Part shown: positions 1 through 64,000 of the stretch, one piece after another
Numbering within the stretch: the first letter of the stretch is position 1
Layout: each line of letters opens with the position of its first letter
Source: a virus
Length of the DNA: 64,000 nt
Direction: 5' to 3' (one strand)
Virus record (IMG/VR): IMGVR_UViG_3300011114_001049
Coordinates: 1-64,000 of that record
Position numbers and translations under genes: made by a program
The notes under the pieces: generated by a model
What the model saw: only the letters and a program-made list of their open reading frames with translations
Databases searched by the model: none
Told to the model about the DNA's origin: nothing

Positions 1-667
1 CCTTTAAGTATAGTTCAAATAACACGAAAGAAGTAATAGTTTTTTCCAATTTACTTATTTCTGTTTTATTAACGAATGAATCGCCGACTGAGTTTGAAAT
101 AAGTATAGATTCCAAATCAGAGTTTAATTCGCCTGCATCAAAGGCTGAGAGCCATGCAGGCTTACTTGAGTCCAGTAGTGCAGTTAGTATCTTGTCTTCT
201 GGAACCAAGTTTATTTCATCCTTTAAAACGACTTCTATCTTGGCTAGATTCTCAATATTTGTTCTAATTGAGTTTTTCTTAATCGCGTCTATGAAATTAA
301 AATTAATAACACCCTCACTTTGAGAGTATTTAGAAATTTGCATCCCACTATCTTTGATATCTAGGTTTAAAGTTAACGGCTCTTCTATTGATTCTGATTT
401 TACGAAATACTGAAAAGATAGATTCTGTTCAATTTTAAAGTCAGAAAGATACGTGTTAAAGAACTCATTTAACTGTTCGGCTGATGCGCTGCGTAATTTA
501 TCAAGGTTTGGGTATAACTGACCTTGCTTATGAATTAAATTAGGGTTATCATCAAAGTTAAAAACCGTAAATATTTCAAAGTTTCCTGAAACGTTTGATT
601 CTACAAGTATGCCACGATTTAGCTGTTGCCACTCATAGAAGCCTATGACCTGTTCTAATAATTTCAT
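1..667 (-). CDS. Hypothetical late protein, runs off the window edge (MKLLEQVIGFYEWQ...)
   Basis: ATG at 665-667 directly after the stop of the 671 gene, same strand as neighbours; not in the ORF track, presumably because it is truncated. Confidence 0.7.
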   Translation of the reverse strand, partial: MKLLEQVIGFYEWQQLNRGILVESNVSGNFEIFTVFNFDDNPNLIHKQGQLYPNLDKLRSASAEQLNEFFNTYLSDFKIEQNLSFQYFVKSESIEEPLTLNLDIKDSGMQISKYSQSEGVINFNFIDAIKKNSIRTNIENLAKIEVVLKDEINLVPEDKILTALLDSSKPAWLSAFDAGELNSDLESILISNSVGDSFVNKTEISKLEKTITSFVLFELYLK

Positions 668-670
668 CGA

Positions 671-2182
671 TCAGAATCTTTTTCTGTTTTCAAAAAGTTT
701 AGAATAATCATTAAACCTAGGGAAACGATAAGATTCTGGCAGCATTCTTCTAAGTCGAGCAATCTCAGCTTCGTCACCGTTTTGATAAGCATCAATTATA
801 GCATTAGCAATCTCGTCTTTGCTCATTTTTGAGATATCGTTCTGCTGTAAGTCGTCACTAGGAAAATCTTCTGGATAATAAACTTCCCTGTCATCTTCAT
901 CTTCTTCATCTTCTAAATAACTATCGGCAGGTTCATTTTCAGTTTCGCCTCTTTGATAGCGGGCCTCCTGTTCTATGTCTTCCATTGATTCCTCAATTAA
1001 AGAAGTACATTCTCTAACTGCCTCGTCGTTTTCACTAAGAATATTATTTACTATCCTTAGAAACTCTTTAGGGTCTTCCTTAGATATTGCAACAAGTTTT
1101 CCAAAGAAGATAAAATTTAGCTGTTCTTGGAAAGCAATAATAGCATCATCACTTGTGCTATTTCTACTTAATTCACTGATCTTCTCGATAACTTTAACAT
1201 TTCTAGCAACGATCTTAAAAAAAGTATTCTGCATCTGTCGACCATACTTGATCTCCTGAAGCTCATCAAATAAGGTATCAGTATTAGCAATCACCTTTTC
1301 TGCATCTTCTTCTGACAGGGAATCTAAGGACCATTGGACAGTCAACATATAGATGCCTTTTACTGTCTCATGAACTAAAACTGAAAGATCGATACCGATT
1401 GCCTCAATGGTAGTATTGATATCAGAAAGAAGTTCTTCGGCTTCTGGATTATTAATAATATCGTTACCTTCTTCTAAGTCCTTAAGTAAAGCCTCTGCAG
1501 CATCTGCTTTTGGCTCTTCTGACTCTTCAGGAAAGTCTAATTTTACACCACCTGCAAAACCATTTCGATTCTGCCAGGCACCTTTTTGTACTTCTTCAGG
1601 AACAGTCCAGTCAAAAAACTGGGCAACGTTACATACTTTATTTAGTGTCCTAATATATTCAGCAGCGTCTTCACCTAAGATATCTTCGATTCCTGACTTC
1701 ATTATTTCTGAGTTTAAGATCTCTTTCACGCTAAGTCCTTTGCCTTGTTGAATGGTGCGAAGTATCTTACGTACCTGAATTGCGTCCAATAATGCATTAT
1801 CTGTTATCTCTTCAAGTTCTTGTGGTTGATCGTCTGGAGTCTCTTCCATCATCTCAGCAACTTCTTCCATGCTTCCGATCTTTAGTTTTAAGGTTATGTC
1901 GTCTATCATGCTACCAAAAATAGTACGGATAGCTTCTTCAGTAAGGTCAGCTAACTGATTCTCATGACCAGCATGTAACTCCTGAGCTCGCCTAGCAAGT
2001 CTACTAAAGTTTTCAAGGTCTGCTCGGTTTCCCATAGCAAACGCTCGAGCAGAGGCGTCAGAGCTTGCATTAGTTTTGTCTAACCATGACTCTCGGCCAG
2101 AACCCTCTTCTCCAGGTATACCAGTATTGCCCCTTAAAGATGCTTCACCGATGAATTCTTTGAATTTACTTATTTTTCGCAT
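671..2182 (-). CDS. Acidic hypothetical protein, putative head/internal protein
   Basis: ~500-aa ORF; N-terminal KISKFKEFIGE and C-terminal RFPRFNDYSKLFE resemble the capsid-targeting-like motif. Confidence 0.7.
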   Translation of the reverse strand: MRKISKFKEFIGEASLRGNTGIPGEEGSGRESWLDKTNASSDASARAFAMGNRADLENFSRLARRAQELHAGHENQLADLTEEAIRTIFGSMIDDITLKLKIGSMEEVAEMMEETPDDQPQELEEITDNALLDAIQVRKILRTIQQGKGLSVKEILNSEIMKSGIEDILGEDAAEYIRTLNKVCNVAQFFDWTVPEEVQKGAWQNRNGFAGGVKLDFPEESEEPKADAAEALLKDLEEGNDIINNPEAEELLSDINTTIEAIGIDLSVLVHETVKGIYMLTVQWSLDSLSEEDAEKVIANTDTLFDELQEIKYGRQMQNTFFKIVARNVKVIEKISELSRNSTSDDAIIAFQEQLNFIFFGKLVAISKEDPKEFLRIVNNILSENDEAVRECTSLIEESMEDIEQEARYQRGETENEPADSYLEDEEDEDDREVYYPEDFPSDDLQQNDISKMSKDEIANAIIDAYQNGDEAEIARLRRMLPESYRFPRFNDYSKLFENRKRF

Positions 2183-2465
2183 ACTTATCATGTAGTTTTT
2201 TAATCATCTTCTTACCGCTTACTGTGTCTAATTCTTCGCCTAATACGCTAAAGAATGTTTCTAGTAATTCTTCTACAGATGCCATCGGCTTGCCTTTTTC
2301 TTTCTCTCCAGGACGACGTCCAGGTACAGCTCTACCTGGTCTAGGCGTTGTGTTTGGAGTTCCAGGTCGAGTGGTTGGTGTAGGTGAAGTTCCAGGTCGA
2401 GTAGGTCTAACCGCTGGTCGATTTGCAACGAACTCGTCTAACCTTTTAATTTTATTTTTTTTCAT
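2166..2465 (-). CDS. Small Pro/Thr/Arg-rich hypothetical protein
   Basis: 99-aa ORF overlapping both neighbours; repeated PTRPG motifs. Confidence 0.7.
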   Translation of the reverse strand: MKKNKIKRLDEFVANRPAVRPTRPGTSPTPTTRPGTPNTTPRPGRAVPGRRPGEKEKGKPMASVEELLETFFSVLGEELDTVSGKKMIKKLHDKYAKNK

Positions 2466-4359
2466 TATTACCTTTTATTTTTAAAATCATTGAATCTAAG
2501 TAAGTATTAGCGTCTGTTATTGTATTAACGACTTCTTTCCAACGATCAAGAGTAGCAGGACTAAGAGACTTTGCTTTAGGCAACATTTCACTAATTTTAT
2601 TGATAAACGTCGTGTTTCTATCCTTAATGTTCTTTATTAACTGGTCTGTTAGTGCAGCGGCTGCTGCCTCCATTACAATTTCAAATATCTTAACGTCTGC
2701 TGGACTTATCAAACCTTTGTTTTTTGCTTTATCTATATACTCCTGTTGTACTTCTTTGATGATATCGCTATTACGTAGGTTTTTAAGTTCAGCGGCAATA
2801 ACCTGCTTATTTATGTTTTCTTGCGCAGAAATATCACCAAAACTAGAACTTGTTGATTTCATCAAGTCTTCGGTGTTTCTAACAAGGCCAAGTATAGTTT
2901 TCTTCATTGCTTCGGATTTATCTCTTTCGCTTCTAGAAAACTCAAATATTTTTTTGTAGATAGCATCAGTTGCTGTTTTTGTCTTTACTTCAGCATCAAA
3001 TACTAGAGAGATTGCATCTATTACATCTTGAGGATATGCGTGACTCTCGCCAGAAGCACTCCAGCCTTTCATCATTTCTTTGTAGTTTCCACTGCTTCCG
3101 CCGTTTGCACAGCGATTAGGTTGATTACATGCAGTGTTTACTGAACCATTTGGATATATCGTCCAGCCAACAGTATGGAAGTTGTTAGTTGAGTCGACTG
3201 AATAGTCAAGTACACCAAGCTGTAAAGAGCCAGATGCATAATTCCAAAACAGACCAGCATAACCTGAGTTGTACCATGCAGGCTGAATACACCAACCAGC
3301 GGCCTTACCGCAAAGATAAGGTAACTGTGCATCTGTTCTAAATGAAAAAACCAGATGATTAGGGCCATCGTAAAGCACAGCTACACTTGGGTAAGCCTCT
3401 ACTGCTTTTTGGTACAGGTCACCACGATCAGTGTTTGCAGAATTTAGTTTTTGGCTAAGGTCTGTTATTATTGCATCGATTGATGGTTTACCACTTAGTT
3501 CAATTCTAATTGCCGAAATAAGTGCAGGTTTATCTAGATCATTTATCTGAGCTGCGAGTCTAAGTAGTTCGTTCTTTTTCTCCTTCGTTGCTGCTGCATA
3601 CAATTCTCTTAGATTTACTGGACCTAGGCCTGCAGATACGTGTGCATCAGTAGAACAGGCAACTTTAGGCAGGGCTTTCACTAGCCACCTACCTCTACTT
3701 AATTCTAAGAGTCGGTTTAATTCGTCCCCTAATTGTTCATAGCCAGGTGCTTCACCAGCTCTATTCTTAATCTTAGCATATTCATCAGGCGTCTTAGGTA
3801 ACTCGTCAAGGTTAAGTCTAAGTTGTATGATTAGATTCGCGACCTGTCTTAACTGTTCTATTGGGGCACCTTGAATAAACCTAAATATCACAAAAGTACT
3901 TATGTACTTTGGACTACTTTTAAATATATCCTGTATCTCAAGATAGTCTGGGTGTCGATAAAAAGAATCTTCAATCTCTTTGACTGCCTGGGTATAAGCA
4001 GCTTCTTGTTCCTCTTGCGGAAGAGCTTCTACCACCTTATCGATTTCAGGGCGAGCTCGACGTATCTCGTCATCGGCAAGCTTTCGTAGAATCAACTTTG
4101 ATTCTGCTACCGATTCGTTTAGGTGAACATAGCCTTCGATAGTTAATAGATCGGGTGCCTCATTTTGATTAAGTTCTTTTCTTAAATAAAAATTAAGTCT
4201 TTCAACCTCTTTAAAGTCGTTGTCTGCTGCCGCTTGGTCTATTAGCATCATTAGCTCATCAGAAGATAATGCCGAATAATCAGTTTCTCCAGGTAAGTTT
4301 AATGAGTCTGCTGGGTCCTCTATGATGTCTGCTTCAAAGATCAGCTTTAGGTGCTTCAT
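2452..4359 (-). CDS. Large hypothetical virion-associated protein with GWCI motif
   Basis: 635-aa ORF, MKHLKLIFE start, late promoter ATAAATAA at about 4377-4384. Confidence 0.7.
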   Translation of the reverse strand: MKHLKLIFEADIIEDPADSLNLPGETDYSALSSDELMMLIDQAAADNDFKEVERLNFYLRKELNQNEAPDLLTIEGYVHLNESVAESKLILRKLADDEIRRARPEIDKVVEALPQEEQEAAYTQAVKEIEDSFYRHPDYLEIQDIFKSSPKYISTFVIFRFIQGAPIEQLRQVANLIIQLRLNLDELPKTPDEYAKIKNRAGEAPGYEQLGDELNRLLELSRGRWLVKALPKVACSTDAHVSAGLGPVNLRELYAAATKEKKNELLRLAAQINDLDKPALISAIRIELSGKPSIDAIITDLSQKLNSANTDRGDLYQKAVEAYPSVAVLYDGPNHLVFSFRTDAQLPYLCGKAAGWCIQPAWYNSGYAGLFWNYASGSLQLGVLDYSVDSTNNFHTVGWTIYPNGSVNTACNQPNRCANGGSSGNYKEMMKGWSASGESHAYPQDVIDAISLVFDAEVKTKTATDAIYKKIFEFSRSERDKSEAMKKTILGLVRNTEDLMKSTSSSFGDISAQENINKQVIAAELKNLRNSDIIKEVQQEYIDKAKNKGLISPADVKIFEIVMEAAAAALTDQLIKNIKDRNTTFINKISEMLPKAKSLSPATLDRWKEVVNTITDANTYLDSMILKIKGNNEKK

Positions 4360-4401
4360 CAAGTTACTATTTTTAGTTATTTATTCTACTTAAGGCTAGA
4401 T

Positions 4402-4761
4402 TTATTGGTTTTGAGTAGAACGAATAATAAGTTCGCCAACTGCCTCAATTTTACCCATGATCTTTTGAAATGGTATTTGATCTTTGGGTTCAAACGTCTT
4501 TAGTAACTGTGCTAACTCTCTAGTAAGAACTTTAAGTTCAGCCTTGGCTTTAGTCTGGTCAAACTTACCAGCGGCTGCCTTCTTATAATAAGGCAATTTA
4601 ACTACAAAATGATGATATGTCAACATTGCAGTTCCTCCCTTTTTTTGTGCTCTCTCAACTATATCGCTTGCACCATCGTGTCTTTTTTGTGCAAACTCAG
4701 TAAATTCGTTACCTTTGTTCTCAACAATAAGTAAATCAAAGTCTTTTATGTAATTCTTCAT
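4402..4761 (-). CDS. Hypothetical late protein (MKNYIKDFDLLIVE)
   Basis: Start reassigned to ATG 4761 just after GATAAATAA (4766-4774). Confidence 0.65.
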   Translation of the reverse strand: MKNYIKDFDLLIVENKGNEFTEFAQKRHDGASDIVERAQKKGGTAMLTYHHFVVKLPYYKKAAAGKFDQTKAKAELKVLTRELAQLLKTFEPKDQIPFQKIMGKIEAVGELIIRSTQNQ

Positions 4762-4772
4762 ATCTTTATTTA

Positions 4773-5393
4773 TCATTCCCAAAACAAGCAAGAGATTAAA
4801 TCTATTTCTTTTTGAGAAATACCGTCTAACTTTAACTCTTGCTCCTGTATACTCGTTCCTTCTAGCCATGCCGCAATCTGTATAGGTGTAGCTGCACGTT
4901 GAGTAGCAACAGCGGTTTTTAGTGTGTCAGAACTAGTCGACCATGCTAGTCTCCATGCGACATCTAGTGCTTTTTGACTTATCTTAATCTTGTTCCTGCA
5001 ACAAAGATCAAACAGGTCAAGTGCTATGTCTAACGAGTCAGTCTCGTTTGCAAGTCGACTGATAATAAAATCTGGTGAAAATCTGGAGTTTGATTTTAAA
5101 TGAACTGCTAGGTAATGGTGATGTCGATTCAAGTAGATCTCACACAGTAGACTAGGTACAAGCATAGGATTTTTAGAAAAGTTAAGGAGTGTAAAGTGAG
5201 AGTCTATTTCGGGTCTAGTCAAAGTGGCCTGCATCAGCCATCTGTATACTGCCCATTGACAGCGAGCTCCTTTAATTGAAATGGCTACGACTTGGCTAAA
5301 GGTAGGAGCAGAGTTTAATAGCTGCTGAATATGTGTTACTGAGTGTGTATCAAGCCCAAAGGACTCCGCTGCATACTCAATCGGTCTTTTCAT
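4773..5393 (-). CDS. Hypothetical helical protein
   Basis: 206-aa ORF within a run of minus-strand genes. Confidence 0.65.
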   Translation of the reverse strand: MKRPIEYAAESFGLDTHSVTHIQQLLNSAPTFSQVVAISIKGARCQWAVYRWLMQATLTRPEIDSHFTLLNFSKNPMLVPSLLCEIYLNRHHHYLAVHLKSNSRFSPDFIISRLANETDSLDIALDLFDLCCRNKIKISQKALDVAWRLAWSTSSDTLKTAVATQRAATPIQIAAWLEGTSIQEQELKLDGISQKEIDLISCLFWE

Positions 5394-5402
5394 AAAGACC
5401 TT

Positions 5403-5972
5403 TTACTTTGATTCTTCGTTTGGTTTCTTAGCGTTGGGATTTTCCTTAGGATACTTTTTAGGATTAGTATAGGTGTAGAAGAGCTGGCGTACGTGAGTCT
5501 TCTTGTTATTAGAATCGTATTCAAAATCAAGTAGCTTCTTTGTCTCAAACTTTTCGGTAGCACTGTCACCGATATCATTCTTTAGATCCTTAAGCTTCTT
5601 GTCGATCTGGTTCTGAGCTCTTATGCTTGCTGCAGAGGAACCCGTGTTCCTACCCGCTCCGCCACGTGAAGTGATACCCATCCAGGCTTTGCCGTCGCTC
5701 GACGGTCCTACTTCTACGTCGATAGTCACCTTCCAGCTAGACTCGTCCATCTTCACCTTGAGACTCTTTACCTCAGGATTGATACCTTTTTCCCATAACT
5801 CAAGTAGTTTCTTCTCTATCTTGTCGTTCATCTTACCGCCAAAGCCGTCCTTCTTACGGGACTGAAATGAGTGCATCGCGTCCCAGTCTCCGCTAGGAGC
5901 AGTATAGGTAATTGGTTCCATTTTGGTGATACTTGCTGTGTTATATTCTTCAAATAACATTAAGTGTTTCAT
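5403..5972 (-). CDS. Hypothetical late protein (MKHLMLFEEY)
   Basis: Start reassigned to 5972; shared N-terminal motif. Confidence 0.7.
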   Translation of the reverse strand: MKHLMLFEEYNTASITKMEPITYTAPSGDWDAMHSFQSRKKDGFGGKMNDKIEKKLLELWEKGINPEVKSLKVKMDESSWKVTIDVEVGPSSDGKAWMGITSRGGAGRNTGSSAASIRAQNQIDKKLKDLKNDIGDSATEKFETKKLLDFEYDSNNKKTHVRQLFYTYTNPKKYPKENPNAKKPNEESK

Positions 5973-5991
5973 AGTCTCTCTTTTTCTATTC

Positions 5992-7170
5992 TTAATACTC
6001 AGTAGCCTCAGCAGCTCCATCGTATTCTGGAACCTCGTCTAAATAGTAAGCCATTGTTTCTTTTGAAACTAGGTCCGGATCTAATGGAGGGATCTGTTCA
6101 ATTAATGCTGGGTCTATTTCACCAGCTGAATTCATCATACTTGCAAATTGCTTTACTAATAACGGTGCAGCTACCGTATATCCTCTACGACCCCAAGGTG
6201 CACCTACAGTTTGCCTAACAAAAGTATTAAGTGGCACAGAAGTCGGTGATAAACCCGCCTTATTACCAAATTTTACTAATACTGTCTTTCCATCGACTCC
6301 AGAACCTACTATCTTAGCTGTCACACCTTTACCGCTCTTATTGATGTATCTGTATGCTTTACCAGGGACAAAACCCAGTTTTTTAAGTGCAACTTCACTA
6401 GTTCCTTTTGCTATGTTGAACTTGGCTTTACTGGAGAAAAATTTCTTAAGCATACCTATTGCTGCAGAATCTAATACGGTTTTTACAGCAACCTTGACTG
6501 TTGCTATTTTACCTGCAGTTTTTGCCATGTCAGGTAGACCCATTACCTTATTAAAGGTTTTAAGAATATTTGCTCCAAACTGTTTAACTGCTGCTCCGAT
6601 CTTACCTGCATACTTACCAAGTATAGCACCGGCTAGCTTGCTCTTTAGTGCACTATTAATTAGGTTAGGTAGGTCTGTTAATATTTTTGGTAAAAAACTT
6701 GCTACCATACCTAATGCCTTCTTTATAAGAGGTGAGGCTACCTTTGCTCCACTCTTAATAAATCTTTTGAGTGGAATTGAAACGGCCTGTAAAGGTCCAG
6801 GTAGAATTACAAAAGCATAGGTTATTGCTGCCATTAGATAGAGACCATCCTTCTTATCCGCAGAGACAAACTGTGCCTCGATGAGGTAACTTAGTGCATT
6901 TAGAGTATCGACGATTGCACCTGAACCAGGAATAACAAAGTCAACGACTGCGGAAAGAACATCTGCACCGGCATGTAAGATATCACTTAGCGACCACCAT
7001 TCGTTTAGAGGAACTATTTCGCCAGTCTCAGAAGAGTAGAATACTCCATCTAGCATTAGATGTTTTAGATCTGGTGTAAACTTGCACTCTAGAATCTTAG
7101 CAAGCGGTCGATACTCAGTACCTACTATACTTTCTAGGACAAATGCATCGTATGCGCGTATGTGTTTCAT
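5992..7170 (-). CDS. Putative virion protein with pre-toxin-like Gly/Ala helical hairpin region
   Basis: 392 aa; DVLSAVVDFVIPGSGAIVDTLNALSYLIE followed by long amphipathic Lys/Ala helices; late promoter at about 7195. Confidence 0.6.
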   Translation of the reverse strand: MKHIRAYDAFVLESIVGTEYRPLAKILECKFTPDLKHLMLDGVFYSSETGEIVPLNEWWSLSDILHAGADVLSAVVDFVIPGSGAIVDTLNALSYLIEAQFVSADKKDGLYLMAAITYAFVILPGPLQAVSIPLKRFIKSGAKVASPLIKKALGMVASFLPKILTDLPNLINSALKSKLAGAILGKYAGKIGAAVKQFGANILKTFNKVMGLPDMAKTAGKIATVKVAVKTVLDSAAIGMLKKFFSSKAKFNIAKGTSEVALKKLGFVPGKAYRYINKSGKGVTAKIVGSGVDGKTVLVKFGNKAGLSPTSVPLNTFVRQTVGAPWGRRGYTVAAPLLVKQFASMMNSAGEIDPALIEQIPPLDPDLVSKETMAYYLDEVPEYDGAAEATEY

Positions 7171-7209
7171 AGATGAATTTTTGTTTTATCTAGTTATTTA
7201 TCAAACGGG

Positions 7210-7719
7210 TTAGTCTAAATAACCGCTAAGGTCAACGAGCTTAGGATTGGCAGCAGCTGCCTTCTTTACTGTGCGATTGGAGTCAAGCGCTAATTCTAAC
7301 AGGTCGCCCAAGCCAGTATTGGGATTAGATGCAACTGCACAACGTACCTCGCTGCTGTCATAATCTCTAAGTAGAGTAAGCGCCTCTTCAGGCAGGCTAG
7401 GATTTTTGGCAAGTACATTTAGTAAAATATCACGCCCTTCTTCTAGACCTTGAGTTAACATCGTGATCAAGATTTGGACTGGCGCACTGGGATTGTCAGC
7501 TATTCCCAAATGAATGTCACTACCAAAGGAGGCAAAAAGTTTACCTATTGTCTCGGGTCTAGTGTTTGGGTTAGATGCGACTACGTGTTTAACTGAAAGG
7601 TATTGACTTGTACTTAGTTCATCTAATATTTGAGGATCGGTGTTTGGGTTTCGGGCAAGGCTCCACTCTTCTAAACTACTCTCATTGATAAATTTAACGA
7701 AACTGCTAGCTGCCTTCAT
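7210..7719 (-). CDS. LRV/HEAT-like repeat protein
   Basis: Repeated A-x-N-P-(N/S)-T-P units; N-terminal SSFVKFINE. Confidence 0.75.
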   Translation of the reverse strand: MKAASSFVKFINESSLEEWSLARNPNTDPQILDELSTSQYLSVKHVVASNPNTRPETIGKLFASFGSDIHLGIADNPSAPVQILITMLTQGLEEGRDILLNVLAKNPSLPEEALTLLRDYDSSEVRCAVASNPNTGLGDLLELALDSNRTVKKAAAANPKLVDLSGYLD

Positions 7720-7729
7720 CCACTCTTGG

Positions 7730-8536
7730 TTATATTGACAATGCGGCTTTTACCCCAGACATGTTCGATACACAATAACTTATATTTGTTGAAACCCAGT
7801 CTAGTGCATCAAGCAGGTAACCAATCACGCTTCCAATAATCGGCCAGTCTCTCCAACTAGCGATAGACTTCGTTAGGCTTGAATATATTGATTTTAAGTT
7901 GGTTGAAACAGATGTTAGTGTATTCAATATTGTGTCCTTTAGCGTTGTTGCAAGTACAATAGAGAGCATGCCTTGCCAGGTAGGTACTCCTTTCTTTATT
8001 GCAAAACTGGCCACTTTTGAACTTGCTAGTTTGCGAACAGATCTCTTTGCTAGTGCAATACCGCTATTGACTGCTGCTCTAGACCCGATATTTAAGAGAC
8101 CTGCTCCTGCAGGCATGGTCAAGGTAGCGATATTTAAGATAGTCATCGCCATATTCGTAACTTTACTAGTCGCTTCGCTTGCAAACCACGCACGAATCCC
8201 ATAGGATGCTATGTGTAAAAGATCAATTGCCTTTGAGATCCCCGTTCCAGCTAAAGGAATGGTTGAAATAAGTGCTGAAATACAGTCTATTACAATATCG
8301 ATAGCTTCTTCAGTATAGGACTCATGTAGTCTAGCCTCTGCGATAGGTAGAGAGTCGTCAGTTAATACGTCATCACCTGCAGGTACTAGTGTTGCTAGCG
8401 CTGCCTCTAAGTCAGGTAGGGATTTACCTCTTTTACCTAGTGCTGCCTGTATCTTAAGCATAACTGTGCTTTGGAGTGCAACGGCTTCAGTCTCTTCGTA
8501 TACCCGTCTCCACTCATTATAATTTATGATATACAT
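7730..8536 (-). CDS. Putative virion membrane-interacting protein, similar in part to 5992-7170
   Basis: DCISALISTIPLAGTGISKAIDLLHIASY matches the hairpin motif of 5992-7170. Confidence 0.6.
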   Translation of the reverse strand: MYIINYNEWRRVYEETEAVALQSTVMLKIQAALGKRGKSLPDLEAALATLVPAGDDVLTDDSLPIAEARLHESYTEEAIDIVIDCISALISTIPLAGTGISKAIDLLHIASYGIRAWFASEATSKVTNMAMTILNIATLTMPAGAGLLNIGSRAAVNSGIALAKRSVRKLASSKVASFAIKKGVPTWQGMLSIVLATTLKDTILNTLTSVSTNLKSIYSSLTKSIASWRDWPIIGSVIGYLLDALDWVSTNISYCVSNMSGVKAALSI

Positions 8537-8566
8537 TAATTTTATTTTTTAAGGTATGTCTATTAA

Positions 8567-9085
8567 TTAAGAGTCAGCTACTCTTAGTTTGCTTTTTAGT
8601 GCATTTACAACTCCTTCTTTTCTCTCTATTCTACGGCCTAGTCTATCGTCCTTTCTCTCCCCTTTAGCCTCGTCCTCAGCTTTTTGTAATGCTGCCTTAG
8701 CTGCGTCGATTTTCTGTTGACTCGTGAGAGTGACTTTACCTGAAGTACCAGTCGTACCTACCGGAGCGGCTGCACCTGCAGTACCGCCTGTACCTACTGC
8801 ACCTGCAGTACCGCCTGTACCTACTGCACCTGCAGTACCGCCTGTACCTACTGAAGGCACAACGGGTTTAGCTGCAGACAAGGCTTTGTAGATAGCATTT
8901 ATCGTGTTTGTTCCAATCTTACCGTCTGCACCAGTTGGACCTAATTCAGCGACAGGCAATAACTTTTGAATATCTGCGACAGTTGCCTCCATGAGCGGTT
9001 GTATCGTCGCTTCGTTTTCTTCTAATCGGGCTGATTCAACAACAGCGGTCTTCCAACTCTGATAGTCTAATAAATATCTTTTCAT
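8567..9085 (-). CDS. Protein with peptidoglycan-binding-like motif and GTGGTAGAV repeats
   Basis: ADGKIGTNTINAI resembles the DG-x-x-G-x-x-T PG-binding helix; late promoter at about 9104. Confidence 0.6.
   Translation of the reverse strand: MKRYLLDYQSWKTAVVESARLEENEATIQPLMEATVADIQKLLPVAELGPTGADGKIGTNTINAIYKALSAAKPVVPSVGTGGTAGAVGTGGTAGAVGTGGTAGAAAPVGTTGTSGKVTLTSQQKIDAAKAALQKAEDEAKGERKDDRLGRRIERKEGVVNALKSKLRVADS
8770..8853. repeat. 27-bp tandem repeat x3 (encodes GTGGTAGAV)
   Basis: CTGCACCTGCAGTACCGCCTGTACCTA x3. Confidence 0.95.
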
Positions 9086-9204
9086 TCTTAGTTTATATTT
9101 TAGTTATTTATTCCAGATACTACCAAAAAAATAAAGTGGTGAGTTTAATATTTAGGAATCCCCGCCCCGCGCTATGGGGGTTTTGGGGTGTGTGAAGCTA
9201 GGAA

Positions 9205-9633
9205 CTAGTAGCTACTCATTGATTTTAATTTGGTAAGCACCTCTGTGATTTTAGTTAAGGTCATCCCCCCATAGTCTACAGTATGGTTAAGATAGCTAGA
9301 ACTACCGTCTTTTTTCGTGTAAGGTACCCGCTTTGCACCGGCTGCTAAAAATAAATTTTCTACAACCTTGTTAACGTCGCCTAGTGTTCCAGGTCTAGTT
9401 TTATCTCCAGAAAGATCTAAAAGAATTCGTGTATTTCTCTTATTAAAATCAATGCGTATTTCACCTTTTGGATTGATCGTTTGATTATTTACATAGATCG
9501 ATACTGAATTAGGATCCCCATAAGAGGCAGTATTAATAAAAATTCCTTGAACTTTAGAAATCACCTCTGTACTAGTTGGGGCAGACTCTGATTCGTTTAT
9601 AAAATTATAAAATGTTTTTATTATTCTCTTCAT
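9205..9633 (-). CDS. Hypothetical internal-head-like protein (MKRIIKTFYNFINE)
   Basis: ORF, late promoter at about 9657, N-terminal motif. Confidence 0.75.
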   Translation of the reverse strand: MKRIIKTFYNFINESESAPTSTEVISKVQGIFINTASYGDPNSVSIYVNNQTINPKGEIRIDFNKRNTRILLDLSGDKTRPGTLGDVNKVVENLFLAAGAKRVPYTKKDGSSSYLNHTVDYGGMTLTKITEVLTKLKSMSSY

Positions 9634-9763
9634 TCTTACTATATTTTTTATAGAGTTATTTATAATAGATCAGCAGGATAATTACTTTAGTTCTAGACCG
9701 GTTAAAAATTCCTGGGGGATTTTTTTCCTGGTGGAGAGGGGCCTTTTTATTTTAAAGTATCGT

Positions 9764-10111
9764 TTAATATTCTTCTTGGCCATACGATTCCTCTTCATTA
9801 TCTCCAGTCGGAGTATCTAACTCTTCACGAGCAATTTCAAGAGCAGCCTTAATTTCTCCAATTGTGTTATATCTTGAAAGGGCACTAGTAAAGTTAGCAA
9901 GTATTTCCTTTGCGCTTTCTTCTCCACGTAAGTTAATGCTAGCAAATAGACCTTCTAGCTCCATTCTATCTGGTTCTGAAAGCTCATCATATTGTCTTTT
10001 TTGACCTTTGCCTCCAACTAGTTCTTTACGTAGTTCTCTACGATTTGCCCAGCCATATCCCAGTCCGCTTTCATTCACGAATTGACTAAAGTTTTTTACA
10101 TTGTTTTTCAT
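9764..10111 (-). CDS. Hypothetical internal-head-like protein (MKNNVKNFSQFVNE)
   Basis: ORF, late promoter at about 10127, N-terminal motif. Confidence 0.75.
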   Translation of the reverse strand: MKNNVKNFSQFVNESGLGYGWANRRELRKELVGGKGQKRQYDELSEPDRMELEGLFASINLRGEESAKEILANFTSALSRYNTIGEIKAALEIAREELDTPTGDNEEESYGQEEY

Positions 10112-10159
10112 AACATAAATTTTTTATTATTTATACAAAAAAGCAAAAAAATTATATAA

Positions 10160-10945
10160 TTTTCCTGGGGGATTTTTTTATGGCATAAGAGGGGTCACTT
10201 CCCAGGGTCTAGGGGTATTAAAGAATAGCGCGGCGCGCGCACCTGCGGGAGTATACACCACGGAGCTACCCCAGTGTACAAGAGGTCCAGGTGGAGACTC
10301 CCCTGGTCCAAGAGTTTTTGGCGCCCGGCGGGAGGTCACATCACCAGGGCCAGGGGCCCTATAGTTACAAAATTTAACTTGAAAATCACCTAGCTAGTCT
10401 ATCTAGCCTGTCTAGCCTGTCCTGACAGGCGCTCGGCCAGACGGTCCCAGGGGCCTCCAGGCAGGCCAGGGGCTCGGTACAGGCACTAATCTCGCCCAGG
10501 GCGCCGACTGCCGGTCCCCAGGGTAGGTTTCTACCGGCCTGCATGCGCTAGCCTGTCTAGTATAGCCTGTTGACCGGGTCTCTGTGGCGCAGATTGGCTA
10601 GTTATGTCTACTTGGATACCCTGGGGACCGGGTCTCTGACTAGGTAACCGCCTGCAGAGATCGGATAGAAGCTTATCATGCTTAGAAATCGGTAAATTAC
10701 CGGCGGTTGGGATTACGCTTAGCCTGATTCCTAGCACTGTTGCAGGTCTCAGATAAAGTTTAGCGATAAGTATACAACGGATCGGTATATTGGTTATATT
10801 TATAGATTGGTGAGTAGTGAAACCTGTGTATAGACCAGGTAAGATTATATCAGGGTGTTAAGGGTCTCTGCTGCAAGGAGACCTGTGCAGACTGCTAGGC
10901 GTTGGCTATGCTTCGGTATATTTTGGTATATAAGTTAACGCTTAG
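10160..10945. other. GC-rich non-coding region with short repeats near the switch of gene orientation
   Basis: No credible ORF; CTAGCCTGT, CCCAGGG/CCCTGGG and GGTCTC repeats; composition unlike flanking genes. Confidence 0.7.
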
Positions 10946-11449
10946 CTAGTTGCTACCGTGGTGTCGGTGTCTCTCTTCTCCTCCGTGTCTTGCCCTGTCT
11001 GATTCTCTATAGTGGTGACCAGATTGATTCCTATCGTAACCGCTAGACTTATACCAGGCAGCATCCTTTAGGTAGACTGCAGCGACTGCTGTAATTCCTA
11101 AAGCTAGTGCAACCCCGCCTGAGATAAACATTGCGGCTGGAACAATAGCTAGACCAGCAACGGGTCCGACTCTTGTTATTATCTTGTCTATGATTGACCT
11201 GACCTTGAATTCCTGATCGCTCATCTCGCTAGGATTAGCACCGAAGCTTTCTCCTTCTAGTTCTAGACTAACCAACTCTTCAAATCCTGCTGGATCCGAT
11301 TGCAGGTAATCTGCAAGTATCTCCTTTTCGCGAGGGCCTAAGTCTTCTACTGCAGACTGCGCAGTTATGGTTACTTCCTGTTCGGTTGCATCGTCTCCAT
11401 GGCGAGACTCGTTTATGAATTGAAGGAATGTTCGGGTAGCTAGTTTCAT
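10946..11449 (-). CDS. Hypothetical protein with hydrophobic hairpin (MKLATRTFLQFINE)
   Basis: ORF, late promoter at about 11471, VGPVAGLAIVPAAMFISGGVALALGITAVAAVY. Confidence 0.75.
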   Translation of the reverse strand: MKLATRTFLQFINESRHGDDATEQEVTITAQSAVEDLGPREKEILADYLQSDPAGFEELVSLELEGESFGANPSEMSDQEFKVRSIIDKIITRVGPVAGLAIVPAAMFISGGVALALGITAVAAVYLKDAAWYKSSGYDRNQSGHHYRESDRARHGGEERHRHHGSN

Positions 11450-11682
11450 TTGATCTTGTTTTTTATAGGTTTATTTATCATTACCTCTTTAAGAAATAAG
11501 CGCAGAGACCTGTACCTATTTTGCTATACTAGCTATTTTCCATAAGAGAAGCTGCTTCTTATTTTAAGTAAACCTCAATTATATTTATATCTTTGGCTCC
11601 GGTCTCGTAAATATATTTTAGGAAAAGCATTACCCATTTGGATATTATGGTTATATTTACTTATAACTTAAAACTTAAAGAA

Positions 11683-11817
11683 ATGAAAACTTTATTAAAC
11701 TTATTATTACAATTTATGGGATTAGCAATGGTTGCTTTTGGTAATAGCCTAGGTCTGTTACTACTTATACCAGCCTTCGTTCAATTGGTTAGAATGGACA
11801 TGGCTGAAGAGAGCTAA
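11683..11817 (+). CDS. Small hydrophobic early protein (44 aa)
   Basis: MKTLLNLLLQFMGLAMVAFG... between promoter 11652 and a terminator; below ORF-track cutoff. Confidence 0.7.
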   Translation: MKTLLNLLLQFMGLAMVAFGNSLGLLLLIPAFVQLVRMDMAEES

Positions 11818-11835
11818 CGGTCACTAATTTAGGAG

Positions 11836-11864
11836 AGGGTCGGCTTATGTCGGCCCTTTTTTTG
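11836..11864 (+). terminator. Rho-independent terminator
   Basis: AGGGTCGGC-TTAT-GTCGGCCCT + T run. Confidence 0.85.
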
Positions 11865-12104
11865 TGAGGTTAGTTTAGTAAACATCTGTTATATCTAATT
11901 GGCTATGGTCTCTTAGCTTCAGATTGGATACGTATTGGCCATGGTCTCTTAGCTTCAGAGACCCCGTCAACTAGATTAAGCTTGCTGGTTACTTGGAAAA
12001 ATAGATTGGATTTATAGGACGAGGTCTCTAAGATTTATTTCCTAAAACGCATTACCCATTTGGATATTATGGTTATATTTACTTATAACTTAAAAACAAT
12101 TAAC

Positions 12105-12350
12105 ATGAACTTAAAACAGGTATCACCTACAGTATTGCGCTCTAGGTTAAAGAACGAAGTAATTCAGTTTGCTTTTAAAAAGGTAGACGGCTCGTTGAGA
12201 ACGGCAGTCGGAACAACTAACTTAAGTACGATTCCAGTAGAGAGTCATCCTACTGGTAAGCGTGAAGCTTCTGAAAAACAGGTTAACTTCTTTGACTTGG
12301 AAAAGAAGGAATGGAGAAGCGTAAGTTCCTCACGTGAAATATACATCTGA
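12105..12350 (+). CDS. SH3 beta-barrel/WYL-like (DUF2693-type) small protein
   Basis: FAFKKVDGSLRTAVGTTN...FFDLEKKEWRS; paralog of 19322-19570. Confidence 0.75.
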   Translation: MNLKQVSPTVLRSRLKNEVIQFAFKKVDGSLRTAVGTTNLSTIPVESHPTGKREASEKQVNFFDLEKKEWRSVSSSREIYI

Positions 12351-12511
12351 TGAGCATTTTAAAATTCAGTGATGGAGTCCAGATAGATACTTCTGGGCCC
12401 ATCAGATCGCTCCACCTAGCCGACGGTTGGTATGTTGTAGGTAACGGTTTTTTAATTCCAGTAAAGGATGAGGTTGACGCTGAGCTCGTGATTAAGAAGC
12501 TTACGGGTTAG
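12350..12511 (+). CDS. Small hypothetical early protein (53 aa)
   Basis: MSILKFSDGVQIDTSG... coupled to the upstream gene by a TGATG overlap. Confidence 0.7.
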   Translation: MSILKFSDGVQIDTSGPIRSLHLADGWYVVGNGFLIPVKDEVDAELVIKKLTG

Positions 12512-12532
12512 TATAAATCGGGATAGTGTTAG

Positions 12533-12556
12533 GGGCAGGCGAGAGTCTGCCTTTTT
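12533..12556 (+). terminator. Rho-independent terminator
   Basis: GGGCAGGC-GAGA-GTCTGCCT + T run. Confidence 0.85.
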
Positions 12557-12760
12557 GGTTTAATGAAGTTTACTCCGTAGTAGGATCCACGCTGCAGGTT
12601 GGGGTCTCTAAGAATTCCACAGAGACCCGATCCACTGGATCTTTGCACCCGATTCCAGGAATCTTGCACTGTCTAGGTGGTCTCGCAAATATATTTTAGG
12701 AAACGCATTACGGATTGGAGTATTATAGTTATATTTACTTATAACTTAAAAACTTGATAT

Positions 12761-12940
12761 ATGAATAAGAGAAAACAAATTGAAAAGGCAGAAGCATTCC
12801 TAAAGCTTTATGGATTTACCCAAGAAGATTATGTAGTTTCCCTACAGGGTCCCACTATAATTCTCTCGATTAGTGGTAATCAAAAGATGGATGGAAACCT
12901 AAAGAACGAATTATTAAACATAGGTATGCTGATCCTGTAA
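12761..12940 (+). CDS. Small hypothetical early protein (59 aa), paralog of the 14830 N-terminus
   Basis: MNKRKQIEKAEAFLKLYGFTQEDYVVSLQGPT... Confidence 0.7.
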   Translation: MNKRKQIEKAEAFLKLYGFTQEDYVVSLQGPTIILSISGNQKMDGNLKNELLNIGMLIL

Positions 12941-12953
12941 TAAAAGTTTAAGT

Positions 12954-12979
12954 AAGCCGGTTTAAATACCGGCTTTTTT
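12954..12979 (+). terminator. Rho-independent terminator
   Basis: AAGCCGGT...ACCGGCTT + T run. Confidence 0.8.
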
Positions 12980-13157
12980 AGCACGTAACTTTGCAGGTCT
13001 CTGAAGTGTAGAGACCCCGTCTACTGGATTAATTGTTTTAACACTTGGAAAAATAGATTGGATTTATAGGACGAGGTCTCGCAAATATATTTTAGGAAAC
13101 GCATTACGGATTGGAGTATTATAGTTATATTTACTATATAACTTAAAAACAAACAAC

Positions 13158-13295
13158 ATGAAAAAAGATTTGGTTTTAATCGCGTTTCAGGTATGGGCAG
13201 CTGCACTAATGTTGATACTTGTAGTTTCAATCGGATATGCTGTTTGGTCGGTATGTACGGGTAACTATTCGGGCACCGCTTGCCGAGAGTTTTAG
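13158..13295 (+). CDS. Small single-TM early protein (45 aa)
   Basis: MKKDLVLIAFQVWAAALMLILVVSIGYAVW... after promoter 13126. Confidence 0.7.
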   Translation: MKKDLVLIAFQVWAAALMLILVVSIGYAVWSVCTGNYSGTACREF

Positions 13296-13369
13296 ATAAC
13301 TTCCATCGTGAGTAAGGGTCCTGCTGAAGGGCCCTTTTTAGTTTTAGGATAATTTAGTATAATAACAAT

Positions 13370-14167
13370 ATGAAAGAAGAAATATACGAGCAGATAGGGA
13401 GTCTGTGTAGAGCAAAAAACCTAGGCACAAGTTATCGTAACACAGATAAGCCAACCCCTCGTGTCCAGTGGATCGAGACTCTGCTCCAAAGATTAGGCAT
13501 AGCCTATGAGCTGGACGAATGGCACCGCACCAGTGGTCAGCGTTGCTGGAACATCTATATACACTCCGTAGTAGAGAGTCCGATCGTAATCATGGCTCAT
13601 CACGATATTGTAAATCCAGCGAGTGATAATGCGAACGATAACTCAGCTTCAATAATCAATGCGATTGCAACCAAACTGCAGAGACCAGAAGTCATGCTAG
13701 TCTTGACCGATGGAGAAGAAGTCGGCGGACTAGGCGCGGCTCGTTATGCAAAACTTGTTCTGAATAGATTATTACCTCGACCCGTTTGGGTACTCAATTT
13801 CGAACTTACGGGTCGAGGCGGTAAGAGCTGGTTTATCGGTGATAATATAGAAGGTCCGCTGAAGAGATATCTAGTAGAGGAGCATGGCGCGGAGCTAGTC
13901 AGTGTTCCGTTTAACGATTCAGTTATAATGCGGAGAGAAGGTATTGACTCTTGCGTAATTAACCCGTTGCCAAAGGACGAGCATGGAAAGTTTGAATTAT
14001 GGCGGTTAGGAGTATGTCATAGCCTAGCCGACACAGTCGATGAGGTCTCCACTGGGGAGATGAAGGAATTTGTTGAAGAGGTAGTTTTACCGATTATCGA
14101 CGGTTGGAAAAGACCAGCGGTTGGGCGATGGGCAAAGATCTTGAAGTGGTCCCGGTCTCGCAAATAA
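13370..14167 (+). CDS. M28-family zinc peptidase
   Basis: AHHD, ANDNSAS, TDGEEVG, NFE and C-terminal HSLADT metal-ligand motifs. Confidence 0.85.
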   Translation: MKEEIYEQIGSLCRAKNLGTSYRNTDKPTPRVQWIETLLQRLGIAYELDEWHRTSGQRCWNIYIHSVVESPIVIMAHHDIVNPASDNANDNSASIINAIATKLQRPEVMLVLTDGEEVGGLGAARYAKLVLNRLLPRPVWVLNFELTGRGGKSWFIGDNIEGPLKRYLVEEHGAELVSVPFNDSVIMRREGIDSCVINPLPKDEHGKFELWRLGVCHSLADTVDEVSTGEMKEFVEEVVLPIIDGWKRPAVGRWAKILKWSRSRK

Positions 14168-14237
14168 GTTTTGGGGAACGCATACAACGAATATCCAAAT
14201 TGGTTATATTTACTTTTAACTTAAAAACTTTAAAACT

Positions 14238-14576
14238 ATGAAACTAATAAAAGACCTAGGTCCAAGCTACTTCATCTTTGGTAACAAGGGTAACGTGTGG
14301 AGTAACACCGCACACGCCTACAAGTCAGGTAAAGGTAACCTATGTAATACCCCAGCCTTAAGTACTAATCACGCTAGAATCGAGGGAATAGATGAAGTAG
14401 GTTGTCCGCGCTGTCTAGAAGAGATCGCTAAACTTAGGGACTGTTCTATTTGTGGAGAGTCCTATGGAAGGTACGGTAACACTGCAGAACCAGTAAACGG
14501 CGGTAGATGTTGCGACTCATGCAACCTAGAGAAAGTAATTCCTGCAAGACTCATCGCAGCCTTCAATAGCAATTAA
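14238..14576 (+). CDS. Cys-rich zinc-finger hypothetical protein
   Basis: CPRC, CSIC...GRCCDSCN. Confidence 0.7.
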   Translation: MKLIKDLGPSYFIFGNKGNVWSNTAHAYKSGKGNLCNTPALSTNHARIEGIDEVGCPRCLEEIAKLRDCSICGESYGRYGNTAEPVNGGRCCDSCNLEKVIPARLIAAFNSN

Positions 14577-14829
14577 GTATTTTAAATATACATTTTACAA
14601 AGAAAAGGGTTCCAACAGTGAGCCCTTTTTTTGCGTCAAGTCACTCCGTAGTGTACACCTAGCAGGTCTGCACAGGTCTCTCAAGACCAGAGACCAGTAT
14701 GGATTAAACAACTATGCGGACACTTGCCTAACCAGTGCAGTTGACCTGTGTCTCCCAACTATATTTTATGAAGGGTATACAACAGATACCCTAATTGGTT
14801 ATATTTAACCTTAACTTAAAATACTTACT

Positions 14830-15243
14830 ATGAATAAGAAGATCGAAAGGATTGAAACACTTCTAGAAGATTATGGATTTACTAATAAAGATTATACTAT
14901 TTCCTTACCTGGTCCAACACTACTCTTTGCGAGGAGCGGACAGATTAAACTTAAAAAAATAAAGGTGTGTCGACTTATTTTTCCAGCCCGTCTAGACAGG
15001 GTAGGGTCTCATAGATATATTTTTAGTAATGTGTACAGCGCATTCCGAATTTGGTTATATTTACTTAATAACTTAAAAACAGAAAGTATGTATTCACTAG
15101 ACTGTAATTATTACACAAAGGAGTTCTCAACCATTGATGAGCTTTTGGGAGACGTTGTCACCAACGGAATGGACCCCAACTACGAGATCACACGCAACGG
15201 CCAACCTACTGGCGAGATGGCGATTGACCTGATCGAATTTTAA
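14830..15243 (+). CDS. Apparent fusion: truncated paralog of 12761 read through a promoter element into a 51-aa gene (15088-15243)
   Basis: Promoter element 15005-15080 lies inside the ORF; own ATG at 15088 (MYSLDCNYY...). Confidence 0.65.
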   Translation: MNKKIERIETLLEDYGFTNKDYTISLPGPTLLFARSGQIKLKKIKVCRLIFPARLDRVGSHRYIFSNVYSAFRIWLYLLNNLKTESMYSLDCNYYTKEFSTIDELLGDVVTNGMDPNYEITRNGQPTGEMAIDLIEF

Positions 15244-15413
15244 TTTCCTGTATTATCCAGGCGCGAGGGCAGGTGGAGACGCTTGCCCTTTTTCTTGTAC
15301 TTGATTCCGGGAATCTTGTCTAGTTGTGCGGGTCTCTAAGATTTATTTTCGTAAACGCATACAACGTATTTGGATAATGGTTATATTTACTATATAACTT
15401 AAAAACAAACAGT

Positions 15414-15632
15414 ATGAAAAATCTTAGAGAAAAGTATGAAAATGCCAGAGCTCTCTTAAAAGCCGGCAAACGTGAAGAGGCAAGCGCTCTCCTTAATTTT
15501 GGAATCTACCAATTGGCTAGCGCTACTTTAGAAGGAATTCCTCAAGATCAAGTCGTAGAGGGAGCAACTGTCGATCGCTGGAAGGAACGCTTCTGGTTCG
15601 AGTTAGAAGCCAACGACCTGTTGGAAGGGTAG
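15414..15632 (+). CDS. Hypothetical early protein
   Basis: 72 aa between promoter 15382 and terminator at about 15649-15673. Confidence 0.75.
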   Translation: MKNLREKYENARALLKAGKREEASALLNFGIYQLASATLEGIPQDQVVEGATVDRWKERFWFELEANDLLEG

Positions 15633-15728
15633 TCGATAGGACTCCAGTAAGGCTCGAGAAATCGGGCCTTTTTTGTAAACCTATTTAGAGACATGAGTAT
15701 AATAGGAATATAAACTTATATTTAAAAA

Positions 15729-16019
15729 ATGGACTCTCGATTTGAAGAACTATATCAGGAACTTATGGAAGTTGAGGTAGACAAGAAAGGGTCTCCCATC
15801 TTTTACTGGCGGCTCGACGAGGAGTACTGTGTCAGGTGGGAGGAATCACTGGTTTATTATAACGATCGCTGGGATTTACTCCGTAGAGAAGCTTTAAGTC
15901 ACCTTAACGAGCTTGACGAATTAGAGCGTCGTTTCTTAGAGACAGAAGACTACGAACGATGCAGCACGATACGAGACCTTCGCGAAAAGTTAAAGTCTGA
16001 ATATGCAGCCTGGTGCTAA
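15729..16019 (+). CDS. Hypothetical protein with UVR (UvrB/C-like) coiled-coil motif
   Basis: FLETEDYERCSTIRD. Confidence 0.65.
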   Translation: MDSRFEELYQELMEVEVDKKGSPIFYWRLDEEYCVRWEESLVYYNDRWDLLRREALSHLNELDELERRFLETEDYERCSTIRDLREKLKSEYAAWC

Positions 16020-16159
16020 GGGTCTCCCAACTATATTTTCCTAGTTTTGAATTTTGTATTAAGAAAAAAGGGTTGCAAAGCTCTCGCAAAAAAAGTAGAT
16101 AAAAATTGTTATTTGTTATATTTTTTAGTTATATTTAACTATAACTAAAACGCAGAAAG

Positions 16160-16366
16160 ATGGACAAGAAAGAAAAAGATACAGATATTAAAATCATGGC
16201 AGAGTGTCGACCGTGGTCATCTCTCACCTGTGGCTCGCTCAGGGCAATGATGACTATATGTAAGAATCGTGGCTTAAAATATTATGATTCGGGAAAAATA
16301 GCTAAATGGGTAAATAACAACGAGCTCTCGATACTCCTGGAACGGGAGCTCGCGTCTCGCAACTAG
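16160..16366 (+). CDS. Hypothetical early protein
   Basis: 68 aa after promoter 16130. Confidence 0.65.
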   Translation: MDKKEKDTDIKIMAECRPWSSLTCGSLRAMMTICKNRGLKYYDSGKIAKWVNNNELSILLERELASRN

Positions 16367-16368
16367 TG

Positions 16369-16530
16369 ATGAAAAAGATAGAGGCAACTATGCAGGAAAT
16401 ATGGGCGGCAACTCGACCTGTAGTACAGAAGAACAAGAAGAAGTATTCACGTAAAAAAAAGAAAGAAGATGATTGGAAAGAAGAACCTATTAAGAACTCA
16501 GTCAGAGACAGAGGGCATGACCAAGATTAG
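16369..16530 (+). CDS. Small basic protein (53 aa)
   Basis: MKKIEATMQEIWAATRPVVQKNKKKYSRKKK...; below ORF-track cutoff. Confidence 0.55.
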   Translation: MKKIEATMQEIWAATRPVVQKNKKKYSRKKKKEDDWKEEPIKNSVRDRGHDQD

Positions 16531-16708
16531 TGGCGTTTGTGTTTTTACTAATGAGTGGTATGAATGTGAAATACCAACAGATGGACTTGAGAGTTGGCTC
16601 AACGGTCAGCCTATACAGACCGCGCTGCCTACAGTATCTCGCGATGTCCGTGAATTCCTGATCTCAGGAATATCTCCTACCGGTTGGGACAAGACTTTCG
16701 GTAAGTAA
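16517..16708 (+). CDS. Hypothetical protein
   Basis: MTKISGVCVFT...REFLISGISP; start reassigned. Confidence 0.65.
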   Translation: MTKISGVCVFTNEWYECEIPTDGLESWLNGQPIQTALPTVSRDVREFLISGISPTGWDKTFGK

Positions 16709-16959
16709 TAGTTTGTTTTAAGTTAGAGACACTGGGTCGGCGTAAGCTGGCCCTTTGTTGTTTTACTCCGTAGTAAACCCCTGCCCGCCTAGGCCAGGTA
16801 GAGACCCCTTCACCAGGCTGCAGGATCCCAATTTGCGTATAAATATTTTTTAAAATCAAGGTTGGATTTAGAGGACGCTGTCTCGCAAAAAAGTTTTAAC
16901 AGAATTTTCAGGTGTCAATTATTTTGGTTATATTTACTTATAACTTAAAAACTTAAAAT

Positions 16960-17148
16960 ATGAACTCAATGTCAACAGGAGAAATCAGAGCAGAGCTCGT
17001 AGAATTAATTAACGGCGGTATATTAAACGTACCTAACCTTGTTAAATTCTTTAAGACGAATCGTCCAGGTGCTAACCTAGTAACGGTTAAGGAAGAAGCA
17101 AAAGAGATAGTCGCAGAGGTAAAAATGGTAATAAAAAGAGGATACTAA
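16960..17148 (+). CDS. Hypothetical early protein
   Basis: 62 aa after promoter 16929. Confidence 0.7.
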   Translation: MNSMSTGEIRAELVELINGGILNVPNLVKFFKTNRPGANLVTVKEEAKEIVAEVKMVIKRGY

Positions 17149-17151
17149 ATC

Positions 17152-17523
17152 ATGACAAGAGAACAAAGAAACAAGGCAATCCAAAGATTGGAGCTATTAG
17201 AATTAAGGTTAGATGGACTTAGTGCATTATCATATAATGTATCAGACAAAGGTGGCATAGAGCTCTTAAGCGTCATCGACGAGACAAAGGCAGAGCTTGA
17301 CCTTTTAGAAAAAACTCTAGCAACCAAATGGGAGTTCCTTTTCAATTTCAAAAGCGGTGGCTGGAATTCAGAAGTAGCATTTACCCGAGAGGAAGCTATC
17401 GAGCAGGCAATTGCCAAATATGGTCAACCTTCTGAAGACCATAAAGTATTAAACATCGATGTCACCTCGTTTAGAGTGTCAACGACCCATGACAAGGCAG
17501 GTTTACTATCCCTATTTCATTAA
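17152..17523 (+). CDS. Hypothetical early protein
   Basis: 123 aa followed by terminator at about 17540-17566. Confidence 0.7.
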   Translation: MTREQRNKAIQRLELLELRLDGLSALSYNVSDKGGIELLSVIDETKAELDLLEKTLATKWEFLFNFKSGGWNSEVAFTREEAIEQAIAKYGQPSEDHKVLNIDVTSFRVSTTHDKAGLLSLFH

Positions 17524-17735
17524 GTAATAAGTATATAAGAAGAGCGAGAATTATCTCGCTTTTTTTATGACCAGTGGAAAGGCGTCTCCCAAAATTATTA
17601 GAGACCGGTGTAGTCCAGCAGATTCCTTGGAAAAAACAGACCGGCTCCAGTGGATGGAGTCTCTGAAAAACTTTTCAACAGGATTGTTAAGTATGAAAAA
17701 GATTGGTTATATTTACTTATACTTAAAAACTAAAC

Positions 17736-17954
17736 ATGATACGCGCTAAACAGGAAAAGAAAGGACCCATAGTTATTGACTTAACTGGACCTGACGGTAA
17801 TGCATATTCCCTTATAGGAAGAGCTAAGGACTTCGCAAGACAACTAGACTTAGATGCTGCTGTAATTACTAAAGAAATGATGGCAGGAGATTACGAGAAT
17901 CTAATAGCAGTATTTGATAATTACTTTGGTTCTTTTGTAATACTTGAAAGATGA
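17736..17954 (+). CDS. Phage hypothetical protein (IDLTGPDGNAY)
   Basis: 72 aa after promoter 17708. Confidence 0.75.
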   Translation: MIRAKQEKKGPIVIDLTGPDGNAYSLIGRAKDFARQLDLDAAVITKEMMAGDYENLIAVFDNYFGSFVILER

Positions 17955-18175
17955 TACCAACTACCAAACAAGAATGGTGGAGTCTAGTTAGACAAGACTT
18001 AGCCAAATGGAACTTAAAAAATCACCAAGATGATAGAATGAGCATAGGTGATTGGATAGGCGAAGTGGGTCCTAACATACATGGATGGATTGCTTTTAGA
18101 GATCGCTATGGAGATTGGGATGTGTCATTGACTGGCTATGAAGATTCTGATGATGATGAAGATGAAAAGAACTAA
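17951..18175 (+). CDS. Hypothetical protein with acidic tail
   Basis: ATGA overlap with the upstream gene. Confidence 0.65.
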   Translation: MIPTTKQEWWSLVRQDLAKWNLKNHQDDRMSIGDWIGEVGPNIHGWIAFRDRYGDWDVSLTGYEDSDDDEDEKN

Positions 18176-18182
18176 ACACGCT

Positions 18183-18479
18183 ATGGATTTTTGGATAGAA
18201 AATAAAGTATTAAAAACCTGGCTTAGTTCTAGGGAGATCGAATACCGTGTCATTGCAAGCGACGTGATTGACGGAGATCTAAACCCAGTCACTGGCGAAT
18301 GGTTGATAGTAAGAAGCGATGGGCTCGTCTACTCGCTGAACGCTAGACTCTTTATGAATATTCATTATTCTACAAAAGGTGTACGAGCAAGATGGAGTGG
18401 AGACGATGTGCGCGTGCTCGAATCCGATAACACTACTAGGATTTACAACTATCGAGGTTTCTTAAAGAGAGTAATGTAG
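18183..18479 (+). CDS. Hypothetical protein
   Basis: ORF, start reassigned to MDFWIE; terminator at about 18521-18546. Confidence 0.6.
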   Translation: MDFWIENKVLKTWLSSREIEYRVIASDVIDGDLNPVTGEWLIVRSDGLVYSLNARLFMNIHYSTKGVRARWSGDDVRVLESDNTTRIYNYRGFLKRVM

Positions 18480-18667
18480 TAATAAGATCTTCTCAAACAG
18501 TACTTCTTAATTTGACAGACGAAGGTCGGCTCCAGCTGACCTTTTGTTGTTTACTCCGTAGTCCAGTTATCTGTCCAGTGTACCGGGTCTCTAAGAAATA
18601 TTTTCAACAGGATTGTCAAGTATAGAAAGAATTGGTTATATTTACTTATAACTTAAAACTAGAAGAC

Positions 18668-18841
18668 ATGATTAAAGCAAAGATTAAAGACTTAAGAACA
18701 AAGCAACCAAAGATAGGTGACCATGTGGAGTTCACTATCGACCTGGAGACACTGACTGATGAGGTCGTTTATGTAAACGGCAATATCATTGAAGGTAAGA
18801 AGTGGGACCTAAGTTACATAAAACTAACGATAAAGAAATGA
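18668..18841 (+). CDS. Small hypothetical early protein
   Basis: MIKAKIKDLR... after promoter 18637. Confidence 0.65.
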   Translation: MIKAKIKDLRTKQPKIGDHVEFTIDLETLTDEVVYVNGNIIEGKKWDLSYIKLTIKK

Positions 18842-19227
18842 AGATACTACTTGAAACGGAGGAGGCTGAAAACTTCTTCTATAATTCTCTATGTAATGGG
18901 CTGACTGAGTTACGCTATTATAACTTAGAGCTTGATTACAAAGCCGCTGATTATGCGGCTGCTGCTAAAAAACTGAAGAAGACTGAGCAGTCGGTTTGTT
19001 ATGAAGACGTGCTCATGCAGATCTTACGCGACGGTAAGAAGCTTTCCATTATAGACGATGGGTATGATGGCGAGTATTCAGTGTCTATTACCCTTGCTGA
19101 CGTGCATGAGAGAGTAGCCTTGACTCCACTTAGTCACCTAATGGATGCAGTCAACGAGACAGACGACGCAGTTACTGCCGACTGTATATTACAGACAGTC
19201 TTCTTTAAAGAAATTGTTTTTGGTTAG
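18838..19227 (+). CDS. Hypothetical protein
   Basis: MKILLETEEA...DAVTADCILQTVFFKEIVFG; ATGA coupling. Confidence 0.7.
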   Translation: MKILLETEEAENFFYNSLCNGLTELRYYNLELDYKAADYAAAAKKLKKTEQSVCYEDVLMQILRDGKKLSIIDDGYDGEYSVSITLADVHERVALTPLSHLMDAVNETDDAVTADCILQTVFFKEIVFG

Positions 19228-19321
19228 AGCCGGGTGCACAGGTCTCGCAAAAAAGTTTTCAACAGGATTGTCATGGTTAAAAAGAATTGGTTATATTTAC
19301 TTATACTTAAAAACTTAAAAC

Positions 19322-19570
19322 ATGAACCTATTACCAACAACACACGACGAACTTAAAAGAGTACTAGCGCAGCGTATTGTACAGTTCGCTTTCAGAAAAC
19401 TAGACGGCAGTCTACGCACCGCAGTAGGTACGACTAATTTATCTAACGTCCATGTGGACCATCACCCTAAGGGTGTGCGAGAGAGCTCACCTAAAGTGGT
19501 TGTTTACTTTGACATAGAGAAGAAGGAATGGAGAAGCGTAAGTCGTCGAGTTGACGTGTTTATTGCATAA
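19322..19570 (+). CDS. SH3 beta-barrel/WYL-like (DUF2693-type) small protein
   Basis: FAFRKLDGSLRTAVGTTN...YFDIEKKEWRS. Confidence 0.75.
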   Translation: MNLLPTTHDELKRVLAQRIVQFAFRKLDGSLRTAVGTTNLSNVHVDHHPKGVRESSPKVVVYFDIEKKEWRSVSRRVDVFIA

Positions 19571-19603
19571 CTAATAAAATAAAAACTGATAAACTAAAAT
19601 AGC

Positions 19604-20092
19604 ATGGGACTAGACATAATAGCAATAAGTAAGATAGTAAAGGTAGATGGCGAGGGCGGAATAAGAGTCGGAGCTGATCCGGAGTTTAACCGTGTAGAGA
19701 TTGAACCTGGAGAATACGACAGGTCTGAAGAGTCTGAGGAGCACTCCTTTCGGGCAGGCCCCTACTCTTACTATAACAGGTTCCGCGAGACACTGTCGAT
19801 GTCGATGCATGGGATAATGCCAATGCAGATATGGAATGCGGTCAACGAGTTTAAATTTGAGAACACCGCGTTTATTGAGATGATTGACTTTTCAGACTGT
19901 GAAGGTTGCATAGGGGCTGAGATAAGTAATAAGTTATATCATGATTTTGCAAATAACCGTCACCGATTTAAGGAATATATTGATAGCCAAGGTTGGGAAG
20001 AGGAGAAGATAGTAGACTACCTTGAAGTATATGAAGATTTTATGAAAGCCTTTGAGATAGCTGGCCGAGGAGGTATCGTTATCTTTCATTAG
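19604..20092 (+). CDS. Phage hypothetical protein (MGLDI...FSDCEG)
   Basis: 162-aa ORF, terminator at about 20123-20147. Confidence 0.75.
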   Translation: MGLDIIAISKIVKVDGEGGIRVGADPEFNRVEIEPGEYDRSEESEEHSFRAGPYSYYNRFRETLSMSMHGIMPMQIWNAVNEFKFENTAFIEMIDFSDCEGCIGAEISNKLYHDFANNRHRFKEYIDSQGWEEEKIVDYLEVYEDFMKAFEIAGRGGIVIFH

Positions 20093-20268
20093 GCTAGAAG
20101 AAGTTGTTTTAAGTTAGAGACGAGGGTCGGCGCAAGCTGGCCCTTTGTCGTTTTACTCCGTAGTAAACCTTACTACTGGGTGCAAAGGTCTCTCAAACTT
20201 TTTATGGCAGGATTGTCATGGTTAGGAGTAATTGGTTATATTTACTTATAACTTAAAAACAAAAGCAG

Positions 20269-20511
20269 ATGACTAAAGAAGAATTTAAAGCAGGCGTTCT
20301 ATTCCTAATCAACGTAAAGAACGATTTCCAATTTGATTATAATAGCCCAGGATATTTAGGATTCCTCAACTGTGGAGAGGATATCACAGACGATCCAGGA
20401 TTTATGATAGTTGTCAATAATCAGGAAGAGTTTGAGCCAATCTTGAGTGGACTGAGGCTTACCACAGAAGAAGGTATCAACGCAGAAGAAACAGTATTCA
20501 TTCTAATCTAA
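20269..20511 (+). CDS. Acidic small early protein
   Basis: 80 aa after promoter 20237. Confidence 0.7.
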   Translation: MTKEEFKAGVLFLINVKNDFQFDYNSPGYLGFLNCGEDITDDPGFMIVVNNQEEFEPILSGLRLTTEEGINAEETVFILI

Positions 20512-20521
20512 AACAGGACCC

Positions 20522-20728
20522 ATGGAAGAAAAAATCTTAGATACCCTAAAGAAACTTAAAAGAGAGAAGAAGTACATCGCTCTTCAATTACATCCAGCGA
20601 TTGGCCACACAACTATTGAGAAGGAAGGAAATACTCTTCGTATCAATGAAGGAAGAGACGGCAAATTCGAAGGGGTAAGCGAGTCTTTCTATGACGAGAT
20701 GGTAAACCAGTTTGATTCACGAAACTAA
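20522..20728 (+). CDS. Hypothetical protein
   Basis: 68-aa ORF in operon. Confidence 0.65.
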   Translation: MEEKILDTLKKLKREKKYIALQLHPAIGHTTIEKEGNTLRINEGRDGKFEGVSESFYDEMVNQFDSRN

Positions 20729-20733
20729 ACGCT

Positions 20734-20889
20734 ATGGACTTTTACAAATGTAAACAATCAGGAGACGTATTCACTGAGGACGAGATGTTAGACGAAGTAG
20801 ATGGGGATGATAACTTAGATTCTTTCTACCTCATCGGCGATTTTGAGACACATGAAGAAGCAGAACAATTTCTAAAAACACTAAGATGA
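20734..20889 (+). CDS. Very acidic small protein (51 aa)
   Basis: MDFYKCKQSGDVFTEDEMLDEVDGDDNLDSF...; fills the gap, ATGA coupling to the next gene. Confidence 0.65.
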   Translation: MDFYKCKQSGDVFTEDEMLDEVDGDDNLDSFYLIGDFETHEEAEQFLKTLR

Positions 20890-21119
20890 CACAAGAACAA
20901 GCACAAGTAGTAGCACAAATCTTAGAGAGATTTGATTTTGATAAGGTACTTAAACACATGCAATCAGTAGATTGGAAGTGGTTCGATGAGGTGCCTGATA
21001 TGGATGATATTAAAGGTACCGCAACTCGACTTCTAGTCGAAGCTCAAATGGACCCGCAGGATGTTGTGTCAATGGGAACAGGCGGATTCAGAGTTTATAA
21101 ACTTCCTTGGGGATTATAG
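20886..21119 (+). CDS. Hypothetical protein (FDFDKV...GTGGF)
   Basis: 77 aa; frame continues 11 codons beyond the TAG. Confidence 0.7.
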   Translation: MTQEQAQVVAQILERFDFDKVLKHMQSVDWKWFDEVPDMDDIKGTATRLLVEAQMDPQDVVSMGTGGFRVYKLPWGL

Positions 21120-21252
21120 CTTACTTTCTCCATCCAACGAAGTGGAAGCTTCTAGCCTGGCAGCGGGCCGCGTCTCTTAACTTTTTATCCCGCCCAATTG
21201 TCAAGATTAGAAAAGATTGGTTATATTTACTTATAACTTAAAGACCCATAAG

Positions 21253-21678
21253 ATGTTAACACTTAAACTAGGGAATAATCTACACATATGTAATAATCAA
21301 GTTATTAGTTATTACACTGTAGTTGCGACCATTGCTGCTGACCAGATCATAGTACACGGTAAATGGAGTAGGACTACTACTAAACACCTAAACGAGGTCG
21401 CTAGAGTCACGAGGTCGTCATTAGTGCAAGAGAAGAGAGTATGCGATACTGACTGGTTACCGTATGGTGTAAATGTCAAGTTAACTGACTCGCTCTCAGT
21501 CAAGAGCTCACTGCTTATTGCTAGTAAATTAAACCATACGTTCGGCATGATTGGCGCGATTGCTTCTAATTGGGACAAGATTAACAAGAAGGATAAGAAT
21601 CTAATCTATGAAGAGCTTAGAGCAGACGACGAGTTTAGGATGATGATTCAATTGGTGGAAGATAACTTTCCGCTGTGA
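21253..21678 (+). CDS. Hypothetical early protein (SYYTVVA...WSRTTTKH)
   Basis: Start reassigned downstream of promoter 21222. Confidence 0.7.
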   Translation: MLTLKLGNNLHICNNQVISYYTVVATIAADQIIVHGKWSRTTTKHLNEVARVTRSSLVQEKRVCDTDWLPYGVNVKLTDSLSVKSSLLIASKLNHTFGMIGAIASNWDKINKKDKNLIYEELRADDEFRMMIQLVEDNFPL

Positions 21679-21763
21679 GCGGTCTCGCAAAAAAGTTTGG
21701 GACCAGATTGTACTTGTATTAGATAATTGGTTATATTTACAGTGTATAAAAAAAATAAAAGTT

Positions 21764-21985
21764 ATGAAAATTAAATTTTTGAAAGATTGTTATATTGAAG
21801 TATGTGTTGGTTTTGATAGTGAAGAAGAACCAATAATGGAAGAGGAGAAAATAGTTGAAGGCGAAATGTTTGAAGTAGAAAAAATTGTATATAACATTGT
21901 TGAAACAGAATTTATCCAAGTTCAATTTGAGGATGGTTCAGTTGGATTTATTAATAAAGATTTATTTGAAGTAATAGAGGAATAA
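21764..21985 (+). CDS. Very acidic small early protein
   Basis: 73 aa, Glu-rich, AT-rich coding sequence. Confidence 0.7.
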   Translation: MKIKFLKDCYIEVCVGFDSEEEPIMEEEKIVEGEMFEVEKIVYNIVETEFIQVQFEDGSVGFINKDLFEVIEE

Positions 21986-22107
21986 ACCTATTAAAAAGGC
22001 TTTCGTATATTAGCGTATAAAGAAAGAAGAATAAAAAGTTATTGACAGGATTGTACATTGTCGAAACAAATAGTTATATTTACTTATAACTTAAAAACAT
22101 AAAGATT

Positions 22108-22572
22108 ATGAAAACAACACACACGATTTGGGGCATACTCGATGGAGACGGCCCACTAAAAGGAATTAGATTTGGAGCAAGTACTAATGCACTTAACTTC
22201 GAAGTATCACAAGACACAGACGACGGTACCTATCCTAGGCTCTGTGATTATATGCGAGATATCAACGCATTAGAGAACGAAGGGGCAAGTCACTTCCTAA
22301 ATAGACTTACCCGAAAGAAGAACAAGTTGAAGATAGCATACGAAGGCGTGACTATTATTAGAGATTCTAAGTGGAGCACCGATGCTGTACTTGAATTCAA
22401 GGAACCGATCGATGTAGTATTAGGTAAAGTCGGCGAGAGTCTCATCATAGGGAAGGTGCAGCGTATCAAAGGAGAGTTCGATCACGACTACTTCTGGACC
22501 AAGAACGGTCGCCAAGACAAGGTAGCAAACGGTTATGAGATATGGTTCAAGATAGAAGAATACCTAGCCTAG
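22108..22572 (+). CDS. Hypothetical early protein
   Basis: 154 aa after promoter 22075. Confidence 0.75.
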   Translation: MKTTHTIWGILDGDGPLKGIRFGASTNALNFEVSQDTDDGTYPRLCDYMRDINALENEGASHFLNRLTRKKNKLKIAYEGVTIIRDSKWSTDAVLEFKEPIDVVLGKVGESLIIGKVQRIKGEFDHDYFWTKNGRQDKVANGYEIWFKIEEYLA

Positions 22573-22650
22573 TGCACAGGTCTCGCAAAAAATGTTGACC
22601 AGATTGTACCAGTATAAAAGAATTGGTTATATTTACTTATACAACAATTG

Positions 22651-24156
22651 ATGACTATGGAAAAGATACAGATAAAGCAGATTCCAGCCGAGTACGTGGC
22701 AAGAGCAAAAGGAACCGTCTACGATAGAAAGAGATTAGCCGGCCTGCGTGAACTACCTGAAATAGTAGTTAGTCGTTTATCGCAAGACCGGTCGCTTACT
22801 GTTTTAAAGGAGGTTGCTCTTCGTACTGACCTTACACTAGAACAGGTGAAGACACTAAACTCGCCGTCTAATATAGTAAACATGTACGAGCTTAGACGAA
22901 GCCTATTTCGTAATCATAGCATAAGTCACGATTGTGTAAAGTACCTGATTAGAGAGGAAGGTTTAGTTGAATCTGTAATCTTAGCTAACCCAAACATAAA
23001 GGCTAAAGAGTTTATTGGGATCGTGAAGGAGCAGATTGAATTAGAAAGAAGTCGTTACTCCGTAGATAGAATAATAAAGTCAGCGTTCTCTAATCAAGGG
23101 ATAGGTAATACTGTACTCATTGCTCTTTTAGAATTTTTGAAAGATTGTTATCACATAAAGTCAGAGCACAATTATGAAAGTCTAGTTCAAATACTCGTTA
23201 CTCACAACGATTCGCTTACTCCTCGGTCGATTGAATGGTTGTGGAAGCATGCAAATACTCGAATAAAGAAGAGAGGTGGTATCCAGTCTAAGCCACTTAT
23301 TAAATGTATAACAGCTCACCATAACTGTAGTGATGAACTCATTAATAAAATCATATTAGGATTAGAGGATGAGTACGTTGGCGACCTGTTTGGGTATGCG
23401 CAAGTAGAGATTAGAGAGAGTTATGTTGCAAGTAGAGAAGTCGTAAATTTACTGGCTCCACTATGTATCAATGGAACTGACCAAGTGATTAAGAATACTT
23501 CCATATTTATTGCTAATCACATGGGAGAGGTTGAGCTTACTGACAGCATAACACAGCAGCTTATCTCAATTAGAGATAAAGAAGTTCAACTTGCTTTGCT
23601 AAAGAATGGAGTCCTTGCTGGCACTAGCCAAGAACGTGAAGCAGTTGATATTATAGTATCGTCTACTGACGAATTGGAGAGAGAGGAATGGAGGTACCTA
23701 GAAAATTCTAATTTAATTACAGAGGATCACCTGATAGCCCTGACTTCACATCGTTCTTGGAGAGTTCGGCAGCTTGTAGCTGAGTCTACTCGAGTTCCTT
23801 TAGCTCAACTTGAAGTACTTGCAAATGATGGCGACTCAGACGTAGTCAGAAGTGCCACGCAGAATGGGAGATACCACCTGGTAAAACACTCCGTAGAGTA
23901 TCAAAGAAGAGCAGAGTTAAACTGTGTAGCTATGGCAAGAATACATAGGGCATGTAGCGAAACGATTGAGGCAATCGCGGCTGACTCCTATGCTAAAGAA
24001 TACACCGGCTTTTCAGAATTCGGCAAAGCGATAGAACTGTTAGCCTCGCCTGAATTCTCAACTTTCATTGAAACATTCAGCTATAAAGATCGCAGAGAAC
24101 TAATGAAAGATGGCATTGACCTAGCTACTTTAAATCTTCTTAGTCAATTTTTTTAA
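22651..24156 (+). CDS. Alpha-solenoid (LRV/HEAT-like) protein
   Basis: ~500 aa; SWRVRQLVAESTRVPLAQLEVLANDGDSDVVRSA. Confidence 0.7.
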   Translation: MTMEKIQIKQIPAEYVARAKGTVYDRKRLAGLRELPEIVVSRLSQDRSLTVLKEVALRTDLTLEQVKTLNSPSNIVNMYELRRSLFRNHSISHDCVKYLIREEGLVESVILANPNIKAKEFIGIVKEQIELERSRYSVDRIIKSAFSNQGIGNTVLIALLEFLKDCYHIKSEHNYESLVQILVTHNDSLTPRSIEWLWKHANTRIKKRGGIQSKPLIKCITAHHNCSDELINKIILGLEDEYVGDLFGYAQVEIRESYVASREVVNLLAPLCINGTDQVIKNTSIFIANHMGEVELTDSITQQLISIRDKEVQLALLKNGVLAGTSQEREAVDIIVSSTDELEREEWRYLENSNLITEDHLIALTSHRSWRVRQLVAESTRVPLAQLEVLANDGDSDVVRSATQNGRYHLVKHSVEYQRRAELNCVAMARIHRACSETIEAIAADSYAKEYTGFSEFGKAIELLASPEFSTFIETFSYKDRRELMKDGIDLATLNLLSQFF

Positions 24157-24229
24157 CAGGATTGTCAAGTATAGAAAAGATTGATTATATTTACTAAGAA
24201 CAAATGGTATAACTTGAGTATAAGATAGT

Positions 24230-24538
24230 ATGCAACCTACTGATAATCAAATGAATGATCGAAGTATTCCCTGCTTTAGCTTGGGAGCCATGGATGTAAG
24301 TTCATTTACGACAACTCATCGTGCACTTATCTCAAGCGCAGTAGAGTCGGCAGTATACTGGGCAGTCTCGAATAAATTAGAAGAAGTAGAAGTATTTGAA
24401 ATAAAGGAATTGGACGTCGTCTTCTCATTAAAGAAGGAGGAATTTAGGACAGCATTAAACGGCTGTATTGAATACTCAATATCAATAGAAGATTACGAAA
24501 AGTGCGTAGCTATTAATAAACTAAAAACTAATTTATGA
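24230..24538 (+). CDS. Hypothetical protein with C-terminal UVR-like motif
   Basis: YSISIEDYEKCVAINKL. Confidence 0.65.
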   Translation: MQPTDNQMNDRSIPCFSLGAMDVSSFTTTHRALISSAVESAVYWAVSNKLEEVEVFEIKELDVVFSLKKEEFRTALNGCIEYSISIEDYEKCVAINKLKTNL

Positions 24539-24762
24539 GTAAGCAGAGAGCATTAGGATTTAAAAAGATTGCATGTAAAAAATGTAACGAACTCGTAGAC
24601 AAGGTAGACGAGCAGGCAGAATCAATAACCTGTAGCAAGTGTGTTCAGACTGAACTACGCGGATACCCTGATATCACTCGTGAAGAGTGGTTTAGATTAG
24701 ATACGATACGTAAAGAGAAAGAGCTTGAATTAGAAGAGTCTGCTTCTGGCAAAGAAGAATAA
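24535..24762 (+). CDS. Zinc-ribbon hypothetical protein
   Basis: CKKC...CSKC. Confidence 0.7.
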   Translation: MSKQRALGFKKIACKKCNELVDKVDEQAESITCSKCVQTELRGYPDITREEWFRLDTIRKEKELELEESASGKEE

Positions 24763-24837
24763 AAAGTTATTGACAGCATTGTACATTGTCGAAACAAATA
24801 GTTATATTTACTACATAAACCAATAAAACTAAAGATC

Positions 24838-25557
24838 ATGGGCTTTGAAACATCAGAAGGACTTCCAAAATACTTTCGTGAAATAAGAAAGAGCGGAGGT
24901 GTAAGTAAAGAAAGAGAGAAGGTATTGGCTATTGAGATAGCTAACGGTAGCACAACGGCAGTCCGCGAACTTGCTGAAAGCAATCTATTACTTGTAGCTA
25001 GAATTGCAAACCGCCATAAGGGGCAAGGGGTTCCCATAGACGACTTGATACAGGAAGGTAATATTGGACTACTTGAAGCTGCTCGTAACTTTCGACCAAA
25101 TCACGAAAGAGGTTTCGTACCCTATGCCAGCCTGTGGATTCGTAAGTATATTAACGAGACTGTTGCTAAGACTGGCCGAGTTGTCCGCTTACCCCACAAT
25201 CAGGAGTATGAGATCTATAAAGCAAAGATGAGAGGCGAAGATCCAGACGTGCCTACTCGTGTAAGCCTAGACAAGCCGATCAGCGAAGACAGCGAATACA
25301 CGTTAGCCGACCTGATCTTGGTGTCACGGCCTGAAGTTGAGATAGAGATTGAGCTGGAAGAGATTAAGTTCAAGGTAGGTATCGCAGTAAAATCCTTGAA
25401 GACCCGTGACCGTGAGATAATATTTGATTATTTTGGAATCGACCGTGAGTACTCCTTAAACGCGAAAGAGATCGCCGAGAAGCACTCAATGACAAACGTT
25501 AGAATAAGTCAGATCGTTCGCTCCTCACTAGAAAAAATGAAGAGCTCAATGGTTTGA
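24838..25557 (+). CDS. Sigma-70 family RNA polymerase sigma factor (RpoD-like, no region 1.1)
   Basis: Region 2 SNLLLVARIA...DDLIQEGNIGLLEAARNF...YASLWIRKYI; region 3 VSLDKP; region 4 LKTRDREII...EIAEKHSMTNVRISQI. Confidence 0.9.
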   Translation: MGFETSEGLPKYFREIRKSGGVSKEREKVLAIEIANGSTTAVRELAESNLLLVARIANRHKGQGVPIDDLIQEGNIGLLEAARNFRPNHERGFVPYASLWIRKYINETVAKTGRVVRLPHNQEYEIYKAKMRGEDPDVPTRVSLDKPISEDSEYTLADLILVSRPEVEIEIELEEIKFKVGIAVKSLKTRDREIIFDYFGIDREYSLNAKEIAEKHSMTNVRISQIVRSSLEKMKSSMV

Positions 25558-25612
25558 TCCATAGCTGTAGAGAGTCTCAGCTTTTAATAATAAACATTTA
25601 CTCCGTAGTAAG

Positions 25613-25960
25613 ATGAAGGATATATTAGCATTTAATGGAGAAGACGAGGTCTTCTTAACCGAATTAGAACTAGAAGACTTAGTTAGGAACAAAACTAAAG
25701 AATTCGTAGAATTATTCCAGTATACCGCAGTCTATCTAGACGTGATAAACGAATTAGAGAAAGACCTAGGTAGTGCACTGTGCTCGATCAACTCTTCTCC
25801 AATGTCAATCGAACGTAAGAAGAGACTTGATGAAGGTCACTATGTCTTGATTGAGTTATTGGTAGAGCACCTGGGTTTTGATATAGCTGGGATAATAATT
25901 GCAGATACTTGTAACGCAATAAACTTAGATAAAATAAGAAGCAAAAATGGCAAAAGATAA
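25613..25960 (+). CDS. Hypothetical protein
   Basis: 115-aa ORF in operon. Confidence 0.65.
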   Translation: MKDILAFNGEDEVFLTELELEDLVRNKTKEFVELFQYTAVYLDVINELEKDLGSALCSINSSPMSIERKKRLDEGHYVLIELLVEHLGFDIAGIIIADTCNAINLDKIRSKNGKR

Positions 25961-26207
25961 TGCACTAGATCGTATACTTAGGGAGATGAGTGAGATCGAC
26001 AGGGTCGTCTGTATGGAAGTAAAGTACCTTGCAATCATGCATGAGCAGGACAAACCCGTCTCGACCGAGCAAGAAAGCAGAGAGCTAGTTGGCTCGATTG
26101 TCGACCTCATCGAATTCTTTGAACCTCAAGAAAGATACGAAGAGTGCGCACAACTAGTAAAGATACTTAATAAGATAAAGAAGCAATGCGGCCAGAAGTA
26201 TACGTAG
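25947..26207 (+). CDS. Hypothetical protein with UVR-like motif
   Basis: FFEPQERYEECAQLVKI. Confidence 0.65.
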   Translation: MAKDNALDRILREMSEIDRVVCMEVKYLAIMHEQDKPVSTEQESRELVGSIVDLIEFFEPQERYEECAQLVKILNKIKKQCGQKYT

Positions 26208-26437
26208 TTATCGGTAACGGGGAAGAAGGAGAGTGGGAAGAGTCTCTGCAGAAATCTTTGGGTGTCTGTAATAATGCTAAGAAAGCATATGATATTGCTT
26301 TATTTCTAGGCCAGATATCTAGACCTGACTTGGGTTATCGTAAAGTATTAGAGACCCTAAACAAGAAAGGTGCAGTCACTGTCAAGCAGAGAGAAGGAGA
26401 GCAGGCTGCAACAATAGTAAAAGTAAAAAAATATTAG
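26186..26437 (+). CDS. Hypothetical protein
   Basis: 83-aa ORF in operon. Confidence 0.6.
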   Translation: MRPEVYVVIGNGEEGEWEESLQKSLGVCNNAKKAYDIALFLGQISRPDLGYRKVLETLNKKGAVTVKQREGEQAATIVKVKKY

Positions 26438-26439
26438 CC

Positions 26440-26601
26440 ATGACCGATCGAGAAAAACTAAAAGCAGTCGATGATTATATTAGAGAGAGTAAAGAGCTCT
26501 ATTCGCAGGCAATACACGATACCGGCAACGAGATGGAAAAAACTATGTGGGCAAGCATTATAACTGCGCTCGACGGTGTTGGAGAGATTCTAGAAAGGTA
26601 A
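26440..26601 (+). CDS. Small hypothetical protein (53 aa)
   Basis: MTDREKLKAVDDY...; stop abuts GGTCTC at 26603. Confidence 0.6.
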   Translation: MTDREKLKAVDDYIRESKELYSQAIHDTGNEMEKTMWASIITALDGVGEILER

Positions 26602-26686
26602 GGGTCTCGCAAAAGTTTTTCCGCAGGATTGTCAAGATTAGGGAATTATAGTTATATTTACCTATAACCAATTAAACTTAATAAAG

Positions 26687-26791
26687 ATGGATAAGGAAAC
26701 TTGTAAACACGAAAAAACATACGTAGCAGTACGCCACGTATCAGGGATTAAGCTAGTAAAATGTTCTCATTGCGGTAAAGTAATTAATTAA
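26687..26791 (+). CDS. Tiny zinc-ribbon protein (34 aa)
   Basis: MDKETCKHEK...KCSHCGKVIN after promoter 26653. Confidence 0.55.
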   Translation: MDKETCKHEKTYVAVRHVSGIKLVKCSHCGKVIN

Positions 26792-26797
26792 AGAGAT

Positions 26798-27190
26798 ATG
26801 AAAGCAGAATTTAACAGACACAATCGAGATTTTAATTGTAGTTTTACAATTGAGTTCAACGTAAAGAATCCTACCATACCTTTGACCGATAGACACATCG
26901 AGCTCATGGAGTCAGAATGGCTGCATGGAGACCTAACAAATAATTATTCAACTGATTGCTTTGAAGAGATAATGGAGAGTAATTATTCTTTTATTGAAGA
27001 CTGGAGTTTTGCCGGTCGCAGCAACGGCTGGTGGGTTCTAATTTGCAAAGGTTCAGAGTCACAGGTTAGAGCTAGTTCTCTTCGCCGAATCGAAAGAATT
27101 GTTGAAGACTATTTTAGCAAGTACGGCAAAATGATAATTAATAATTTTGAAATTTTTATAAAGGAGAGAGAAGAGGCAGAGATCTCTTAA
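26798..27190 (+). CDS. Hypothetical protein (GRSNGW motif)
   Basis: 130-aa ORF. Confidence 0.7.
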   Translation: MKAEFNRHNRDFNCSFTIEFNVKNPTIPLTDRHIELMESEWLHGDLTNNYSTDCFEEIMESNYSFIEDWSFAGRSNGWWVLICKGSESQVRASSLRRIERIVEDYFSKYGKMIINNFEIFIKEREEAEIS

Positions 27191-27266
27191 TTTTTATTTG
27201 ACCCAATTGTCAAGATTAAAAAGAAATTATTATATTTACTTATAACCAATTAAAAACTGAACGCAT

Positions 27267-27692
27267 ATGTCAACTAGAAGCAGAATAGGAATGGAGTTTA
27301 CCGACGAGAACGGTACTCGACTAGTTAAATCAATCTACTGTCACTTCGACGGATATCCGGAAGGAGTCGGGCAGAAACTACAGAACTTTTTTCTAGATCG
27401 GGAAAAGGTCGACGCACTCGTCTCGCTGGGAGATATTTCTTTTCTTGAGAAGGAGATCGTAGCGAAGGGCAATCACTCATTTGACCAGCCAGAAAGAGGA
27501 GTGACTGTTGCCTACCATCGAGACCGTGGAGAAGATTACTGTGCACCGCGAATCGATGCAGGAGTAGATGCCTTCTTTGAATCAGATTTTGAAGAGTACG
27601 GTTATGTCTTTAGCGAAGAAGGAGAGTGGCTAATTGGAGGAGTCGAAGATATCGCCATCCCTTTACCATACGCCATTTCGCTGAGAGAATAA
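27267..27692 (+). CDS. Phage hypothetical protein (MSTRSRIG...IYCHFDGYP)
   Basis: Recognisable recurrent phage motif; after promoter 27231; terminator 27747-27772. Confidence 0.75.
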   Translation: MSTRSRIGMEFTDENGTRLVKSIYCHFDGYPEGVGQKLQNFFLDREKVDALVSLGDISFLEKEIVAKGNHSFDQPERGVTVAYHRDRGEDYCAPRIDAGVDAFFESDFEEYGYVFSEEGEWLIGGVEDIAIPLPYAISLRE

Positions 27693-27907
27693 GCTTAGGT
27701 CACGTCCAAGGCTAAGGCGCCCAACCCTTGGGCTGAACCATAAGAGAACCCGACTAGCTATCGGGTTTTTTTGTGTGAGTCAACTTGGAAGCTAAAACCG
27801 GTGTGCATGGGTCTCTGGTTAAATGTGCAAAAAATAGTTCGCCAGATTGTCATAGTTAAAAGGAATTAGTTATATTTACTTATACTAACCAACTAAAAAC
27901 TTTTATT

Positions 27908-28360
27908 ATGAAAAAGAAGATCGTCGTATTCAGATTCGGCTCGCTCGTCCCAACTAAAAGCGATGTGCTTGCAATGATGGATAAACTCGACATGCATCCA
28001 ACCGATGGAGAGCTACTTGGCTGTCCTATCCCTAATGGCGTGGCATCGCTCTTATACACAGACAAGAGCGTGGCCCAGGTCAAGCGGGCATTTGACGAGG
28101 CTGCTGCAGAAAACGAGGATAATTTGCCAATAATCATACTTGATGAGGCTGGTCTTGCGGGCACCACGCTCAACGCGATGGGCTTTGAAAGGTTCGATGA
28201 AATGAACAGAGTCTTCGACCTAGAGTTCAATACGGCCGAGGTCAGCAAGTCCTGTACCTTGAGTCTTGACGAGCTACTCGATCTAGTGGGTCAGGTGGGA
28301 GTAGGTGGCCTAGCCGAGGCGGAGTTCGCAAGATTAAAGGAACTAACCAATAACGCATAG
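27908..28360 (+). CDS. Hypothetical protein (C-terminal LSLDELLD...G..GL..AE)
   Basis: 150 aa after promoter 27871. Confidence 0.7.
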   Translation: MKKKIVVFRFGSLVPTKSDVLAMMDKLDMHPTDGELLGCPIPNGVASLLYTDKSVAQVKRAFDEAAAENEDNLPIIILDEAGLAGTTLNAMGFERFDEMNRVFDLEFNTAEVSKSCTLSLDELLDLVGQVGVGGLAEAEFARLKELTNNA

Positions 28361-28362
28361 GG

Positions 28363-28743
28363 ATGAGACACAGGACTCGAGTACGTTTCAACCTTGGTAA
28401 AGGAGGGAACTATATGAAGTGGAGAATCCTGAGACCCGACGGCTCAGTCGAATTTCTAGAACCCGCTAAGGTACAGTTGATCATGACCGGCTGTACCTTT
28501 AAGAACTCAAAGCGGGCGGCCCAAAAGATCTATGATGGTGCGAACAAGACTGTCTGTGCATGGGTGCTCTGCGACGAGCTAAGAGTAGAGACACCAGGCA
28601 GGCTAGTGGATACCTCACTAAGAGCTCAGTACAATCCGAGGGTAGCCCCCAACTGGACCGTGCTTGAGAGAGACGTCGACAACGGCAGCACTGGCAGGCT
28701 ACACACGATTGGTTCAAGGATTTACGTTACGGGTACCATATAG
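28363..28743 (+). CDS. Hypothetical protein
   Basis: 126-aa ORF. Confidence 0.7.
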   Translation: MRHRTRVRFNLGKGGNYMKWRILRPDGSVEFLEPAKVQLIMTGCTFKNSKRAAQKIYDGANKTVCAWVLCDELRVETPGRLVDTSLRAQYNPRVAPNWTVLERDVDNGSTGRLHTIGSRIYVTGTI

Positions 28744-28808
28744 TATAAATGGATTTTATCCAGTGATTATAATTTAGTATTATTAACTAAACCAATTAAA
28801 CCAGCAAT

Positions 28809-29891
28809 ATGATAGAGATAAGAGGAGGCCGTAAGGAACGCATCGTTCGCGAATGGTTTAACCAGAAACACGAAGGCAGGGTACCGAGGGCAAAGGTGCT
28901 AGAGCTCTATGAAGAGTTTGAGCTTAGCCAGCCCGACAGTGACCTGAGCTATGGGCTATTTAATGGTGTCATCAAGAAGCTTATGGAAGAAGGATACTCG
29001 GCCAGTGAGGTGCTAGAAGGGGACTCCGTAGTAGAGGCCCAGGTCCTGCTAGTCGAGGACATGGAGTTTCCTGACTTTGCACTGCACCGGACAGGCAAGG
29101 CAGTCGATCGACTCTTCTCAGACCACGAAGAAGGAGGAGGAGTCTACGGCGGTACGGTTAATATAGTCGTCGGCGAGTCGGGTGTCGGTAAGTCTACCGT
29201 GCTCTTTGATCTCTTGGCCTGTGTAAAGGCTAGGACACCAGAGACCCGGATACTCTATGTATCCAGCGAGATGACACGTAACGATATACTCTTCTATTAT
29301 CGCAAGTCACCGACAATCGGTGCAGTGCCTACCTTACTGCTTAACGATCACCTAAAGAGCGGTACACTGGCTAAGGTATTAGAAGACACCTTTAAGGGAG
29401 AGTGGGATATAGTGGTGCTTGATTCCTATCAAGACGCGGCGATCAAGCTGACTGAAGCAATGGGCTGGCGGCAGAAGCGGTCGGAAAGCTGGCTAACGGG
29501 TCTTATGATCGAGTCGGCTGAGACCCGAGGCACGGCTGTCTTGGCGATACAGCACATGACGAAGACCGGCCAGTATATGGGTAGTACCTACCTTAAGCAT
29601 GCTACCACCTCGATGTTAGAGATCAGGTTCGATCCAAATGGCGGTCGCTATCTTGAATTCTCAAAGAATCGTAGGGGCGGTAGTCAAGTAAACAGGCGAT
29701 TGTATTATGACCTCGATCCAGAGTATGGAGTAGTCTACGACGAGCTTCGTTTTGAAGACGAGTATGGAGTAGCTGAAGAGGAGCAGACTGAAGCAAAGGT
29801 AGTTGACTTCTGTGATATGGTAGACGTACCTGACGAGGTTAAACCCGATGGTATGAGTTATACTGAATGGATATTTGGTAAAGGAGGATAA
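28809..29891 (+). CDS. RecA-superfamily ATPase (RadA/Sms- or KaiC-like)
   Basis: Walker A GESGVGKST, YVSSE, Walker B IVVLDS, HMTK.G, SKNR. Confidence 0.85.
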   Translation: MIEIRGGRKERIVREWFNQKHEGRVPRAKVLELYEEFELSQPDSDLSYGLFNGVIKKLMEEGYSASEVLEGDSVVEAQVLLVEDMEFPDFALHRTGKAVDRLFSDHEEGGGVYGGTVNIVVGESGVGKSTVLFDLLACVKARTPETRILYVSSEMTRNDILFYYRKSPTIGAVPTLLLNDHLKSGTLAKVLEDTFKGEWDIVVLDSYQDAAIKLTEAMGWRQKRSESWLTGLMIESAETRGTAVLAIQHMTKTGQYMGSTYLKHATTSMLEIRFDPNGGRYLEFSKNRRGGSQVNRRLYYDLDPEYGVVYDELRFEDEYGVAEEEQTEAKVVDFCDMVDVPDEVKPDGMSYTEWIFGKGG

Positions 29892-29926
29892 GGAGTTTGG
29901 TTGCCCCCAAAGCGGGGCGTTGGTTA

Positions 29927-29953
29927 GAGGGAGTCGAGAGGCTCCCTTTTTTT
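29927..29953 (+). terminator. Rho-independent terminator closing the early module
   Basis: AGGGAGTC-GAGA-GGCTCCCT + T run. Confidence 0.85.
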
Positions 29954-30130
29954 GTCTCCCGTGCACGGGCGTGTCGCCGCGTCGCGCGATAGCCCAGGCT
30001 TGCACAGGTCTCTCGTCTCTGGTTAATTACCCCTGCCCGCCAGAGACCGATGCCACCCCGCTGCCATGGAGCTCGGAGGCCCCTGGAAAGCGGTACCTTT
30101 CCGGAAACTAGCGAACTGAAGAAAGTATAG

Positions 30131-30823
30131 CTACATAAGATCGCTAAGCTCCTGATCCTCCTTAACTGTAGGCTTGTCTTCCCAGTCGGGTACTATCTTA
30201 CCTGGATGCTGCACCTTCTCCCGCTTTCGGGGTACGGGTAGGGGATCCACTCCCAAGCTATCTAGTCGGTCTACTCCCGCCTTAAGCAGCAGGTTTACAA
30301 GATCTTTCTCTTGCTCGGCCTTATATTCGGGTACCTGGATGGCCCCGTTGATTACAACTACCTCTACTCCATAGTACTTAAACAGGGCGGGAAAGAGTTC
30401 CCAGCCCACCCTAGCTAACCTACATGGCGTCTCAACTATTACTACCGATACCTTCTTCTTTATTACATCCTGCAGCAACTCATGTAGTCCGGGTCTCTGC
30501 TCTAGACTGAAGCTTGTAGCCGGTGCCCAGTCTTCGTAGAGACGGTCGATCACTAGGCCTCTCACGGCAGACCAGCCCCGGATAAGCTCCTGCTGCCTGA
30601 GCATAGTTCCCCGGTCGGACTCCGTAGTCCCACCTACTCTGGTATAGACCACTGTCCAGTTCTCCTTTATAAGCTTCTTACCTACCATAGCCCAGACATC
30701 GTCATCCCAGTACAGTATCTGGCCGCTGGGCAGCTTTGTAGTCCGGAGTCTACCCCTGTCTGCGTATCGTCGGACTGTCGAGTAACTACACTTGAGTACC
30801 CCCATTGCTTCTCTTACCTTCAT
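30131..30823 (-). CDS. IS607 TnpA-like serine recombinase homologue (N-terminal MerR-type HTH), catalytic Ser replaced by Gly
   Basis: MKVREAMGVLKCSYSTVRRY...G HTH; YTRVGG in place of YARVSS; EDWA, RPGLHELL, CRLAR in place of DRLAR; no tnpB nearby. Confidence 0.85.
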   Translation of the reverse strand: MKVREAMGVLKCSYSTVRRYADRGRLRTTKLPSGQILYWDDDVWAMVGKKLIKENWTVVYTRVGGTTESDRGTMLRQQELIRGWSAVRGLVIDRLYEDWAPATSFSLEQRPGLHELLQDVIKKKVSVVIVETPCRLARVGWELFPALFKYYGVEVVVINGAIQVPEYKAEQEKDLVNLLLKAGVDRLDSLGVDPLPVPRKREKVQHPGKIVPDWEDKPTVKEDQELSDLM

Positions 30824-30850
30824 GTTTCTAGTATATTAGATTTATAGTCT

Positions 30851-30858
30851 TATTTATA
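30851..30858 (-). promoter_or_regulatory. T4-type late promoter TATAAATA upstream of the recombinase homologue
   Basis: Exact TATAAATA 27 bp before the ATG. Confidence 0.7.
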
Positions 30859-31401
30859 CTGGCCAAGCCTGTCCATTTGAGTAACCGCATGAGTAGCTGT
30901 GAGTACTTGGTAAGCGCTGAATAGCCTCGAGTACCACCGGAAGGGTCCCCAATCGGGACTCCGTAGTAAGATCCCACTAGTGAAAAGACCTTTACTGCTA
31001 CCTAGTTTATAGTCTGGGTGCAGACGGCGGCGGTCACCTGGCCTAGTCTAGGGTAGTCGGGTGTCCCTATTGGCTGGTGGTAGTCATGGGTTGGGTAACC
31101 TTGGCCTGCTTAAGGATCCTGTTTCCTGTCACCGGCCTGGGTCCTAGTCTGGTTCTCTATCTAGACTGTGTCTTCTCTTCTCTTCTTATCTAGTAGTATA
31201 GTATAGTTAGGTCTAGGTATCTAGATTAGGGGTAGTTCTATTACTACTAGGCTTACTGGTTTTTTTATTTTTTATTTAGTTATTGGCCGAGAGGTTACTC
31301 CGTAGTCCCATACGGTCTTCATAGTGACTTGGTGAATAACTAACCTAAAGAATACGGATTCTAGCCACAGGTAGAAATAAATAACTTAAAGAATCAGGAA
31401 C

Positions 31402-31890
31402 ATGAAACATATTAAACTATTTGAAGGATATGAGTTTGGCGAGGAGGCACCCTTCTCTATCACGATAGAGTTGACAGATGAGTTTAAAGAACTCACAAAC
31501 CAATCCAAAAATTCAGACGGAGCTAGAGGATACACTTCAATGGTCTCACCTATTACTCTAGTCAATAATGGAGAACATTATAACATGGTAAAGGTTGCAA
31601 CCATACCTTGGGATATCCAAAGAAATATTCAATTTGATTACTGGGCATCATATAGACCAAAGGCGGAAGAAATATATGTAACTCAATCCAGTGCCACAGC
31701 GAATGACTTGAAAAGATTAGATGATGCTGCTTATAGAGATGAGCTACGCAGCGGTCAACCGATTCTATCTGATACTGGGGAAAATGGTAACTCCCTATTC
31801 TCGCCCGGTTATTACTGTAAGTTTGAAAACGGATTTAAGGTTGGAGAGGTTGATCATAGAGGATATTTCAGAATAGTAGAGGTTAAATAA
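31402..31890 (+). CDS. Hypothetical late protein (MKHIKLFEGY)
   Basis: ATAAATAA at about 31377; N-terminal motif. Confidence 0.75.
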   Translation: MKHIKLFEGYEFGEEAPFSITIELTDEFKELTNQSKNSDGARGYTSMVSPITLVNNGEHYNMVKVATIPWDIQRNIQFDYWASYRPKAEEIYVTQSSATANDLKRLDDAAYRDELRSGQPILSDTGENGNSLFSPGYYCKFENGFKVGEVDHRGYFRIVEVK

Positions 31891-31941
31891 GATTATACCG
31901 TTGTTGAAACGTTTAGTTTAAGTTTAAAAAAATAGTTAAAG

Positions 31942-32550
31942 ATGGCTCTAGACACCAAAACACAAAGACTACAAGAATTAACTGAGGTTGCCCCAAAAAT
32001 ATCTGTCAAAATGGACATGGAGTGGTTGGGTTCAACTGGAAACACCGCTGATTTCCAGATACGTTTAACGAGCACCGGCACCGCACCCATTAAATTAAAT
32101 GCTCTGATTATTCGTGGAGTACACTCTCCAAAGATAACAACGGGAGCAATATCCTGGAAGGCACTAAACGACAATACTCTGCCGGAATGGTTAGGTTGGC
32201 CTAAAAAAGGAACAGATAACTTACCGTATATCTCAGGACAGCGAAAATTAAATTTCTCTTCAGCAACAAATATCTTCACCAATGAAACATCTCCTATCAT
32301 ACCAACTGGAACAGGAGTCGTAGTTGGAACCTTTAGGATTTCTACTTCAACTCAGTGGACTCCAAACAGCGACTTTGGTTTTGTATGGGAAGCGACAACC
32401 GGCGGAGTCGTTGGTTATGTAGAGTTCGAGAGGCCATCTACTACTTCAACACTACCAGTTGGGTTTCTGCATTACGGACCAATCACATCTAATGCGCTAG
32501 GTGGCTGTTTAACAGTATCGGCATCAGGTAAACAGCCATTAAATAACTGA
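31942..32550 (+). CDS. Beta-sandwich (Ig/cohesin-like) hypothetical protein
   Basis: 202 aa, Thr/Gly-rich beta pattern. Confidence 0.55.
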   Translation: MALDTKTQRLQELTEVAPKISVKMDMEWLGSTGNTADFQIRLTSTGTAPIKLNALIIRGVHSPKITTGAISWKALNDNTLPEWLGWPKKGTDNLPYISGQRKLNFSSATNIFTNETSPIIPTGTGVVVGTFRISTSTQWTPNSDFGFVWEATTGGVVGYVEFERPSTTSTLPVGFLHYGPITSNALGGCLTVSASGKQPLNN

Positions 32551-32577
32551 TCTGGTTTAATAGATTGAATTATGAGC

Positions 32578-32874
32578 TTACCGCTTTGGGCTTGCCGATG
32601 CTGCAAGTTCCTGCTGGTCAGAGATAAGTCTAGCCTCTATGCTCGCTAGCCTACGCTCGTCCTGACTGATCCTGTTCATTAGGGTTCTCTCAACCATGTT
32701 AATATCACGATTGATATCTCTAAGCAACTGTCGATTCTCTGCAGCCAGCTTTTGATTTTCATACACCTTTTTTTCTAATTGAGTTATCTTAACTAGGCAT
32801 ACCACAACTGAGGTAAATAAGAGTATTACAGCGGTCGTGAGCGTGCCTAGAACCCAAGCTTCTGTTTCTATCAT
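32578..32874 (-). CDS. Membrane-anchored coiled-coil protein
   Basis: N-terminal TM plus coiled coil. Confidence 0.65.
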   Translation of the reverse strand: MIETEAWVLGTLTTAVILLFTSVVVCLVKITQLEKKVYENQKLAAENRQLLRDINRDINMVERTLMNRISQDERRLASIEARLISDQQELAASASPKR

Positions 32875-32912
32875 GTTTTATAAATTTTTAAGCCAACTCA
32901 CTATTCTAACCG

Positions 32913-32986
32913 TGGTCCTTCTAGGAATCGAACCTAGCACCTACTGATTATGAGTCAGTTGCTCTAACCGAATGAGCTAAAGGACC
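32913..32986 (-). tRNA. tRNA with CAT anticodon, most likely tRNA-Ile2
   Basis: GGTCCTTTAGCTCA...CTGACTCATAATCAG...GGTTCGATTCC...AAGGACCA; anticodon arm GACTCATAATC as in bacterial Ile2. Confidence 0.9.
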
Positions 32987-32989
32987 TTT

Positions 32990-33325
32990 AAAAACCCTAG
33001 CCGTTTCTATTGATCAGATAGTCTTACTAGGGTGCGATAGCTGGTTATAAGGTTGTCTATGAAGGCACCGTCATGCACCCATAAATCAGATCCAATTTCC
33101 CAGTATCTGAAAAGGACCATCTAAGTGAGCAGATCTAACGGGATGCCCGATGGTCACCTGTCCTACGTTATCTCAACGCAGGGTGGTACTGTTATAAATA
33201 ATACAAGCTCCCACCTGCCTTCTTGTATTCCGCATTTAACTCTACAGTAATGCACCCGGTGCCACGATACTTAACTATCTGCACTCCCTCTAGCAATGTT
33301 AAGTTGCCGTATGAGCCAGTCTGTC
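32990..33325 (-). ncRNA. Unannotated ~330-nt structured RNA
   Basis: ORF-free, at least 8 complementary stem pairs, late promoter TATAAATA at 33327-33334 immediately upstream. Confidence 0.65.
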
Positions 33326-33343
33326 TTATTTATAAAAATTAAC

Positions 33344-33577
33344 CTAGTCCTCTTCATAATGATTAATAGACTTTACAAAATTATTATCTGCAAAGAGTTT
33401 GTAACAATCCCAAGTTCCTTTGATTGCATATTCAAAGTAACCGTAAGGATCATCAAAGGTCCCCTGTATCAGGGCATAGATTTTTGGATCCTCTTCTTCG
33501 TTTAGTGAAGAAACAAAACTCAAAAGTTCTGCCTTGTCTTCTGGTAATATACCAACATAAAATGTTATACTTTCCAT
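33344..33577 (-). CDS. Acidic hypothetical protein
   Basis: 77-aa ORF within the RNA cluster. Confidence 0.65.
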   Translation of the reverse strand: MESITFYVGILPEDKAELLSFVSSLNEEEDPKIYALIQGTFDDPYGYFEYAIKGTWDCYKLFADNNFVKSINHYEED

Positions 33578-33591
33578 AATCTAAATTTTTG

Positions 33592-33712
33592 TAGTCAGGA
33601 CAGGATTCGAACCCGCAACGATACAACCTTTATGACTTCTCGCGTCCAAGAGCTTATGGACCGTTGTGTTTTCAGGGTGTGATACCATTTTCACATTACG
33701 TATTACCTGACT
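33592..33712 (-). ncRNA. Oversized tRNA-like RNA (121 nt)
   Basis: Acceptor AGTCAGG/CCTGACT-A, T-loop GGTTCGAATCC, non-canonical middle. Confidence 0.6.
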
Positions 33713-33774
33713 ATGTTGAACTTGTAAAACCCATCCTTTGCAGGGTAAGGAAACTCGGTTCAGTGTTTTTTGCG

Positions 33775-33887
33775 TAGTCAGAACAGGACTCGAACCTGTA
33801 AATTATGTTACTGTGGTTCACTAAGATTACCCACACATTCGCATAACATTATTGTCTTAAGCGTGTCTACCATTCCACCACCTGACT
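33775..33887 (-). ncRNA. Oversized tRNA-Leu-like RNA (113 nt)
   Basis: Acceptor AGTCAGG/TCTGACT-A, Leu-type D arm GGTGGAATGGTAGACAC, T arm ACAGGTTCGAGTCCTGT, long central hairpin. Confidence 0.6.
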
Positions 33888-33948
33888 GTGTCCACTGTGT
33901 AGCATGCTAAAGCAAACTTTTTATATAGCGCACAGTGGATCGCTTTTG

Positions 33949-34020
33949 TAGCCCTGCCGGGAGTCGAACCCGACTTTCCAGGATGAAAACCTGACGACCT
34001 AACCGATAGTCGATGGGACC
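33949..34020 (-). tRNA. tRNA-Glu(TTC) with mispaired acceptor stem
   Basis: Anticodon arm TCAGG-TTTTCAT-CCTGG, T arm intact; acceptor GGTCCCA/CAGGGCT has 2 mismatches. Confidence 0.75.
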
Positions 34021-34035
34021 AATTTAAGCATTAAT

Positions 34036-34329
34036 CTATTCTATCAAGATAACATTCTCGATATATTTAGTCTCGATGGTAATCACCGAATCATTACAGG
34101 TATGTATACTACTGAAGCCAGAGGCATAGTTATTTACCCATTTACACTGTATAGTAGCATTGCCCCTTAGTTCAACTGTTGTATTACAGGCAGTATTTGG
34201 TTTTGACCATTGTACTATCACAACCACTATAAACCCTAACACAATTAGCAGTACTACAGTTATCAGGTAATTCTGACCTTCTTCCTTTCTTTTTAGTCTA
34301 CTAGTAAGACTATTTATTTTCCTTAGCAT
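34036..34329 (-). CDS. Membrane protein
   Basis: Single TM. Confidence 0.65.
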   Translation of the reverse strand: MLRKINSLTSRLKRKEEGQNYLITVVLLIVLGFIVVVIVQWSKPNTACNTTVELRGNATIQCKWVNNYASGFSSIHTCNDSVITIETKYIENVILIE

Positions 34330-34331
34330 AA

Positions 34332-34667
34332 TTATTCGATTCCATCTTCTAATTCCTTCTCAGCAAGCACCGAACCTAGAAACTGGTTTTCATTCTCCAA
34401 GAAAATGATGTATTCTTTCAGTGCTCTATTTCGGTATCTTTGTGATTTAATCTTCGTTAGCTGCTTCTCCATCTCTACTTTAAGCGAGTCCCCAGGTAGA
34501 GCTAACCACAAGGTATCTATGCGGGGATGTTTCATAAGACTATCGACTATCTTTTCTTTGTCCTTTACTATTTGACTAATCTTCCGCTCTGTTTGATTAT
34601 TGATAAAGATAGCAAACAGAGTTACGATAACAGTAGTACTAATTGTGATGATTAATATATTTTTCAT
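34332..34667 (-). CDS. Membrane-anchored coiled-coil protein
   Basis: N-terminal TM. Confidence 0.65.
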   Translation of the reverse strand: MKNILIITISTTVIVTLFAIFINNQTERKISQIVKDKEKIVDSLMKHPRIDTLWLALPGDSLKVEMEKQLTKIKSQRYRNRALKEYIIFLENENQFLGSVLAEKELEDGIE

Positions 34668-34671
34668 AATT

Positions 34672-35286
34672 TTATTTTTTATCTAGTTTTTTATATACGA
34701 TACACTGATCGTGTATTCCGCTCCAAGAAGCAATAGTTATCTCATCAATCTCTTCAAATTCAGAGTGTAACTTACTAAAGAATGAATCGTCACCCGTACA
34801 ACCACCAGCCGACTCGCCTACATAGATTAGTAGCTGACCTGGTGACATTGCCTCAGCAACATCATGAGCCATTGAAGTATCATATGGCGGCCATGCTAAG
34901 AATACAGTACGTTCCGGCCAGTGCCTAACTGCTTCGACTGCCGCTAACTCTTCTACTTTACAATAATACTTACCTCCTCTACACCAGCTATTAGAACTGT
35001 TTGGTTTAATATCGGTTGCAATTAAGTCTGCGCCTAGTTCTAAAGCTAAACTCTCAGTGTAACCATAACCGGCACCGACGGATACAACTGGCCCTAGTTT
35101 AACTAAGGCACGAACAAGTTCTCCAGAAGGAATATGCCATGACGTAGTCTTCTTAAAGTTGTCTCTGCATTCCCAATCCTCTATGAGTATTCGACGATCT
35201 GTGTCGGTTGAACCATTTGCCTTGATTCCACGGATAAGAACTTTTCTAATCTCTTCAGGTAATAATGTTATTGTGTCTAGATTCAT
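34672..35286 (-). CDS. Class I SAM-dependent methyltransferase-like protein
   Basis: VVSVGAGYGY motif I, LAWPPY, YVGE..GGCTGDD; start reassigned to MNLDT. Confidence 0.7.
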   Translation of the reverse strand: MNLDTITLLPEEIRKVLIRGIKANGSTDTDRRILIEDWECRDNFKKTTSWHIPSGELVRALVKLGPVVSVGAGYGYTESLALELGADLIATDIKPNSSNSWCRGGKYYCKVEELAAVEAVRHWPERTVFLAWPPYDTSMAHDVAEAMSPGQLLIYVGESAGGCTGDDSFFSKLHSEFEEIDEITIASWSGIHDQCIVYKKLDKK

Positions 35287-35296
35287 CTTCTTATTT

Positions 35297-35710
35297 TTAT
35301 ACAAACCAACCTGCGTGACTGGAGTCTTCAATTGCGGTGCTTGCCTGTTTAGCCAGGGTTTTTGTACCCGCTGTGAAGTTTCCTTTGATCCTAAACTTAT
35401 CCCATCGCCAACCCATCCACTCAATCTCAACACCCTTTATCAGGAAAAGCCTAGTTCTCTTTGCCCAACGTGAGCCTCGATACTCAGCTAAAAGCAGTAG
35501 CCTAAGCACAAAGGCTGGACACAGTAGCGGTCTTACTTTTCTATCGAGTCTACTGTAGAACTCAAAAAGCACTGCATGCTTTCCAGTAAGCAGTCCATTC
35601 TCGTCTAGTCTGTAATAAGCCTTTCCAAGATAACAAAATTCTTTGCCTTTTGCTGGTATAAAGCACTGGACTAAATCCAATTTAAAGTTTTCTTTTTTAT
35701 TAGTTCTCAT
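35297..35710 (-). CDS. Hypothetical protein, partly similar to 38386-39006
   Basis: YLG...RPLLCPAFVLRLL...W.WDKFRI vs YLG...KPKWCTRWFLRFL...WKTKWQDYDLRI. Confidence 0.65.
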   Translation of the reverse strand: MRTNKKENFKLDLVQCFIPAKGKEFCYLGKAYYRLDENGLLTGKHAVLFEFYSRLDRKVRPLLCPAFVLRLLLLAEYRGSRWAKRTRLFLIKGVEIEWMGWRWDKFRIKGNFTAGTKTLAKQASTAIEDSSHAGWFV

Positions 35711-35906
35711 CTCGATTGCCGTCTATTAATAATTCAATTAGTTCTGACCAGCCCTTAACTGCAGGTCCCAGTAAAACTGCGCCTATTGCTAGACAAAATA
35801 TACCTACCCAGCTCGAAGTGTTTACAAAATATTGATACATAAACATCGAGCCGACTAGTGTAAGAAACGACGCAATTAACCAAATTATAATCTTTTTATT
35901 TTTCAT
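35700..35906 (-). CDS. Small two-TM membrane protein
   Basis: Two hydrophobic helices. Confidence 0.65.
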   Translation of the reverse strand: MKNKKIIIWLIASFLTLVGSMFMYQYFVNTSSWVGIFCLAIGAVLLGPAVKGWSELIELLIDGNRDEN

Positions 35907-35975
35907 TAATTTTACTTTTGTTTAAAATACTATTAATTTTAAAGATATTAAATAAATAACTAAAAAATATGCAAA

Positions 35976-36617
35976 TTGAAGGCAGTTAACAGTTTTAATA
36001 AGTGGCTCATAACTGAGGCAATAATCGATTGGCAAGGTCATGGAGTAGAGGAGTTCTTAGAAAGGATTAACGATCCAGGGATTGGTGGACTACGTTTTGA
36101 AGAGTTAAGAAGCATGGCCACACCCTATGGAATAGAGGTAGTAAATTACGATCAATTCATTCGTGAGATACCTGAAGAAAAAAGGGAAAGTGCGCCGCCG
36201 AGGATGGCTCCATTCTTTGCACTAGTAAACCCAGATACTGAAAGACCTAGAATAGTTGTGAATCTACCAATGCTGTTTGCTAGAGAAAGACGGGAGATCT
36301 CTAAAATGTTAAAACATGAGTTAATTCATGTAGGCCAGTTACAGCGTAGACCTGAGGGAATGGCGCTAGGTGGTGATGACATTAGGGACAAGACCGAATA
36401 TCTATCAAACAAGGACGAGGTGATGGCGTTTTCTCATTCAGTAGTAGACGACTTGATTTCAATGGGAGCAACAAGCGTTGATGCTGGCGTTAAGCTTTTA
36501 CCTAGGTCTAGAATGTGGCAATGGATCAGTGATAAAGCAACTGACTCTGCATTAAAAAGATATCGTAAATACATTTATCTTTACCTTAAGTTAGAACTAG
36601 AAGAAGCGGTCGACTAG
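35976..36617 (+). CDS. HExxH metallopeptidase-like late protein
   Basis: KHELIHVGQ and downstream Y....DEVMAF; late promoter at about 35950; TTG start. Confidence 0.7.
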   Translation: MKAVNSFNKWLITEAIIDWQGHGVEEFLERINDPGIGGLRFEELRSMATPYGIEVVNYDQFIREIPEEKRESAPPRMAPFFALVNPDTERPRIVVNLPMLFARERREISKMLKHELIHVGQLQRRPEGMALGGDDIRDKTEYLSNKDEVMAFSHSVVDDLISMGATSVDAGVKLLPRSRMWQWISDKATDSALKRYRKYIYLYLKLELEEAVD

Positions 36618-36798
36618 TAACTAGTGTTCATCCCTCTCTTGACATTCAAGTATCATCAGCTGAAGCATCTTGTTTTCTTCAACTAGGATTCTGCACTTAT
36701 CTGCTTCGTTTACTACAGAAATAGATATAAGGTACCCGATAACTAAACCTATTATTGAACCCACTAAAGAGGCAATTAAACTTTCTTTCTTTGTCATT

Positions 36799-37167
36799 TT
36801 ACTCTATTTTAAAATTAATTATTTGTCGAAACTCTCGGTCGGTGAGCATAATACACTTAGCCATAAGATCAAGAATAGCATCAAAGGTCTCAGGGTATTT
36901 CTCCTTAAGACCAGACGCTCCATTTAAAAATTCAAAGGTTGGTATTTTACTGTTTAGGTATACAACTAAATCTACCAAGACTGGTTGCATCCATCTGCTT
37001 GTCATCTTATCGTTATTTTTACAGGCATCAATGAATTCTTCCATAGTCATTATACGAGTTACATTCCTTTCAGGATCGTCTATATGTGTGAATACAAAGT
37101 CAGGCTCTTGCATAGAACTAGCTTCAACTACATATCGATTGTATGCTAATTTAATTATATTTTTCAT
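36799..37167 (-). CDS. Hypothetical protein
   Basis: 122-aa ORF in minus-strand operon. Confidence 0.65.
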   Translation of the reverse strand: MKNIIKLAYNRYVVEASSMQEPDFVFTHIDDPERNVTRIMTMEEFIDACKNNDKMTSRWMQPVLVDLVVYLNSKIPTFEFLNGASGLKEKYPETFDAILDLMAKCIMLTDREFRQIINFKIE

Positions 37168-37391
37168 TTTTGTGCAGGTTTAGTTCCATATAATTTAATA
37201 AGTAACTCAGCATTTTTATCTAATTTTTTAAGCTCATACATCATTTCTTCAGCATAGACCATTGCCATTTCAGCTACCATCTCAGACTTTATGTTTGGAT
37301 TAGGATTTGCAAGTAGTCCACGCAACGCTTCACCTGCAAAATATTCTAATTTACTAATAGTTAGTTCTACTCCTTCTATTTTTGCTTTCAT
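37164..37391 (-). CDS. Phage small protein (LEYFAGEALRGLLAN)
   Basis: Recurrent phage motif. Confidence 0.7.
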   Translation of the reverse strand: MKAKIEGVELTISKLEYFAGEALRGLLANPNPNIKSEMVAEMAMVYAEEMMYELKKLDKNAELLIKLYGTKPAQK

Positions 37392-37406
37392 ACTGCTACT
37401 CTGTTT

Positions 37407-37703
37407 TTAGTTATTACTTTCAGGAAAGTCACTAAACTTTAATCCCCACATCAAGCCGACCCATGCCATTTCCTTTTCGGCATATTTTAAATTCATCTTA
37501 AGATTTTTTACAAGATATGTTTTACCCCATTCTTTCCATTCTTCGTGTTGAGACATAGTCATTGTCCATTGGGCGTACCAATCATCTTTACGATCTTTGA
37601 TGTCTTCGTAAGTTACTTCATGTCCAGCAATCCTGAACATTTCGTTGATCAAATCAACGATAGACTTGTCTATTTTTTCTTGTTTGCTTAATCTTTTAGC
37701 CAT
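37407..37703 (-). CDS. Hypothetical Trp-rich protein
   Basis: 98-aa ORF. Confidence 0.7.
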   Translation of the reverse strand: MAKRLSKQEKIDKSIVDLINEMFRIAGHEVTYEDIKDRKDDWYAQWTMTMSQHEEWKEWGKTYLVKNLKMNLKYAEKEMAWVGLMWGLKFSDFPESNN

Positions 37704-38389
37704 TTTATTTCATTTGTTATTTTATCCCATTCAAAACTAACAGGTAAGTTAGTGTAACTATATCTTTCGTTTAATATTGATGCATTAATAAAGTGGGTGT
37801 GACCATTATAATAATAACCAGCACCTCCATGTATATGTCCAAACACGTGAATTTTTGGTTTGATTTCGTCTACTCGATAACGCAGCACTTCGCAACCTAC
37901 TCGTATACTTTGTCCTCCTGGAATATCTAGATGTCCAAACGGCGGTCCATGAGTAACAAGAATATCAGTATCTTCAGGTATTGCATCCCATCGAGCTTTA
38001 AGTTCTTCACCATTTCGTGGAAGATTAAAAGCCCAATTATAGAACTCTGGTTGCCAAGGTGAACCGTATAGTTTAACTGACGAGTCATCGTCTATATCAT
38101 AGAGAGCAAAGTCTTCGTCTTCAAGATAAATTAGATTCGTATAGCCTGCGATGGTTAACCGACTCCAAGTAGGATCGTTCTCTATAATACGATCGTGGTT
38201 CCCGGCAATAAAAACCTTCTTATCATAACCTTTTATTGAACTAAACCAATCTAAAAATTCAGTCGCTTCTCTTTTGTGGTATCCGCTATTCATAAAATCA
38301 CCAGCATGTATTAGTAGATCGCCGCCTGGTAAATCTGATTCACAATATCGATGCTTAGAGTGTGTGTCTGAGATGGCTGTTATTATCAT
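37688..38389 (-). CDS. Calcineurin-like metallophosphoesterase (MPPED/239FB-like)
   Basis: SDTH, HAGD, AGNHD, THGPP, FGHIH. Confidence 0.9.
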   Translation of the reverse strand: MIITAISDTHSKHRYCESDLPGGDLLIHAGDFMNSGYHKREATEFLDWFSSIKGYDKKVFIAGNHDRIIENDPTWSRLTIAGYTNLIYLEDEDFALYDIDDDSSVKLYGSPWQPEFYNWAFNLPRNGEELKARWDAIPEDTDILVTHGPPFGHLDIPGGQSIRVGCEVLRYRVDEIKPKIHVFGHIHGGAGYYYNGHTHFINASILNERYSYTNLPVSFEWDKITNEIKWLKD

Positions 38390-39006
38390 GACTCTGTTTT
38401 TTCTAACTCTTTTAATTGTTTTTCTAATCTACTAATGCTGCCTCGAATAATACTAGCATTTGGATCTAATGCTTTAATCTCTTCAATTAGCTCAGATTGC
38501 CGGCCTTTGTCATAGAATCCATGTTCAATCCAATCAGCTAGGTCTTGTATGTGCTGTGGTGCGTGAACACTAATTCGTAAGTCGTAATCTTGCCATTTGG
38601 TTTTCCAATCAACAAACGCAATACCTTTAGTTAATTTCCTAAGCAGATTATGTAGGGTCCAATTACGAACTCTAACAATTGAACGGTCGCTACCGAATAC
38701 GTGTAGGAAACGGAGAAACCATCGGGTGCACCATTTTGGTTTTGCTTCATGATCCATTGCTAATACTAATGGATAAAGTGCTTTAAAATAAACACCATCT
38801 TCGTTCCATAATTGTGTTCCTAAATAACCATATTTTTCAAATCCTTTAGGAAAAAATATGTAACGAAAATCATCCAGCTTAATCTTACGAGTGTGTATCA
38901 TACCTTTCTTACGACCTTTCCAAAAGAGAATAGAATACTTAAGACTAGTCAGACGTTCTTTAAATGTTGGTGATTTATAAAATTTACTATTTTTATCTGT
39001 TTTCAT
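38386..39006 (-). CDS. Hypothetical protein
   Basis: 206-aa ORF. Confidence 0.7.
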   Translation of the reverse strand: MKTDKNSKFYKSPTFKERLTSLKYSILFWKGRKKGMIHTRKIKLDDFRYIFFPKGFEKYGYLGTQLWNEDGVYFKALYPLVLAMDHEAKPKWCTRWFLRFLHVFGSDRSIVRVRNWTLHNLLRKLTKGIAFVDWKTKWQDYDLRISVHAPQHIQDLADWIEHGFYDKGRQSELIEEIKALDPNASIIRGSISRLEKQLKELEKTES

Positions 39007-39016
39007 ATGTGAATTA

Positions 39017-39553
39017 TTACATGTTAACTAATGAGATTGAACTAGATGCAGTTGGATAATCTAATAAATTATCTGCAAGTGCTGAGTCTTTTGTCTTAGC
39101 TAAATCTATTTTTTGTTGCTGCCAGTGCTCAGTAAGAGATGCATCAGTAAATAAACCTTCTGGAAATACATCTACCATAATGTCATCGAATTCCATAGTT
39201 TCTTTACCTGCCTTCTTAAATGCGTATGCCAGATAATATGCATAACTAACTGCAATTCCTGGAGTTCCGCTAACTAGTCCAAAAAAGATTAGAGTTTTTT
39301 CATCTAGGTTAAGGCCTATCGATTTTGCTCTAGATTCAAGTATCTCAATATTTCCTGTTATCTTCCTAGAAGAAGCTAACATCTCTTTGACTTTAGAAAC
39401 ATCACTTAACACTAGTGCAAGTAGCACAGACATCATACTTTCACTTAATGGCTCCGTGCTTCCAGAATTTTCTAGTTTTTTACAAAATAACTTTTCAACT
39501 GCTTCTGGATTCTCAGTCTCAATATAAGCTATCCTTTTTATGTTCTTTTTCAT
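39017..39553 (-). CDS. Hypothetical protein
   Basis: Start reassigned to MKKNIK. Confidence 0.65.
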   Translation of the reverse strand: MKKNIKRIAYIETENPEAVEKLFCKKLENSGSTEPLSESMMSVLLALVLSDVSKVKEMLASSRKITGNIEILESRAKSIGLNLDEKTLIFFGLVSGTPGIAVSYAYYLAYAFKKAGKETMEFDDIMVDVFPEGLFTDASLTEHWQQQKIDLAKTKDSALADNLLDYPTASSSISLVNM

Positions 39554-39615
39554 ATTGCTAATATACATAATCAAATACACAAAATAAACAAATAGATAAA
39601 ACAAACAACTAAATT

Positions 39616-40206
39616 ATGAATTATACAAGAGAACAGATTGAAAAGGCAGTTAAAGCTAAAGGCTATGTTTGGTTCGAAGGCGCAAAAGATTATGATGTTA
39701 ATATTGTAGGGGTTAGAACTTCTTCGACTGGTCAAAAGGTAACAAATGCATTTGATGATGTTATCACAGTATCATTCAAGATCAATGGTGTGTGGCAATA
39801 CAAAGAATGGGCAAATACTACAGATCCTGGTAAAAAAGGAGTTTTAGAATATCATAATACAGCAGGTGTCGCTCGTCTAGTAGAAGGACAGTACAGGGGA
39901 TCACATACGATTAGGCTACACCAAGGTAAATATGAGGCTCTAGGTCAAGCAAAAAACGTTAAAGTTTATAGAGACGCAAACAAAGACCTGAACTATGATG
40001 AAACTAAGATTCAGGAAGGAGTCTTTGGGATTAACATTCATAAAGCTGGAGCTGATTCTACTTATGTGGAAAACTGGTCTGAAGGCTGTCAAGTATTTAA
40101 GAAATCTGCAGACTTTGAAGAATTTATGAAGATCTGTAGAAAGGCAAGAGACATTCATGGAAACTCTTTTACCTACACCTTGATTGAGTCATCAGACATA
40201 AAATGA
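39616..40206 (+). CDS. Putative endolysin, YkuD/L,D-transpeptidase-like
   Basis: GINIHKAG...WSEGCQV His/Cys motif. Confidence 0.7.
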   Translation: MNYTREQIEKAVKAKGYVWFEGAKDYDVNIVGVRTSSTGQKVTNAFDDVITVSFKINGVWQYKEWANTTDPGKKGVLEYHNTAGVARLVEGQYRGSHTIRLHQGKYEALGQAKNVKVYRDANKDLNYDETKIQEGVFGINIHKAGADSTYVENWSEGCQVFKKSADFEEFMKICRKARDIHGNSFTYTLIESSDIK

Positions 40207-40260
40207 TTAGTTAAGATTAAAGGACACTCAGCACTAAATAAATAAATGAAAATAAGATAG

Positions 40261-42996
40261 ATGAAATTTTTTGATTGGGGTCACGAATCAAGTGAACAGA
40301 AAAAACACCGTTCATTCATAGAAGAACAGGCACTGCTTGAACAGGCAATTAATAATGCACGCAGTCGCAGCGGAAACACCCCAGGAGTCGGCGGTGGTAG
40401 TGTCGTAAACATCACTAATCAGACTGCACTAGTTGTTTTTAAGGAGATTGGCTCTACTAACTATCAGTATTACATCGCAAACAATGCGAGCGGAGCAATC
40501 AATGGCCCGTTTGATACTGGAGTTGCACAGGCTGATTACAGCATAGGTGATTTAACTACTGGAACAATACAGTATGGCGGATATACATTAAGATTCTATC
40601 GGGGAGATATCAATGAGAATAAAATAATTTTTATTGATTCCACTGGGATGGTAGTAGATACTATAACTGCAATCACAGTTGATGCTACAATGGTCAGTAA
40701 CAGCGGTCGATTCATCACAGTGACTGATTATGACGCTGGACTCTTGTGGATCTTTGATGGGACTACTGTGCTTACTGATGAGACTGCTTTCACCGGAACT
40801 GTTAGCTTTGACCTTGACGATGCTTATCTTGATGGCGTCGGCATGTCGACTATCTCAGCTGGAGGTGTTTATAAGTATTACATCTGCAACTCGACCAACT
40901 TAACTAAAATCTATGAGACTACTGATCCTGTTAATACTATCATTTTCAACACGTATTTTAATGCAAATAAAGTAATAGTTAAAACAATCAATGGTGGCGG
41001 TCTATTGATAAAACTAGAAGTAGTTTCCTTGACTGGAACGATTGAAGAGACTATAACGATTGATCCAGTAGTTTATACTGCACACGACTTTTATTTCTAT
41101 GGAAGTGGTAGTTGGTTCTTACACCTAAGAAACGGTGGTGACCTAACGGTCGAACATCGTGTCTATAACTATGATGGAACTACAAATACACTAGACTATA
41201 TCTCGGTTGATGCTGAAGTACACACCAACTGGGACTATGTGTATCGCAGTAGGTACCTAAGCTCTAGCTACTCTTACCCTGTAGTTGAGAATGCGGCGAT
41301 CGTGTTTTATGGTGAGACGTTCAGCAATGCTAATGGTTTCCTTGAAATAGATGAGTGCAGAATAGTTAACTTTTTTGCAGGTAATCTACCATCTTATTTT
41401 GATTTCGCAGACGGCGAAAGTAAAAGGATCTATTTAAGCGATGAAGGAGTAAACAAAAACTTTTTCCTCTATGTAGTCGACAACGATAACGATGGCACAA
41501 TATCTTCACTAGTAATAAAGGCAGGAGTCGCACCAATCGTTACTAATCTTGCAAACACGATCATTGACTTAGATGATATTGATATCAATGAAGTAGGAGA
41601 AAAAATAAACATAATAGTTGAATATTCTTCTGGCGAACCTGTGACACTCGATACCTATGTTTATGCTTATTCTGCAAATGGGTTAAAGTTACCAGGTAGA
41701 CTTGAGCTTGATACTGATGCTCAGTCATATCTGTCAAGCTACAACACTTACATAGTAGAAGGAGACAGTAACTATAATTTTATCAATTCTACGACTGGCG
41801 TATGGTCGCAATACCAAGCATACAATAGTGAATTAACTTCTGACTTTTTTACTCAAGCAGATCAGACTCGTGCCCCTTACGTATTTACGTATGGAGATAA
41901 TGTAGTTCTGTACACACACACTCAATTATCTGTAGAAAACGATGGTGAAGAACCTGGAACCTTTATAATGGATGGGACAGTCGCAGCAGGCAATGACAAG
42001 TTCGGTTCAGGTTCTAGTTATTTCACTAACCTTTATCCTGGGTTATTTGTACTAGCTGCAAAATCAATCGATATTTCTAGCTTCAAAATATCTGGAGATC
42101 TTGGTTCAGACGGCAGCGGTGATTTTAGTACAGATATATTGCCAATCTCAAGTTATTCCAAGACTTACACTGCATATATCAAAACAGTAGGTGGAACTGG
42201 GGATCCTTCAGTTAATCATATAATCATAATCGACACAGACGGTACTGGTGTTTCTCACAATTTTGACGAGACAAACGAAGATGACTATCATGAAATAACA
42301 GGAATCAGTGCTGCTACTGAGATTCACTACCTGCTTTTTGCTAAGGATGCTGGAGTGGAGGCAACTGAACTTGAGATAACTGACGTGATAACTGAATATT
42401 TAGACCTAGTAGATGGTGCTAATATTGCTACTACCTTATCTACTCTGAACCTTAACTACTCTAACATCACTGACATCTTTCCAGCATACGATTCTGGCGA
42501 GCCTGGTCAAATTTATTATTTTAGCGACTATGGCGGTGGTCAATATAACAGAATTGGGGATGGAGGCAACGATATGTATGATACGGGAAACATAATCACA
42601 ACAAGTGTTACTGCTCCATCCCCAATTAGAGTATTCAACGGGACAGGTTCGGTCAATTCATATTCTATTCCTCAGTTTGACGGGTTTGCTCTAGGTAAAA
42701 ATAGAATGATCGTTTGGAACGAGGCTCAAGCACAGGATCTTACGATTAGACACTATTCCATACAAGGTAGCTTATTAAATACTGTGAGTATTCCACAGCC
42801 AGACATTCAATTTTCAGCGTATGTTGAGGACCGCGGACTAGTCATAGTTCGAGATAAGATATTCGATGGAGGCATATATTATAACGCCAGACTGTATTTG
42901 TTCTCTCCTTTTGGAGTAGACTATGTTGAAGCCAACTTACCTGACGAAAACAACGCCCGTATTATATTGAATGACTGGGGTTGGTTTAATGATTAA
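40261..42996 (+). CDS. Large acidic beta-rich virion protein
   Basis: 911 aa; late promoter at about 40237; shares N-terminus and a domain with 45048-45977. Confidence 0.7.
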   Translation: MKFFDWGHESSEQKKHRSFIEEQALLEQAINNARSRSGNTPGVGGGSVVNITNQTALVVFKEIGSTNYQYYIANNASGAINGPFDTGVAQADYSIGDLTTGTIQYGGYTLRFYRGDINENKIIFIDSTGMVVDTITAITVDATMVSNSGRFITVTDYDAGLLWIFDGTTVLTDETAFTGTVSFDLDDAYLDGVGMSTISAGGVYKYYICNSTNLTKIYETTDPVNTIIFNTYFNANKVIVKTINGGGLLIKLEVVSLTGTIEETITIDPVVYTAHDFYFYGSGSWFLHLRNGGDLTVEHRVYNYDGTTNTLDYISVDAEVHTNWDYVYRSRYLSSSYSYPVVENAAIVFYGETFSNANGFLEIDECRIVNFFAGNLPSYFDFADGESKRIYLSDEGVNKNFFLYVVDNDNDGTISSLVIKAGVAPIVTNLANTIIDLDDIDINEVGEKINIIVEYSSGEPVTLDTYVYAYSANGLKLPGRLELDTDAQSYLSSYNTYIVEGDSNYNFINSTTGVWSQYQAYNSELTSDFFTQADQTRAPYVFTYGDNVVLYTHTQLSVENDGEEPGTFIMDGTVAAGNDKFGSGSSYFTNLYPGLFVLAAKSIDISSFKISGDLGSDGSGDFSTDILPISSYSKTYTAYIKTVGGTGDPSVNHIIIIDTDGTGVSHNFDETNEDDYHEITGISAATEIHYLLFAKDAGVEATELEITDVITEYLDLVDGANIATTLSTLNLNYSNITDIFPAYDSGEPGQIYYFSDYGGGQYNRIGDGGNDMYDTGNIITTSVTAPSPIRVFNGTGSVNSYSIPQFDGFALGKNRMIVWNEAQAQDLTIRHYSIQGSLLNTVSIPQPDIQFSAYVEDRGLVIVRDKIFDGGIYYNARLYLFSPFGVDYVEANLPDENNARIILNDWGWFND

Positions 42997-43012
42997 AATA
43001 ACATTTAGATAG

Positions 43013-43270
43013 ATGAAAAGAGTTTGTATATTAAGTACTACTGAAAATGTGGTGGAGGCTAGGGAGATAGCAAAAGAAATAACGAACGGCGACGTTTTAA
43101 AAGTTCCAGCATCTAAGAAAGGTGAAGAACCTGCAACACACTGGTTCTGTTGCCTTTCCACCACAGAAGATGGTTTTGAAAAGCTTCTTGAATTAAGGAA
43201 GAACAGCATCATTGAGGAGGCAGGTCCAAAAGAATTCTTATCAAGGTGGAAGTTGACAATCATAAAGTAG
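43013..43270 (+). CDS. Hypothetical protein
   Basis: 85-aa ORF. Confidence 0.65.
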   Translation: MKRVCILSTTENVVEAREIAKEITNGDVLKVPASKKGEEPATHWFCCLSTTEDGFEKLLELRKNSIIEEAGPKEFLSRWKLTIIK

Positions 43271-43878
43271 CTAGAAGCTTTATTTGCGAAGACGAAGCTC
43301 AACTGCTGATAAACTGGATCGAAGGAATAGCTTACACCGATACTACAGTCAATCACCATCTTACTGAACTAGCAAAAGAATTAAATGGTGTCTCCCACAT
43401 CTATGACGTCTCAAAGACTGAGATGACTAATTACATAACAAGTTATCAAAAGTTAGCAAAGAGCTCTGGCGAATACATTCCAGAACTAGTGTATGATTTA
43501 ATCAGTAGGATAGCATATACTCTTAATCTTCCTACAAACAACGTATTCTTTCAGGCAGTCGACATGAAAAAAGGTGGTAAGATAAATCCGCATTATGATG
43601 CGTCAGTTGATGGTTACATCAACTATAAGTGCAACCTATGTTTACTGTCAGATGAATACACTTTTCACGTAGATGGAACTGAATTTCATATCAACACTGG
43701 AGATCTATATTGTTTTGAGGCATCTCTTTACAAGCATTGGACAGACGTTTTTAACTCACGACGAGTCTTTATAAGTTTTGGTTTTCTAGTACCATATGAA
43801 ACGTTGGGCAGAGAGATAGATGACCCAAGAATTAGATTAAGCAGAAGGATCGAAAAGTATTTTCAAAAGCTAAATTAA
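43246..43878 (+). CDS. 2OG-Fe(II) oxygenase-like protein
   Basis: GGKINPHYD, GDLYCF, distal His (KHW), RVFISFG. Confidence 0.8.
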   Translation: MEVDNHKVARSFICEDEAQLLINWIEGIAYTDTTVNHHLTELAKELNGVSHIYDVSKTEMTNYITSYQKLAKSSGEYIPELVYDLISRIAYTLNLPTNNVFFQAVDMKKGGKINPHYDASVDGYINYKCNLCLLSDEYTFHVDGTEFHINTGDLYCFEASLYKHWTDVFNSRRVFISFGFLVPYETLGREIDDPRIRLSRRIEKYFQKLN

Positions 43879-43921
43879 TTTAGTATTGTTACACTTTATT
43901 AATTGAACTTAAATAAAACAC

Positions 43922-44071
43922 ATGACACAATTAGAAGAAGCACAGCAGGAGCTGATCGACTTGCTAACATCACAAGTAGTAGACTTAACGATGATGTCTA
44001 AAATTGAATTAGGAGATGACGTGATTGCTGAGATTAAAAGAATTAGAGAAAAAATTAAAAAGATAAAGTAA
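43922..44071 (+). CDS. Small hypothetical protein (49 aa)
   Basis: MTQLEEAQQEL...; TAATG coupling to the GH16 gene. Confidence 0.6.
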   Translation: MTQLEEAQQELIDLLTSQVVDLTMMSKIELGDDVIAEIKRIREKIKKIK

Positions 44072-44778
44072 TGCAAAAAACAATAACTTGGTCAGGATAT
44101 GAGTGGTTAACTCAAGAACGATGGGGAGATATCCACCCTGATAAAACATATAACTGGTATGATCCTAGTGCTGTTGAGATTAAAGGTGAAGACTTAATCC
44201 TAAAAACACAGTACAATCCTAAAGAATTTACAGTTAATGAAAAGAAAATTGTAAGTAATTATGGAGTCGGTCTAGTTTCTAATACAACTAAATTTGGTTA
44301 TGGTTATTTTGAAATAGAAGCAAAGCTGCCAACTAGTAGAAACCTTTGGCCTGCTTTCTGGATGTGGTCATTTGATACCTGGCCACCAGAAATAGATATT
44401 CTTGAAGCTTACAGTTCTATAAAAATACCGTCTTATTTTAAGATATATTTAGATTCATTGCTTGGTTTTTGGAATGTTCAAACAAACTATCATTACGAAA
44501 CAAAAGATAAGAGAGGATCGATCGGAGGTAAGACACACTGGTTTGGATTTAAAAACCCGCAGAAGAACTTTATTAAATATGGCTGTTTATGGGAAGAACA
44601 TCAGATTGTTTTTTATTACAACGGAAGAGTGGTTAGAACAATTAAGGACAAGACAATACTAAGTAGCCTTAAAGATGCTAAAATGAATGTCATAATAAAC
44701 AACCATATCAGAGAAGATATTGGTAATTTCGGCTCATCAGAGTTTACTATAAAAAGCTTTAAATATACAAACATATGA
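44071..44778 (+). CDS. Glycoside hydrolase family 16
   Basis: YGYFEIEAKLP, WPAFWM, catalytic EIDILE. Confidence 0.9.
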   Translation: MQKTITWSGYEWLTQERWGDIHPDKTYNWYDPSAVEIKGEDLILKTQYNPKEFTVNEKKIVSNYGVGLVSNTTKFGYGYFEIEAKLPTSRNLWPAFWMWSFDTWPPEIDILEAYSSIKIPSYFKIYLDSLLGFWNVQTNYHYETKDKRGSIGGKTHWFGFKNPQKNFIKYGCLWEEHQIVFYYNGRVVRTIKDKTILSSLKDAKMNVIINNHIREDIGNFGSSEFTIKSFKYTNI

Positions 44779-45041
44779 AAACATTAAAATCAACTATCGT
44801 AGGTGTAGCTGTTGTTGCAACTCTAGGATTAACATTAGTAACGTGCACTAATAAAAAATACAAGTATAAAATTAAGGGGCAAGTGAGAGTTCCTAAGTCA
44901 GATACTACTATATTACATGATGCTATTTGGTATACTGACACCATCAGCTTTGACGAAGATACTGCTTATTATTTTAACAGCGATGGCTCAGAAGTTAGGA
45001 TACATCCGCCTTTTATTTTGATAAATAATACCAAAAAATAA
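44775..45041 (+). CDS. Small secreted/lipoprotein-like protein
   Basis: Hydrophobic N-terminus ending LVTC. Confidence 0.6.
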   Translation: MKTLKSTIVGVAVVATLGLTLVTCTNKKYKYKIKGQVRVPKSDTTILHDAIWYTDTISFDEDTAYYFNSDGSEVRIHPPFILINNTKK

Positions 45042-45047
45042 ACTATT

Positions 45048-45977
45048 ATGACTTTTATAAATTGGGGCAGTGAGTCTGAAGAACAAAAAAATTACAGGAG
45101 GTTTTTAGAAGAGCAGGCCCTTTTCGAGCAGGCAGTAAACGCAAGTCGGGCAAGAGGCGGTCAGTCTCCTGGGGTAGGAGGAAGCGGTAGTATTATCGAA
45201 AGTTTAGCAGAAATAAGCATAGAAACTATTTTAGCTAATCTTAATTTAAGATATTCTGAAGTTACAGAATTAGTCCCAAACATATATAATTTTTGGGATG
45301 ATTATACTAAAGACGACGACGAAAACCCTATGTCTGGAATAAATGATGGTGGTGATGACATGTATGATGGCGGAAACTATATGAATACTAATCTTACTGC
45401 AACTTGGGACGATATTAAAGATGGAGAAATTGATGACGATGCTATACTTGCAGCAGCAAGTATACCATATACTCATACTCAAGCAGACGATGAGGAAGAC
45501 GATCCAACTCAATATTATAACCCGCCTATGGACGGTGCAGTTCAGTTAGGGGACTCTTATTTTGGCGCGGGCTCTAAATATTTTACGAATATGTATCCTG
45601 GTTTATTTATAATGGTTGCAGATAATATTTCTATCTCTGAATTTAATATTAGTGGTGATGTAGGATCTGATGGTGAAGGAGTTAGCGCAGGATATATCGA
45701 GTCAATTGTTCCTGGCTGGACTCTTTTTTATAAAAATAATACAGATGAAGATAACGAAGATCCTTCAATTAATCAGTTAATTTTAGTACCTGGTAATTCT
45801 GATGGGATTACTCAAGAATATGACGATTCGTCAGAATACGATGACCATAGAATATCAGGAATAGGTAATAGAGGTAGATTAATATATGCAGTTGTTGCTC
45901 GACATCCAGACGAAGACGTATTATCTGAATCTGATGCTATTTTAGTGGCGCAAAAAATACTAGAGATAATTCTTTAA
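45048..45977 (+). CDS. Acidic virion protein, permuted paralog of part of 40261-42996
   Basis: Shared WGxESxEQK...EEQAL.EQA.N...PGVGG N-terminus and YFTN.YPGLF domain. Confidence 0.75.
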   Translation: MTFINWGSESEEQKNYRRFLEEQALFEQAVNASRARGGQSPGVGGSGSIIESLAEISIETILANLNLRYSEVTELVPNIYNFWDDYTKDDDENPMSGINDGGDDMYDGGNYMNTNLTATWDDIKDGEIDDDAILAAASIPYTHTQADDEEDDPTQYYNPPMDGAVQLGDSYFGAGSKYFTNMYPGLFIMVADNISISEFNISGDVGSDGEGVSAGYIESIVPGWTLFYKNNTDEDNEDPSINQLILVPGNSDGITQEYDDSSEYDDHRISGIGNRGRLIYAVVARHPDEDVLSESDAILVAQKILEIIL

Positions 45978-46046
45978 TAAGTTTTTTATACTAGAAAAAA
46001 TAGATTGAATTACTAAATAAATAATTAAAATAGGCGCTGAATAAAA

Positions 46047-46193
46047 ATGGCATCAACTAAAAAATTATTAACTAATAACACGTTAACTTCAAGCTCTCGT
46101 AAAAAGAGACCAGGAATACACGCAAAGACCAAGCGTAGCTTTTCTAAAAAGAGCAAAAATTGGGCTAAGCAGTATAGGGGTCAGGGAAAATAA
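46047..46193 (+). CDS. Small basic protein (48 aa) ending YRGQGK
   Basis: After late promoter at about 46017; below ORF-track cutoff. Confidence 0.65.
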   Translation: MASTKKLLTNNTLTSSSRKKRPGIHAKTKRSFSKKSKNWAKQYRGQGK

Positions 46194-46234
46194 ATTGCAG
46201 TATTAAATAAATAACTAAAATAATAAAAATACTA

Positions 46235-46816
46235 ATGAAAAGATACGTTAAGCTTTTTGAAAGATATGTTAGAGAAAACGAAGAAATTGAGCAATTCGGT
46301 GACTCAGAATATATGCCTAGTGACGATATGTCTAATAACAATATATATGGCGATTATGACCAAGATGAAATGTCTAAACCTGAAGTTGTTGAACTTATCG
46401 CAAAATACTTTAAAACTAAAATACTACCTGAATTAGAGCCAGAAGAAAAGGCTGAATTAAAAGATATGGCAAGAGAAGCTACTCCTGAAATGACAGAAGA
46501 ATATCTTAATGAAGACTTGAGAGATAGATTTAAAAGTTTTAAAGAAAAGGCTATGATCGGTGGTGGACTTGCAACAATGGTAACAGGAATGATTACTGCT
46601 CTTGGTGAATTTACGGGTTACTCAGAATCTGAGTTAACTATGAGAATTCACGACTTCGTTGAAGGTTTTGGGGCAGGTCGATACTCAGGTCCGATAACTG
46701 TGGCAATGGTATTTGCAGGAATAACAATGGCGTTAAAAGGATATTCAGATAGAGCAAACAGATTAGATACTCCATATACAAAAGGTAAAGGTGGAAATGG
46801 ATTTAACTCGTATTGA
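46235..46816 (+). CDS. Hypothetical late protein with two hydrophobic segments (MKRYVKLFERYVRE)
   Basis: Late promoter at about 46207; architecture like 10946-11449. Confidence 0.75.
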   Translation: MKRYVKLFERYVRENEEIEQFGDSEYMPSDDMSNNNIYGDYDQDEMSKPEVVELIAKYFKTKILPELEPEEKAELKDMAREATPEMTEEYLNEDLRDRFKSFKEKAMIGGGLATMVTGMITALGEFTGYSESELTMRIHDFVEGFGAGRYSGPITVAMVFAGITMALKGYSDRANRLDTPYTKGKGGNGFNSY

Positions 46817-46852
46817 GTTAGATAAGATAAAGGCTTGTATTTTAAGATTTTA

Positions 46853-47380
46853 TCATCCTTGAGTTTCTAGGTATTTCTTAAACCCTGTGCAAGCTTTAAC
46901 GATTTCTCCGTTGTTGCTTAAATCTCCAACTATGTAATCAAGACTACCCTCGTCGTCGCTTGCAAATGCAGCACCAATGACAAATTCTGAACCGTTGTAA
47001 GCAAGCTCACTATAGTCTAACATGGAGTTAAGGTAGTACTCAGTGTCTGCCACGGGTATTAGTAATTCGTTCATAAAGTTAGAACTGTCAATCTCTGTGT
47101 TGTTAACGTCAAGTTCTACACCGCATCTTTTGAATGCATCAGCAACATACTCAAGAAAAGGCGGTAAGTCTTTCTTAATAATTCCAGTAAGTGGAACAGG
47201 CTTAGCTTTCTTCATTGCTTCAACCGCAACTACTTCTACTTCCTTGTCTTCCATGTCCTCGACATTCTTACTGGTTCCGCTTAGCAGTTGTGCACCTACA
47301 TCCCATAAATCTGCGTCTCTGCCATTGTTGTAATTGATGCCCTCATTGATATTTGAGAAGTACTCGTTGATGTTTTTCAT
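46853..47380 (-). CDS. Acidic hypothetical protein (MKNINEYFSNINE)
   Basis: 175-aa ORF. Confidence 0.7.
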   Translation of the reverse strand: MKNINEYFSNINEGINYNNGRDADLWDVGAQLLSGTSKNVEDMEDKEVEVVAVEAMKKAKPVPLTGIIKKDLPPFLEYVADAFKRCGVELDVNNTEIDSSNFMNELLIPVADTEYYLNSMLDYSELAYNGSEFVIGAAFASDDEGSLDYIVGDLSNNGEIVKACTGFKKYLETQG

Positions 47381-47440
47381 ATTATCTTTGTTTTTCTTTT
47401 AATTATTTTGCTAATGAATAGATTAGATTATAGATATACA

Positions 47441-47469
47441 GAAAAACCCCTTTATTCAAGGGGTTTTTT
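47441..47469. terminator. Hairpin terminator with A/T runs on both sides
   Basis: AAAAACCCCTT-TATTC-AAGGGGTTTTT. Confidence 0.7.
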
Positions 47470-47790
47470 ATTTTCCTTTAGATAGTCTTCTAAAATTTTT
47501 ACAATTTCATCAATCTCATATCTAGCTTCATCACTAACCAATTTAAAATTTTTGTATTTGAAAAGAAATAACCAAAAGAATGCAAAGTGAATTAAGAGCA
47601 TAAGAAATAAGGTAGCTATTGTGATTCCCAACATACATAAGACGGGTACTCCAAACGTTATTAGGTAAAACACAAAATTAAAAATTTCTGTATTAGCAAT
47701 AGATAAAAACTTATATTGCCAAATCACCCTTTTTAATTTGTTTGGCGGTAAGTCTTTATGTAAGTCAGCTTCTTCTTTGATTTTAGACAT
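47452..47790 (-). CDS. Two-TM membrane protein
   Basis: Start reassigned to MSKIKEE. Confidence 0.65.
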   Translation of the reverse strand: MSKIKEEADLHKDLPPNKLKRVIWQYKFLSIANTEIFNFVFYLITFGVPVLCMLGITIATLFLMLLIHFAFFWLFLFKYKNFKLVSDEARYEIDEIVKILEDYLKENKKPLE

Positions 47791-47980
47791 AATCGTAGTT
47801 TTTAATAATATTATTATACTAAATAGAAGCAATTAGTTAAATAATTACTCCACTTAAAACCCAACAAATAGTTCTTAGTTAAATATAGTTAGAGCCTGAC
47901 ACTAGTCGGCGCTGAGTCCTTTGGGCTTTTGAGTTGTCTTAGGCAGCAATAGCGTCGGCCATAAAAAAACAAGGTAAAAT

Positions 47981-48748
47981 ATGTACACATCAAATTCAAC
48001 TGCGTCTAACTCGACGCCCACTGCTAATATTGCAGTAAATCGAAATCGCCTTAAGCATTACACAGGCGATCTAGTCTATTTAAAGGATGGAACTCATTTT
48101 GAAATAGAACTATACAACCCAAAAACCTTCAAGGTCCTGGCTAAAATCTTAGTCAACGGCATAAACGTCTCCGCTGCAGGCATAGTCATTAGGCCTGGAG
48201 AAAGAGTCTTTTTAGAAAGATGGCTGGACAAGTCTAATAAGTTTCTATTTGAGACTTATGAAGTAGACGATTCTCTAGAGTCTAGAGAAGCAATAGCTCA
48301 AAACGGTAAAGTAATAGTTGAGTTCTACGATGAAGTTCAACAAGTAAGCCAGTTCAATCTAGTTGGTCCAAGCACGACTGTAAACTCGCTCCTCTTAACT
48401 GACTCTCCGACTTGGACAACTAATCCTGTCTATACGGGCACGACTAGCACTCCGTCTTTTGGAGGAACTACTGTAAATTATTCTACTCAAACGATTGGTG
48501 CAAACGCAAGTATAGCAGGTAGTTTGGAAACAGGTAGGGTCGAGAGCGGAGAATCTTCAACTCAAGAATTCTCATCAGACTTTACAGGCTTTAACTATTG
48601 GATAAATCACAAAGTAGGAATAACTCTCCTACCTGAATCACAAAAGCAGGTAGAAGTAAATGAGATTCGAAACTATTGTACTGAATGCGGAACCAGAATG
48701 AAGGCAAAGAGCTGGAAGTTCTGTCCTACATGCGGCACAAAAATATAA
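47981..48748 (+). CDS. Hypothetical protein with C-terminal zinc ribbon
   Basis: CTECG...KFCPTCG; terminator at about 48770-48796. Confidence 0.75.
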   Translation: MYTSNSTASNSTPTANIAVNRNRLKHYTGDLVYLKDGTHFEIELYNPKTFKVLAKILVNGINVSAAGIVIRPGERVFLERWLDKSNKFLFETYEVDDSLESREAIAQNGKVIVEFYDEVQQVSQFNLVGPSTTVNSLLLTDSPTWTTNPVYTGTTSTPSFGGTTVNYSTQTIGANASIAGSLETGRVESGESSTQEFSSDFTGFNYWINHKVGITLLPESQKQVEVNEIRNYCTECGTRMKAKSWKFCPTCGTKI

Positions 48749-48820
48749 ATTTTAAAATCAGGCTCTACTGAAGGATCTCTAGTGAGGTCCTTTTTTGTTT
48801 AGGTAGAGATAAATAAATTC

Positions 48821-50164
48821 ATGAAGCATGTTGCACTATTTGAAAGCTGGATGAGAGAGGAAACGATCATACTTACCTCAAGACAAGGTAGAACGATTAG
48901 AGTAAAGTCTGTCCACGGTAAGATCGAAGAGATCGATAACGAAGCAGAAATAAGATTTCCTTTTGTGACAGGTCAGCCAATCACAGTCTTGATGAAGAGT
49001 TGGGCCTGTACTAACGGTTTCAAGTGGAACGGTAAAAGTGTTTGTCCAGAAGAAAAAGTATTCGGTATACACAAGAAAGATATTCCGATGGGTCACGAGT
49101 TAAGAATGATGTTTCCTAATAAGTTTAGAAATGAATCGCTAGATAGTATGTCGCTATTAGAAATTTCAAATGGAGCCATTCCTGATAGTGAGCTGACTGT
49201 ACTTAACAAGCCTACTGGAGAAAAAGGCGATTCTAAAGTAAGATTAAATTCTAAAGCAGCTATTGATTTTAATAATATGGTTGCTGCTGCTAGACTAGAA
49301 GGTGTTAATATTGAAGTTAGTCAAGGTTATAGAGACTTGGGTAGTAAAGAGAGAGGTTGTGCTGATGGTTTTACTCAATGGTGTGCTTGGAATAAGTATA
49401 AGTCAGGAACGGGTAATTTAGCAGCTAGACCAGGAACATCTAATCACGGTAAAGGAAGTGCAGTTGATGTAAAAAATTGTAGAAAGGGAGGAGCTGTGCA
49501 CAACTGGTTGAAAATAAACGCTTCTAAGTTTAATTTTAGACCGCTTGCTAGTGAAGCTTGGCACTGGGACCATTCATCAAGTCGTGAAAGTATTATATCT
49601 TCGCTTGACGTGAGTAATACATCTTCACCAGGGAGCGATACTCAATTTACAAATTCTAAAAAATTACCTGAAAAAATTAAATCTTCAATAGATAAACTAA
49701 AAACAAAGTACGGTATTGACATTACTCAATCACACATTGATAAAGAATTTAAACAAGAAGGTGATATACAACCAGATAACGGTAGAGTTGATAGTGAAGC
49801 TAAGAAAAACATTGAAAAATTAATAAAAGATTGTAAAGTATTAAACCCTAACGTTAGGTTTCCTGTAGACATTGTTTCTGATTATAGAAGTTATGATGAC
49901 CAAGTAGATAATTTTGGAACAAAGGCTAAAACAAGAGGCGTTGATGACACACAAAAGTATAACACAATTCCTGGTTTTTCTCAACACCACACAGGAAAGG
50001 CTTTTGATATATTTAGTACTGAACCTACTTGGTGGGATACAAATTTAGAAGTTAAAAATTGGGTTGCAGATAATTGTAAAAAATATGGGTTTAAGGTAAC
50101 TTACACAGTTGATGGTGTAATTAGAAAAAAAGAGCCTTGGCATCTATTTTATGTTGGTAGTTAA
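48821..50164 (+). CDS. Tandem M15 (VanY-like) peptidoglycan peptidase
   Basis: Two sets of motifs: YR...SNHGKGSAVD...EAWHW and YR...SQHHTGKAFD...EPWHL. Confidence 0.85.
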   Translation: MKHVALFESWMREETIILTSRQGRTIRVKSVHGKIEEIDNEAEIRFPFVTGQPITVLMKSWACTNGFKWNGKSVCPEEKVFGIHKKDIPMGHELRMMFPNKFRNESLDSMSLLEISNGAIPDSELTVLNKPTGEKGDSKVRLNSKAAIDFNNMVAAARLEGVNIEVSQGYRDLGSKERGCADGFTQWCAWNKYKSGTGNLAARPGTSNHGKGSAVDVKNCRKGGAVHNWLKINASKFNFRPLASEAWHWDHSSSRESIISSLDVSNTSSPGSDTQFTNSKKLPEKIKSSIDKLKTKYGIDITQSHIDKEFKQEGDIQPDNGRVDSEAKKNIEKLIKDCKVLNPNVRFPVDIVSDYRSYDDQVDNFGTKAKTRGVDDTQKYNTIPGFSQHHTGKAFDIFSTEPTWWDTNLEVKNWVADNCKKYGFKVTYTVDGVIRKKEPWHLFYVGS

Positions 50165-50198
50165 TTAACTGATCTAACCCTAATTTTGAAAAGAGAAG

Positions 50199-51422
50199 TT
50201 AAAGAGCTAGCCAATCTTTGAAACTTAATGCCTTATTCTCAACAACTTGTTCCTTTCTCCTAAAAATATCAGCCGCTCGTACAGCATCAATAGCTTCTTT
50301 TGAAATCCAATTCTCAGTCTTAAAGTATGGATAATTAGACTTAGTTGAGTCGATTGCAATCTCAGAAACAAGACCAGTATTTATGACATATGCACCTTTG
50401 CCAGTCTCTTTGGCTAAACTAACAGTGTCTCCTTTCTTGATTATTCTCCGGTTTGAAGGCCTAGGTGCATTAAATGCTGCTTCAGCTGCGGTCCCATCAG
50501 GTTTAGTGGTTAACCAATAAACCCATTTGTCTCCTACTTCTAACCATATCTCGTTACCTGTGATTCCTTTAACTAGATTAGATGTTAGAACAGGTAGAGC
50601 TCCCCATACTCCAAACTTCTCGTTTCTTTCCATGAACCACGTTCTATTTGAGACAGTCATTTGCTTTGAAGCCTCAACCCTTACACCAAAGTCACCAGAT
50701 CTAAACTCAGTATCAATATCAGCAGCAACCCTCTCAGTAAACTCTTTTATTTTGTCAGTGGTCTGTTTACGAAAATCTTCTGGTGACGATAGATCTAAAC
50801 TTAATAATCCTCTACGTGCAACATCTGTCGATACTTGATGAGCAGACTTTATCTCGCTCGTTAAACTAAAGTCAATTCCTGATACTCTAGATAGCCTAGC
50901 AAGTTCTGCTTCCCTAGACGAGACTAGGTGTTTTATTGATCGATCTATTATTGTATCTAACTGACTGCTGTTTCTGCCGTCGCTATTATGTAACAAGATA
51001 GTCTGTACGTCAGTTCCAATCGTTACTATCCAAAAATTAGTACCTTCGCGAGTGACTGTCTTATCTAGATCAGATCTTTCATATACTGAAAATACTGGAG
51101 TTGCTTTAGTACCGTCAGGTAGGATAACTTGAGGCCTAGCCATCAAGACAAGACCAATCTTTGTAGGTTCGATTGTAGTTTCCCTAAAGAGCACACTCTC
51201 AGCAGGTTCAGCTAAAGTAGACAAAGTTTTCCTAAAGAAATATTCTATTTGACTAGTAGTTTCTTCGTCCAATTTAACAAACGTCTGTGATTTTCCAGTC
51301 TGTACTCCAATAACTTTAAGATTAGCTAATCGCCGGTCTGCTCTTTCTAAAAAATGCGCGCCTTTATCTGAGTCCTTTAGTGAAAGTGCCTCAGTAAGGA
51401 ACTGATCAAAGCTTTTTATCAT
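50199..51422 (-). CDS. Hypothetical late protein (MIKSFDQFLTE)
   Basis: 407 aa, late promoter at about 51440. Confidence 0.75.
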   Translation of the reverse strand: MIKSFDQFLTEALSLKDSDKGAHFLERADRRLANLKVIGVQTGKSQTFVKLDEETTSQIEYFFRKTLSTLAEPAESVLFRETTIEPTKIGLVLMARPQVILPDGTKATPVFSVYERSDLDKTVTREGTNFWIVTIGTDVQTILLHNSDGRNSSQLDTIIDRSIKHLVSSREAELARLSRVSGIDFSLTSEIKSAHQVSTDVARRGLLSLDLSSPEDFRKQTTDKIKEFTERVAADIDTEFRSGDFGVRVEASKQMTVSNRTWFMERNEKFGVWGALPVLTSNLVKGITGNEIWLEVGDKWVYWLTTKPDGTAAEAAFNAPRPSNRRIIKKGDTVSLAKETGKGAYVINTGLVSEIAIDSTKSNYPYFKTENWISKEAIDAVRAADIFRRKEQVVENKALSFKDWLAL

Positions 51423-51516
51423 TAACTGAATAATTTAGATTATTTATCTAACCTGTTCTGTCCTTAATTCTAAACCGTAAGTAAAGATAAAAATCTGGTT
51501 GGGATAAATAATAAAA

Positions 51517-51963
51517 ATGAAGAAGTTAAAGTTTATATTAGAAAGCAGAGAATACTTTGCAATAGATGGTATCGAGTGGAAAGACATCAAATTTGTCACG
51601 ACTGGTAAGGACGACAACCTGATGTATCTTGGAGTCATCCTACCTGGGGACAGCGAGCCCTTAGAAGGATTAGAACTGACTATTCAAGTAGTAATGAATG
51701 CTCTGTATCAGCCTCATATAAGTCTTCCTGAGGAGCTTAGAGGTAAGGGCTTGACAGTTAAGATATATCGAGCACTAGTTGAAAGGCTCGGTCATCTATA
51801 TTCAGGTAAAGGGCGCAGACAAAACCCAATGATAGATAGAGTTTGGGTAAAGCTTAAGATGGATCCTACTATACGCTGTGCTGAGAATTCAATAGGCACT
51901 GCATGCTGGTTACCAGATGACGAACTTGGAACTTCTCTTGAAGATTTTCTTGGGGATGAATAA
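51517..51963 (+). CDS. Hypothetical protein, possibly GNAT-like
   Basis: LPEELRGKGL..KIY resembles an acetyl-CoA binding loop. Confidence 0.55.
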   Translation: MKKLKFILESREYFAIDGIEWKDIKFVTTGKDDNLMYLGVILPGDSEPLEGLELTIQVVMNALYQPHISLPEELRGKGLTVKIYRALVERLGHLYSGKGRRQNPMIDRVWVKLKMDPTIRCAENSIGTACWLPDDELGTSLEDFLGDE

Positions 51964-51976
51964 ATAAAAGAAAAAG

Positions 51977-52255
51977 ATGAAAAGATATTTTTTAGGTTGG
52001 GAAAACATTAAATGGATAATAAGAGAACTTGGAAAAATGTATTCTTCAACGATTTCATTCTTTTCTAAGAAGAGAATTGAATCAGGCTTAGCTTTTATTA
52101 TTGGCCAATGGGGAATGATTTTTTTTATGTTAGAGAATCACTCTAACATGTCAACGTCAGATCTAGTATTATGGACAAGCGTTGAATTTTTAATTGCTGG
52201 TTATACAACTCACCATATTCAAAAGGAAAAGAGAGAAAAAGAAAACGAAGGATGA
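51977..52255 (+). CDS. Small two-TM protein, holin-like
   Basis: SKKR then 2 TM and a charged tail; adjacent to lysozyme. Confidence 0.5.
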   Translation: MKRYFLGWENIKWIIRELGKMYSSTISFFSKKRIESGLAFIIGQWGMIFFMLENHSNMSTSDLVLWTSVEFLIAGYTTHHIQKEKREKENEG

Positions 52256-52818
52256 AACACATATTAGAAAGAAGGGAATGGACTAGGTTAAACGAGACGT
52301 ATTTTAGCAAAGGCTCTGCTTTTGAGAAATCAAAAGAAAAAGCTATTGCTATAATGAGTAAGCTTTCAGACAAAGGGCTATCGCCTGTTGCAGCGGCAGC
52401 TGTTGTCGGTAACATGTTTAAAGAATCAGTATTCGACCCAAATGCAAGATCACCAGACGGAGGGTATGTTGGCTTATGCCAATGGGGAGGACCTCGTAAG
52501 GCTAAGCTAATGGCTAAACCCAAGTGGAACACCGTCGATACTCAAATAGATTTTATAATGGATGAGCTTGCTACACTGACTTACTTCGATAAAGCAACGC
52601 AAAAGAAAGTTCTAATTAAGGATGCAATAACTAATGCTGCTACTCCGGAAAAGGCTGCTGAGCTTTTTGCTAGGCGATATGAAGTATGTGCTGACCCTAC
52701 TTCTGAAAAAAGGATAAATGGTGCAAAGGAGATACACGATATTTATGTGTCGCAGATCGCTGCATTTACTGGGCCAGACAGCAGTGCAGACGCTATGTTA
52801 GACGAACCCGTTCCTTAG
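52252..52818 (+). CDS. Phage tail-type lysozyme
   Basis: AAAAVVGNMFKES..DP, GLCQW...R, QIDFIMDEL, AAELF...YE. Confidence 0.85.
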   Translation: MKHILERREWTRLNETYFSKGSAFEKSKEKAIAIMSKLSDKGLSPVAAAAVVGNMFKESVFDPNARSPDGGYVGLCQWGGPRKAKLMAKPKWNTVDTQIDFIMDELATLTYFDKATQKKVLIKDAITNAATPEKAAELFARRYEVCADPTSEKRINGAKEIHDIYVSQIAAFTGPDSSADAMLDEPVP

Positions 52819-53023
52819 ATAAAGGTTTATTCCTTTTATAGGGAGAATAATATCTTTCCTCTAGGTATTCCAAAACATCGATAGGTAATGGCAGCTCAGT
52901 AGTCTCAACCGACCACTTCAATACTTCTGCCTTAATTTCTTCCCAGTTTGTCGGGAATGGCAAATCATCTTGTGTATCCAATATGTTATTTTTTAGAGTG
53001 TTCAACTTTACTGTATGCATCAC
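52793..53023 (-). CDS. Hypothetical protein
   Basis: 76-aa ORF. Confidence 0.5.
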   Translation of the reverse strand: MMHTVKLNTLKNNILDTQDDLPFPTNWEEIKAEVLKWSVETTELPLPIDVLEYLEERYYSPYKRNKPLSKERVRLT

Positions 53024-53140
53024 AGCCTGCTTGTTTACTTGACTTACAACTAATTAGTACAATCAGTATGAGCATTAGCGTTATAGCTTTCATAGCCTTT
53101 ATCATTATTTTTTTATTAAAATACAATAATTTAAAACAAA

Positions 53141-53536
53141 CTAAAAATCATAGTCGGAAAAGTCAATTCTTCCTTGTACAGAGTCTAGTGCATCTCTTAG
53201 GTTTGTATGTAGAGCAGTGAGCCAATGAAATGGAGTCTTGTTATTATTCTTGACTACGCTAATTCTTCCTGGAGAATTTAAGTTTAGCGTTTCTCTTAGG
53301 GAAGATTCGTCTCTCCAACTTATCTTATCACCTTTTAATCTTCCATCATTCCATTCAATACGATAGAATACATCAGATAGAAACATCATCTCAGCTCCGG
53401 GTCTAACTTCTATTGAATTCAAAACGTGTGCAGCATAAAGAGGTCGACTGCCTTTTTTAGGTTTTCCTTTTATTAAAACAATCGCATTATGCTGAACTGC
53501 TTCCAATAACTCATCGAATGATATTATGTGTTTCAT
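53141..53536 (-). CDS. Hypothetical late protein (MKHIISFDELLE)
   Basis: Late promoter at about 53544. Confidence 0.7.
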   Translation of the reverse strand: MKHIISFDELLEAVQHNAIVLIKGKPKKGSRPLYAAHVLNSIEVRPGAEMMFLSDVFYRIEWNDGRLKGDKISWRDESSLRETLNLNSPGRISVVKNNNKTPFHWLTALHTNLRDALDSVQGRIDFSDYDF

Positions 53537-53581
53537 ACTAGTTTATTTATTAGAGAGGATAAATAAAACAAAAGATTTGCG

Positions 53582-54346
53582 TTGAGTAGAGCAGTAAGTT
53601 TTAGAAATTTTTTATTAGAAGATTTTGAATATCACAAGGAGCTTTGTCCTAAGGTTTGGGAAGCATCTGAAAAGACTGGTGGGCAGTTTAGGATAAAACC
53701 TGAAATCAGAGAAAAATTGATGGCGATAGCTAGTGACTTTTGGAAATCTCTAAAACTTGAAGTCAAAGCAGTAGACGTTCAGCTGACTGGCTCTTTGGCT
53801 AACTATAATTGGACAAATGCTTCTGACTTAGACGTACACATCATAGTTGATTTTGCAGAGGTAAACCAAGACATTGAATTGGTTAGAAAAGCATTAGACG
53901 GACAGCGTTTTGTCTGGAATCTAAGACACCCAGTAGTCATCGAAGGTCATGATGTTGAGTGTTATGTTCAGCATACTGAAGCACAACACAAAGCATCGGG
54001 TCTCTATTCTTTATTAAGGGATAGGTGGATAATTGTACCGTTTTACAGTCCTCCAAATGTAGATGAACGGGATGTTAAAGAGAAAACTAGAGTAATAGTA
54101 AAGGAGGTTAATGAGATAGAGAATAGATCTAAATCAACAGCTGGTAAAGATGCTAGAGAACTTTTAGATTACTTAGAAAGGCTTAAGGCAAAGATAATGG
54201 CAGATCGTAAATTTGGATTATATGACACTATTTCTGGAGAGTATTCAGTAGAAAACCTAGTTTTTAAAGAGCTTAGAAAGAATGGGACGATTGAAAAGAT
54301 AATAGATTTAGCTTCTAATTTATATTCTAAGATTTATTATGAATAA
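53582..54346 (+). CDS. Pol-beta superfamily nucleotidyltransferase
   Basis: LTGSLANYNW...SDLDVHII and later VECY; late promoter at about 53559. Confidence 0.8.
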   Translation: MSRAVSFRNFLLEDFEYHKELCPKVWEASEKTGGQFRIKPEIREKLMAIASDFWKSLKLEVKAVDVQLTGSLANYNWTNASDLDVHIIVDFAEVNQDIELVRKALDGQRFVWNLRHPVVIEGHDVECYVQHTEAQHKASGLYSLLRDRWIIVPFYSPPNVDERDVKEKTRVIVKEVNEIENRSKSTAGKDARELLDYLERLKAKIMADRKFGLYDTISGEYSVENLVFKELRKNGTIEKIIDLASNLYSKIYYE

Positions 54347-54366
54347 ATAAAAAAAAAATACAACAC

Positions 54367-55086
54367 ATGTATAAATATTTTGACTTTAAAAAGATATTTG
54401 AAGACGACGGTTCGATGATGCCACCTGAGCCAAGCACAACTGTCTCTGCACCTGAAGAGTTCTACGTAAATCTTAAGGAAATTAACAAAACTAGTAAATT
54501 ACATATTCTTCTTAAAGGGACTGATGTAGATATTTTGAAGACACAAGGATCATTAACAACGACTGCTGAGTTCAAGAAAATTGGTAATGAGACGATGATC
54601 AACCCTGTACAAATTATTCTATTCAATGCAGACGCAGGTAAAAATATTCCTGAAGCGACAGGTAATGTCTTAATCCTAACACTAACTAACGAAATAATGA
54701 CTAGAGTGTTAGAAGGAATAGACGGTGGAAATACAATAGAAGAGGAGATCGCTGCACCAAATGAACAGCTAGGTGGAGAAAGGATAAAAGTATCATTTAC
54801 TAGAGAAATTGATGTTACTAATGTTAAGTCTGGCGAGATTGTATCTCCAGTAGCAGATACAGATATTCTTCCAGCAGAAGCAGAGGCAATGACGACTATG
54901 GAGGCTATGCCCGAATCAATAGGCCGACTTTTAAAGTTTAATGAGTTTGTAAATGAGAGCAAGAAGAAAGAGAAGATGATGCTTGATACTAAAGTAAAGA
55001 GTATACCAACAAAGAAGAAAAAACCAGAAGCTGATGAAATTGCTAAAGAGCTAAAGAAGCTCGAAGGTAAGCTTGTTAAAAAATAA
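54367..55086 (+). CDS. Hypothetical late protein
   Basis: 239 aa, internal LLKFNEFVNE. Confidence 0.7.
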   Translation: MYKYFDFKKIFEDDGSMMPPEPSTTVSAPEEFYVNLKEINKTSKLHILLKGTDVDILKTQGSLTTTAEFKKIGNETMINPVQIILFNADAGKNIPEATGNVLILTLTNEIMTRVLEGIDGGNTIEEEIAAPNEQLGGERIKVSFTREIDVTNVKSGEIVSPVADTDILPAEAEAMTTMEAMPESIGRLLKFNEFVNESKKKEKMMLDTKVKSIPTKKKKPEADEIAKELKKLEGKLVKK

Positions 55087-55093
55087 AAAAGAA

Positions 55094-55792
55094 ATGAGAC
55101 TAAACGAATGTTCATGTGGCTGCGGTAAAACTGAAGAGTGCAAAGAAGAATTAAGCAACTATATGTTTACTGCAAACTTATATACAATTAAACGCACAGT
55201 CGATACTTTACTAGAAATGGACCAAGCTGCAATTGATCGAGTATTAACTAATGGTCATGATTGGGCATCAGATCATATCTCTACAGCAAAAGATGATCTA
55301 CAAGAGGTCTCTGAGTTTTTTATCAATGAATTAGGTAGAGAATCATCAGTAAGAATGATGGGATCAGACCCTAGACTAGCTGACAATATAGCAATAAAGA
55401 CATTTGAAAGCTTTTTAAATGAGGGCAAGAAGAAAAAAGACAATGATGAAGATGGCGATACTGACTTTGCTGACGCTAAAATTGCTCAATATATTGCAGG
55501 CGGAATGTCAAAGGCTGAAGCAATCAAGAAGTCTAGAAAGTTCAATAAGTCAGTAAAAGAGGGATTTTGGAATAGATGGACAAAGCCTTCTATTGATCAA
55601 GCTGCTTCAGATTCAGTAAAAGGTCAAGGATACAGCCACCGAGGTAACGATGATGATGCTGAATACATTATGTTTGATGGTGAAAGATTCAGCCAAGACC
55701 AAATTGAATACGCCGACTATCATGACACTGGTCGACTTCCTAGAGTTGAAGACAGTATGTTAATTATTGCTAATCCAAACTGGAGTCTTTAA
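55094..55792 (+). CDS. Hypothetical late protein
   Basis: MRLNECSCGCG; HDWASDHIS; EF-hand-like DNDEDGDTDFAD. Confidence 0.7.
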   Translation: MRLNECSCGCGKTEECKEELSNYMFTANLYTIKRTVDTLLEMDQAAIDRVLTNGHDWASDHISTAKDDLQEVSEFFINELGRESSVRMMGSDPRLADNIAIKTFESFLNEGKKKKDNDEDGDTDFADAKIAQYIAGGMSKAEAIKKSRKFNKSVKEGFWNRWTKPSIDQAASDSVKGQGYSHRGNDDDAEYIMFDGERFSQDQIEYADYHDTGRLPRVEDSMLIIANPNWSL

Positions 55793-55818
55793 TCTAAAAC
55801 TTATTTTAGGTTGTATAT

Positions 55819-56037
55819 TTAACTGTTAATTCTTCTAACTGCTTTTATTTTTTCTAGAAGACCATAATCATAATGATCAAAATTAGAAGTATTCCTAACC
55901 ATAATTTTTAAAAAGATCGGTAACTCATCAGTTTCTTCTGGTAAAATTGTAGTGTATCCCTTACCTACTTCATTTCCTTCGGAATCAAGTAGAATAGTAT
56001 CAAGATCAAAACCTAAAACACTTGTTATTTCGTTCAT
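55819..56037 (-). CDS. Hypothetical protein
   Basis: 72-aa ORF. Confidence 0.6.
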   Translation of the reverse strand: MNEITSVLGFDLDTILLDSEGNEVGKGYTTILPEETDELPIFLKIMVRNTSNFDHYDYGLLEKIKAVRRINS

Positions 56038-56039
56038 AT

Positions 56040-56258
56040 CTATTTTTTTATTTTATATAAGCATTCATCTTTGTGCCAAATTTCAGCAACGCCGGCATGT
56101 TTTTTAGCTTTTTCAGAGTATGCTTTTACTGATTTTATTTTATCATAAATTAATATTTTACCATTTTTCATGATTATTTTAATAGTCTCTCCTCCTTCTT
56201 CTAAGCTAAGATCGTTTGATCTAAAGTCATCAGTCACTCTAAGTTCTTTATTATTCAT
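56040..56258 (-). CDS. Hypothetical protein
   Basis: 72-aa ORF. Confidence 0.6.
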   Translation of the reverse strand: MNNKELRVTDDFRSNDLSLEEGGETIKIIMKNGKILIYDKIKSVKAYSEKAKKHAGVAEIWHKDECLYKIKK

Positions 56259-56314
56259 GTTATTTTTATTTTTAAGTTATCTGTTTAGATAAATAACTTA
56301 AATAATTATACAAA

Positions 56315-56725
56315 ATGCCAGGAAGAGTTTTAACCTTTTTTGAATTTTCTGATAAGTATTCTAACGGTGAAGCTACCGAGAAGGACTTGCAGGACGTAAC
56401 TTCAGCTGCCTCAAACTTCTCAGACGGATTTGATGATTCAACATATGATCAGCCTGAACTAAAGCCAAACCGACCAGTAAACGGTGGTTATGAGACTACT
56501 CCAGCATCGCCTACTGGGTTTAACCCAGAACAATCTGATCAAATGGATATACCAGAAGGAGAAGAAGCTGAAGAAGACGATGATTCTGAAGATAAAGAAG
56601 AAGAAACTGACGAAGACGATGATGAAAAAGATGAAGCTAAGGGAAACCCAGAAGAATCTAATGAATCTAAAAGAATCATAAAGTCTTTTACTAGCTATGT
56701 AAATGAGTCTAGATTAAAAAGATAA
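56315..56725 (+). CDS. Acidic late protein
   Basis: Late promoter at about 56289; Asp/Glu tract. Confidence 0.7.
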   Translation: MPGRVLTFFEFSDKYSNGEATEKDLQDVTSAASNFSDGFDDSTYDQPELKPNRPVNGGYETTPASPTGFNPEQSDQMDIPEGEEAEEDDDSEDKEEETDEDDDEKDEAKGNPEESNESKRIIKSFTSYVNESRLKR

Positions 56726-56741
56726 ATCAGAGTAAAGTATA

Positions 56742-57005
56742 ATGAAAATCAAAACATTTTCACAATTTATAATCTCTAAAAAAATTAATGAGGACGACGC
56801 AACAGATCTTGACCTAAGTGCTAATGATGGTGCAGCTTCTTTCCATACCGGTTATTATGGAAAAAATCCACAAGAAATAATAGTTGACGAGACGGGTAGC
56901 AGTAAGATACGTAAAAATAAAAAAGTAGACATACTTGAGTTAGAATCAATAAAAGGAATAGTTAAAGATCTCTCTGAAAGAGTAGGTAAACTTAAGAAAA
57001 AATAA
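56742..57005 (+). CDS. Hypothetical late protein (MKIKTFSQFI)
   Basis: 87-aa ORF. Confidence 0.7.
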   Translation: MKIKTFSQFIISKKINEDDATDLDLSANDGAASFHTGYYGKNPQEIIVDETGSSKIRKNKKVDILELESIKGIVKDLSERVGKLKKK

Positions 57006-57083
57006 AGCCAGTATTACTACTTTAAGTTATTATCCAAAAAAAGATAATGATTTTTTAGTTTGTAGGTAAATGTAAAAGGAAGT

Positions 57084-57692
57084 ATGGAAAACTGGTCAAC
57101 AATAGTAGTAGCATTTATAACTGGTGTACTTGGTCCCGTTATAATAATAATAATAAAAAACATACTGAATAGGAAGCCGGCTAAGGAGGACATGATAATA
57201 GATGCATGTAAAGTAAGCGGTGCAGTTGTTGCTAAAATAGACGAAATAAAGGAAGTCTATTCAGCAGATAGAGTATGGGTTGCACAGTTTCATAACGGTG
57301 GTCATTTTTATCCTACTGGAAAGTCTATTGCAAAATTCAGTATTTTTTATGAAACCGTTAGTGTAGGCACTAACTCAATACAATCAAACTTACAAAACAT
57401 CCCAGTTAATCTCTTTAGTAAATCAATAAATCATTTATTACAGGATGAATTAATAAGCATTAGTGATTTTAATGATGAGACTTGTGCTACACACGGATTA
57501 AAGTATTTTGCAATAGACAACGGGACCTATTCTCAATATCTTTTTGCTATTAGAAGCATAGATAAAAAGTTTATTGGATTTCTATCAGTAGACTATACTA
57601 AAAATGCTACGCTAACTGATCAAGAAATAATTGGATTAGAAATAGATGCAAGTGCACTTGGCGGAGTGTTAATGAATCACCTCAATAGATGA
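57084..57692 (+). CDS. TM plus GAF-like domain protein (T4 holin T-like architecture)
   Basis: N-terminal TM; ADRVWVAQFHNGG...IGFLSVDY. Confidence 0.65.
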   Translation: MENWSTIVVAFITGVLGPVIIIIIKNILNRKPAKEDMIIDACKVSGAVVAKIDEIKEVYSADRVWVAQFHNGGHFYPTGKSIAKFSIFYETVSVGTNSIQSNLQNIPVNLFSKSINHLLQDELISISDFNDETCATHGLKYFAIDNGTYSQYLFAIRSIDKKFIGFLSVDYTKNATLTDQEIIGLEIDASALGGVLMNHLNR

Positions 57693-57868
57693 AAAGAATA
57701 ATAGAAAATTTCATGGAATTCATGGATCTTGCAAGAATAAATCAAGGACCAGATGGATGGTCGATATATGGAGCCAATCCTAAGTTAAAAAAGAAAACGC
57801 GACATAAGGCTGCGACTAAAATGGAAGACCTTACTAATAGTCTTCGTCATCGTCTCCAAAAGAAATAG
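57689..57868 (+). CDS. Small protein (59 aa; MKRIIENFMEF)
   Basis: ATGA coupling; N-terminal motif. Confidence 0.5.
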   Translation: MKRIIENFMEFMDLARINQGPDGWSIYGANPKLKKKTRHKAATKMEDLTNSLRHRLQKK

Positions 57869-58058
57869 CACTAAGAGCTTCTGATTCCCAATTAAGTAAG
57901 ACGTCATCTAACTCGTCATCCACCATTATCAATATCTGCAAATAATCTGAATCTTGCGATCCTTTACTTAAAAGTATCTTATCCTTAATTGCATCTGCTT
58001 TTTGTATTATAGATGCCTTCAGCTTTTCCTTAATCGACTCTGAATTATCTTCTTTCAT
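57834..58058 (-). CDS. Acidic hypothetical protein
   Basis: 74-aa ORF. Confidence 0.6.
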   Translation of the reverse strand: MKEDNSESIKEKLKASIIQKADAIKDKILLSKGSQDSDYLQILIMVDDELDDVLLNWESEALSAISFGDDDEDY

Positions 58059-58140
58059 AGGTATTGTGTTATTATATTATATTTAGTAAAATATAAAAAG
58101 TTTTAGGATAAATAAACTAAATAAAAATAAGTTTTATCAA

Positions 58141-58662
58141 ATGAAGAATTTTATGACTATTAGAAAACTATACGAGACCTACGATCAACCGCAAGATGAT
58201 CAAGGAATGCAATCACATATGCAGACGCAGCAACCATCTAAAATTTTATCAATGAATCAATTTATTGACAACACTGATGAAATTGACAACACTGATCCGA
58301 TTGCTGAACCGATGGCTGAGCCTATTGCTGAGCCTATTGCTGAGCCTATGACTGAGCCTATGGACAATCAACAAACTGCTCTTCCTGCTTTTAATCCAAT
58401 GAATTTGACAGTTTCTCAATTTATAGAACGTTGTGATAAGATAAACCCATTAGTTTGTATGGGACTTAACACTTTTATTGAAGCAAACAGTGAAGCTTTA
58501 GCAAATGAGGTAAATGGAGGAGAAGAGTTTGATTTAGATAAAGAAGCTAACTTGGACTTTCCACCAGTCGCAGGACCTGAAGCAAAGGCTAATGATTTTT
58601 CATTAGATCAGCCTGCAACAGACCTTGATTTTCCACAAGAAACAGAACCAGCTACTATTTAA
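58141..58662 (+). CDS. Acidic late protein with EPIA/EPMA repeats
   Basis: Late promoter at about 58108; 12-bp tandem repeats at about 58300-58362. Confidence 0.7.
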   Translation: MKNFMTIRKLYETYDQPQDDQGMQSHMQTQQPSKILSMNQFIDNTDEIDNTDPIAEPMAEPIAEPIAEPMTEPMDNQQTALPAFNPMNLTVSQFIERCDKINPLVCMGLNTFIEANSEALANEVNGGEEFDLDKEANLDFPPVAGPEAKANDFSLDQPATDLDFPQETEPATI

Positions 58663-58670
58663 AACTACCA

Positions 58671-58937
58671 ATGAGGACGACTAACGAATGGTATGGTGCT
58701 AACACCATGGGAACCGATGCAAATTACATAATCCCATCGCCTGACGAAAAAAGGTTTAATCATCTAATGTACACTGCAGGTGCAAGTACAACAGTACCAT
58801 CCCATTGGAATAACTCTCCTTTTTTAGCAGGCGGTAGAATGACTAGTACATTTGGTTCTAATCCTAAAGAAGAAAAGAAAAGAAAAATCATGACATATAA
58901 GCAATTTCTAGAGTCAAAAATAAAAAGAAATAAATAA
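58671..58937 (+). CDS. Hypothetical late protein
   Basis: C-terminal KIMTYKQFLE. Confidence 0.65.
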   Translation: MRTTNEWYGANTMGTDANYIIPSPDEKRFNHLMYTAGASTTVPSHWNNSPFLAGGRMTSTFGSNPKEEKKRKIMTYKQFLESKIKRNK

Positions 58938-58952
58938 AAAAAAGAAAAACAG

Positions 58953-59207
58953 ATGGGATACATTAAAAACTTTACAAACTTTACTACGTCTAAAGAAGGC
59001 GCAGTTAGTGAAGAGACTGATGTAATGTTAACTGATGTAACTCTAACTGATCTTTCTAAGAAAATTCAAGATTACAAGAACCAGATAAACCAGTGGGAAA
59101 AGGCAATTGAAGATCGAAAAAAAGTATTAGCTGATACTGCTAAAGCTGCAGCTGCACAAGTAGTTACACCAGCGCCTGCAGCACCAGCTCAACCTGCTAC
59201 TTCCTAA
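58953..59207 (+). CDS. Coiled-coil late protein
   Basis: MGYIKNFTNF; Ala/Pro tail. Confidence 0.7.
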   Translation: MGYIKNFTNFTTSKEGAVSEETDVMLTDVTLTDLSKKIQDYKNQINQWEKAIEDRKKVLADTAKAAAAQVVTPAPAAPAQPATS

Positions 59208-59208
59208 G

Positions 59209-59655
59209 ATGAATAGAAAAATAAAGACATATAATGATTTCACTAATGAATCGACTAGAGAAGTCGTTTACCCTAGTAATTTTAAAGGTATGGTCCAAAG
59301 TACCTTATCTGGACTCTATACTCAGATCATTGCTATAGCTCAAGAATTAGCTAACGAAAAAGCCGCTAGAAACCCAGGTAGGTACTCAGGTACTCTAGAA
59401 GAGGTAGATATTACTAGGGCTATGAATATGATATTCCACAGCGATTGGAAGAAGAAGATTAAAGAGAGGGCCATTGGAGAGGTTTTACAAAAGTCAATGG
59501 CTAGGGCAGGTAAACAGGATGAAGTTATAGGTAAGAAGAATCTTAGAGCATTAGGTAGATCAAATGGAGATACTGACTTTAAGGTAGACATCAATAAATC
59601 TAGTGTAAGATTTAGTGATAAAAAAGATGGTGGTGGGACTGGTTCAAACCAATAA
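59209..59655 (+). CDS. Hypothetical late protein (MNRKIKTYNDFTNE)
   Basis: 148-aa ORF. Confidence 0.7.
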   Translation: MNRKIKTYNDFTNESTREVVYPSNFKGMVQSTLSGLYTQIIAIAQELANEKAARNPGRYSGTLEEVDITRAMNMIFHSDWKKKIKERAIGEVLQKSMARAGKQDEVIGKKNLRALGRSNGDTDFKVDINKSSVRFSDKKDGGGTGSNQ

Positions 59656-59661
59656 AACAAG

Positions 59662-60396
59662 ATGACAGAACAAGAACTAATAGCTGATATAATTGATGAG
59701 ATTACTTTTTCGGGAGCGTTGCCTTATTCGTTACCTGAAAAAGAAATAACTAGAATTCTTGAAAACGACAGTCGTTATTTCTATGACAACTGGAGACATG
59801 CTGTCGAATCTCAATATCTATTACTTCCAAAAGAATTATTTAGTACCCCTCAATTTAAAAAGAAGCGCCAAATAATACTACCCGACTGTGTACAGTTTGT
59901 TGTAGATTTTAAGGAGGCAAAAGGCGGCTCTATATTTGGATCAATCGACCGAGATTTTGCAGAACAGAAATTTATAGGTGCTGAAATATTCTTGACTCCT
60001 TTCATTGGAGAAAGTATTATGTACAGGACAGTAATGTTTTCCTTTCTAGACTTAAGTAAAGCCATGTTAATTGATACTATCGCATATGACTATAACAAAA
60101 ACACTAAGCTATTAGGTGTATTAGGAAGATCGCCGGCAACTGCAGCAGTAGTTCGAGTCTTTAAAAAACTAGATAGAGACAAGTTATATGAAGACGAGTT
60201 GTTTCAAAGATACGTTCGTGCACATGCAAAAGTAAGGTTATCTCATCTTCTCCAAACATTTAATTATGCTTTGCCTGGTGGAGTAACAGTTAACTATCAA
60301 AACGTAGTGACTACTGCTGAAAAAGAAATGGAGACTGTGTTAACTATGATGAAAGGTGAGAACACAGCTGACTGGATGTTCTTACATCGACAATAA
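59662..60396 (+). CDS. Putative neck/head-completion protein (T4 gp13-like)
   Basis: FQRYVRAHAK...LPGGVTVN...AEKE C-terminal pattern. Confidence 0.7.
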   Translation: MTEQELIADIIDEITFSGALPYSLPEKEITRILENDSRYFYDNWRHAVESQYLLLPKELFSTPQFKKKRQIILPDCVQFVVDFKEAKGGSIFGSIDRDFAEQKFIGAEIFLTPFIGESIMYRTVMFSFLDLSKAMLIDTIAYDYNKNTKLLGVLGRSPATAAVVRVFKKLDRDKLYEDELFQRYVRAHAKVRLSHLLQTFNYALPGGVTVNYQNVVTTAEKEMETVLTMMKGENTADWMFLHRQ

Positions 60397-60408
60397 AAAA
60401 AGAAGAAA

Positions 60409-60786
60409 ATGGCACAACTTAGGGACATATATTTTAGGGATCAAAACGATCCTAAATTCCAGGCCAACAAGATAGAGGTAACAGACGACCTTGAAGCAAC
60501 TATTCAACAAATAATGATGACTATATTTACTAGAAAAGGCGAGGTCTTAGGAGAATCTAATTTTGGTTTAAACTTAGATAATTACCTATTTGAATTTAAT
60601 GTAGATCCAGTAAGCCTAAGTAGAGCGGCGCAAGACCAAATCTATAGCTATGTGAGTGAAACTAGAAAAAGAAGAATTACTATTGAACCTTCTTTATATC
60701 CAGATTCAGTTTCAAATAGAGATATTCTGGTTTTGTTGATAGACATCCCTGAGATAAAAGAGAAGATCGCTGCGTTTTACGATTAA
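60409..60786 (+). CDS. Baseplate wedge gp25-like protein
   Basis: IFTRKGEVLGESNFGLNLDNYLFE. Confidence 0.8.
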   Translation: MAQLRDIYFRDQNDPKFQANKIEVTDDLEATIQQIMMTIFTRKGEVLGESNFGLNLDNYLFEFNVDPVSLSRAAQDQIYSYVSETRKRRITIEPSLYPDSVSNRDILVLLIDIPEIKEKIAAFYD

Positions 60787-60794
60787 CAGTTGAC

Positions 60795-61823
60795 CTATTT
60801 ATTTTTATCTCTTACTTTATAGATTCTTTCAATAATATCAACTACTTTCATACCCTCAAGTGCATTTGTTGTAGGAGAAGTTCTGCCTTTTAAAGTATTT
60901 ATAACGTTTGAAATAATATAATTATGATTTGCAGCAGAACCTTTATAAGGTCCATAATCATTTGCAGGATTTGATTCTTTTAAAACAGGCATTTCATATC
61001 CAGAAATAGCACAAACTTCAACTTCATTCATGTATTGACCGCCAATTTTTACGCTCCCATTTTTTCCAATAATTGTCATTGAAGATTCTAAATTCTGGTT
61101 TGCAATAGAAGTAGAATAATTTATACTTCCCATTCCACCACTTATAAAATCGAAGCTTACAAATCCTGAATCTTCAAAAGCTGTTGTAGTTTGATGATTA
61201 AAGTCTGCAAATTTTCCTTGAATATTTTTTATATCTCCAAATAACCAATACATGATATCGATAAAGTGTGAAAATTGAGTAAAGAGTGTTCCTCCATCTA
61301 AATCTGCTGTTCCTTTCCAGCCACCAGACTTATAATAACGATCATCACGGTTCCAATAACAATTTAATTGAACCATGTAAATTTCGCCGAGTAATCCGTC
61401 AGTTATTACTGATTTAATCCACTCAGACGGAGGTGAATAACGGTTTTGCATTACACAAAAAACTTGCTTTGATTCTTGGAGTGCTTTGAAAAGGATTTTC
61501 TCACAACTTTCTTTTGTTAAGCCCATTGGTTTTTCGCAGACAACATTTTTCTTTTCTGCTAAAGCCTTTAGTGACTGTTCAGCGTGTAAACCGTTTGGAG
61601 TGCAGATGTTGACGACATCAAATTCTAATCCACTTGCAAAAAGTTCTTCCATCGTGGTAAAAAAAGGCACATTGAAATCTTCAGCTGCACATTCTTTTTT
61701 GGATCTAATATCTACCATTGCGACTAACTCGCCTTCTGAATCTCTTCGTATCATTTCTGCATGGCGCTTTCCGATATGACCGGCACCGACTACTACAAAC
61801 CTTATTTTTGAATTATTTGACAT
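60795..61823 (-). CDS. Gfo/Idh/MocA NAD-dependent oxidoreductase (WbpB/WlbA-like)
   Basis: VVGAGHIGKRH, ICTPNGLH, CEKPM, VMQNRY, WNR...YY...WKGT..DGG.L..Q..HFID. Confidence 0.9.
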   Translation of the reverse strand: MSNNSKIRFVVVGAGHIGKRHAEMIRRDSEGELVAMVDIRSKKECAAEDFNVPFFTTMEELFASGLEFDVVNICTPNGLHAEQSLKALAEKKNVVCEKPMGLTKESCEKILFKALQESKQVFCVMQNRYSPPSEWIKSVITDGLLGEIYMVQLNCYWNRDDRYYKSGGWKGTADLDGGTLFTQFSHFIDIMYWLFGDIKNIQGKFADFNHQTTTAFEDSGFVSFDFISGGMGSINYSTSIANQNLESSMTIIGKNGSVKIGGQYMNEVEVCAISGYEMPVLKESNPANDYGPYKGSAANHNYIISNVINTLKGRTSPTTNALEGMKVVDIIERIYKVRDKNK

Positions 61824-61834
61824 TTTATAATTTT

Positions 61835-62239
61835 TTAATACACTGAAAGGTTCATAGAATTATTAGAATCTATCCCAGAAAAATATTGAATAAAAAGTCG
61901 TAAGTTTCTTTGCTGATTACTTAACATCTCAATTTTGCTTCTTTTGATTTGTATCTGCTTAGAAAGGTCAGAACGCAGTTCAATCAATTTACAATAGTCT
62001 GCACTATCGTTACAGTCGCTAATGAATGCCATTTTTCTGGCTTCATCATTAGTATAAATCTTTTTTCCAGCATCGTCTACTGCATTTAGGACTTGTGACT
62101 TTATTTCGATCTCAAGTTCGGTGATAGCTTTTTCGTTTGACTCTACTAAATCGCTTGTTTCAATAAGCTCTAACTGATTGTCATAAATAGCCTTAGGAAT
62201 ATCAGATAGCTCTTGAGCCATGTCTAATGGTGATTTCAT
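61835..62239 (-). CDS. Coiled-coil protein (possibly UvsY-like)
   Basis: 134 aa helical; resemblance only. Confidence 0.5.
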   Translation of the reverse strand: MKSPLDMAQELSDIPKAIYDNQLELIETSDLVESNEKAITELEIEIKSQVLNAVDDAGKKIYTNDEARKMAFISDCNDSADYCKLIELRSDLSKQIQIKRSKIEMLSNQQRNLRLFIQYFSGIDSNNSMNLSVY

Positions 62240-62280
62240 AAATATAGTTTTAGATTATAATACAAATAAACTATCAACTA

Positions 62281-63993
62281 TTAAAGTTGACCAGCTGCGC
62301 CTACTTCTCCTCCTTCTTTGGTCTCGCTACCGCCGGCCTCAGCAGCGGCGCCTGCGGCAGCTGGTGCGGCTCCGCCTGGTGCAGGTGGTGCAGCTGGAGC
62401 GGCAGGTGCAGCAGCTGCTGCTTCCGCTTCAATTTCAAGTTTTTGATCAAACCATTGCTGATTTGATTCAATCTCACTCTCAGTAAGTTTAAGTTCTTTT
62501 CTAACTAAGTATTCAGTAGAGAAGAACGGTGTACCGTCGTCTTTCATGACTCCTTTTTTGGCTTGGAATGCAGCTATACGCTTTGCCTCAATGTCGTTCT
62601 GCTTAGCCTCTTCAAAGATATTGTCGTTATTATAGTTAATCCCAATTGCATTATTAAATTTATAGTCATCACCAAGCTCAGGAAAGTCTAAACACATTTG
62701 TAGATACCATGGCTTTACTAATAATTCAGAAAAGGCTGATCTTAATCGTCTAATGAATTTTTGGTATCTTACCTCTTCTCTAGTTATACCTTCAGCATTA
62801 AGGGTAAATGCACCCATTCCGCTTTGTCCTTCCCAACGAGAATAAGGAATTTTAGAATCCATCTTCAACTTCTTGTAAAAGTAGTTAAGGAGTTCTGAAC
62901 CAGAAAGGTTTGGTCCAGGTGTTTGTAAAGCCTCTATCTTTATCTGCTGTTGCTGATCGTTTATTGGCATAACATAATTCTTGTAGAAAAGAATATTAGG
63001 TTTACCGTCAACACTTAATTCACCAGTATCTCCATTGAAACTAATATCTTCTTTAAACAGATTTAAAAACTCACGAACATCTTCTTGGCCTTTTTGAAAG
63101 CTTTTACTTCCAATTGGAACCGTAGTAGTTAGACGAATTGGCGCATTCATTACGTGCCAAATTACTTTACTATGCTCGATGATTCTTAATAAGTTGAACG
63201 ACCTAATTAATCTCTCTACGAAACTTACTCGCTTTGTCCTAAAGTGGTTGGCATAAGATAAGTATATTATTTGTGAATCATTCAATACTCTAGTTGAACC
63301 ACTAGTTGGATCGTACTGTACCCACTGTAAGAAAAGCTTGCCCTTAGGATCTTTTTGTAGTTGAGGAGCGATACTTGCAGGATCGATCTCTTTAAAACCT
63401 ATTATCTCCTTTGGTTTTTCTAAGTTATCATATAGGATCTCAAAAGAAAGGTGTCCTTCTACTAAGAATTGAAAGGCATACTGCCAAGCAGCGATACCTT
63501 CACCGAATCCCCAAGCAGTATAGATCTTTTCAAAGTTATCATTGTACTTATTAATCACAGATTCTTGATAGTGTAAACGATCTTCTTTGGTGTTTCCTCT
63601 ATATAGAAGCTTGCCTGTCATGTCTTTTGCATAGGCAAACCTTGCCTCTTCATCATAGACCACCATGTCATCGACTATTGTTTCTAAGATGAATTCTATC
63701 TCTCCATTTGATGCAACATCCCGTAAGCGCTCTCTCTTAACTACATAATCTAACTGAAAAAAAGCAATAGCTTTTGTTCTTAGTTGAGAAGTAGTATCAG
63801 CAATAGCCATTGAAAATTTCATCAATTCGTCATTGGAGCTTAGCCTAGAGCTTCTAGCCTGTAACTGACCCTCAATGAATCCGATTGCTTGTGAGTTTTT
63901 TAAGAGAAGATCCTCATGGCGAGTACCAAACTTACTTAAACTGGCCAAAGCTCCTCCAGTTCTTCCTTTCAATGTGTCTAAAAATCCAGCCAT
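62281..63993 (-). CDS. gp20: Portal protein (T4 gp20-like)
   Basis: FLVEGHLSFEI, KEIDP, SFVERLIRSFNLLRIIEHSKVIW, YFYKKLKMDSKIPYSR, GITREEVRYQKFIRRLR. Confidence 0.9.
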   Translation of the reverse strand: MAGFLDTLKGRTGGALASLSKFGTRHEDLLLKNSQAIGFIEGQLQARSSRLSSNDELMKFSMAIADTTSQLRTKAIAFFQLDYVVKRERLRDVASNGEIEFILETIVDDMVVYDEEARFAYAKDMTGKLLYRGNTKEDRLHYQESVINKYNDNFEKIYTAWGFGEGIAAWQYAFQFLVEGHLSFEILYDNLEKPKEIIGFKEIDPASIAPQLQKDPKGKLFLQWVQYDPTSGSTRVLNDSQIIYLSYANHFRTKRVSFVERLIRSFNLLRIIEHSKVIWHVMNAPIRLTTTVPIGSKSFQKGQEDVREFLNLFKEDISFNGDTGELSVDGKPNILFYKNYVMPINDQQQQIKIEALQTPGPNLSGSELLNYFYKKLKMDSKIPYSRWEGQSGMGAFTLNAEGITREEVRYQKFIRRLRSAFSELLVKPWYLQMCLDFPELGDDYKFNNAIGINYNNDNIFEEAKQNDIEAKRIAAFQAKKGVMKDDGTPFFSTEYLVRKELKLTESEIESNQQWFDQKLEIEAEAAAAAPAAPAAPPAPGGAAPAAAGAAAEAGGSETKEGGEVGAAGQL

Positions 63994-64000
63994 ATATTTA

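Follow-up and report, generated by a model that had tools for sequence, protein, structure and literature searches.

A phased and oriented GTCTC element at the repeated promoters of an uncultured T4-like freshwater phage

Most of the repeated promoters of an uncultured, T4-like freshwater phage carry at their upstream edge the pentanucleotide GTCTC (hereafter the cap), in one orientation and in helical phase, about 5, 6 or 7 turns upstream. The cap persists when other promoter parts are swapped between relatives, is specific to one phage clade and belongs to cassettes whose order is shuffled. We give about an even chance to the reading that it is a distal promoter module, resembling class I activation in geometry and recognized by a clade-specific factor, and that the repeated promoters also recombine, shuffling the cassettes. 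The window analysed comprises 64,000 nt (positions 1 to 64,000 of IMG/VR record IMGVR_UViG_3300011114_001049). The host is probably a member of the Flavobacteriales, as suggested by an auxiliary oxidoreductase 75-87% identical to those of Fluviicola, Lishizhenia and other Crocinitomicaceae.

The array contains 25 TATATTTA promoter cores on the plus strand (10795-27871; the original prediction had counted about 24 cassettes), and its approximately 25 small, presumably early gene cassettes each lie behind a near-identical host-type promoter (Table 1). In the window, GGTCTC occurred 54 times and TATATTTA 39 times, compared to 19.6 +/- 4.3 and 7.4 +/- 2.9, respectively, in shuffles, both being concentrated on the plus strand between 10.7 and 27.9 kb. 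Such promoters were absent from the contig outside the array. Array ORFs mostly have no known family: Pfam scans of about 37 of them returned only WYL_2 (twice), Peptidase_M28 and one sigma factor. Promoter unit 1 (core 10795) has no ORF downstream, a GTCTC palindrome coming next. The terminator originally ascribed to each unit was found, as a canonical hairpin with T-run, at only about 10 of the 25 junctions.

The core is of the Bacteroidota type, with TTG at -33 and TAnnTTTA at -7, in agreement with the resemblance to Bacteroidota sigma-A promoters proposed originally. Each unit runs from the GTCTC cap through A/T-tract blocks (one to three of them, each about 10 bp or one helical turn long, their number setting the register) to the -33 region, the -7 box, a conserved start region CTTATAAC and an A-rich leader TTAAAAAC, which has no Shine-Dalgarno sequence and ends at the ATG. 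In Flavobacterium, the -7 box extends from -12 to -5, with transcripts starting 4-5 nt past it (PMC6847099, PMC9723704). With this numbering (-7 box T at -12), the cap centre falls near -60, -70 or -80; the cap is some 4.7 helical turns away from where the -7 box starts, and its centre about 5.7 turns from the predicted transcript start. In contrast to Flavobacterium sigma-A promoters, where a G is near-invariant at -5, all phage cores (25/25) carry A at this position. Since family-B promoters can, in addition, be read as TTGTCA-N18-TATATT, the phage's own RpoD/RpoS-like sigma factor is a possible reader, and the array genes are therefore not necessarily immediate-early. The use of TATATTTG alongside TATATTTA in sister clades is consistent with host sigma-A.

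All 20 cap positions listed originally were confirmed: 14 are exact GGTCTC, four are NGTCTC (T at 14749 and 16879, A at 17658, C at 21171) and two are mismatched within GTCTC (GCTCTC at 16080, GATCTC at 27181). The conserved unit proved to be the 5-mer GTCTC rather than the proposed hexamer GGTCTC. Exact GTCTC precedes 19 of the 25 cores and a one-mismatch variant two others, leaving four uncapped. From the start of GTCTC to the T of TATATTTA, the distance is 50 bp at 12 sites, 49 at five, 48 at one and 60 at one (27811), and no GTCTC was found at other offsets 37-107 bp before these cores. The extended consensus suggested previously, GTGCACAGGTCTCGCAAA, fitted well at 19292 and 22628 only; a logo built across the clade reads cGnGTCTCYnGAcTTTT.

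Table 1. Features of the array and its surroundings, in window positions. Register, distance in bp from the start of GTCTC to the T of TATATTTA.
Feature	Coordinates	Strand	Remarks
Whole array, putatively early	10745..27907	+	25 co-oriented promoter units, each before one or a few small ORFs
Unit 1	10746..10802	+	GGTCTC 49 bp before core 10795; leader atypical
Unit 2	11602..11682	+	GGTCTC, register 50; core 11652; ATG 11683
Unit 3	12024..12104	+	GGTCTC, register 50; core 12074; ATG 12105 (WYL_2 protein)
Unit 4	12680..12760	+	GGTCTC, register 50; core 12730; ATG 12761
Unit 5	13076..13157	+	mosaic promoter; GGTCTC cap; core 13126
Unit 6	14155..14237	+	GGTCTC, register 50; core 14205; ATG 14238
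Unit 7	14750..14829	+	TGTCTC, register 50; core 14800; ATG 14830
Unit 8	15006..15087	+	GGTCTC, register 50; core 15056; ATG 15088
Unit 9	15332..15413	+	GGTCTC, register 50; core 15382; ATG 15414
Atypical unit	15690..15728	+	uncapped; core 15717; 4-nt leader
Unit 11	16081..16159	+	degenerate cap GCTCTC; core 16130; ATG 16160
Unit 12	16880..16959	+	TGTCTC, register 49; core 16929; ATG 16960
Unit 13	17659..17735	+	AGTCTC, register 49; core 17708; ATG 17736
Unit 14	18587..18667	+	GGTCTC, register 50; core 18637; ATG 18668
Unit 15	19242..19321	+	GGTCTC, register 50; core 19292; ATG 19322 (second WYL_2 protein)
Unit 16	20188..20268	+	GGTCTC, register 49; homology to relatives' translocated block starts at 20191
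Unit 17	21172..21252	+	CGTCTC, register 50; core 21222; translocated-block homology stops at 21233
Unit 18	21682..21763	+	GGTCTC, register 50; core 21732; ATG 21764
Unit 19	22048..22107	+	uncapped; core 22075
Unit 20	22580..22650	+	GGTCTC, register 48; core 22628; before 501-aa ORF
Unit 21	24159..24229	+	uncapped; core 24186
Unit 22	24776..24837	+	uncapped (GTCTG at 65 bp); core 24803; before sigma-factor gene
Unit 23	26604..26686	+	GGTCTC, register 49; core 26653; ATG 26687
Unit 24	27182..27266	+	degenerate cap GATCTC; core 27231; ATG 27267
Unit 25	27811..27907	+	GGTCTC, register 60, extra A-tract block; core 27871; ATG 27908
Intrinsic terminator	12531..12554	+	hairpin and T-run at cassette end
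Intrinsic terminator	12956..12979	+	read directly in sequence; followed by GTCTC palindrome
Intrinsic terminator	13314..13336	+	
Intrinsic terminator	15265..15290	+	
Intrinsic terminator	15649..15670	+	
Intrinsic terminator	16734..16753	+	96% repeat of terminator at 20124
Terminator (palindromic hairpin, T-run on + strand)	17543..17566	+	followed by GTCTC palindrome
Intrinsic terminator	18521..18544	+	
Intrinsic terminator	20122..20145	+	
Intrinsic terminator	27747..27772	+	
GGTCTC-N9-GAGACC palindrome/hairpin	10863..10883	.	
GGTCTC-N9-GAGACC palindrome	11943..11963	.	130 bp before core 12074
GGTCTC-N13-GAGACC palindrome	12603..12627	.	126 bp before core 12730; terminator upstream
GGTCTC-N9-GAGACC palindrome	12996..13016	.	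129 bp before core 13126; terminator upstream
GGTCTC-N9-GAGACC palindrome	14675..14695	.	124 bp before core 14800
CGTCTC-N12-GAGACC palindrome	17583..17606	.	124 bp before core 17708; terminator upstream
Phage sigma-70-family factor	24838..25557	+	regions 2 and 4; encoded within array
IS607-type serine-recombinase homologue	30131..30823	-	just past array; N-terminal HTH

Pooling of five related phage arrays gave GTCTC on 83 of 103 cores, always in the same orientation, although such counts overstate independence as the promoters are paralogues or orthologues within and between genomes. Distances were 48 (1 site), 49 (5), 50 (42), 51 (18), 59 (1), 60 (12), 61 (2) and 70 bp (2), and no cap occurred in these arrays at 36-47, 52-58, 62-69 or 71-99 bp. 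Additional to these counts, the relatives' versions of unit 22, the sigma-gene promoter, carry GTCTC at 71, 71 and 60 bp. Were the 17 caps at distances above 51 bp free to lie anywhere in 52-85, the chance of all falling at 59-61 or 70 would be (4/34)^17, and still about 3e-6 with only six independent lineages. The reverse complement GAGAC was found four times over the identical span, at scattered offsets. Among orthologous genes of four relatives, promoter middles have been swapped and both -33 regions and registers differ (50 vs 60), while GTCTC is kept in all; the extra 10 bp of the 60 and 70 classes are diverse in sequence. This retention argues for selection independent of descent. GTCTC is also present, at register 50, in the four relatives' orthologues of unit 19, which is itself 98% identical to unit 22 over 62 nt.

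The claim that the site is phage-specific was borne out. The element is conserved in about 10 related IMG/VR contigs. Five Crocinitomicaceae-type candidate host genomes showed no enrichment of GTCTC upstream of their -7 boxes; in these genomes GTCTC-N44-46-TAHHTTTG occurred 11 times versus 19 for the reversed control. A sister clade, with a sigma factor about 40% identical, has the identical core capped by GTTAATAAC instead, at 37 (8 sites), 47 (18), 57-59 (21) and 69 bp (1), and two other phage clades with that core have no cap.

Because of the strict orientation and the 10-bp phasing, a protein-binding regulatory site appears the best reading of the cap. The activator or repressor site envisaged originally is thus favoured as to its nature, activation seeming somewhat more probable than shut-off. 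Judging from its grammar, the core would be read by host Flavobacteriales sigma-A RNA polymerase. The cap would provide an oriented docking site dependent on helix face and, by analogy with class I activation, the bound protein could touch the alpha C-terminal domain seated on the neighbouring A/T tract. Most likely, the reader would be a clade-specific protein that the phage makes or delivers and that acts on host RNA polymerase; this protein may switch all early promoters together. At 5 bp, the invariant core is short for a site bound autonomously, and the 10-bp steps could be due partly to whole A/T-tract blocks having been inserted, rather than to selection on cap face. Searches of about 50 ORFs with Pfam, PHROGs and NCBIfam returned only the sigma factor, whose gene belongs to the core set of the wider phage family, and the catalytically dead IS607-type protein; searching all six frames for MotA and HTH_3 domains gave no further factor candidate, on a contig of about 36% of the genome in both cases. 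The IS607-type homologue, in which Gly replaces the nucleophile Ser, makes only a weak candidate as the protein that binds the cap.

Alternatively, no separate factor may be needed if host polymerase reads cap and T/A tracts directly, whether through the alpha C-terminal domains or some other surface, or if intrinsic DNA curvature is involved, the whole being an UP-like element peculiar to these phages. The tracts of about one turn between cap and -33, whose number sets the register, fit this idea, as do E. coli UP-element subsites, which also work at helically phased positions, and the fact that early promoters have to fire ahead of any phage protein synthesis. However, GTCTC is GC-containing and sequence-specific, which UP elements are not, and it is not enriched in the candidate hosts; phages with the same core and either another cap or none are hard to square with one conserved host surface. 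We consider direct reading possible though unlikely. GTCTC is also the recognition sequence of BsmAI/BsaI-type enzymes. Its identity to a known type IIS site, and its enrichment instead of avoidance (as in the window, and with 105 GTCTC vs 43 expected in 20 kb of relative G001), would suit a methylation- or restriction-related mark serving as epigenetic timer or nicking site. Such a mark is highly improbable, given that the scanned parts contain no methyltransferase or nuclease, that the sister clade has an unrelated word at equivalent phased positions and that the fixed promoter geometry is left unexplained. There is equally little to expect from a functionless hitch-hiker inherited with a duplicated promoter, already disfavoured: all units are indeed paralogues, but GTCTC is invariant despite divergence or swapping of adjacent positions and of the entire -33 region, and only 10-bp indels are tolerated.

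Comparison of relatives bears on whether GTCTC is primarily a preferred crossover or recognition point for cassette excision, insertion and exchange, integron-like or site-specific. Cassette order in this phage differs from that in G001 and G004, one block being translocated. Two homology joints fall at GTCTC: promoter 13126 changes parent exactly at GGTCTC (38 bp upstream match unit 3 and 45 bp downstream match unit 4, identical), and homology of block 20191-21233 starts at GTCTC. Cassette genes are 65-71% identical to those of clades with a sigma identity of only 40%, different cassettes are joined within promoters in contigs from other metagenomes, and the IS607-type gene adjoins the array. 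The cassette system proposed originally therefore stands in its shuffling; GTCTC is, however, not its sole crossover point, the other end of the translocated block lying inside the core or leader of the next promoter (21233), and further joints falling in the core or leader of promoters (21242 to 26798; 12099 to 12692). Moreover, phasing and a fixed -7 box distance are unexpected for a crossover site, the adjoining recombinase lacks the nucleophile Ser in every clade, neither an attC-like imperfect palindrome nor a tyrosine integrase is present, and homologous crossovers resolve in conserved blocks anyway. A primary recombination role is thus unlikely, and GTCTC is more aptly seen as the upstream boundary of a portable promoter module. 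It could also mark the end of the preceding cassette, where it would contribute to a terminator, act as an insulator or roadblock, or serve as a signal for RNA processing or stability. GTCTCT...AGAGAC hairpins lie 124-160 bp before several cores in this phage and in G001, G002 and G004, their inner stems tolerating G-U pairs, and in relatives there is a T-run about 5 nt past the cap. Nevertheless, no more than 28 of the 83 caps are predicted to pair as the 3' arm of a hairpin, and their partners are weak and inconsistent. T-run-to-cap spacing ranges between about 20 and 45 bp, and several caps come straight after a stop codon, no terminator intervening, whereas the cap-core distance is fixed; the cap is thus tied to the promoter, not the terminator, and a cassette-end role is improbable.

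Besides its proposed role as a promoter with a distal module read by a clade-specific factor, the unit of about 85 bp is repeated 25 times, and homologous recombination between copies would therefore reshuffle, duplicate and exchange cassettes. At the PeSLs of T4, recombination between repeated promoters shuffles cassettes, and we propose that it may do likewise in this phage. What is new here is the phased cap and its replacement by another word in a sister clade.

Two words are strongly over-represented in the window: GGTCTC, with 54 copies against 19.6 expected, and the promoter box TATATTTA, with 39 against 7.4. Both excesses come mainly from the + strand at 10.7–27.9 kb. When the 25 + strand TATATTTA sites were used as anchor, a single repeated unit appeared. 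Counted from the first T of the box, it is conserved from about -56 to +23, and it is composed, in this order, of GGTCTC (hereafter the cap), an A/T tract (AAAAAAGTTTT or similar), a -33 region, the core TTGGT-TATATTTA, CTTATAACTTAAAAAC and an ATG. The ATG lies 20–36 nt past the box and the leaders are A-rich, without GGAGG or Shine-Dalgarno sequence. The window covers the first 64 kb of a viral IMG/VR contig of 100,274 bp, which CheckV rates at about 36% completeness.

The Flavobacterium -7 box, TAnnTTTG, has a near-invariant G at -5 (PMC6847099); it spans -12 to -5 and transcripts begin 4–5 nt beyond it (PMC6847099, PMC9723704). All 25 array cores match seven of these eight positions, with A instead of the G at -5; written to cover both, the box reads TAnnTTT(A/G). 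At the -33 region, for which TTG is expected 19–21 bp from the -7 box, the units of family B (16130–27871) carry GGATTGTCA, with TTG 21 bp before the box, and those of family A (10795–15382) carry CGCATTAC or GCATACA in its place. Judged by sequence, the array core on the whole fits the promoter grammar of Bacteroidota. Many cores can also be read as TTGTCA-N18-TATATT and, together with the A at -5, this makes the RpoD/RpoS-like sigma factor encoded in the array (24838–25557) a possible reader of these promoters. Sister clades use TATATTTG as core besides TATATTTA, and host sigma-A is therefore favoured. No promoter of this type was found elsewhere in the contig, and family scans of the ORFs showed that the genes behind the array promoters are small and almost all without known family. 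Taken together, promoter grammar, restriction to the array and small family-less genes give the picture of an early module transcribed by the host polymerase, and we infer that the array genes are early.

Two further observations concern the units themselves. The first nine carry ACGCATTAC or GCATACAACG at the -33 region and the later ones GGATTGTCA(AG); these classes recur in relatives together with TTCTACC and AAAAGTTTTTT types, all of them intermixed across orthologous genes. These sub-families may correspond to different temporal classes or to different -33 readers. A GC-rich stretch without long ORF (10380–10945), with repeated CTAGCCTGTCTAG and GACCGGGTCTCTG words, occupies the divergence point of the minus-strand module and the array. 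Promoter unit 1 points into this stretch, where it meets no ORF; a small RNA or an origin-like region may be located there.

The twenty GGTCTC coordinates of the original prediction are all correct (14 exact GGTCTC, four NGTCTC and two degenerate), and the invariant part of the cap is the 5-mer GTCTC. Measured from its start to the first T of the core, GTCTC lies at 50, 49 or 48 bp in 18 units of this genome and at 60 bp in one, and at no other offset within 37–107 bp of the cores. The cores at 15717, 22075, 24186 and 24803 have no cap. In the pooled arrays of five genomes, 83 of 103 cores carry GTCTC, at distances of 48 (1), 49 (5), 50 (42), 51 (18), 59 (1), 60 (12), 61 (2) and 70 bp (2), and at no other offset from 36 to 99 bp; the sigma-gene promoters of three relatives have it at 71, 71 and 60 bp. 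The reverse complement occurs only four times in the five arrays, at scattered offsets, showing that the cap is strictly oriented. The additional 10 or 20 bp of the longer registers consist of A/T-tract blocks of varied sequence. When orthologous genes were compared across phages, -33 regions and registers differed and GTCTC was kept in all, which points to selection acting on the word and its helical face, not to inheritance alone. Upstream of the cap, no further universal motif was detected, only terminator k-mers.

With the T of the box placed at -12, as in Flavobacterium, the cap centres near -60, -70 and -80. In class I activator-dependent promoters, CRP is centred at -61.5, -71.5 or -82.5 and alpha-CTD occupies the adjacent A/T DNA. 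Given the inferred start, the distances of 48–51, 59–61 and 70–71 bp agree with this geometry, in which successive site centres are spaced by a helical turn; the strict periodicity is the same, and here too an A/T tract separates the site from -33/-35. The present site differs from that of CRP in being a single asymmetric word of 5–11 bp instead of a 22-bp palindrome, and it serves about 20 promoters of a phage instead of a host regulon. The cap is not itself an UP element, which would be A/T-rich and lie between -40 and -60, since GTCTC is not A/T-rich; the neighbouring tract (AAAAAAGTTTT or CTTTT) does fit an UP-like element, and the cap stands beside this tract, not within it.

Related contigs were retrieved with the core only as query, GTCTC being left out, and nGTCTC was nevertheless present upstream of nearly every core there. 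For comparison between clades, relatives were collected through the sigma factor. A sister clade with a sigma factor about 40% identical has the same core capped by GTTAATAAC, at 37 (8), 47 (18), 57–59 (21) and 69 bp (1). Two further clades are cap-less and have GCCCCGATTTT or ATTTTTTCC conserved in the -33 region instead. This distribution indicates that the phased cap is a lineage-specific add-on existing in at least two ‘dialects’, as would be expected if it were read by a lineage-specific protein. The cap is absent from unrelated phages with the same core. It does not behave as a host promoter element either: in five candidate host genomes, GTCTC precedes a TAHHTTTG box by 49–51 bp 11 times, compared to 19 for the reversed control, and we rejected this possibility for these genomes. 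The array matched no GenBank phage by megablast, and the closest sigma factor of a cultured phage is at most 33% identical. The original prediction had proposed either an activator/repressor site or the crossover point of a cassette system. The fixed orientation and helical phasing of the cap, its retention when promoters are swapped and its replacement in a sister clade make a putative activator/repressor site the best-supported reading.

As to the phage, the contig encodes a T4-type portal (Portal_T4), and its DNA is present in river and lake metagenomes; among the public runs listed as containing it, none was an RNA run. The freshwater occurrence and a Crocinitomicaceae-like auxiliary oxidoreductase (see table) make a freshwater Flavobacteriales host likely. 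At 96–97% identity, the same oxidoreductase also matches contigs that were assigned to three MAGs; these contigs are probably phage DNA placed there by mis-binning.

Coordinates of genes and palindromes discussed in the text
Feature	Position	Strand	Remarks
Small WYL_2 protein (Sm-like SH3 barrel)	12105-12350		E about 1e-17; paralogue of 19322-19570, in a separate cassette
Small WYL_2 protein (Sm-like SH3 barrel)	19322-19570		E about 1e-17; paralogue of 12105-12350, in a separate cassette
265-aa early ORF	13370-14167		Peptidase_M28 match (3e-9); sub-threshold TIR_2 match
RpoD/RpoS-like sigma factor	24838-25557	+	Inside array
IS607-type serine-recombinase homologue	30131-30823	-
GFO/IDH/MocA auxiliary oxidoreductase	60795-61823	-	75-87% identical to Crocinitomicaceae (Fluviicola, Lishizhenia) genes
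GTCTCT...AGAGAC palindromes	10863-10883, 11943-11963, 12603-12627, 12996-13016, 14675-14695, 17583-17606		Also in related contigs G001, G002, G004 and L132

Which protein could read the cap? The only recognisable sequence-specific DNA-binding proteins of the contig are the sigma factor and the IS607-type homologue; no MotA (PF09158, PF09114) or HTH_3 domain was found in it. In the IS607-type homologue, YTRVGG replaces the YxRVS nucleophile motif, the serine being changed to Gly here and to Pro, Ala or Val in relatives, and no clade of the phage family retains this serine. The gene is conserved and syntenic in all clades, about 5–9 kb past the sigma gene, and its product resembles a DNA-binding protein that has been domesticated and is non-catalytic. 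In IS607 transposases, an N-terminal domain binds short repeated motifs (PMC6188088), which makes the homologue a conceivable cap reader. However, it is found in all four clades, including the two without cap; it therefore does not track the cap, and we retain it as a weak candidate only.

Compared with the related contigs G001 and G004, the genes in the first half of the array are in a scrambled order. In the second half, collinearity with both is kept except for a moved block (20269–21119) into which an extra ORF (20522–20728) is inserted; nucleotide homology of this block runs from 20191, the end of GTCTC, to 21233, inside the next core or leader. The promoter at 13126 is a mosaic, in which the 38 bp upstream of GGTCTC are those of 12074 and the 45 bp downstream are identical to those of 12730. 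Some cassette genes are 65–71% identical to genes of clades whose sigma factor is only about 40% identical. In contigs from other metagenomes, different cassettes are joined within promoter sequence; as support only, we kept the long-sided joints 21242->26798 (side 74) and 12099->12692 (side 55) together with 19320->22108, which occurs in two studies, and set aside the many joints with sides of 21–31 nt in repeated promoters as repeat or assembly artefacts. On these comparisons, shuffling of the cassettes is real and similar to that of PeSL (promoter-early stem-loop) cassettes.

The crossover proposal is only partly borne out: block homology starts at GTCTC and promoter 13126 switches there, but joints are not confined to GTCTC, which is rather where the conserved and portable promoter ends on its upstream side. 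An integron would similarly place tandem small cassettes, a conserved junction and a recombinase-like gene side by side. In contrast to attC arrays, each cassette here has its own promoter and the cap is not an imperfect palindrome (R''-L''/L'-R' with GTTRRRY). There is no adjoining tyrosine integrase, the only recombinase-like gene of the contig being the serine type devoid of nucleophile. Nor is GTCTC the 3′ arm of a terminator, since upstream pairing occurred in only 28 of 83 folds and was weak and inconsistent. Canonical terminators exist at only about 10 of the 25 junctions, 20–70 bp upstream of the cap and at variable distance from it. A type IIS restriction site would be avoided or accompanied by its methyltransferase; instead GTCTC/GGTCTC are enriched 2–3 fold, and no methyltransferase was found in the ORFs scanned, which belong to only about 36% of a genome.

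Some other repeated words were observed. GTCTC palindromes (see table) precede the next core by 124–160 bp, and three lie directly after a canonical terminator, in the spacer. Their arms are separated by N9 in this genome; relatives have a GAATTC centre and N12, and G-U pairs are tolerated inside. They could be either DNA sites for the cap reader or RNA hairpins. Sense-strand GAGAC is about 2.6-fold commoner in early arrays (the G001 array, L029, and 10–30 kb of the window) than in the rest of the contig, an excess beyond the share of the palindromes and mostly within ORFs. The polar 9-mer ACTCCGTAG has 14 exact copies in the window, all on the + strand and only at 12572–31305, often between terminator and cap and also inside ORFs and past the array. 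Among the relatives compared (L129, L135 and L143–L150), sister clades have ACTCCCTAG in its place, with 10–13 copies per 20 kb, so the family shares the word except for a base that depends on the clade. At two sister-clade loci (L144 and L147), some promoters carry a terminator hairpin between -33 region and -7 box (GACCCCAGA...TTTGGGGT, a T-run, then TATATTTA), a truly fused terminator-promoter. The late-promoter candidate TATAAATA, as a bare 8-mer, was not enriched (13 copies in 100 kb against roughly 17 by composition estimate), and Rfam returned only two tRNAs over the whole window.

PeSL cassettes have been described in hyperplastic regions of the T4-type phages RB49/phi1, T4/PST and KVP40/nt-1 (PMC2839356, PMC4122927). 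The present array shares with them a T4-like phage and many copies of a composite unit of about 100 bp, in which a strong early promoter of host type is combined with an A/T-rich block, a translation start and often a terminator. As in PeSL, small orphan genes are flanked by the units, and the region is plastic, its gene order and content varying between relatives by indels, replacements and reordering, with joints inside the repeats. It differs by its Bacteroidota -33/-7 grammar without Shine-Dalgarno sequence, by a stem-loop separate from the promoter instead of fused directly upstream of the A/T-rich block and present at a minority of junctions, and by the oriented 5-mer at phased distances, which has no counterpart in PeSL descriptions. 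The system is thus the Bacteroidota version of early cassettes of PeSL type, to which a phased distal element, apparently undescribed so far, has been added; new here are its phasing and the existence of two cap dialects.

Other phages provide partial parallels. The host-takeover module of Bacillus phage SPO1 is a dense one-directional cluster of small genes with strong early promoters and many terminators, as is the array; we know of no conserved distal element or shuffling between relatives described for SPO1, and both are present here. T4 early promoters are controlled through the alpha subunit (Alt, ModA), their upstream features being A/T tracts near -42 and -52, and a MotA box at -30 replaces the -35 element of middle promoters. 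In both phages, conserved phage-specific positions upstream of the core set phage promoters apart from host ones. In T4 an injected or early phage protein retunes the host polymerase for a promoter class, as the putative cap reader would here; this contig differs from T4 in having no MotA-like domain. The phi29 protein p4 binds upstream of promoters A2c and A3 and, by alpha-CTD contact, activates or represses depending on the promoter, so that a site at -60 to -80 can serve shut-off as well as activation. The p4 site is an inverted repeat at few promoters, in contrast to a single oriented word on about 20.

We tentatively propose, as a possibility still short of an even chance, that the cap serves T4-like phages of Flavobacteriales as an address label, within an early-transcription control that is undescribed so far. 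The protein docking on GTCTC, on one helix face, would be made by the phage or delivered with the virion and would steer the host polymerase at all early promoters; in sister clades GTTAATAAC would have evolved as the label for a separate factor, and co-infecting relatives would thereby run orthogonal early programmes. The docking protein could be a domesticated one, for example the dead IS607-type HTH protein beside the array.

Bacteroidota hosts have an unusual sigma factor and no Shine-Dalgarno sequence and, to our knowledge, nothing is known of how their large phages start their programme. The array provides a complete grammar of early promoters, represented by about 100 natural variants. 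Its distal element makes a phase-specific prediction, a 5-bp shift being expected to behave unlike a 10-bp shift, and, as two clades use different caps, phylogenetic profiling becomes a route to the factor. For work in Flavobacteriales, the units also supply strong promoter and leader parts in ready-made form. Finally, the shuffling extends the PeSL mode of accessory-gene exchange to T4-like phages beyond Proteobacteria and cyanobacteria.

Follow-up and report, generated by a model that had tools for sequence, protein, structure and literature searches.

Recombined cassettes with predicted early promoters in an uncultured phage with a T4-type portal, with a GGTCTC box as a recurrent joint

The closest described systems come from T4-type phages, whose hyperplastic regions hold the PeSL (promoter-early stem-loop) cassettes reported by Arbiol et al. 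(2010, PMC2839356) and Comeau et al. (2014, PMC4122927). PeSL crossovers fall at several places inside the motif, and the authors speculated that a short conserved motif (GGGG...CCCC, GGGC) may be a protein target (PMC2839356, PMC4122927). Few routes are documented for the gain and loss of small genes without known function in large lytic phages. Recombination at repeated promoter-terminator units is one of them, and accounts of it have so far come from T4-type phages infecting Proteobacteria and cyanobacteria. Deletions and duplications also arise in phage T4 and E. coli between short direct repeats, via slipped mispairing or illegitimate recombination.

We analysed a 64,000-nt stretch of viral DNA (IMGVR_UViG_3300011114_001049:1-64000; hereafter the window), in which a predicted early-gene region occupies 10.7-28 kb. 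The phage is uncultured, probably infects a freshwater member of the Bacteroidota, and has a T4-type portal (Portal_T4, E=2e-58) whose closest relatives are those of huge uncultured phages and the Prevotella Lak phages. The early ORFs mostly belong to no protein family, and gene content varies among relatives. Megablast of the region and tblastn of a 911-aa protein against cultured phages gave no match, an exact search of viral contigs for the spacer block shared by promoters 12679 and 13075 and for module U1 found none beyond the phage's own record, and a search for known RNA families gave none.

Between 10.7 and 27.9 kb, about 25 copies of a predicted promoter element each lie 20-30 nt 5' of the ATG of a small ORF (Table 1). 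In every cassette a (G)GTCTC box is followed by an A/T-rich block, then by a spacer block that may or may not carry a -33 TTG, by the core box TTATATTTAC and, after an A-rich leader, by the small ORF; a terminator often, though not always, closes the unit. The A/T block occurs in two or three recurrent variants, and the spacer block occurs in a few types that span both promoter families, namely family A (10.7-15.4 kb), which lacks the -33 TTG, and family B (16.9-27.9 kb), which has ATTGT at -33. Terminator-like hairpins stand 5' of many, though not all, promoters at a variable distance. Some spacers carry extras: a ACTCCGTAG box, a GGTCTCT/AGAGACC palindrome or one of three upstream modules. 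The ACTCCGTAG word is strictly one-stranded.

Bacteroidota sigma-A promoters have the -7 consensus TAnnTTTG, a -33 TTG and an A-rich leader lacking a Shine-Dalgarno (SD) sequence (PMC6847099, PMC9723704). The array core, TAtaTTTa, resembles this -7 consensus at 7 of 8 positions, the last being A instead of G; the -33 TTG is found only in family B, and the leaders are A-rich and SD-less. A sigma-70-type -35/-10 promoter was not matched by the array elements, and a sigma-70 scan scored barely above its shuffles. From the consensus we infer that the array elements are early promoters, with transcripts predicted to start some 12 nt past the first T of the core box.

Table 1. Positions in the window of the predicted promoter elements and neighbouring features
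Feature	Coordinates	Strand	Remarks
Whole array, ~25 co-oriented promoter cassettes	10745..27900	+	
e11601, predicted promoter element (hexamer, A/T block, spacer block, core, leader)	11601..11682	+	precedes ORF 11683-11817
e12023, predicted promoter element	12023..12104	+	precedes ORFs 12105-12350 and 12350-12511
e12679, predicted promoter element	12679..12760	+	precedes ORF 12761-12940; first 61 nt as in e13075
e13075, predicted promoter element, three-part mosaic	13075..13157	+	precedes ORF 13158-13295
e14154, predicted promoter element	14154..14237	+	hexamer within 3' end of M28-like ORF 13370-14167
e14749, predicted promoter element	14749..14829	+	hexamer variant TGTCTC; small hairpin in spacer
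e15005, predicted promoter element	15005..15087	+	within open frame 14830-15243; precedes ATG at 15088
e15331, predicted promoter element	15331..15413	+	precedes ORF 15414-15632
Upstream module U1	11991..12022	+	identical copy 13043-13074; related copy ~16848-16878
Upstream module U1, second copy	13043..13074	+	L056 keeps only the last 21 nt
Upstream module U2	12648..12678	+	related copy 15303-15330
Palindrome GGTCTCT-N7-AGAGACC	11943..11963	.	36-nt tandem duplicate of left half at 11898-11933, 5' of palindrome
Palindrome, hexamer + complement	12603..12627	.	
Palindrome, hexamer + complement	12996..13016	.	
Palindrome, hexamer + complement	14675..14695	.	
Intrinsic-terminator-like hairpin	12531..12554	+	after ORF 12350-12511; ACTCCGTAG box then at 12572
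Intrinsic-terminator-like hairpin	15265..15290	+	after ORF 15088-15243
Promoter block without hexamer	22025..22086	+	61/62 nt match to 24753-24814
IS607-TnpA-like protein, N-terminal HTH + resolvase domain, without nucleophile serine	30131..30823	-	adjoins array; conserved in relatives

The look-alike early promoters are real patchworks. An earlier note on this DNA had described promoter 13075 as resembling 12023 to the left of its GGTCTC and 12679 to the right, and both likenesses were borne out. On the left, 13010-13080 aligned with 11957-12028 in 65 of 75 columns, without a mismatch over the final 38 nt, hexamer included (32 nt of identity upstream of GGTCTC). On the right, the 61 nt from the hexamer on were identical to 12679-12739, followed after a 1-nt indel by a further 14 identical nt; the median identity of this 61-nt block among the eight family-A promoters compared was 0.68. 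The note had also seen 15331 begin like 12023 and continue like 14154, and we found the same (18/18 nt for the head, then 13 nt). Taken whole, e13075 combines an upstream module like that of 12023, a promoter block like that of 12679 and a core and leader like those of 15331, e15331 joins a head like 12023 and a middle like 14154 to a core and leader like 13075, and e11601 resembles 12679 for its first 25 nt and is identical to 12023 in the remainder.

In trio tests restricted to sites at which the two putative parents differ, 13075 agreed with 12023 at 24 sites and with 12679 at 2 upstream, and at 0 and 14 downstream (Fisher p=5e-9). The counts for 11601 were 7:0 and then 0:6, with the switch at about +25 (p=6e-4), and those for 15331 were 6:0 and then 2:7, with the switch at about +18 (p=0.007); the run of concordant polymorphic sites in 15331 was not significant alone (p=0.19). 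Pairwise values were used in place of a global Sawyer-type permutation test, which was uninformative because one pair is identical. Block linkage (both blocks match/either matches) had a value of 0.54 within the upstream flank, compared with 0.19 over the hexamer, 0.11 from the A to the B block and 0.08 over the core, values that we take as a trend only since they depend on thresholds and gapless registers. The 13075 junction of module, hexamer and A block recurs in L055/L056. The 62-nt block shared by 22025 and 24753 has the same limits as the 12679/13075 block, with the hexamer absent.

Comparison of the strain-level relatives L055-L057 (88-99% identical) with one another and with G000, and of G001 with G003, revealed gains, losses and replacements of cassettes. 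Even genomes with 97-99% identity differed in the presence of whole cassettes; where identity is 70-85%, divergence blurs the junctions. Indels and replacements bounded by the promoter units had their junctions in the hexamer, the spacer block and the core or leader. About one third of the mapped junctions lay within 5-14 nt at the hexamer. For at least five clean events, the joined partners had nothing in common at the junction except the hexamer and 0-7 nt more (geneX in L055/L056 vs L057, the four-cassette block at 16879, and events b, i and l of G001 vs G003), and four more junctions had one end at the hexamer. Of the remaining junctions, some fell in the core or leader (G000's own geneX loss, events a and j) and others roughly at -25 to -31 relative to the core, in an upstream module, at a terminator stem or in coding sequence. 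Between L056 and L055, which are 99% identical, the junction lay 21 nt upstream of the hexamer, and one replacement began directly after the right arm of a hexamer palindrome.

These results bear on the earlier note's proposal that the cassettes were shuffled by recombination located at the hexamer or beside it. The whole-cassette differences and the clean hexamer junctions uphold it in part, but an exclusive or site-specific process is not supported. Breakpoints scattered along the element, which the note had named as speaking against its proposal, were in part what we found: 11601 and 15331 switch 25 and 18 nt inside the promoter, and several kinds of junction lie away from the hexamer.

Some preference for the hexamer is suggested by the five clean cassette indels for which both flanking promoters are known. 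In four of these the crossover lay in the 5-14 nt hexamer island, and an identical core island of 10-31 nt about 45 nt away was left unused. Under a length-proportional model we estimated p ~0.02 for this preference, from a small sample and with a test picked once the data were known. The longer island is the one that ordinary homologous recombination would be expected to use, and the hexamer may therefore be favoured by something else, be it a break, a bound protein or selection keeping promoter with gene.

The hexamer also looks like part of the promoter. The window contains 54 copies of GGTCTC where 19.6 would be expected, and the word hardly occurs outside the early region (plus strand, 26 copies in 10.5-28 kb vs 10 in the remaining 72 kb). 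Within the promoters, (G)GTCTC is the outermost conserved block, at 49±1 or 59±1 bp from the core. GTCTC was present within the 24-nt upstream window of 80 of 105 core boxes in G000, G001, G003, G005 and G007, at spacings of 49 (61 cases), 59 (15), 58 (7), 50 (9) and 48 (7). Information content 5' of it is approximately zero, the flanking upstream sequence not being conserved. In the L079/L074 sister clade a different fixed box occupies its place, and this replacement, together with the fixed, 10-bp-phased distance from the core, suggests that the hexamer is probably a protein contact site. Because related phages keep it at a fixed place in their predicted promoters, identity would end at the hexamer anyway.

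Palindromes of the hexamer and its complement stand in five spacers of the window and are absent from many others. They are weak (-5 to -7.5 kcal/mol) and lack a T run. We rejected them as structured RNA, as there is no covariation, the stems being invariant while the loops vary. GGTCTC is also the word of BsaI/Eco31I, a type IIS site; cutting and religation there was rejected for 13075, where the 'right' parent supplies the base that follows the hexamer and the two 4-nt overhangs would not be the same.

We favour, with some reserve, PeSL-like shuffling of regulatory cassettes in which the hexamer is a favoured short joint. Copies within a genome, and co-infecting relatives, would trade cassettes and promoter parts by recombining within short islands common to every copy, namely the hexamer, the beginning of the spacer block, and the core with leader. 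A crossover in the hexamer would move a complete promoter-plus-gene unit and would therefore be the commonest joint, while crossovers further in would yield chimeric promoters such as 11601, 13075 and 15331. We suspect that the enzymes are those with which the phage recombines or replicates its DNA in general, acting here on microhomology. The use of the short hexamer island in four of the five clean indels, despite the longer core island nearby, speaks against this reading.

Several other explanations have to be weighed against this. One dispenses with recombination and lets convergent selection and common descent reuse functional sub-motifs, as the recurrent A/T-block variants and the few spacer types spanning both families might suggest; the 18-nt head common to 15331 and 12023 is not significant alone. 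We give it very little credence, as the identities of 61/61, 47/47 and 38/38 nt cover positions that vary freely elsewhere and have unrelated flanks, and it is contradicted by the indels between genomes 97-99% identical. Just as improbable is an assembly artefact in which different strains or loci were joined at repeated promoters. The sequence was assembled from a metagenome, its 61-nt promoter blocks are repeated exactly, and a 4,317-nt circular contig of cassettes from a sister clade may be a graph loop. Against this, the hexamer junctions share just 5-14 nt, under assembler word sizes, the composite 13075 junction is also present in the independently assembled L055 and L056, and G003/G004 and G005/G006 are colinear across samples. 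Unlikely, but far less remote than these two, is a break or block targeted to the hexamer that stimulates ordinary recombination, making the hexamer a hotspot and not a recombinase site; a nuclease, a bound protein stalling replication or cruciform cutting at the GGTCTCT/AGAGACC palindromes could be the cause. This would fit the excess of hexamer junctions over what island length predicts, the palindromes in five spacers with the one replacement that starts beside an arm, and the near confinement of the hexamer to the early region. No nuclease was identified, the 100-kb record gave no match to a GIY-YIG domain, many junctions lie elsewhere, and the palindromes are weak.

A dedicated integron-like or transposon-like system, in which a GGTCTC-recognising recombinase excises and inserts hexamer-to-hexamer units, seems a little less likely than the hotspot. 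In its favour, direct hexamer repeats flank the cassette indels with crossover intervals of 5-8 nt, the inverse hexamers in the palindromes recall core and inverse-core sites, and the array ends with a conserved IS607-TnpA-like gene in G000, G003, G005/G006 and G007 (that it is missing from G001 is uninformative, as the G001 contig ends before the expected place). Its product has an HTH_17 domain at residues 1-38 and a Resolvase domain at 58-161, its best solved relatives are MJ0014 and ISC1926 TnpA, and the orthologues retain the DRLxR motif. At the nucleophile serine of Y-x-R-V-S, by contrast, G000 has Gly, and G003, G005 and G007 have Ala, Pro and Ala; a serine recombinase is thus unlikely to be the enzyme, as the nucleophile is absent in all four orthologues. 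This protein was the sole candidate, and no active recombinase was found. Neither a tyrosine recombinase nor a Y1 transposase was found in the record; PF00589 had no match in its 100 kb (a fragment), while control genomes matched. The unconserved sequence 5' of the hexamer, junctions at at least five other kinds of position, the promoter block duplicated within the same limits in the hexamer's absence, and the helically phased distance expected of a transcription element also speak against a recombinase site. We regard as slightly more doubtful still the specific version in which GGTCTC and its inverse copies are the crossover site of a dedicated cassette exchange, a phage 'integron' with a promoter per cassette and a non-canonical enzyme, perhaps the serine-less IS607-like protein. 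The CTAG-rich repeats at both edges of the array were considered as recombinase sites, and no shared repeat was found.

PeSL-like shuffling, our preferred reading, would extend the exchange of cassettes to a distant lineage with predicted Bacteroidota-type promoters, with junctions resolved to the nucleotide from natural strains. It also goes beyond the known picture in that a 5-6 nt edge box serves as joint with a frequency similar to, or above, that of a 25-30 nt identical core, which raises the question whether exchange is purely homology-driven. The hexamer, the box that replaces it in the sister clade and the one-stranded ACTCCGTAG are testable regulatory signals in a phage group with no cultured member.

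Among known systems, integron gene cassettes (attC x attI, IntI) share with the array co-oriented rows of small genes, a short conserved boundary core and inverse copies in palindromes. The array differs in that the record shows no tyrosine recombinase, each cassette carries a predicted promoter and often a terminator of its own where integron cassettes are promoterless and read from a common Pc, many spacers lack palindromes and the junctions are not confined to the core sequence. Like the short-repeat deletions and duplications of T4 and E. coli, the array has end points in direct repeats of 5-14 nt; unlike in those events, the same repeat, a conserved functional element at each cassette edge, is reused. 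In PeSL regions, as here, repeated composite units with a strong early promoter (a predicted one in the array) precede small genes without known function in phages with T4-type structural genes, close relatives vary by insertion, deletion and replacement of the genes between units, and crossovers fall at several places in the unit with no dedicated recombinase known. Excised mini-circles, produced when flanking motifs recombine, are another PeSL trait, for which the one lead here is the 4,317-nt circular contig of cassettes. PeSL promoters are of the sigma-70 type, whereas those of the array resemble the Bacteroidota type (a TAnnTTTG-like -7 box, no Shine-Dalgarno). The terminator is part of the PeSL motif; in the array, the terminator-like hairpins appear to be a separate part, at a variable distance from many but not all promoters. 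The array also has extra modules (the three upstream modules, the palindrome and ACTCCGTAG), and, unlike in PeSL, a 5-6 nt box at the upstream edge of the promoter is its commonest joint.

The window comprises positions 1 to 64,000 of an IMG/VR virus record 100,274 nt long. At 10.7–27.9 kb it carries ~25 plus-strand copies of a single element, a predicted early promoter. In each copy, (G)GTCTC is followed by an A/T-rich block (~18 nt), a spacer block (~24 nt), the core box TTATATTTAC and an A-rich leader, and an ATG lies 20–30 nt downstream of the core. The core box agrees at 7 of 8 positions with TAnnTTTG, the −7 consensus of Bacteroidota sigma-A, and the leaders lack a Shine-Dalgarno sequence, a trait of Bacteroidota (PMC6847099, PMC9723704). 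ATTGT stands at the expected place of the −33 TTG in the copies at 16.9–27.9 kb and is absent there from those at 10.7–15.4 kb, the range covered by the earlier note. Many of the array's small ORFs are followed by a terminator-like hairpin. Some spacers hold extras: the word ACTCCGTAG, the palindrome GGTCTCT-N-AGAGACC (stems invariant, loops variable, folding weak), or one of three upstream modules that directly adjoin the hexamer, GGTCTC.

The phage has a T4-type portal and is most closely related, at 31–36% identity, to huge uncultured phages and to Prevotella Lak phages. Its sigma factor is kept at 25–59% identity in 46 viral contigs, some of 250–470 kb. The word ACTCCGTAG has 14 plus-strand and no minus-strand copies, all within the early region (12572–31305). 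It lies directly 3’ of terminator T-runs or in coding sequence (13563, 15878, 23057, 23888 and 29023), and at 30619 it is antisense within the recombinase-like gene. The word is kept in relatives, with ACTCCCTAG in its place in the sister clade of L079 and L074; it may serve the phage sigma factor as a promoter, mark a site of RNA processing or act as a Chi-like signal.

The order GTCTC, 42–43 nt, core box recurs 14–18 times per phage in four related IMG/VR phages. Across this phage (G000) and its relatives G001, G003, G005 and G007, GTCTC falls within a 24-nt upstream window of 80 of 105 core boxes, where we estimate that one or two would do so by chance. The favoured spacings, 49±1 and 59±1 nt, are one helical turn apart. 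Positions upstream of GTCTC hold no information, and the base preceding it, G in most copies here, varies in the relatives. L079 and L074, which we located via the sigma factor, have the same core box and a different fixed box at the hexamer's place. No conserved part of the promoter lies farther out than the hexamer, which, judged from these sequence patterns, is most likely a protein contact site. Being outermost, it is where similarity between any two spacers starts, whatever the mechanism of recombination.

The earlier note had described promoters as mosaics, and all three of its sequence statements are correct. To the left of its hexamer, element 13075 (elements are numbered by hexamer position) resembles 12023: the 32 nt preceding the hexamer are identical, and the alignment farther out matches in 65 of 75 columns. 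To the right it is identical to 12679 for 61 nt from the hexamer onward, a block whose usual identity within this promoter family is 0.68. At sites that separate these two putative parents, the count is 24:2 upstream of the hexamer and 0:14 downstream of it (p=5e-9). Over its core and leader, 13075 agrees with 15331 for 32 nt, which makes it a three-part mosaic. Element 15331, said to begin like 12023 and continue like 14154, switches within the promoter, ~18 nt past the hexamer start, where the site counts change from 6:0 to 2:7 (p=0.007); the shared head by itself is not significant (p=0.19). Element 11601 likewise switches within the promoter, its counts changing from 7:0 to 0:6 at 25 nt past the hexamer start (p=6e-4). 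In the pair 22025/24753, which has no hexamer whatever and unrelated flanks, 61 of 62 nt agree over a block that extends from −52 to +9 relative to the core and has the limits seen for 12679/13075. The A/T block of 13075 is common to its orthologue in L055, a strain-level relative; the part specific to G000 is confined to −25 to −3 and is identical to 12679. Element 13075 fits a short conversion tract flanked by identical stretches of ~30 nt (left) and ~25 nt (right), and no special mechanism is needed for it.

Searching with the M28-like protein, we found three metagenome contigs (L055, L056 and L057) that are 88–92% identical to G000 and 97–99% identical among themselves; they are syntenic with window positions 9.6–17 kb and differ in cassettes. 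The second comparison pair was G001/G003, at ~80–90% identity. Junctions were read at the nucleotide level, with the hexamer plus 0–7 nt counted as the hexamer class (Table).

Table. Cassette junctions and neighbouring features (window coordinates unless a genome is named; events are cassette differences between G001 and G003; geneX and geneY are cassettes present in some relatives only)
Feature	Position	Strand	Class	Observation
geneX cassette	L057 1855–2238		hexamer	Absent from L055/L056; junction sequence common to both partners only CG + hexamer
Four-cassette block of L055	16879		hexamer	Absent from G000; shared interval 12 nt
Replaced segment	16021		hexamer	Segment downstream of hexamer replaced in G000
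Replacement	11913–12954		hexamer (left), other (right)	Left end at hexamer, right end in terminator stem
Upstream module U1	11991–12022, 13043–13074		hexamer	Identical copies joined to two different A/T blocks (12023 and 13075)
Events b, i, l			hexamer	Cassettes of 776, 819 and 396 nt; shared interval is the pentamer GTCTC
Event g			hexamer	Right end at hexamer
L056 vs L055			other	99% identical downstream; diverge 21 nt upstream of hexamer, within U1
G000 without geneX			other	Junction between core and ATG
geneY cassette of L055			other	Starts ~31 nt upstream of core, ends in coding sequence
Event a			other	In spacer block or core
Event j			other	Stop codon to next ATG; cassette recurs elsewhere in G003, homology from core on
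Sole minus-strand gene within array	10946–11449	−	other	Absent from L055; starts directly after right arm of palindrome; inserted between hexamer palindrome (10863–10883) and lone GAGACC (11505)
Tandem duplication	11898–11963			36 nt, left half of palindrome; gives additional lone GGTCTC at 11907
Peptidase_M28-like protein	13370–14167	+		Largest early ORF; stop codon within A/T block of next promoter; relative in G003 elsewhere, on opposite strand
Open frame, 137 codons	14830–15243			Small gene runs through promoter 15005 into next gene (ATG 15088); also in L055, L056, L057
Sigma-70-family factor	24838–25557	+		Regions 2 and 4; within early region
G+C island	28000–30100			50% G+C vs ~40% nearby
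RecA/DnaB-like AAA ATPase	28809–29891			Within G+C island; downstream, hexamer and complement 31 nt apart (30007–30048)
IS607-TnpA-like protein	30131–30823	−		N-terminal HTH and resolvase domain

The junction of U1 with the A/T block also occurs in L055/L056 and is thus older than the split of these strains. For geneX, the junction in G000 differs from that in L055/L056, so this cassette was lost or gained twice, by different joints. BLAST segments between G001 and G003 agree with the nucleotide-level picture: five begin ≤4 nt from a hexamer, two have their end at a hexamer, and four have theirs in the core or leader. Cassette deletions in the sister clade lie between near-identical promoters of 83–89 nt or in the core. 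Because the 137-codon frame is continuous through promoter 15005, its first gene, a paralogue of 12761–12940 with a further copy near 21943, has no stop of its own. The 4,317-nt contig L073 (IMGVR_UViG_3300009184_005816) has an exact 123-nt terminal repeat and is therefore circular. It holds early cassettes only, is colinear with L079 6271–11316 minus two cassettes, and links a promoter with a gene that lacks one in L079. The contig may represent a mini-circle of cassettes, a tandem duplication or a loop made in assembly through repeats.

By our count, a motif occupying ~5% of a spacer accounts for about one third of the mapped junctions. The excess at the hexamer is real, and other modes exist too. 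The earlier claim that recombination at or next to the hexamer has shuffled cassettes is partly supported; other junctions lie in the spacer block, core, leader, U1, terminator or coding sequence. Linkage of blocks (both match/either matches) within the upstream flank was 0.54; the value was 0.19 over the hexamer, 0.11 from A/T to spacer block and 0.08 over the core. These values are rough, since the variants of the short blocks are few and the spacer block is quick to drift. Among orthologous genes with differing upstream context, the A/T block goes with the gene in the majority of G001/G003 cases; overall it does so in only 4 of 21. For five clean events both flanking promoters are known; four of these used the hexamer island (5–14 nt) and one the core island (10–31 nt). 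If use scaled with the length of the island, we estimate p ~0.02, with n=5 and a test picked after the data were seen.

Modular shuffling of the kind described for the promoter-early stem-loop (PeSL) cassettes of T4-type phages is, by analogy, the best-supported explanation. Recombination would occur between short islands common to the repeated regulatory units; a crossover in the outermost island would move a whole promoter-gene unit, and one farther in would leave a chimeric promoter. That an island of 5–8 nt rivals the core would be explained by a hexamer-directed break or bound protein, by selection for keeping a promoter with its gene, or by a dedicated recombinase. Against the last, the nucleophile serine of the sole recombinase-like gene, the IS607-TnpA-like one, is replaced by Gly, and its orthologues in G003, G005/G006 and G007 (65–67% identical) have Ala or Pro there, with DRLxR kept. 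The gene is conserved next to the array in four relatives, and from these substitutions its product is probably non-catalytic or non-canonical. Searches of the 100,274-nt record found no tyrosine recombinase, Y1 transposase or GIY-YIG domain, which is weak evidence of absence because the record is a fragment. That the joints are assembly artefacts is unlikely, as too few bases are shared at the junctions and the same joints occur in independent contigs.

PeSL cassettes undergo modular shuffling at repeated regulatory units (PMC2839356, PMC4122927). By this analogy the array works like PeSLs and has most of their features: the early-promoter units are repeated, the phage is T4-type, the region varies and holds small genes of unknown function, and indels have the repeated units as their limits. 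It differs from PeSLs in its promoter type, in the loose coupling of its units to terminators, in its additional modules, and in the weight that one short box carries as a joint.

Follow-up and report, generated by a model that had tools for sequence, protein, structure and literature searches.

A strictly polar 9-bp word confined to one early module of T4-like jumbo phages, and its possible docking by a catalytically dead IS607-type TnpA

Why would a phage write the same 9-bp word fourteen times, always on one strand, into a single stretch of its genome, and what reads it there? The question is raised by an uncultured freshwater T4-like jumbo phage, of which we analysed a window of 64,000 bases (positions 1-64000 of the 100,274-bp contig G000, rated 36% complete by CheckV).

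A polar word restricted to one module and kept as DNA

An exact search of the window recovered 14 copies of ACTCCGTAG, all on the plus strand and all within 12572-31305 (Table 1), at the same coordinates that a first-pass annotation of this DNA had listed. No copy was found on the minus strand of the window, as the annotation had also claimed, and its statement that the rest of the window lacks the word could be extended: neither strand of the whole contig carried it outside 12572-31305. Shuffles gave a mean of 0.24 copies and a maximum of 2, in agreement with the earlier estimate of well below one by chance. The region has a single one-mismatch variant, ACTCCATAG at 30366, and the remainder of the contig has five. 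The extended consensus reads T/G-T/G-T/G ACTCCGTAG T A, followed by a base other than T.

Since the contig is only 36% complete, the absence of the word from the rest of the genome leans on near-complete relatives. The word marks a conserved module, shared within a clade of such uncultured freshwater T4-like phages, that encodes a second sigma factor, a RadA-like ATPase and a catalytically dead IS607-type serine transposase (TnpA). The eleven related records, 1.5 Mb in all, contained ACTCC[G/C]TAG 131 times in the direction of the array and once in reverse, always within one 8-25 kb module per record; the composition-matched reversed pattern, used as a control, gave 8 scattered matches in the same records. 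In the near-complete genomes G007 (253 kb) and G008 (271 kb), the sister word is found 13 and 10 times, in each case on one strand and within 11 kb and 8 kb respectively, and not elsewhere. Position 6 of the word is G or C depending on the lineage, some lineages carrying both. The word is all-or-none: the array strand of the G clade has 75 exact and 7 one-mismatch copies, and a background of 5 is seen on the opposite strand.

Six of the 14 window copies lie within ORFs (copies 2, 4, 8, 9 and 11 in plus-strand ORFs, copy 12 antisense to the minus-strand recombinase-like gene) and eight are intergenic. The amino acids vary with the word, which bears out the earlier conclusion that this is not a protein motif. 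The copy in the RadA-like gene is preserved exactly in five other relatives, despite an indel-rich and poorly conserved linker, and sister-clade genomes carry ACTCCCTAG in this same linker, with a Val to Leu change. Five genomes share an identical 20-nt stretch around copy 12, free of synonymous change, and at the same position L074 has the C-type word, encoding different amino acids. Since the word is preserved in poorly conserved coding stretches, with the amino acids altering along with it, the in-gene copies are kept as DNA and the word is a selected DNA signal. Together with the 131 to 1 polarity, this supports the orientation-dependent DNA signal that had been proposed.

Table 1. Copies of the word and module genes in the window
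Feature	Position	Strand	Context
copy 1	12572..12580	+	intergenic; 18 nt past terminator hairpin 12531-12554, upstream of early promoter core
copy 2	13563..13571	+	within ORF 13370-14167 (weak Peptidase_M28 match)
copy 3	14643..14651	+	intergenic; about 18 nt past terminator-like hairpin with T run
copy 4	15878..15886	+	within ORF 15729-16019
copy 5	16765..16773	+	intergenic; 12 nt past terminator 16734-16753
copy 6	18553..18561	+	intergenic; 9 nt past terminator 18521-18544, 84 nt ahead of early promoter core 18637
copy 7	20155..20163	+	intergenic; 10 nt past terminator 20122-20145, 82 nt ahead of early promoter core 20237
copy 8	23057..23065	+	within ORF 22648-24156 (502 aa, no family match)
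copy 9	23888..23896	+	within ORF 22648-24156, as copy 8
sigma-70-family factor gene	24838..25557	+	RpoS/RpoD-like, regions 1.2-4.2, short region 3; early-type core at 24803 upstream
copy 10	25600..25608	+	between terminator of sigma gene and ATG 25613 (4 nt off)
RadA/Sms-like RecA-fold ATPase gene	28809..29891	+	copy 11 in variable linker
copy 11	29023..29031	+	indel-rich linker of RadA-like gene
IS607-type serine recombinase homologue	30131..30823	-	N-terminal HTH and resolvase catalytic domain; nucleophile Ser replaced by Gly
one-mismatch variant ACTCCATAG	30366..30374	+	antisense to recombinase-like gene; only such variant in the module
copy 12	30619..30627	+	antisense to recombinase-like gene; encodes TTES beside the lost active-site Ser
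late-type promoter TATAAATA	30851-30858	-	precedes recombinase-like gene
copy 13	30958..30966	+	intergenic; 135 nt upstream of recombinase-like gene start, pointing away; 339 nt from copy 12
copy 14	31297..31305	+	intergenic; 339 nt from copy 13, after A/T-rich stretch; late-type AAATAAATAA box between it and ATG 31402

Terminators and early promoters around the word

The label of early module given by the first-pass annotation fits the region, which contains 21 plus-strand copies (11652-27871) of a host-type early promoter core, TATATTTAC, with an upstream TTG-N18/19. The shape of these promoters, TTG...TAnnTTT, which we take to follow the Bacteroidota consensus, hints at a host of that group. 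Late-type ATAAATA boxes predominate in the upstream regions beyond the module. About twenty terminators lie within the array, and 6 of the 14 window copies are found directly past intrinsic terminators, 80-165 nt ahead of the next early promoter. Among 219 word instances, 16% lie 4-22 nt past a terminator, compared to 3.5% of random positions. The word was thus enriched 4.6-fold directly past terminators, and it was enriched 2.6-fold in gene-free stretches, about 40% of the copies being in genes.

The strict co-direction of the word with transcription and the many terminators of the array would be expected if it were read in the non-template strand or in RNA, either as an ops-like site, for pausing or antitermination loading, that carries RNA polymerase through the cassette terminators, or as the cleavage site of a sequence-specific RNase. 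The E. coli ops core is GGCGGTAG, which has GTAG in common with the word, and the word has a small self-complementary core, ACT-CCGT-AGT. However, no covariation lengthens this hairpin, and a PF02357 search of four records found no NusG/RfaH-like gene. Moreover, many copies lie past terminators, not ahead of them, and upstream of promoters, whereas an ops/RfaH-type site would lie in the leader downstream of a promoter. The densest cluster is located beyond both the last early promoter and a terminator, in a stretch antisense to a minus-strand late gene and upstream of it, and few rightward transcripts are expected there. We consider a signal of this kind improbable.

The same distribution bears on the mechanisms that had been offered for the word. 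Its polarity and exactness are typical of Chi- or KOPS-type signals, which would cue a host nuclease or translocase, or the entry or packaging of the DNA. Chi is found genome-wide, however, with an orientation set by DNA ends or replication, whereas in genomes of 250-270 kb the word keeps to a single internal module of 8-25 kb, and a skew along whole replication arms that converges on a terminus, as for KOPS/SRS, is not seen in one local array with nothing elsewhere on either strand. Because of this internal confinement, the enrichment in gene-free stretches and after terminators, and the clustering beside one phage gene, a Chi- or KOPS-like cue is extremely improbable; the lineage-dependent G or C at position 6 and a sister clade wholly devoid of the word also argue against it. 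These two suggestions of the first-pass annotation are thus not supported, while its third, a loading site for a phage protein that organises or silences this region, is the one we now favour. An exact, short, single-strand word would also fit sites at which one strand of the virion DNA is nicked, like those of T5, phiKMV-like and LUZ24-like phages. Known nick sites are spread over the genome and are not known to be restricted to one module by one gene, and no nickase candidate was identified here; this explanation is very unlikely.

A second sigma factor as a candidate reader

A promoter was not among the options of the first-pass annotation, although the array contains a plausible reader for one. 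According to this explanation, which we judge unlikely on balance but a serious rival to the one developed below, the 9-12 bp word would be a stand-alone middle promoter to which the early-expressed sigma-70-family factor steers the RNA polymerase of the host: a single extended -10-like element, lacking a -35 box, that defines a third temporal class beside the early and the gp55-type late promoters. In all word-bearing relatives the sigma gene lies inside the array, with an early-type promoter core. Since a gp55 homologue (phrog_234, E 1e-17 to 1e-19) is also found elsewhere in the near-complete relatives, the RpoS-like protein is an extra sigma, and the dominance of the ATAAATA boxes outside the module is consistent with this division. 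The protein matches Sigma70_r2 and r4 and retains the melting residues in an alignment to E. coli RpoS; the residues which in sigma-70 numbering presumably contact -12 are changed (Q437 to K, T440 to N), as are the -35 contacts. The word needs neither a -35 nor any other flanking element and runs in the direction of the genes, and its enrichment in gene-free stretches and after terminators is what a promoter would show. In addition, the placement of copy 10 recurs in five G-clade relatives, so that in six genomes the word stands 2-7 nt ahead of the orthologous start codon of the gene after sigma, from which a promoter would produce leaderless or near-leaderless mRNA.

Several observations count against the sigma factor as reader. 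The clade that lacks the word (G009, G010 and G013) retains the sigma gene, with a similar region 2.4, and its 246-kb member G013, which has terminal repeats, lacks ACTCCNTAG on both strands and has no other clustered polar word in its place. The region 2.4 helix reads FWIRKYLNES in the wordless clade, LWIRKYINET in the G clade and FWIRKRLNLA in the word-bearing C clade, so that the wordless helix is closer to that of the G clade than the C clade helix is. In the 253-271 kb genomes, 8-11 kb hold every copy of the word, and the replication genes and other candidate middle genes are all devoid of it. About 40% of the copies are in genes, and the densest cluster points away from, or is antisense to, one late gene; in the window the gene downstream of this cluster has its own late-type box. 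The word also misfits the A(-11) and T(-7) that we take to be the rule for sigma-70-type -10 elements, and no copy coincides with either end of the assembled RNA contigs of a related strain.

A catalytically dead IS607-type TnpA and comparison with known systems

The recombinase-like gene encodes a protein matching NCBIfam transpos_IS607 and the solved TnpA catalytic domains 6dgc, 6dgb and 3ilx. In all nine aligned members (profile alignment to 3lhk/3lhf) the nucleophilic Ser of the RVS motif is replaced by Gly or Ala, and the active site is dead. No tnpB-sized ORF was found adjoining the gene, and no recognisable element ends around it. A (T)ATAAATA late-type box stands 10-30 nt ahead of its start in the window and in 11 of the 12 relatives inspected. 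Searching with this protein retrieved 28 loci, and all 28 carry the word array, always antisense to the gene, with 2-5 copies in the roughly 450 bp ahead of its start and 1-3 in the 5' coding part. These in-gene copies occupy non-orthologous positions in the two clades, and the spacing within the cluster is 57-58 bp in the C clade and 240-340 bp in the G clade.

TnpA proteins of the IS607 family first assemble on 9-bp direct repeats adjoining the 5' end of tnpA, after which two DNA segments are bridged; one DNA-binding domain occupies each motif, and multiple dimers bridge the ends (PMC6188088). We tentatively propose that the word is the direct-repeat docking motif of the late-expressed, catalytically dead TnpA, its candidate reader. 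This is supported because the copies cluster at the 5' end of the TnpA gene in every relative that carries it, and because the clade without this gene is also without the word, although sigma and the RadA-like gene are retained there in synteny. That the sigma region 2.4 fails to track the word favours TnpA over sigma. Late in infection, a protein that lost its nucleophile and kept its fold would be made from the late promoter, dock on the copies and regulate its own gene. The docked protein may also act on the rightward transcription of the early module, blocking or insulating it in the manner of a stoperator, or else bridge the copies. The direct orientation of all copies would present a single polarity towards RNA polymerase, and pairing or recombination between them would give deletions or duplications, not inversions.

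The assignment to TnpA is weakened by several points. The joint absence of word and gene represents a single evolutionary event in one clade. The spacings of 57-58 or 240-340 bp differ from those of the IS1535 motifs, which show a helical phasing of 10-11 bp and lie within 20-60 bp of an element terminus (PMC6188088). Between the clades the recognition helices of the protein diverge strongly, against a one-base difference in the word. A role in blocking transcription would be oddly sited, since the 6 window copies that lie past terminators and ahead of promoters are where little transcription is expected. The enrichment after terminators and the placement just before a start codon suit a promoter at least equally, and a second sigma with altered -10 and -35 contacts inside the array needs a promoter class of its own.

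Among known systems, phages with a sigma of their own offer one comparison: T4 gp55 reads TATAAATA as a single-element promoter, and SPO1 gp28 acts as a temporal switch. As in such single-element promoters, the word is short, near-invariant, free of a -35 box, co-oriented with genes and accompanied by a phage-encoded sigma; unlike them, it is missing from a clade in which the sigma persists, and typical middle genes do not carry it. PeSL cassettes, known from T4-type phages (Arbiol et al. 2010, PMC2839356), resemble the module in that small ORFs are bounded by strong early promoters and stem-loop terminators, and strains related to our phage differ by joints at these repeats. The 9-mer is, however, absent from the published PeSL, stands between stem-loop and promoter in only about a third of the cassettes here, and occurs also in genes; it was not mentioned in the literature searched.

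As with the motifs of IS1535, IS607 and ISC1926 (PMC6188088), the module has 9-bp direct repeats by the 5' end of a serine recombinase gene, whose product has an N-terminal DNA-binding domain. Unlike those elements, it has no nucleophilic Ser, no tnpB and no recognisable ends, and another 10 or more copies are scattered through as much as 25 kb of the phage early region.

Finally, the stoperators of Cluster A mycobacteriophages, bound by L5 gp71, are 13 bp long and genome-wide, follow the local direction of transcription in both arms and serve the lysogenic immunity of temperate phages (PMC6550527). The word is 9-12 bp long, belongs to a single module of a lytic-type T4-like phage, with about 40% of its copies coding, and its orientation is not flipped across the minus-strand gene 30131-30823. 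Like stoperators, however, it forms many short asymmetric sites oriented with transcription, some of them around the gene of the candidate regulator itself, with a consensus that drifts by lineage.

A polar word restricted to one gene block

The first-pass annotation had listed 14 copies of the 9-mer ACTCCGTAG, here called the word, all on the + strand of the window, and our scan recovered every one of them. No further copy was present on either strand of the whole 100,274-bp contig, whose first 64 kb make up the window, and dinucleotide-preserving shuffles set the chance expectation at 0.24 copies on average, with a maximum of 2. One-mismatch variants occur once inside the region (30366) and five times outside it. 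Of the 14 copies, eight fall between genes and six within ORFs, one of the latter antisense in the minus-strand recombinase-like gene. Since the contig is rated only 36% complete, whole-genome statements rest on its relatives.

The polarity claimed for the window also held in these. Across 11 records (1.5 Mb), 131 copies run in the array direction versus 1 in reverse, and in each record the copies are restricted to one 8-25 kb stretch; a reversed control pattern gave 8 scattered matches in the same scans. No copy lies outside 11 kb of G007 (253 kb, 94% complete) or outside 8 kb of G008 (271 kb, 100% complete). Note that the single reverse copy, in G003, is antisense within a small + strand ORF and not upstream of a minus-strand gene, which is compatible with chance. 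The arrays of the lineages bearing the G-type word hold 75 exact and 7 one-mismatch copies, with 5 one-mismatch matches on the opposite strand; the word is all-or-none. This distribution speaks against a Chi-like or KOPS-like cue, two options of the first-pass annotation that we keep as lesser alternatives only. Neither the G-type nor the C-type word was found in a phage context in the literature searched.

Word copies by direction in whole-record scans (G000 is the contig of the window, the others are related viral records)
Record	Array direction	Reverse
G000	14	0
G001	9	0
G002	17	0
G003	18	1
G004	16	0
G005	6	0
G006	4	0
G007	13	0
G008	10	0
G011	16	0
G012	8	0

From 90 distinct G-type instances, we obtained the extended consensus T/G-T/G-T/G ACTCCGTAG T A, then not-T. 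The G-type word has a natural G-to-C variant; sister clades bear ACTCCCTAG in a like arrangement, and the two forms are mixed in some lineages. In the closest clade, whose sigma is 53-59% identical, the loci found by way of the sigma protein contain the same word at 8-16 copies per 20 kb, all of them on the strand of the sigma gene; a more distant branch (L077) bears it as well. No -35-like, downstream or other flanking element was found beside the word, the only upstream enrichment being that of terminator stems. A hairpin model (TACT-CCGT-AGTA), extending the small ACT/AGT self-complementarity, was rejected because the flanking pairs do not covary. GGTCTCT...AGAGACC hairpins (12603-12630, 14675-14697) occur 31-33 nt past the start of copies 12572, 14643, 18553 and 20155. 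A composite signal of the word plus GGTCTCT 15-30 nt downstream was also discarded, as a scan of viral contigs returned 64 single, unrelated matches; the GGTCTC hairpins are part of the early-promoter cassette and not of the 9-mer.

The cassette array and the placement of the word

The contig encodes a T4-type portal, a family B DNA polymerase and a UvsW-like helicase. Matches by portal or sigma place its nearest database relatives among uncultured huge phages and Lak phages, and no named phage proved close at the DNA level; near-identical DNA is present in river, lake and viral metagenomes. Between 11.6 and 27.9 kb, the + strand has 21 early-type promoter cores (TTG-N18/19-TATATTTAC), along with some twenty stem-loop terminators and numerous small ORFs, the same layout as the PeSL cassettes of T4-type phages (PMC2839356). 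Outside the module, the late-type box ATAAATA dominates upstream regions.

The three conserved genes of the module
Gene	Position	Strand	Matches
Sigma-70-family gene	24838-25557		Sigma70_r2 + r4; best matches RpoS, RpoH, RpoD
RadA/Sms-like ATPase gene	28809-29891		
IS607-type serine recombinase homologue	30131-30823	minus	

Contigs from related strains depart from the window at joints located in the cassette repeats. In strains 90-97% identical, from other lake and river runs, the cassettes of 12045-27270 are joined in other orders, with skips and back-jumps that fall where a terminator meets the word or at an early promoter core (16790>20176 and 20152>18548 are examples), which looks like PeSL-type shuffling in natural populations. 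The distal module end (28000-32000), with the RadA-like and recombinase-like genes and a word cluster, has 46-50% G+C and the rest of the module about 38-40%, a hint that this end is a separately acquired block. ORF 13370-14167, with a weak match to M28 peptidases, begins 34 nt past a strong terminator, and no promoter-like element was found between the two (13314-13370); this ORF seems to rely on read-through or an unrecognised signal. In a 464-kb relative (L090), about 15 tandem copies of a TGGAAACCTTGTGGGCCATCTGG-containing unit lie near the sigma gene.

The word is 2.6-fold enriched where long open frames are absent. Moreover, 16% of 219 distinct instances lie 4-22 nt past a strict terminator hairpin, versus 3.5% of random positions, and 6 of the 14 window copies sit just after such a hairpin. 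Loss of in-gene copies by synonymous change, which the first-pass annotation had named as evidence against a DNA signal, is not what the relatives show; the in-gene copies are instead under selection as DNA. The copy in the RadA-like gene is located in a poorly conserved, indel-rich linker, where the window and five relatives (L066, L068, L070, L071, L088) have the exact word plus TA, and L081 and L083 have ACTCCCTAGTA, with Val changed to Leu. The antisense copy in the recombinase-like gene lies within a 20-nt stretch identical in 5 genomes, the neighbouring codons being variable at synonymous sites; at the same place, L074 has the C-type word with different amino acids.

The placement of the word could also reflect an ops-like or other RNA-level signal. 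We regard this as a lesser alternative: a NusG paralogue was searched for in four records and not found, and the word is most densely clustered where few rightward transcripts are to be expected. Between 30.9 and 31.4 kb there is no known RNA family or strong RNA structure (fold z-score -1.7). Putative strand-specific nicks at the word are a further minor candidate, and an integron-like reading, with a recombinase and cassette sites, was rejected: the recombinase is dead, its gene runs convergently to the array, and the word is present at only about one in three cassette borders.

A second sigma factor and the promoter reading

The phage sigma, whose gene has an early-type promoter, can be aligned to E. 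coli RpoS from region 1.2 to region 4.2, region 3 being short by about 27 residues. It keeps the melting residues, presumably Y430 and W434 in sigma-70 numbering, but differs at the -12 contacts (Q437 to K; T440 to N), as it does at the -35 contacts. A gp55-type late sigma is encoded elsewhere in near-complete sister genomes; in the window's own clade, represented by partial contigs, no homologue was found with T4 gp55 and two PHROG profiles. Since sister genomes also encode a gp55 homologue, the module sigma is a second phage sigma, which needs its own promoter class.

The word could be that promoter. This would account for the extra sigma, for the order of terminator then word, and for the proximity to start codons; in six G-clade genomes the word stands 2-7 nt ahead of the start codon of the post-sigma gene. 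However, the promoter reading, the main rival of the transposase reading given below and the less probable of the two, is weakened both by the narrow distribution of the word (in the 253-271 kb genomes, no gene outside the 8-11 kb carries it) and by a clade that has the sigma without the word. This wordless clade, that of G009, G010 and G013, keeps a sigma whose region 2.4 is very like that of the word-bearing clades, and a RadA-like gene 10 kb downstream of it. On both strands of G013 (246 kb, terminally repeated) we found no ACTCCNTAG and no substitute clustered polar word, the substitute candidates in this clade being coding repeats. G013 (direct terminal repeats, 31% G+C) carries long collagen-like Gly-X-Y coding repeats at or near its ends (L120:1-7000, L132), and the polar 10-mer TATGACTGGT occurs 15 times within its bases 689-6986.

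RNA contigs from a 90-95% identical strain, covering parts of the module, neither start nor end at word copies. The ORF directly past the last copy (31402-31890) is independent of the word as promoter: a late-type AAATAAATAA box of its own lies some 25 nt ahead of the ATG (31365-31402). A phage-encoded RNA polymerase was discarded as a candidate, as no long ORF has a DxDGD-type motif; a 911-aa ORF had no family match.

A dead IS607-type transposase as candidate reader

The recombinase-like protein matches NCBIfam transpos_IS607 (below the cut-off of that model) and the solved TnpA catalytic domains from ISC1926, ISC1904 and IS1535. All nine aligned members have lost the nucleophile Ser of the RVS motif, with Gly or Ala in its place, and a late-type (T)ATAAATA box lies 10-30 nt ahead of the start codon, both in the window and in 11 of the 12 relatives inspected. 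All 28 loci retrieved through this protein bear the array, always antisense to the gene: 2-5 copies fall in the roughly 450 bp upstream of it, and its 5' coding part holds another 1-3. Upstream of the gene, C-clade copies keep a fixed 57-58 bp period in arrays of 2-5 units and G-clade spacing is 240-340 bp, the window having 339 nt twice (30619, 30958, 31297); between the two clades, the in-gene copies occupy non-orthologous positions. In the periodic C-clade arrays (L083:19104-19283, L152:9569-9809, G007:173700-173879, G008:117958-118024, G012:461-526), the intervening sequence is not conserved and a small CCC...GGG palindrome follows each word.

We tentatively propose the dead TnpA as the reader of the word, a reading to which we give somewhat less than an even chance. 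It explains the 9-bp direct-repeat nature of the word, its confinement to one module, the invariable cluster at the recombinase-like gene, and the co-absence of word and gene in G009, G010 and G013, which is a single co-loss event. The published biochemistry of the IS607 family fits it. The wide spacing of the copies and the many copies right behind terminators, however, are not explained by it.

How putative binding to the word would act is an inference. As all copies are in direct orientation, they present one polarity towards RNA polymerase, and paired copies would yield deletions or duplications, not inversions. In its full form, the proposal is that a T4-like jumbo phage clade domesticated a catalytically dead serine transposase of the IS607 type, which would serve as late-made, sequence-specific, copy-bridging organiser of the early hyperplastic array; this proposal we hold to be improbable as a whole. 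The dead transposase would recognise the 9-bp word, whose dispersed copies all share one direct orientation, and would link these copies to each other. Bridging would shut and insulate the early module, or would bring cassette borders together for recombination by machinery of the phage itself, in the form of the adjacent RadA-like ATPase, so that cassettes would be exchanged, deleted or duplicated, never inverted.

If the word is a docking site, it would be a clear bacterial-virus case of a transposase domesticated into a DNA-binding factor with dispersed directional sites, and would give a handle on how fast-evolving early arrays in jumbo T4-like phages are switched off, insulated or reshuffled. 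If it is a promoter, it would supply the missing middle transcription class, paired with a second sigma factor, of a large group of uncultured phages without MotA/AsiA. Under either reading, the word is an exact, easily searched metagenome marker of the module, and a 9-bp site with two candidate readers and one-base natural variants is a ready test object.

The word would belong to an already known kind, that of directional sets of regulator or transposase-binding sites. Functionally, the stoperators of Cluster A mycobacteriophages are its closest analogue: their sites are asymmetric and follow the direction of transcription, their consensus differs by lineage, and some of them surround the regulator gene (PMC6550527). 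As an alternative to stoperator-like action, the word copies may be bridged as in the IS607 paired-end complex.
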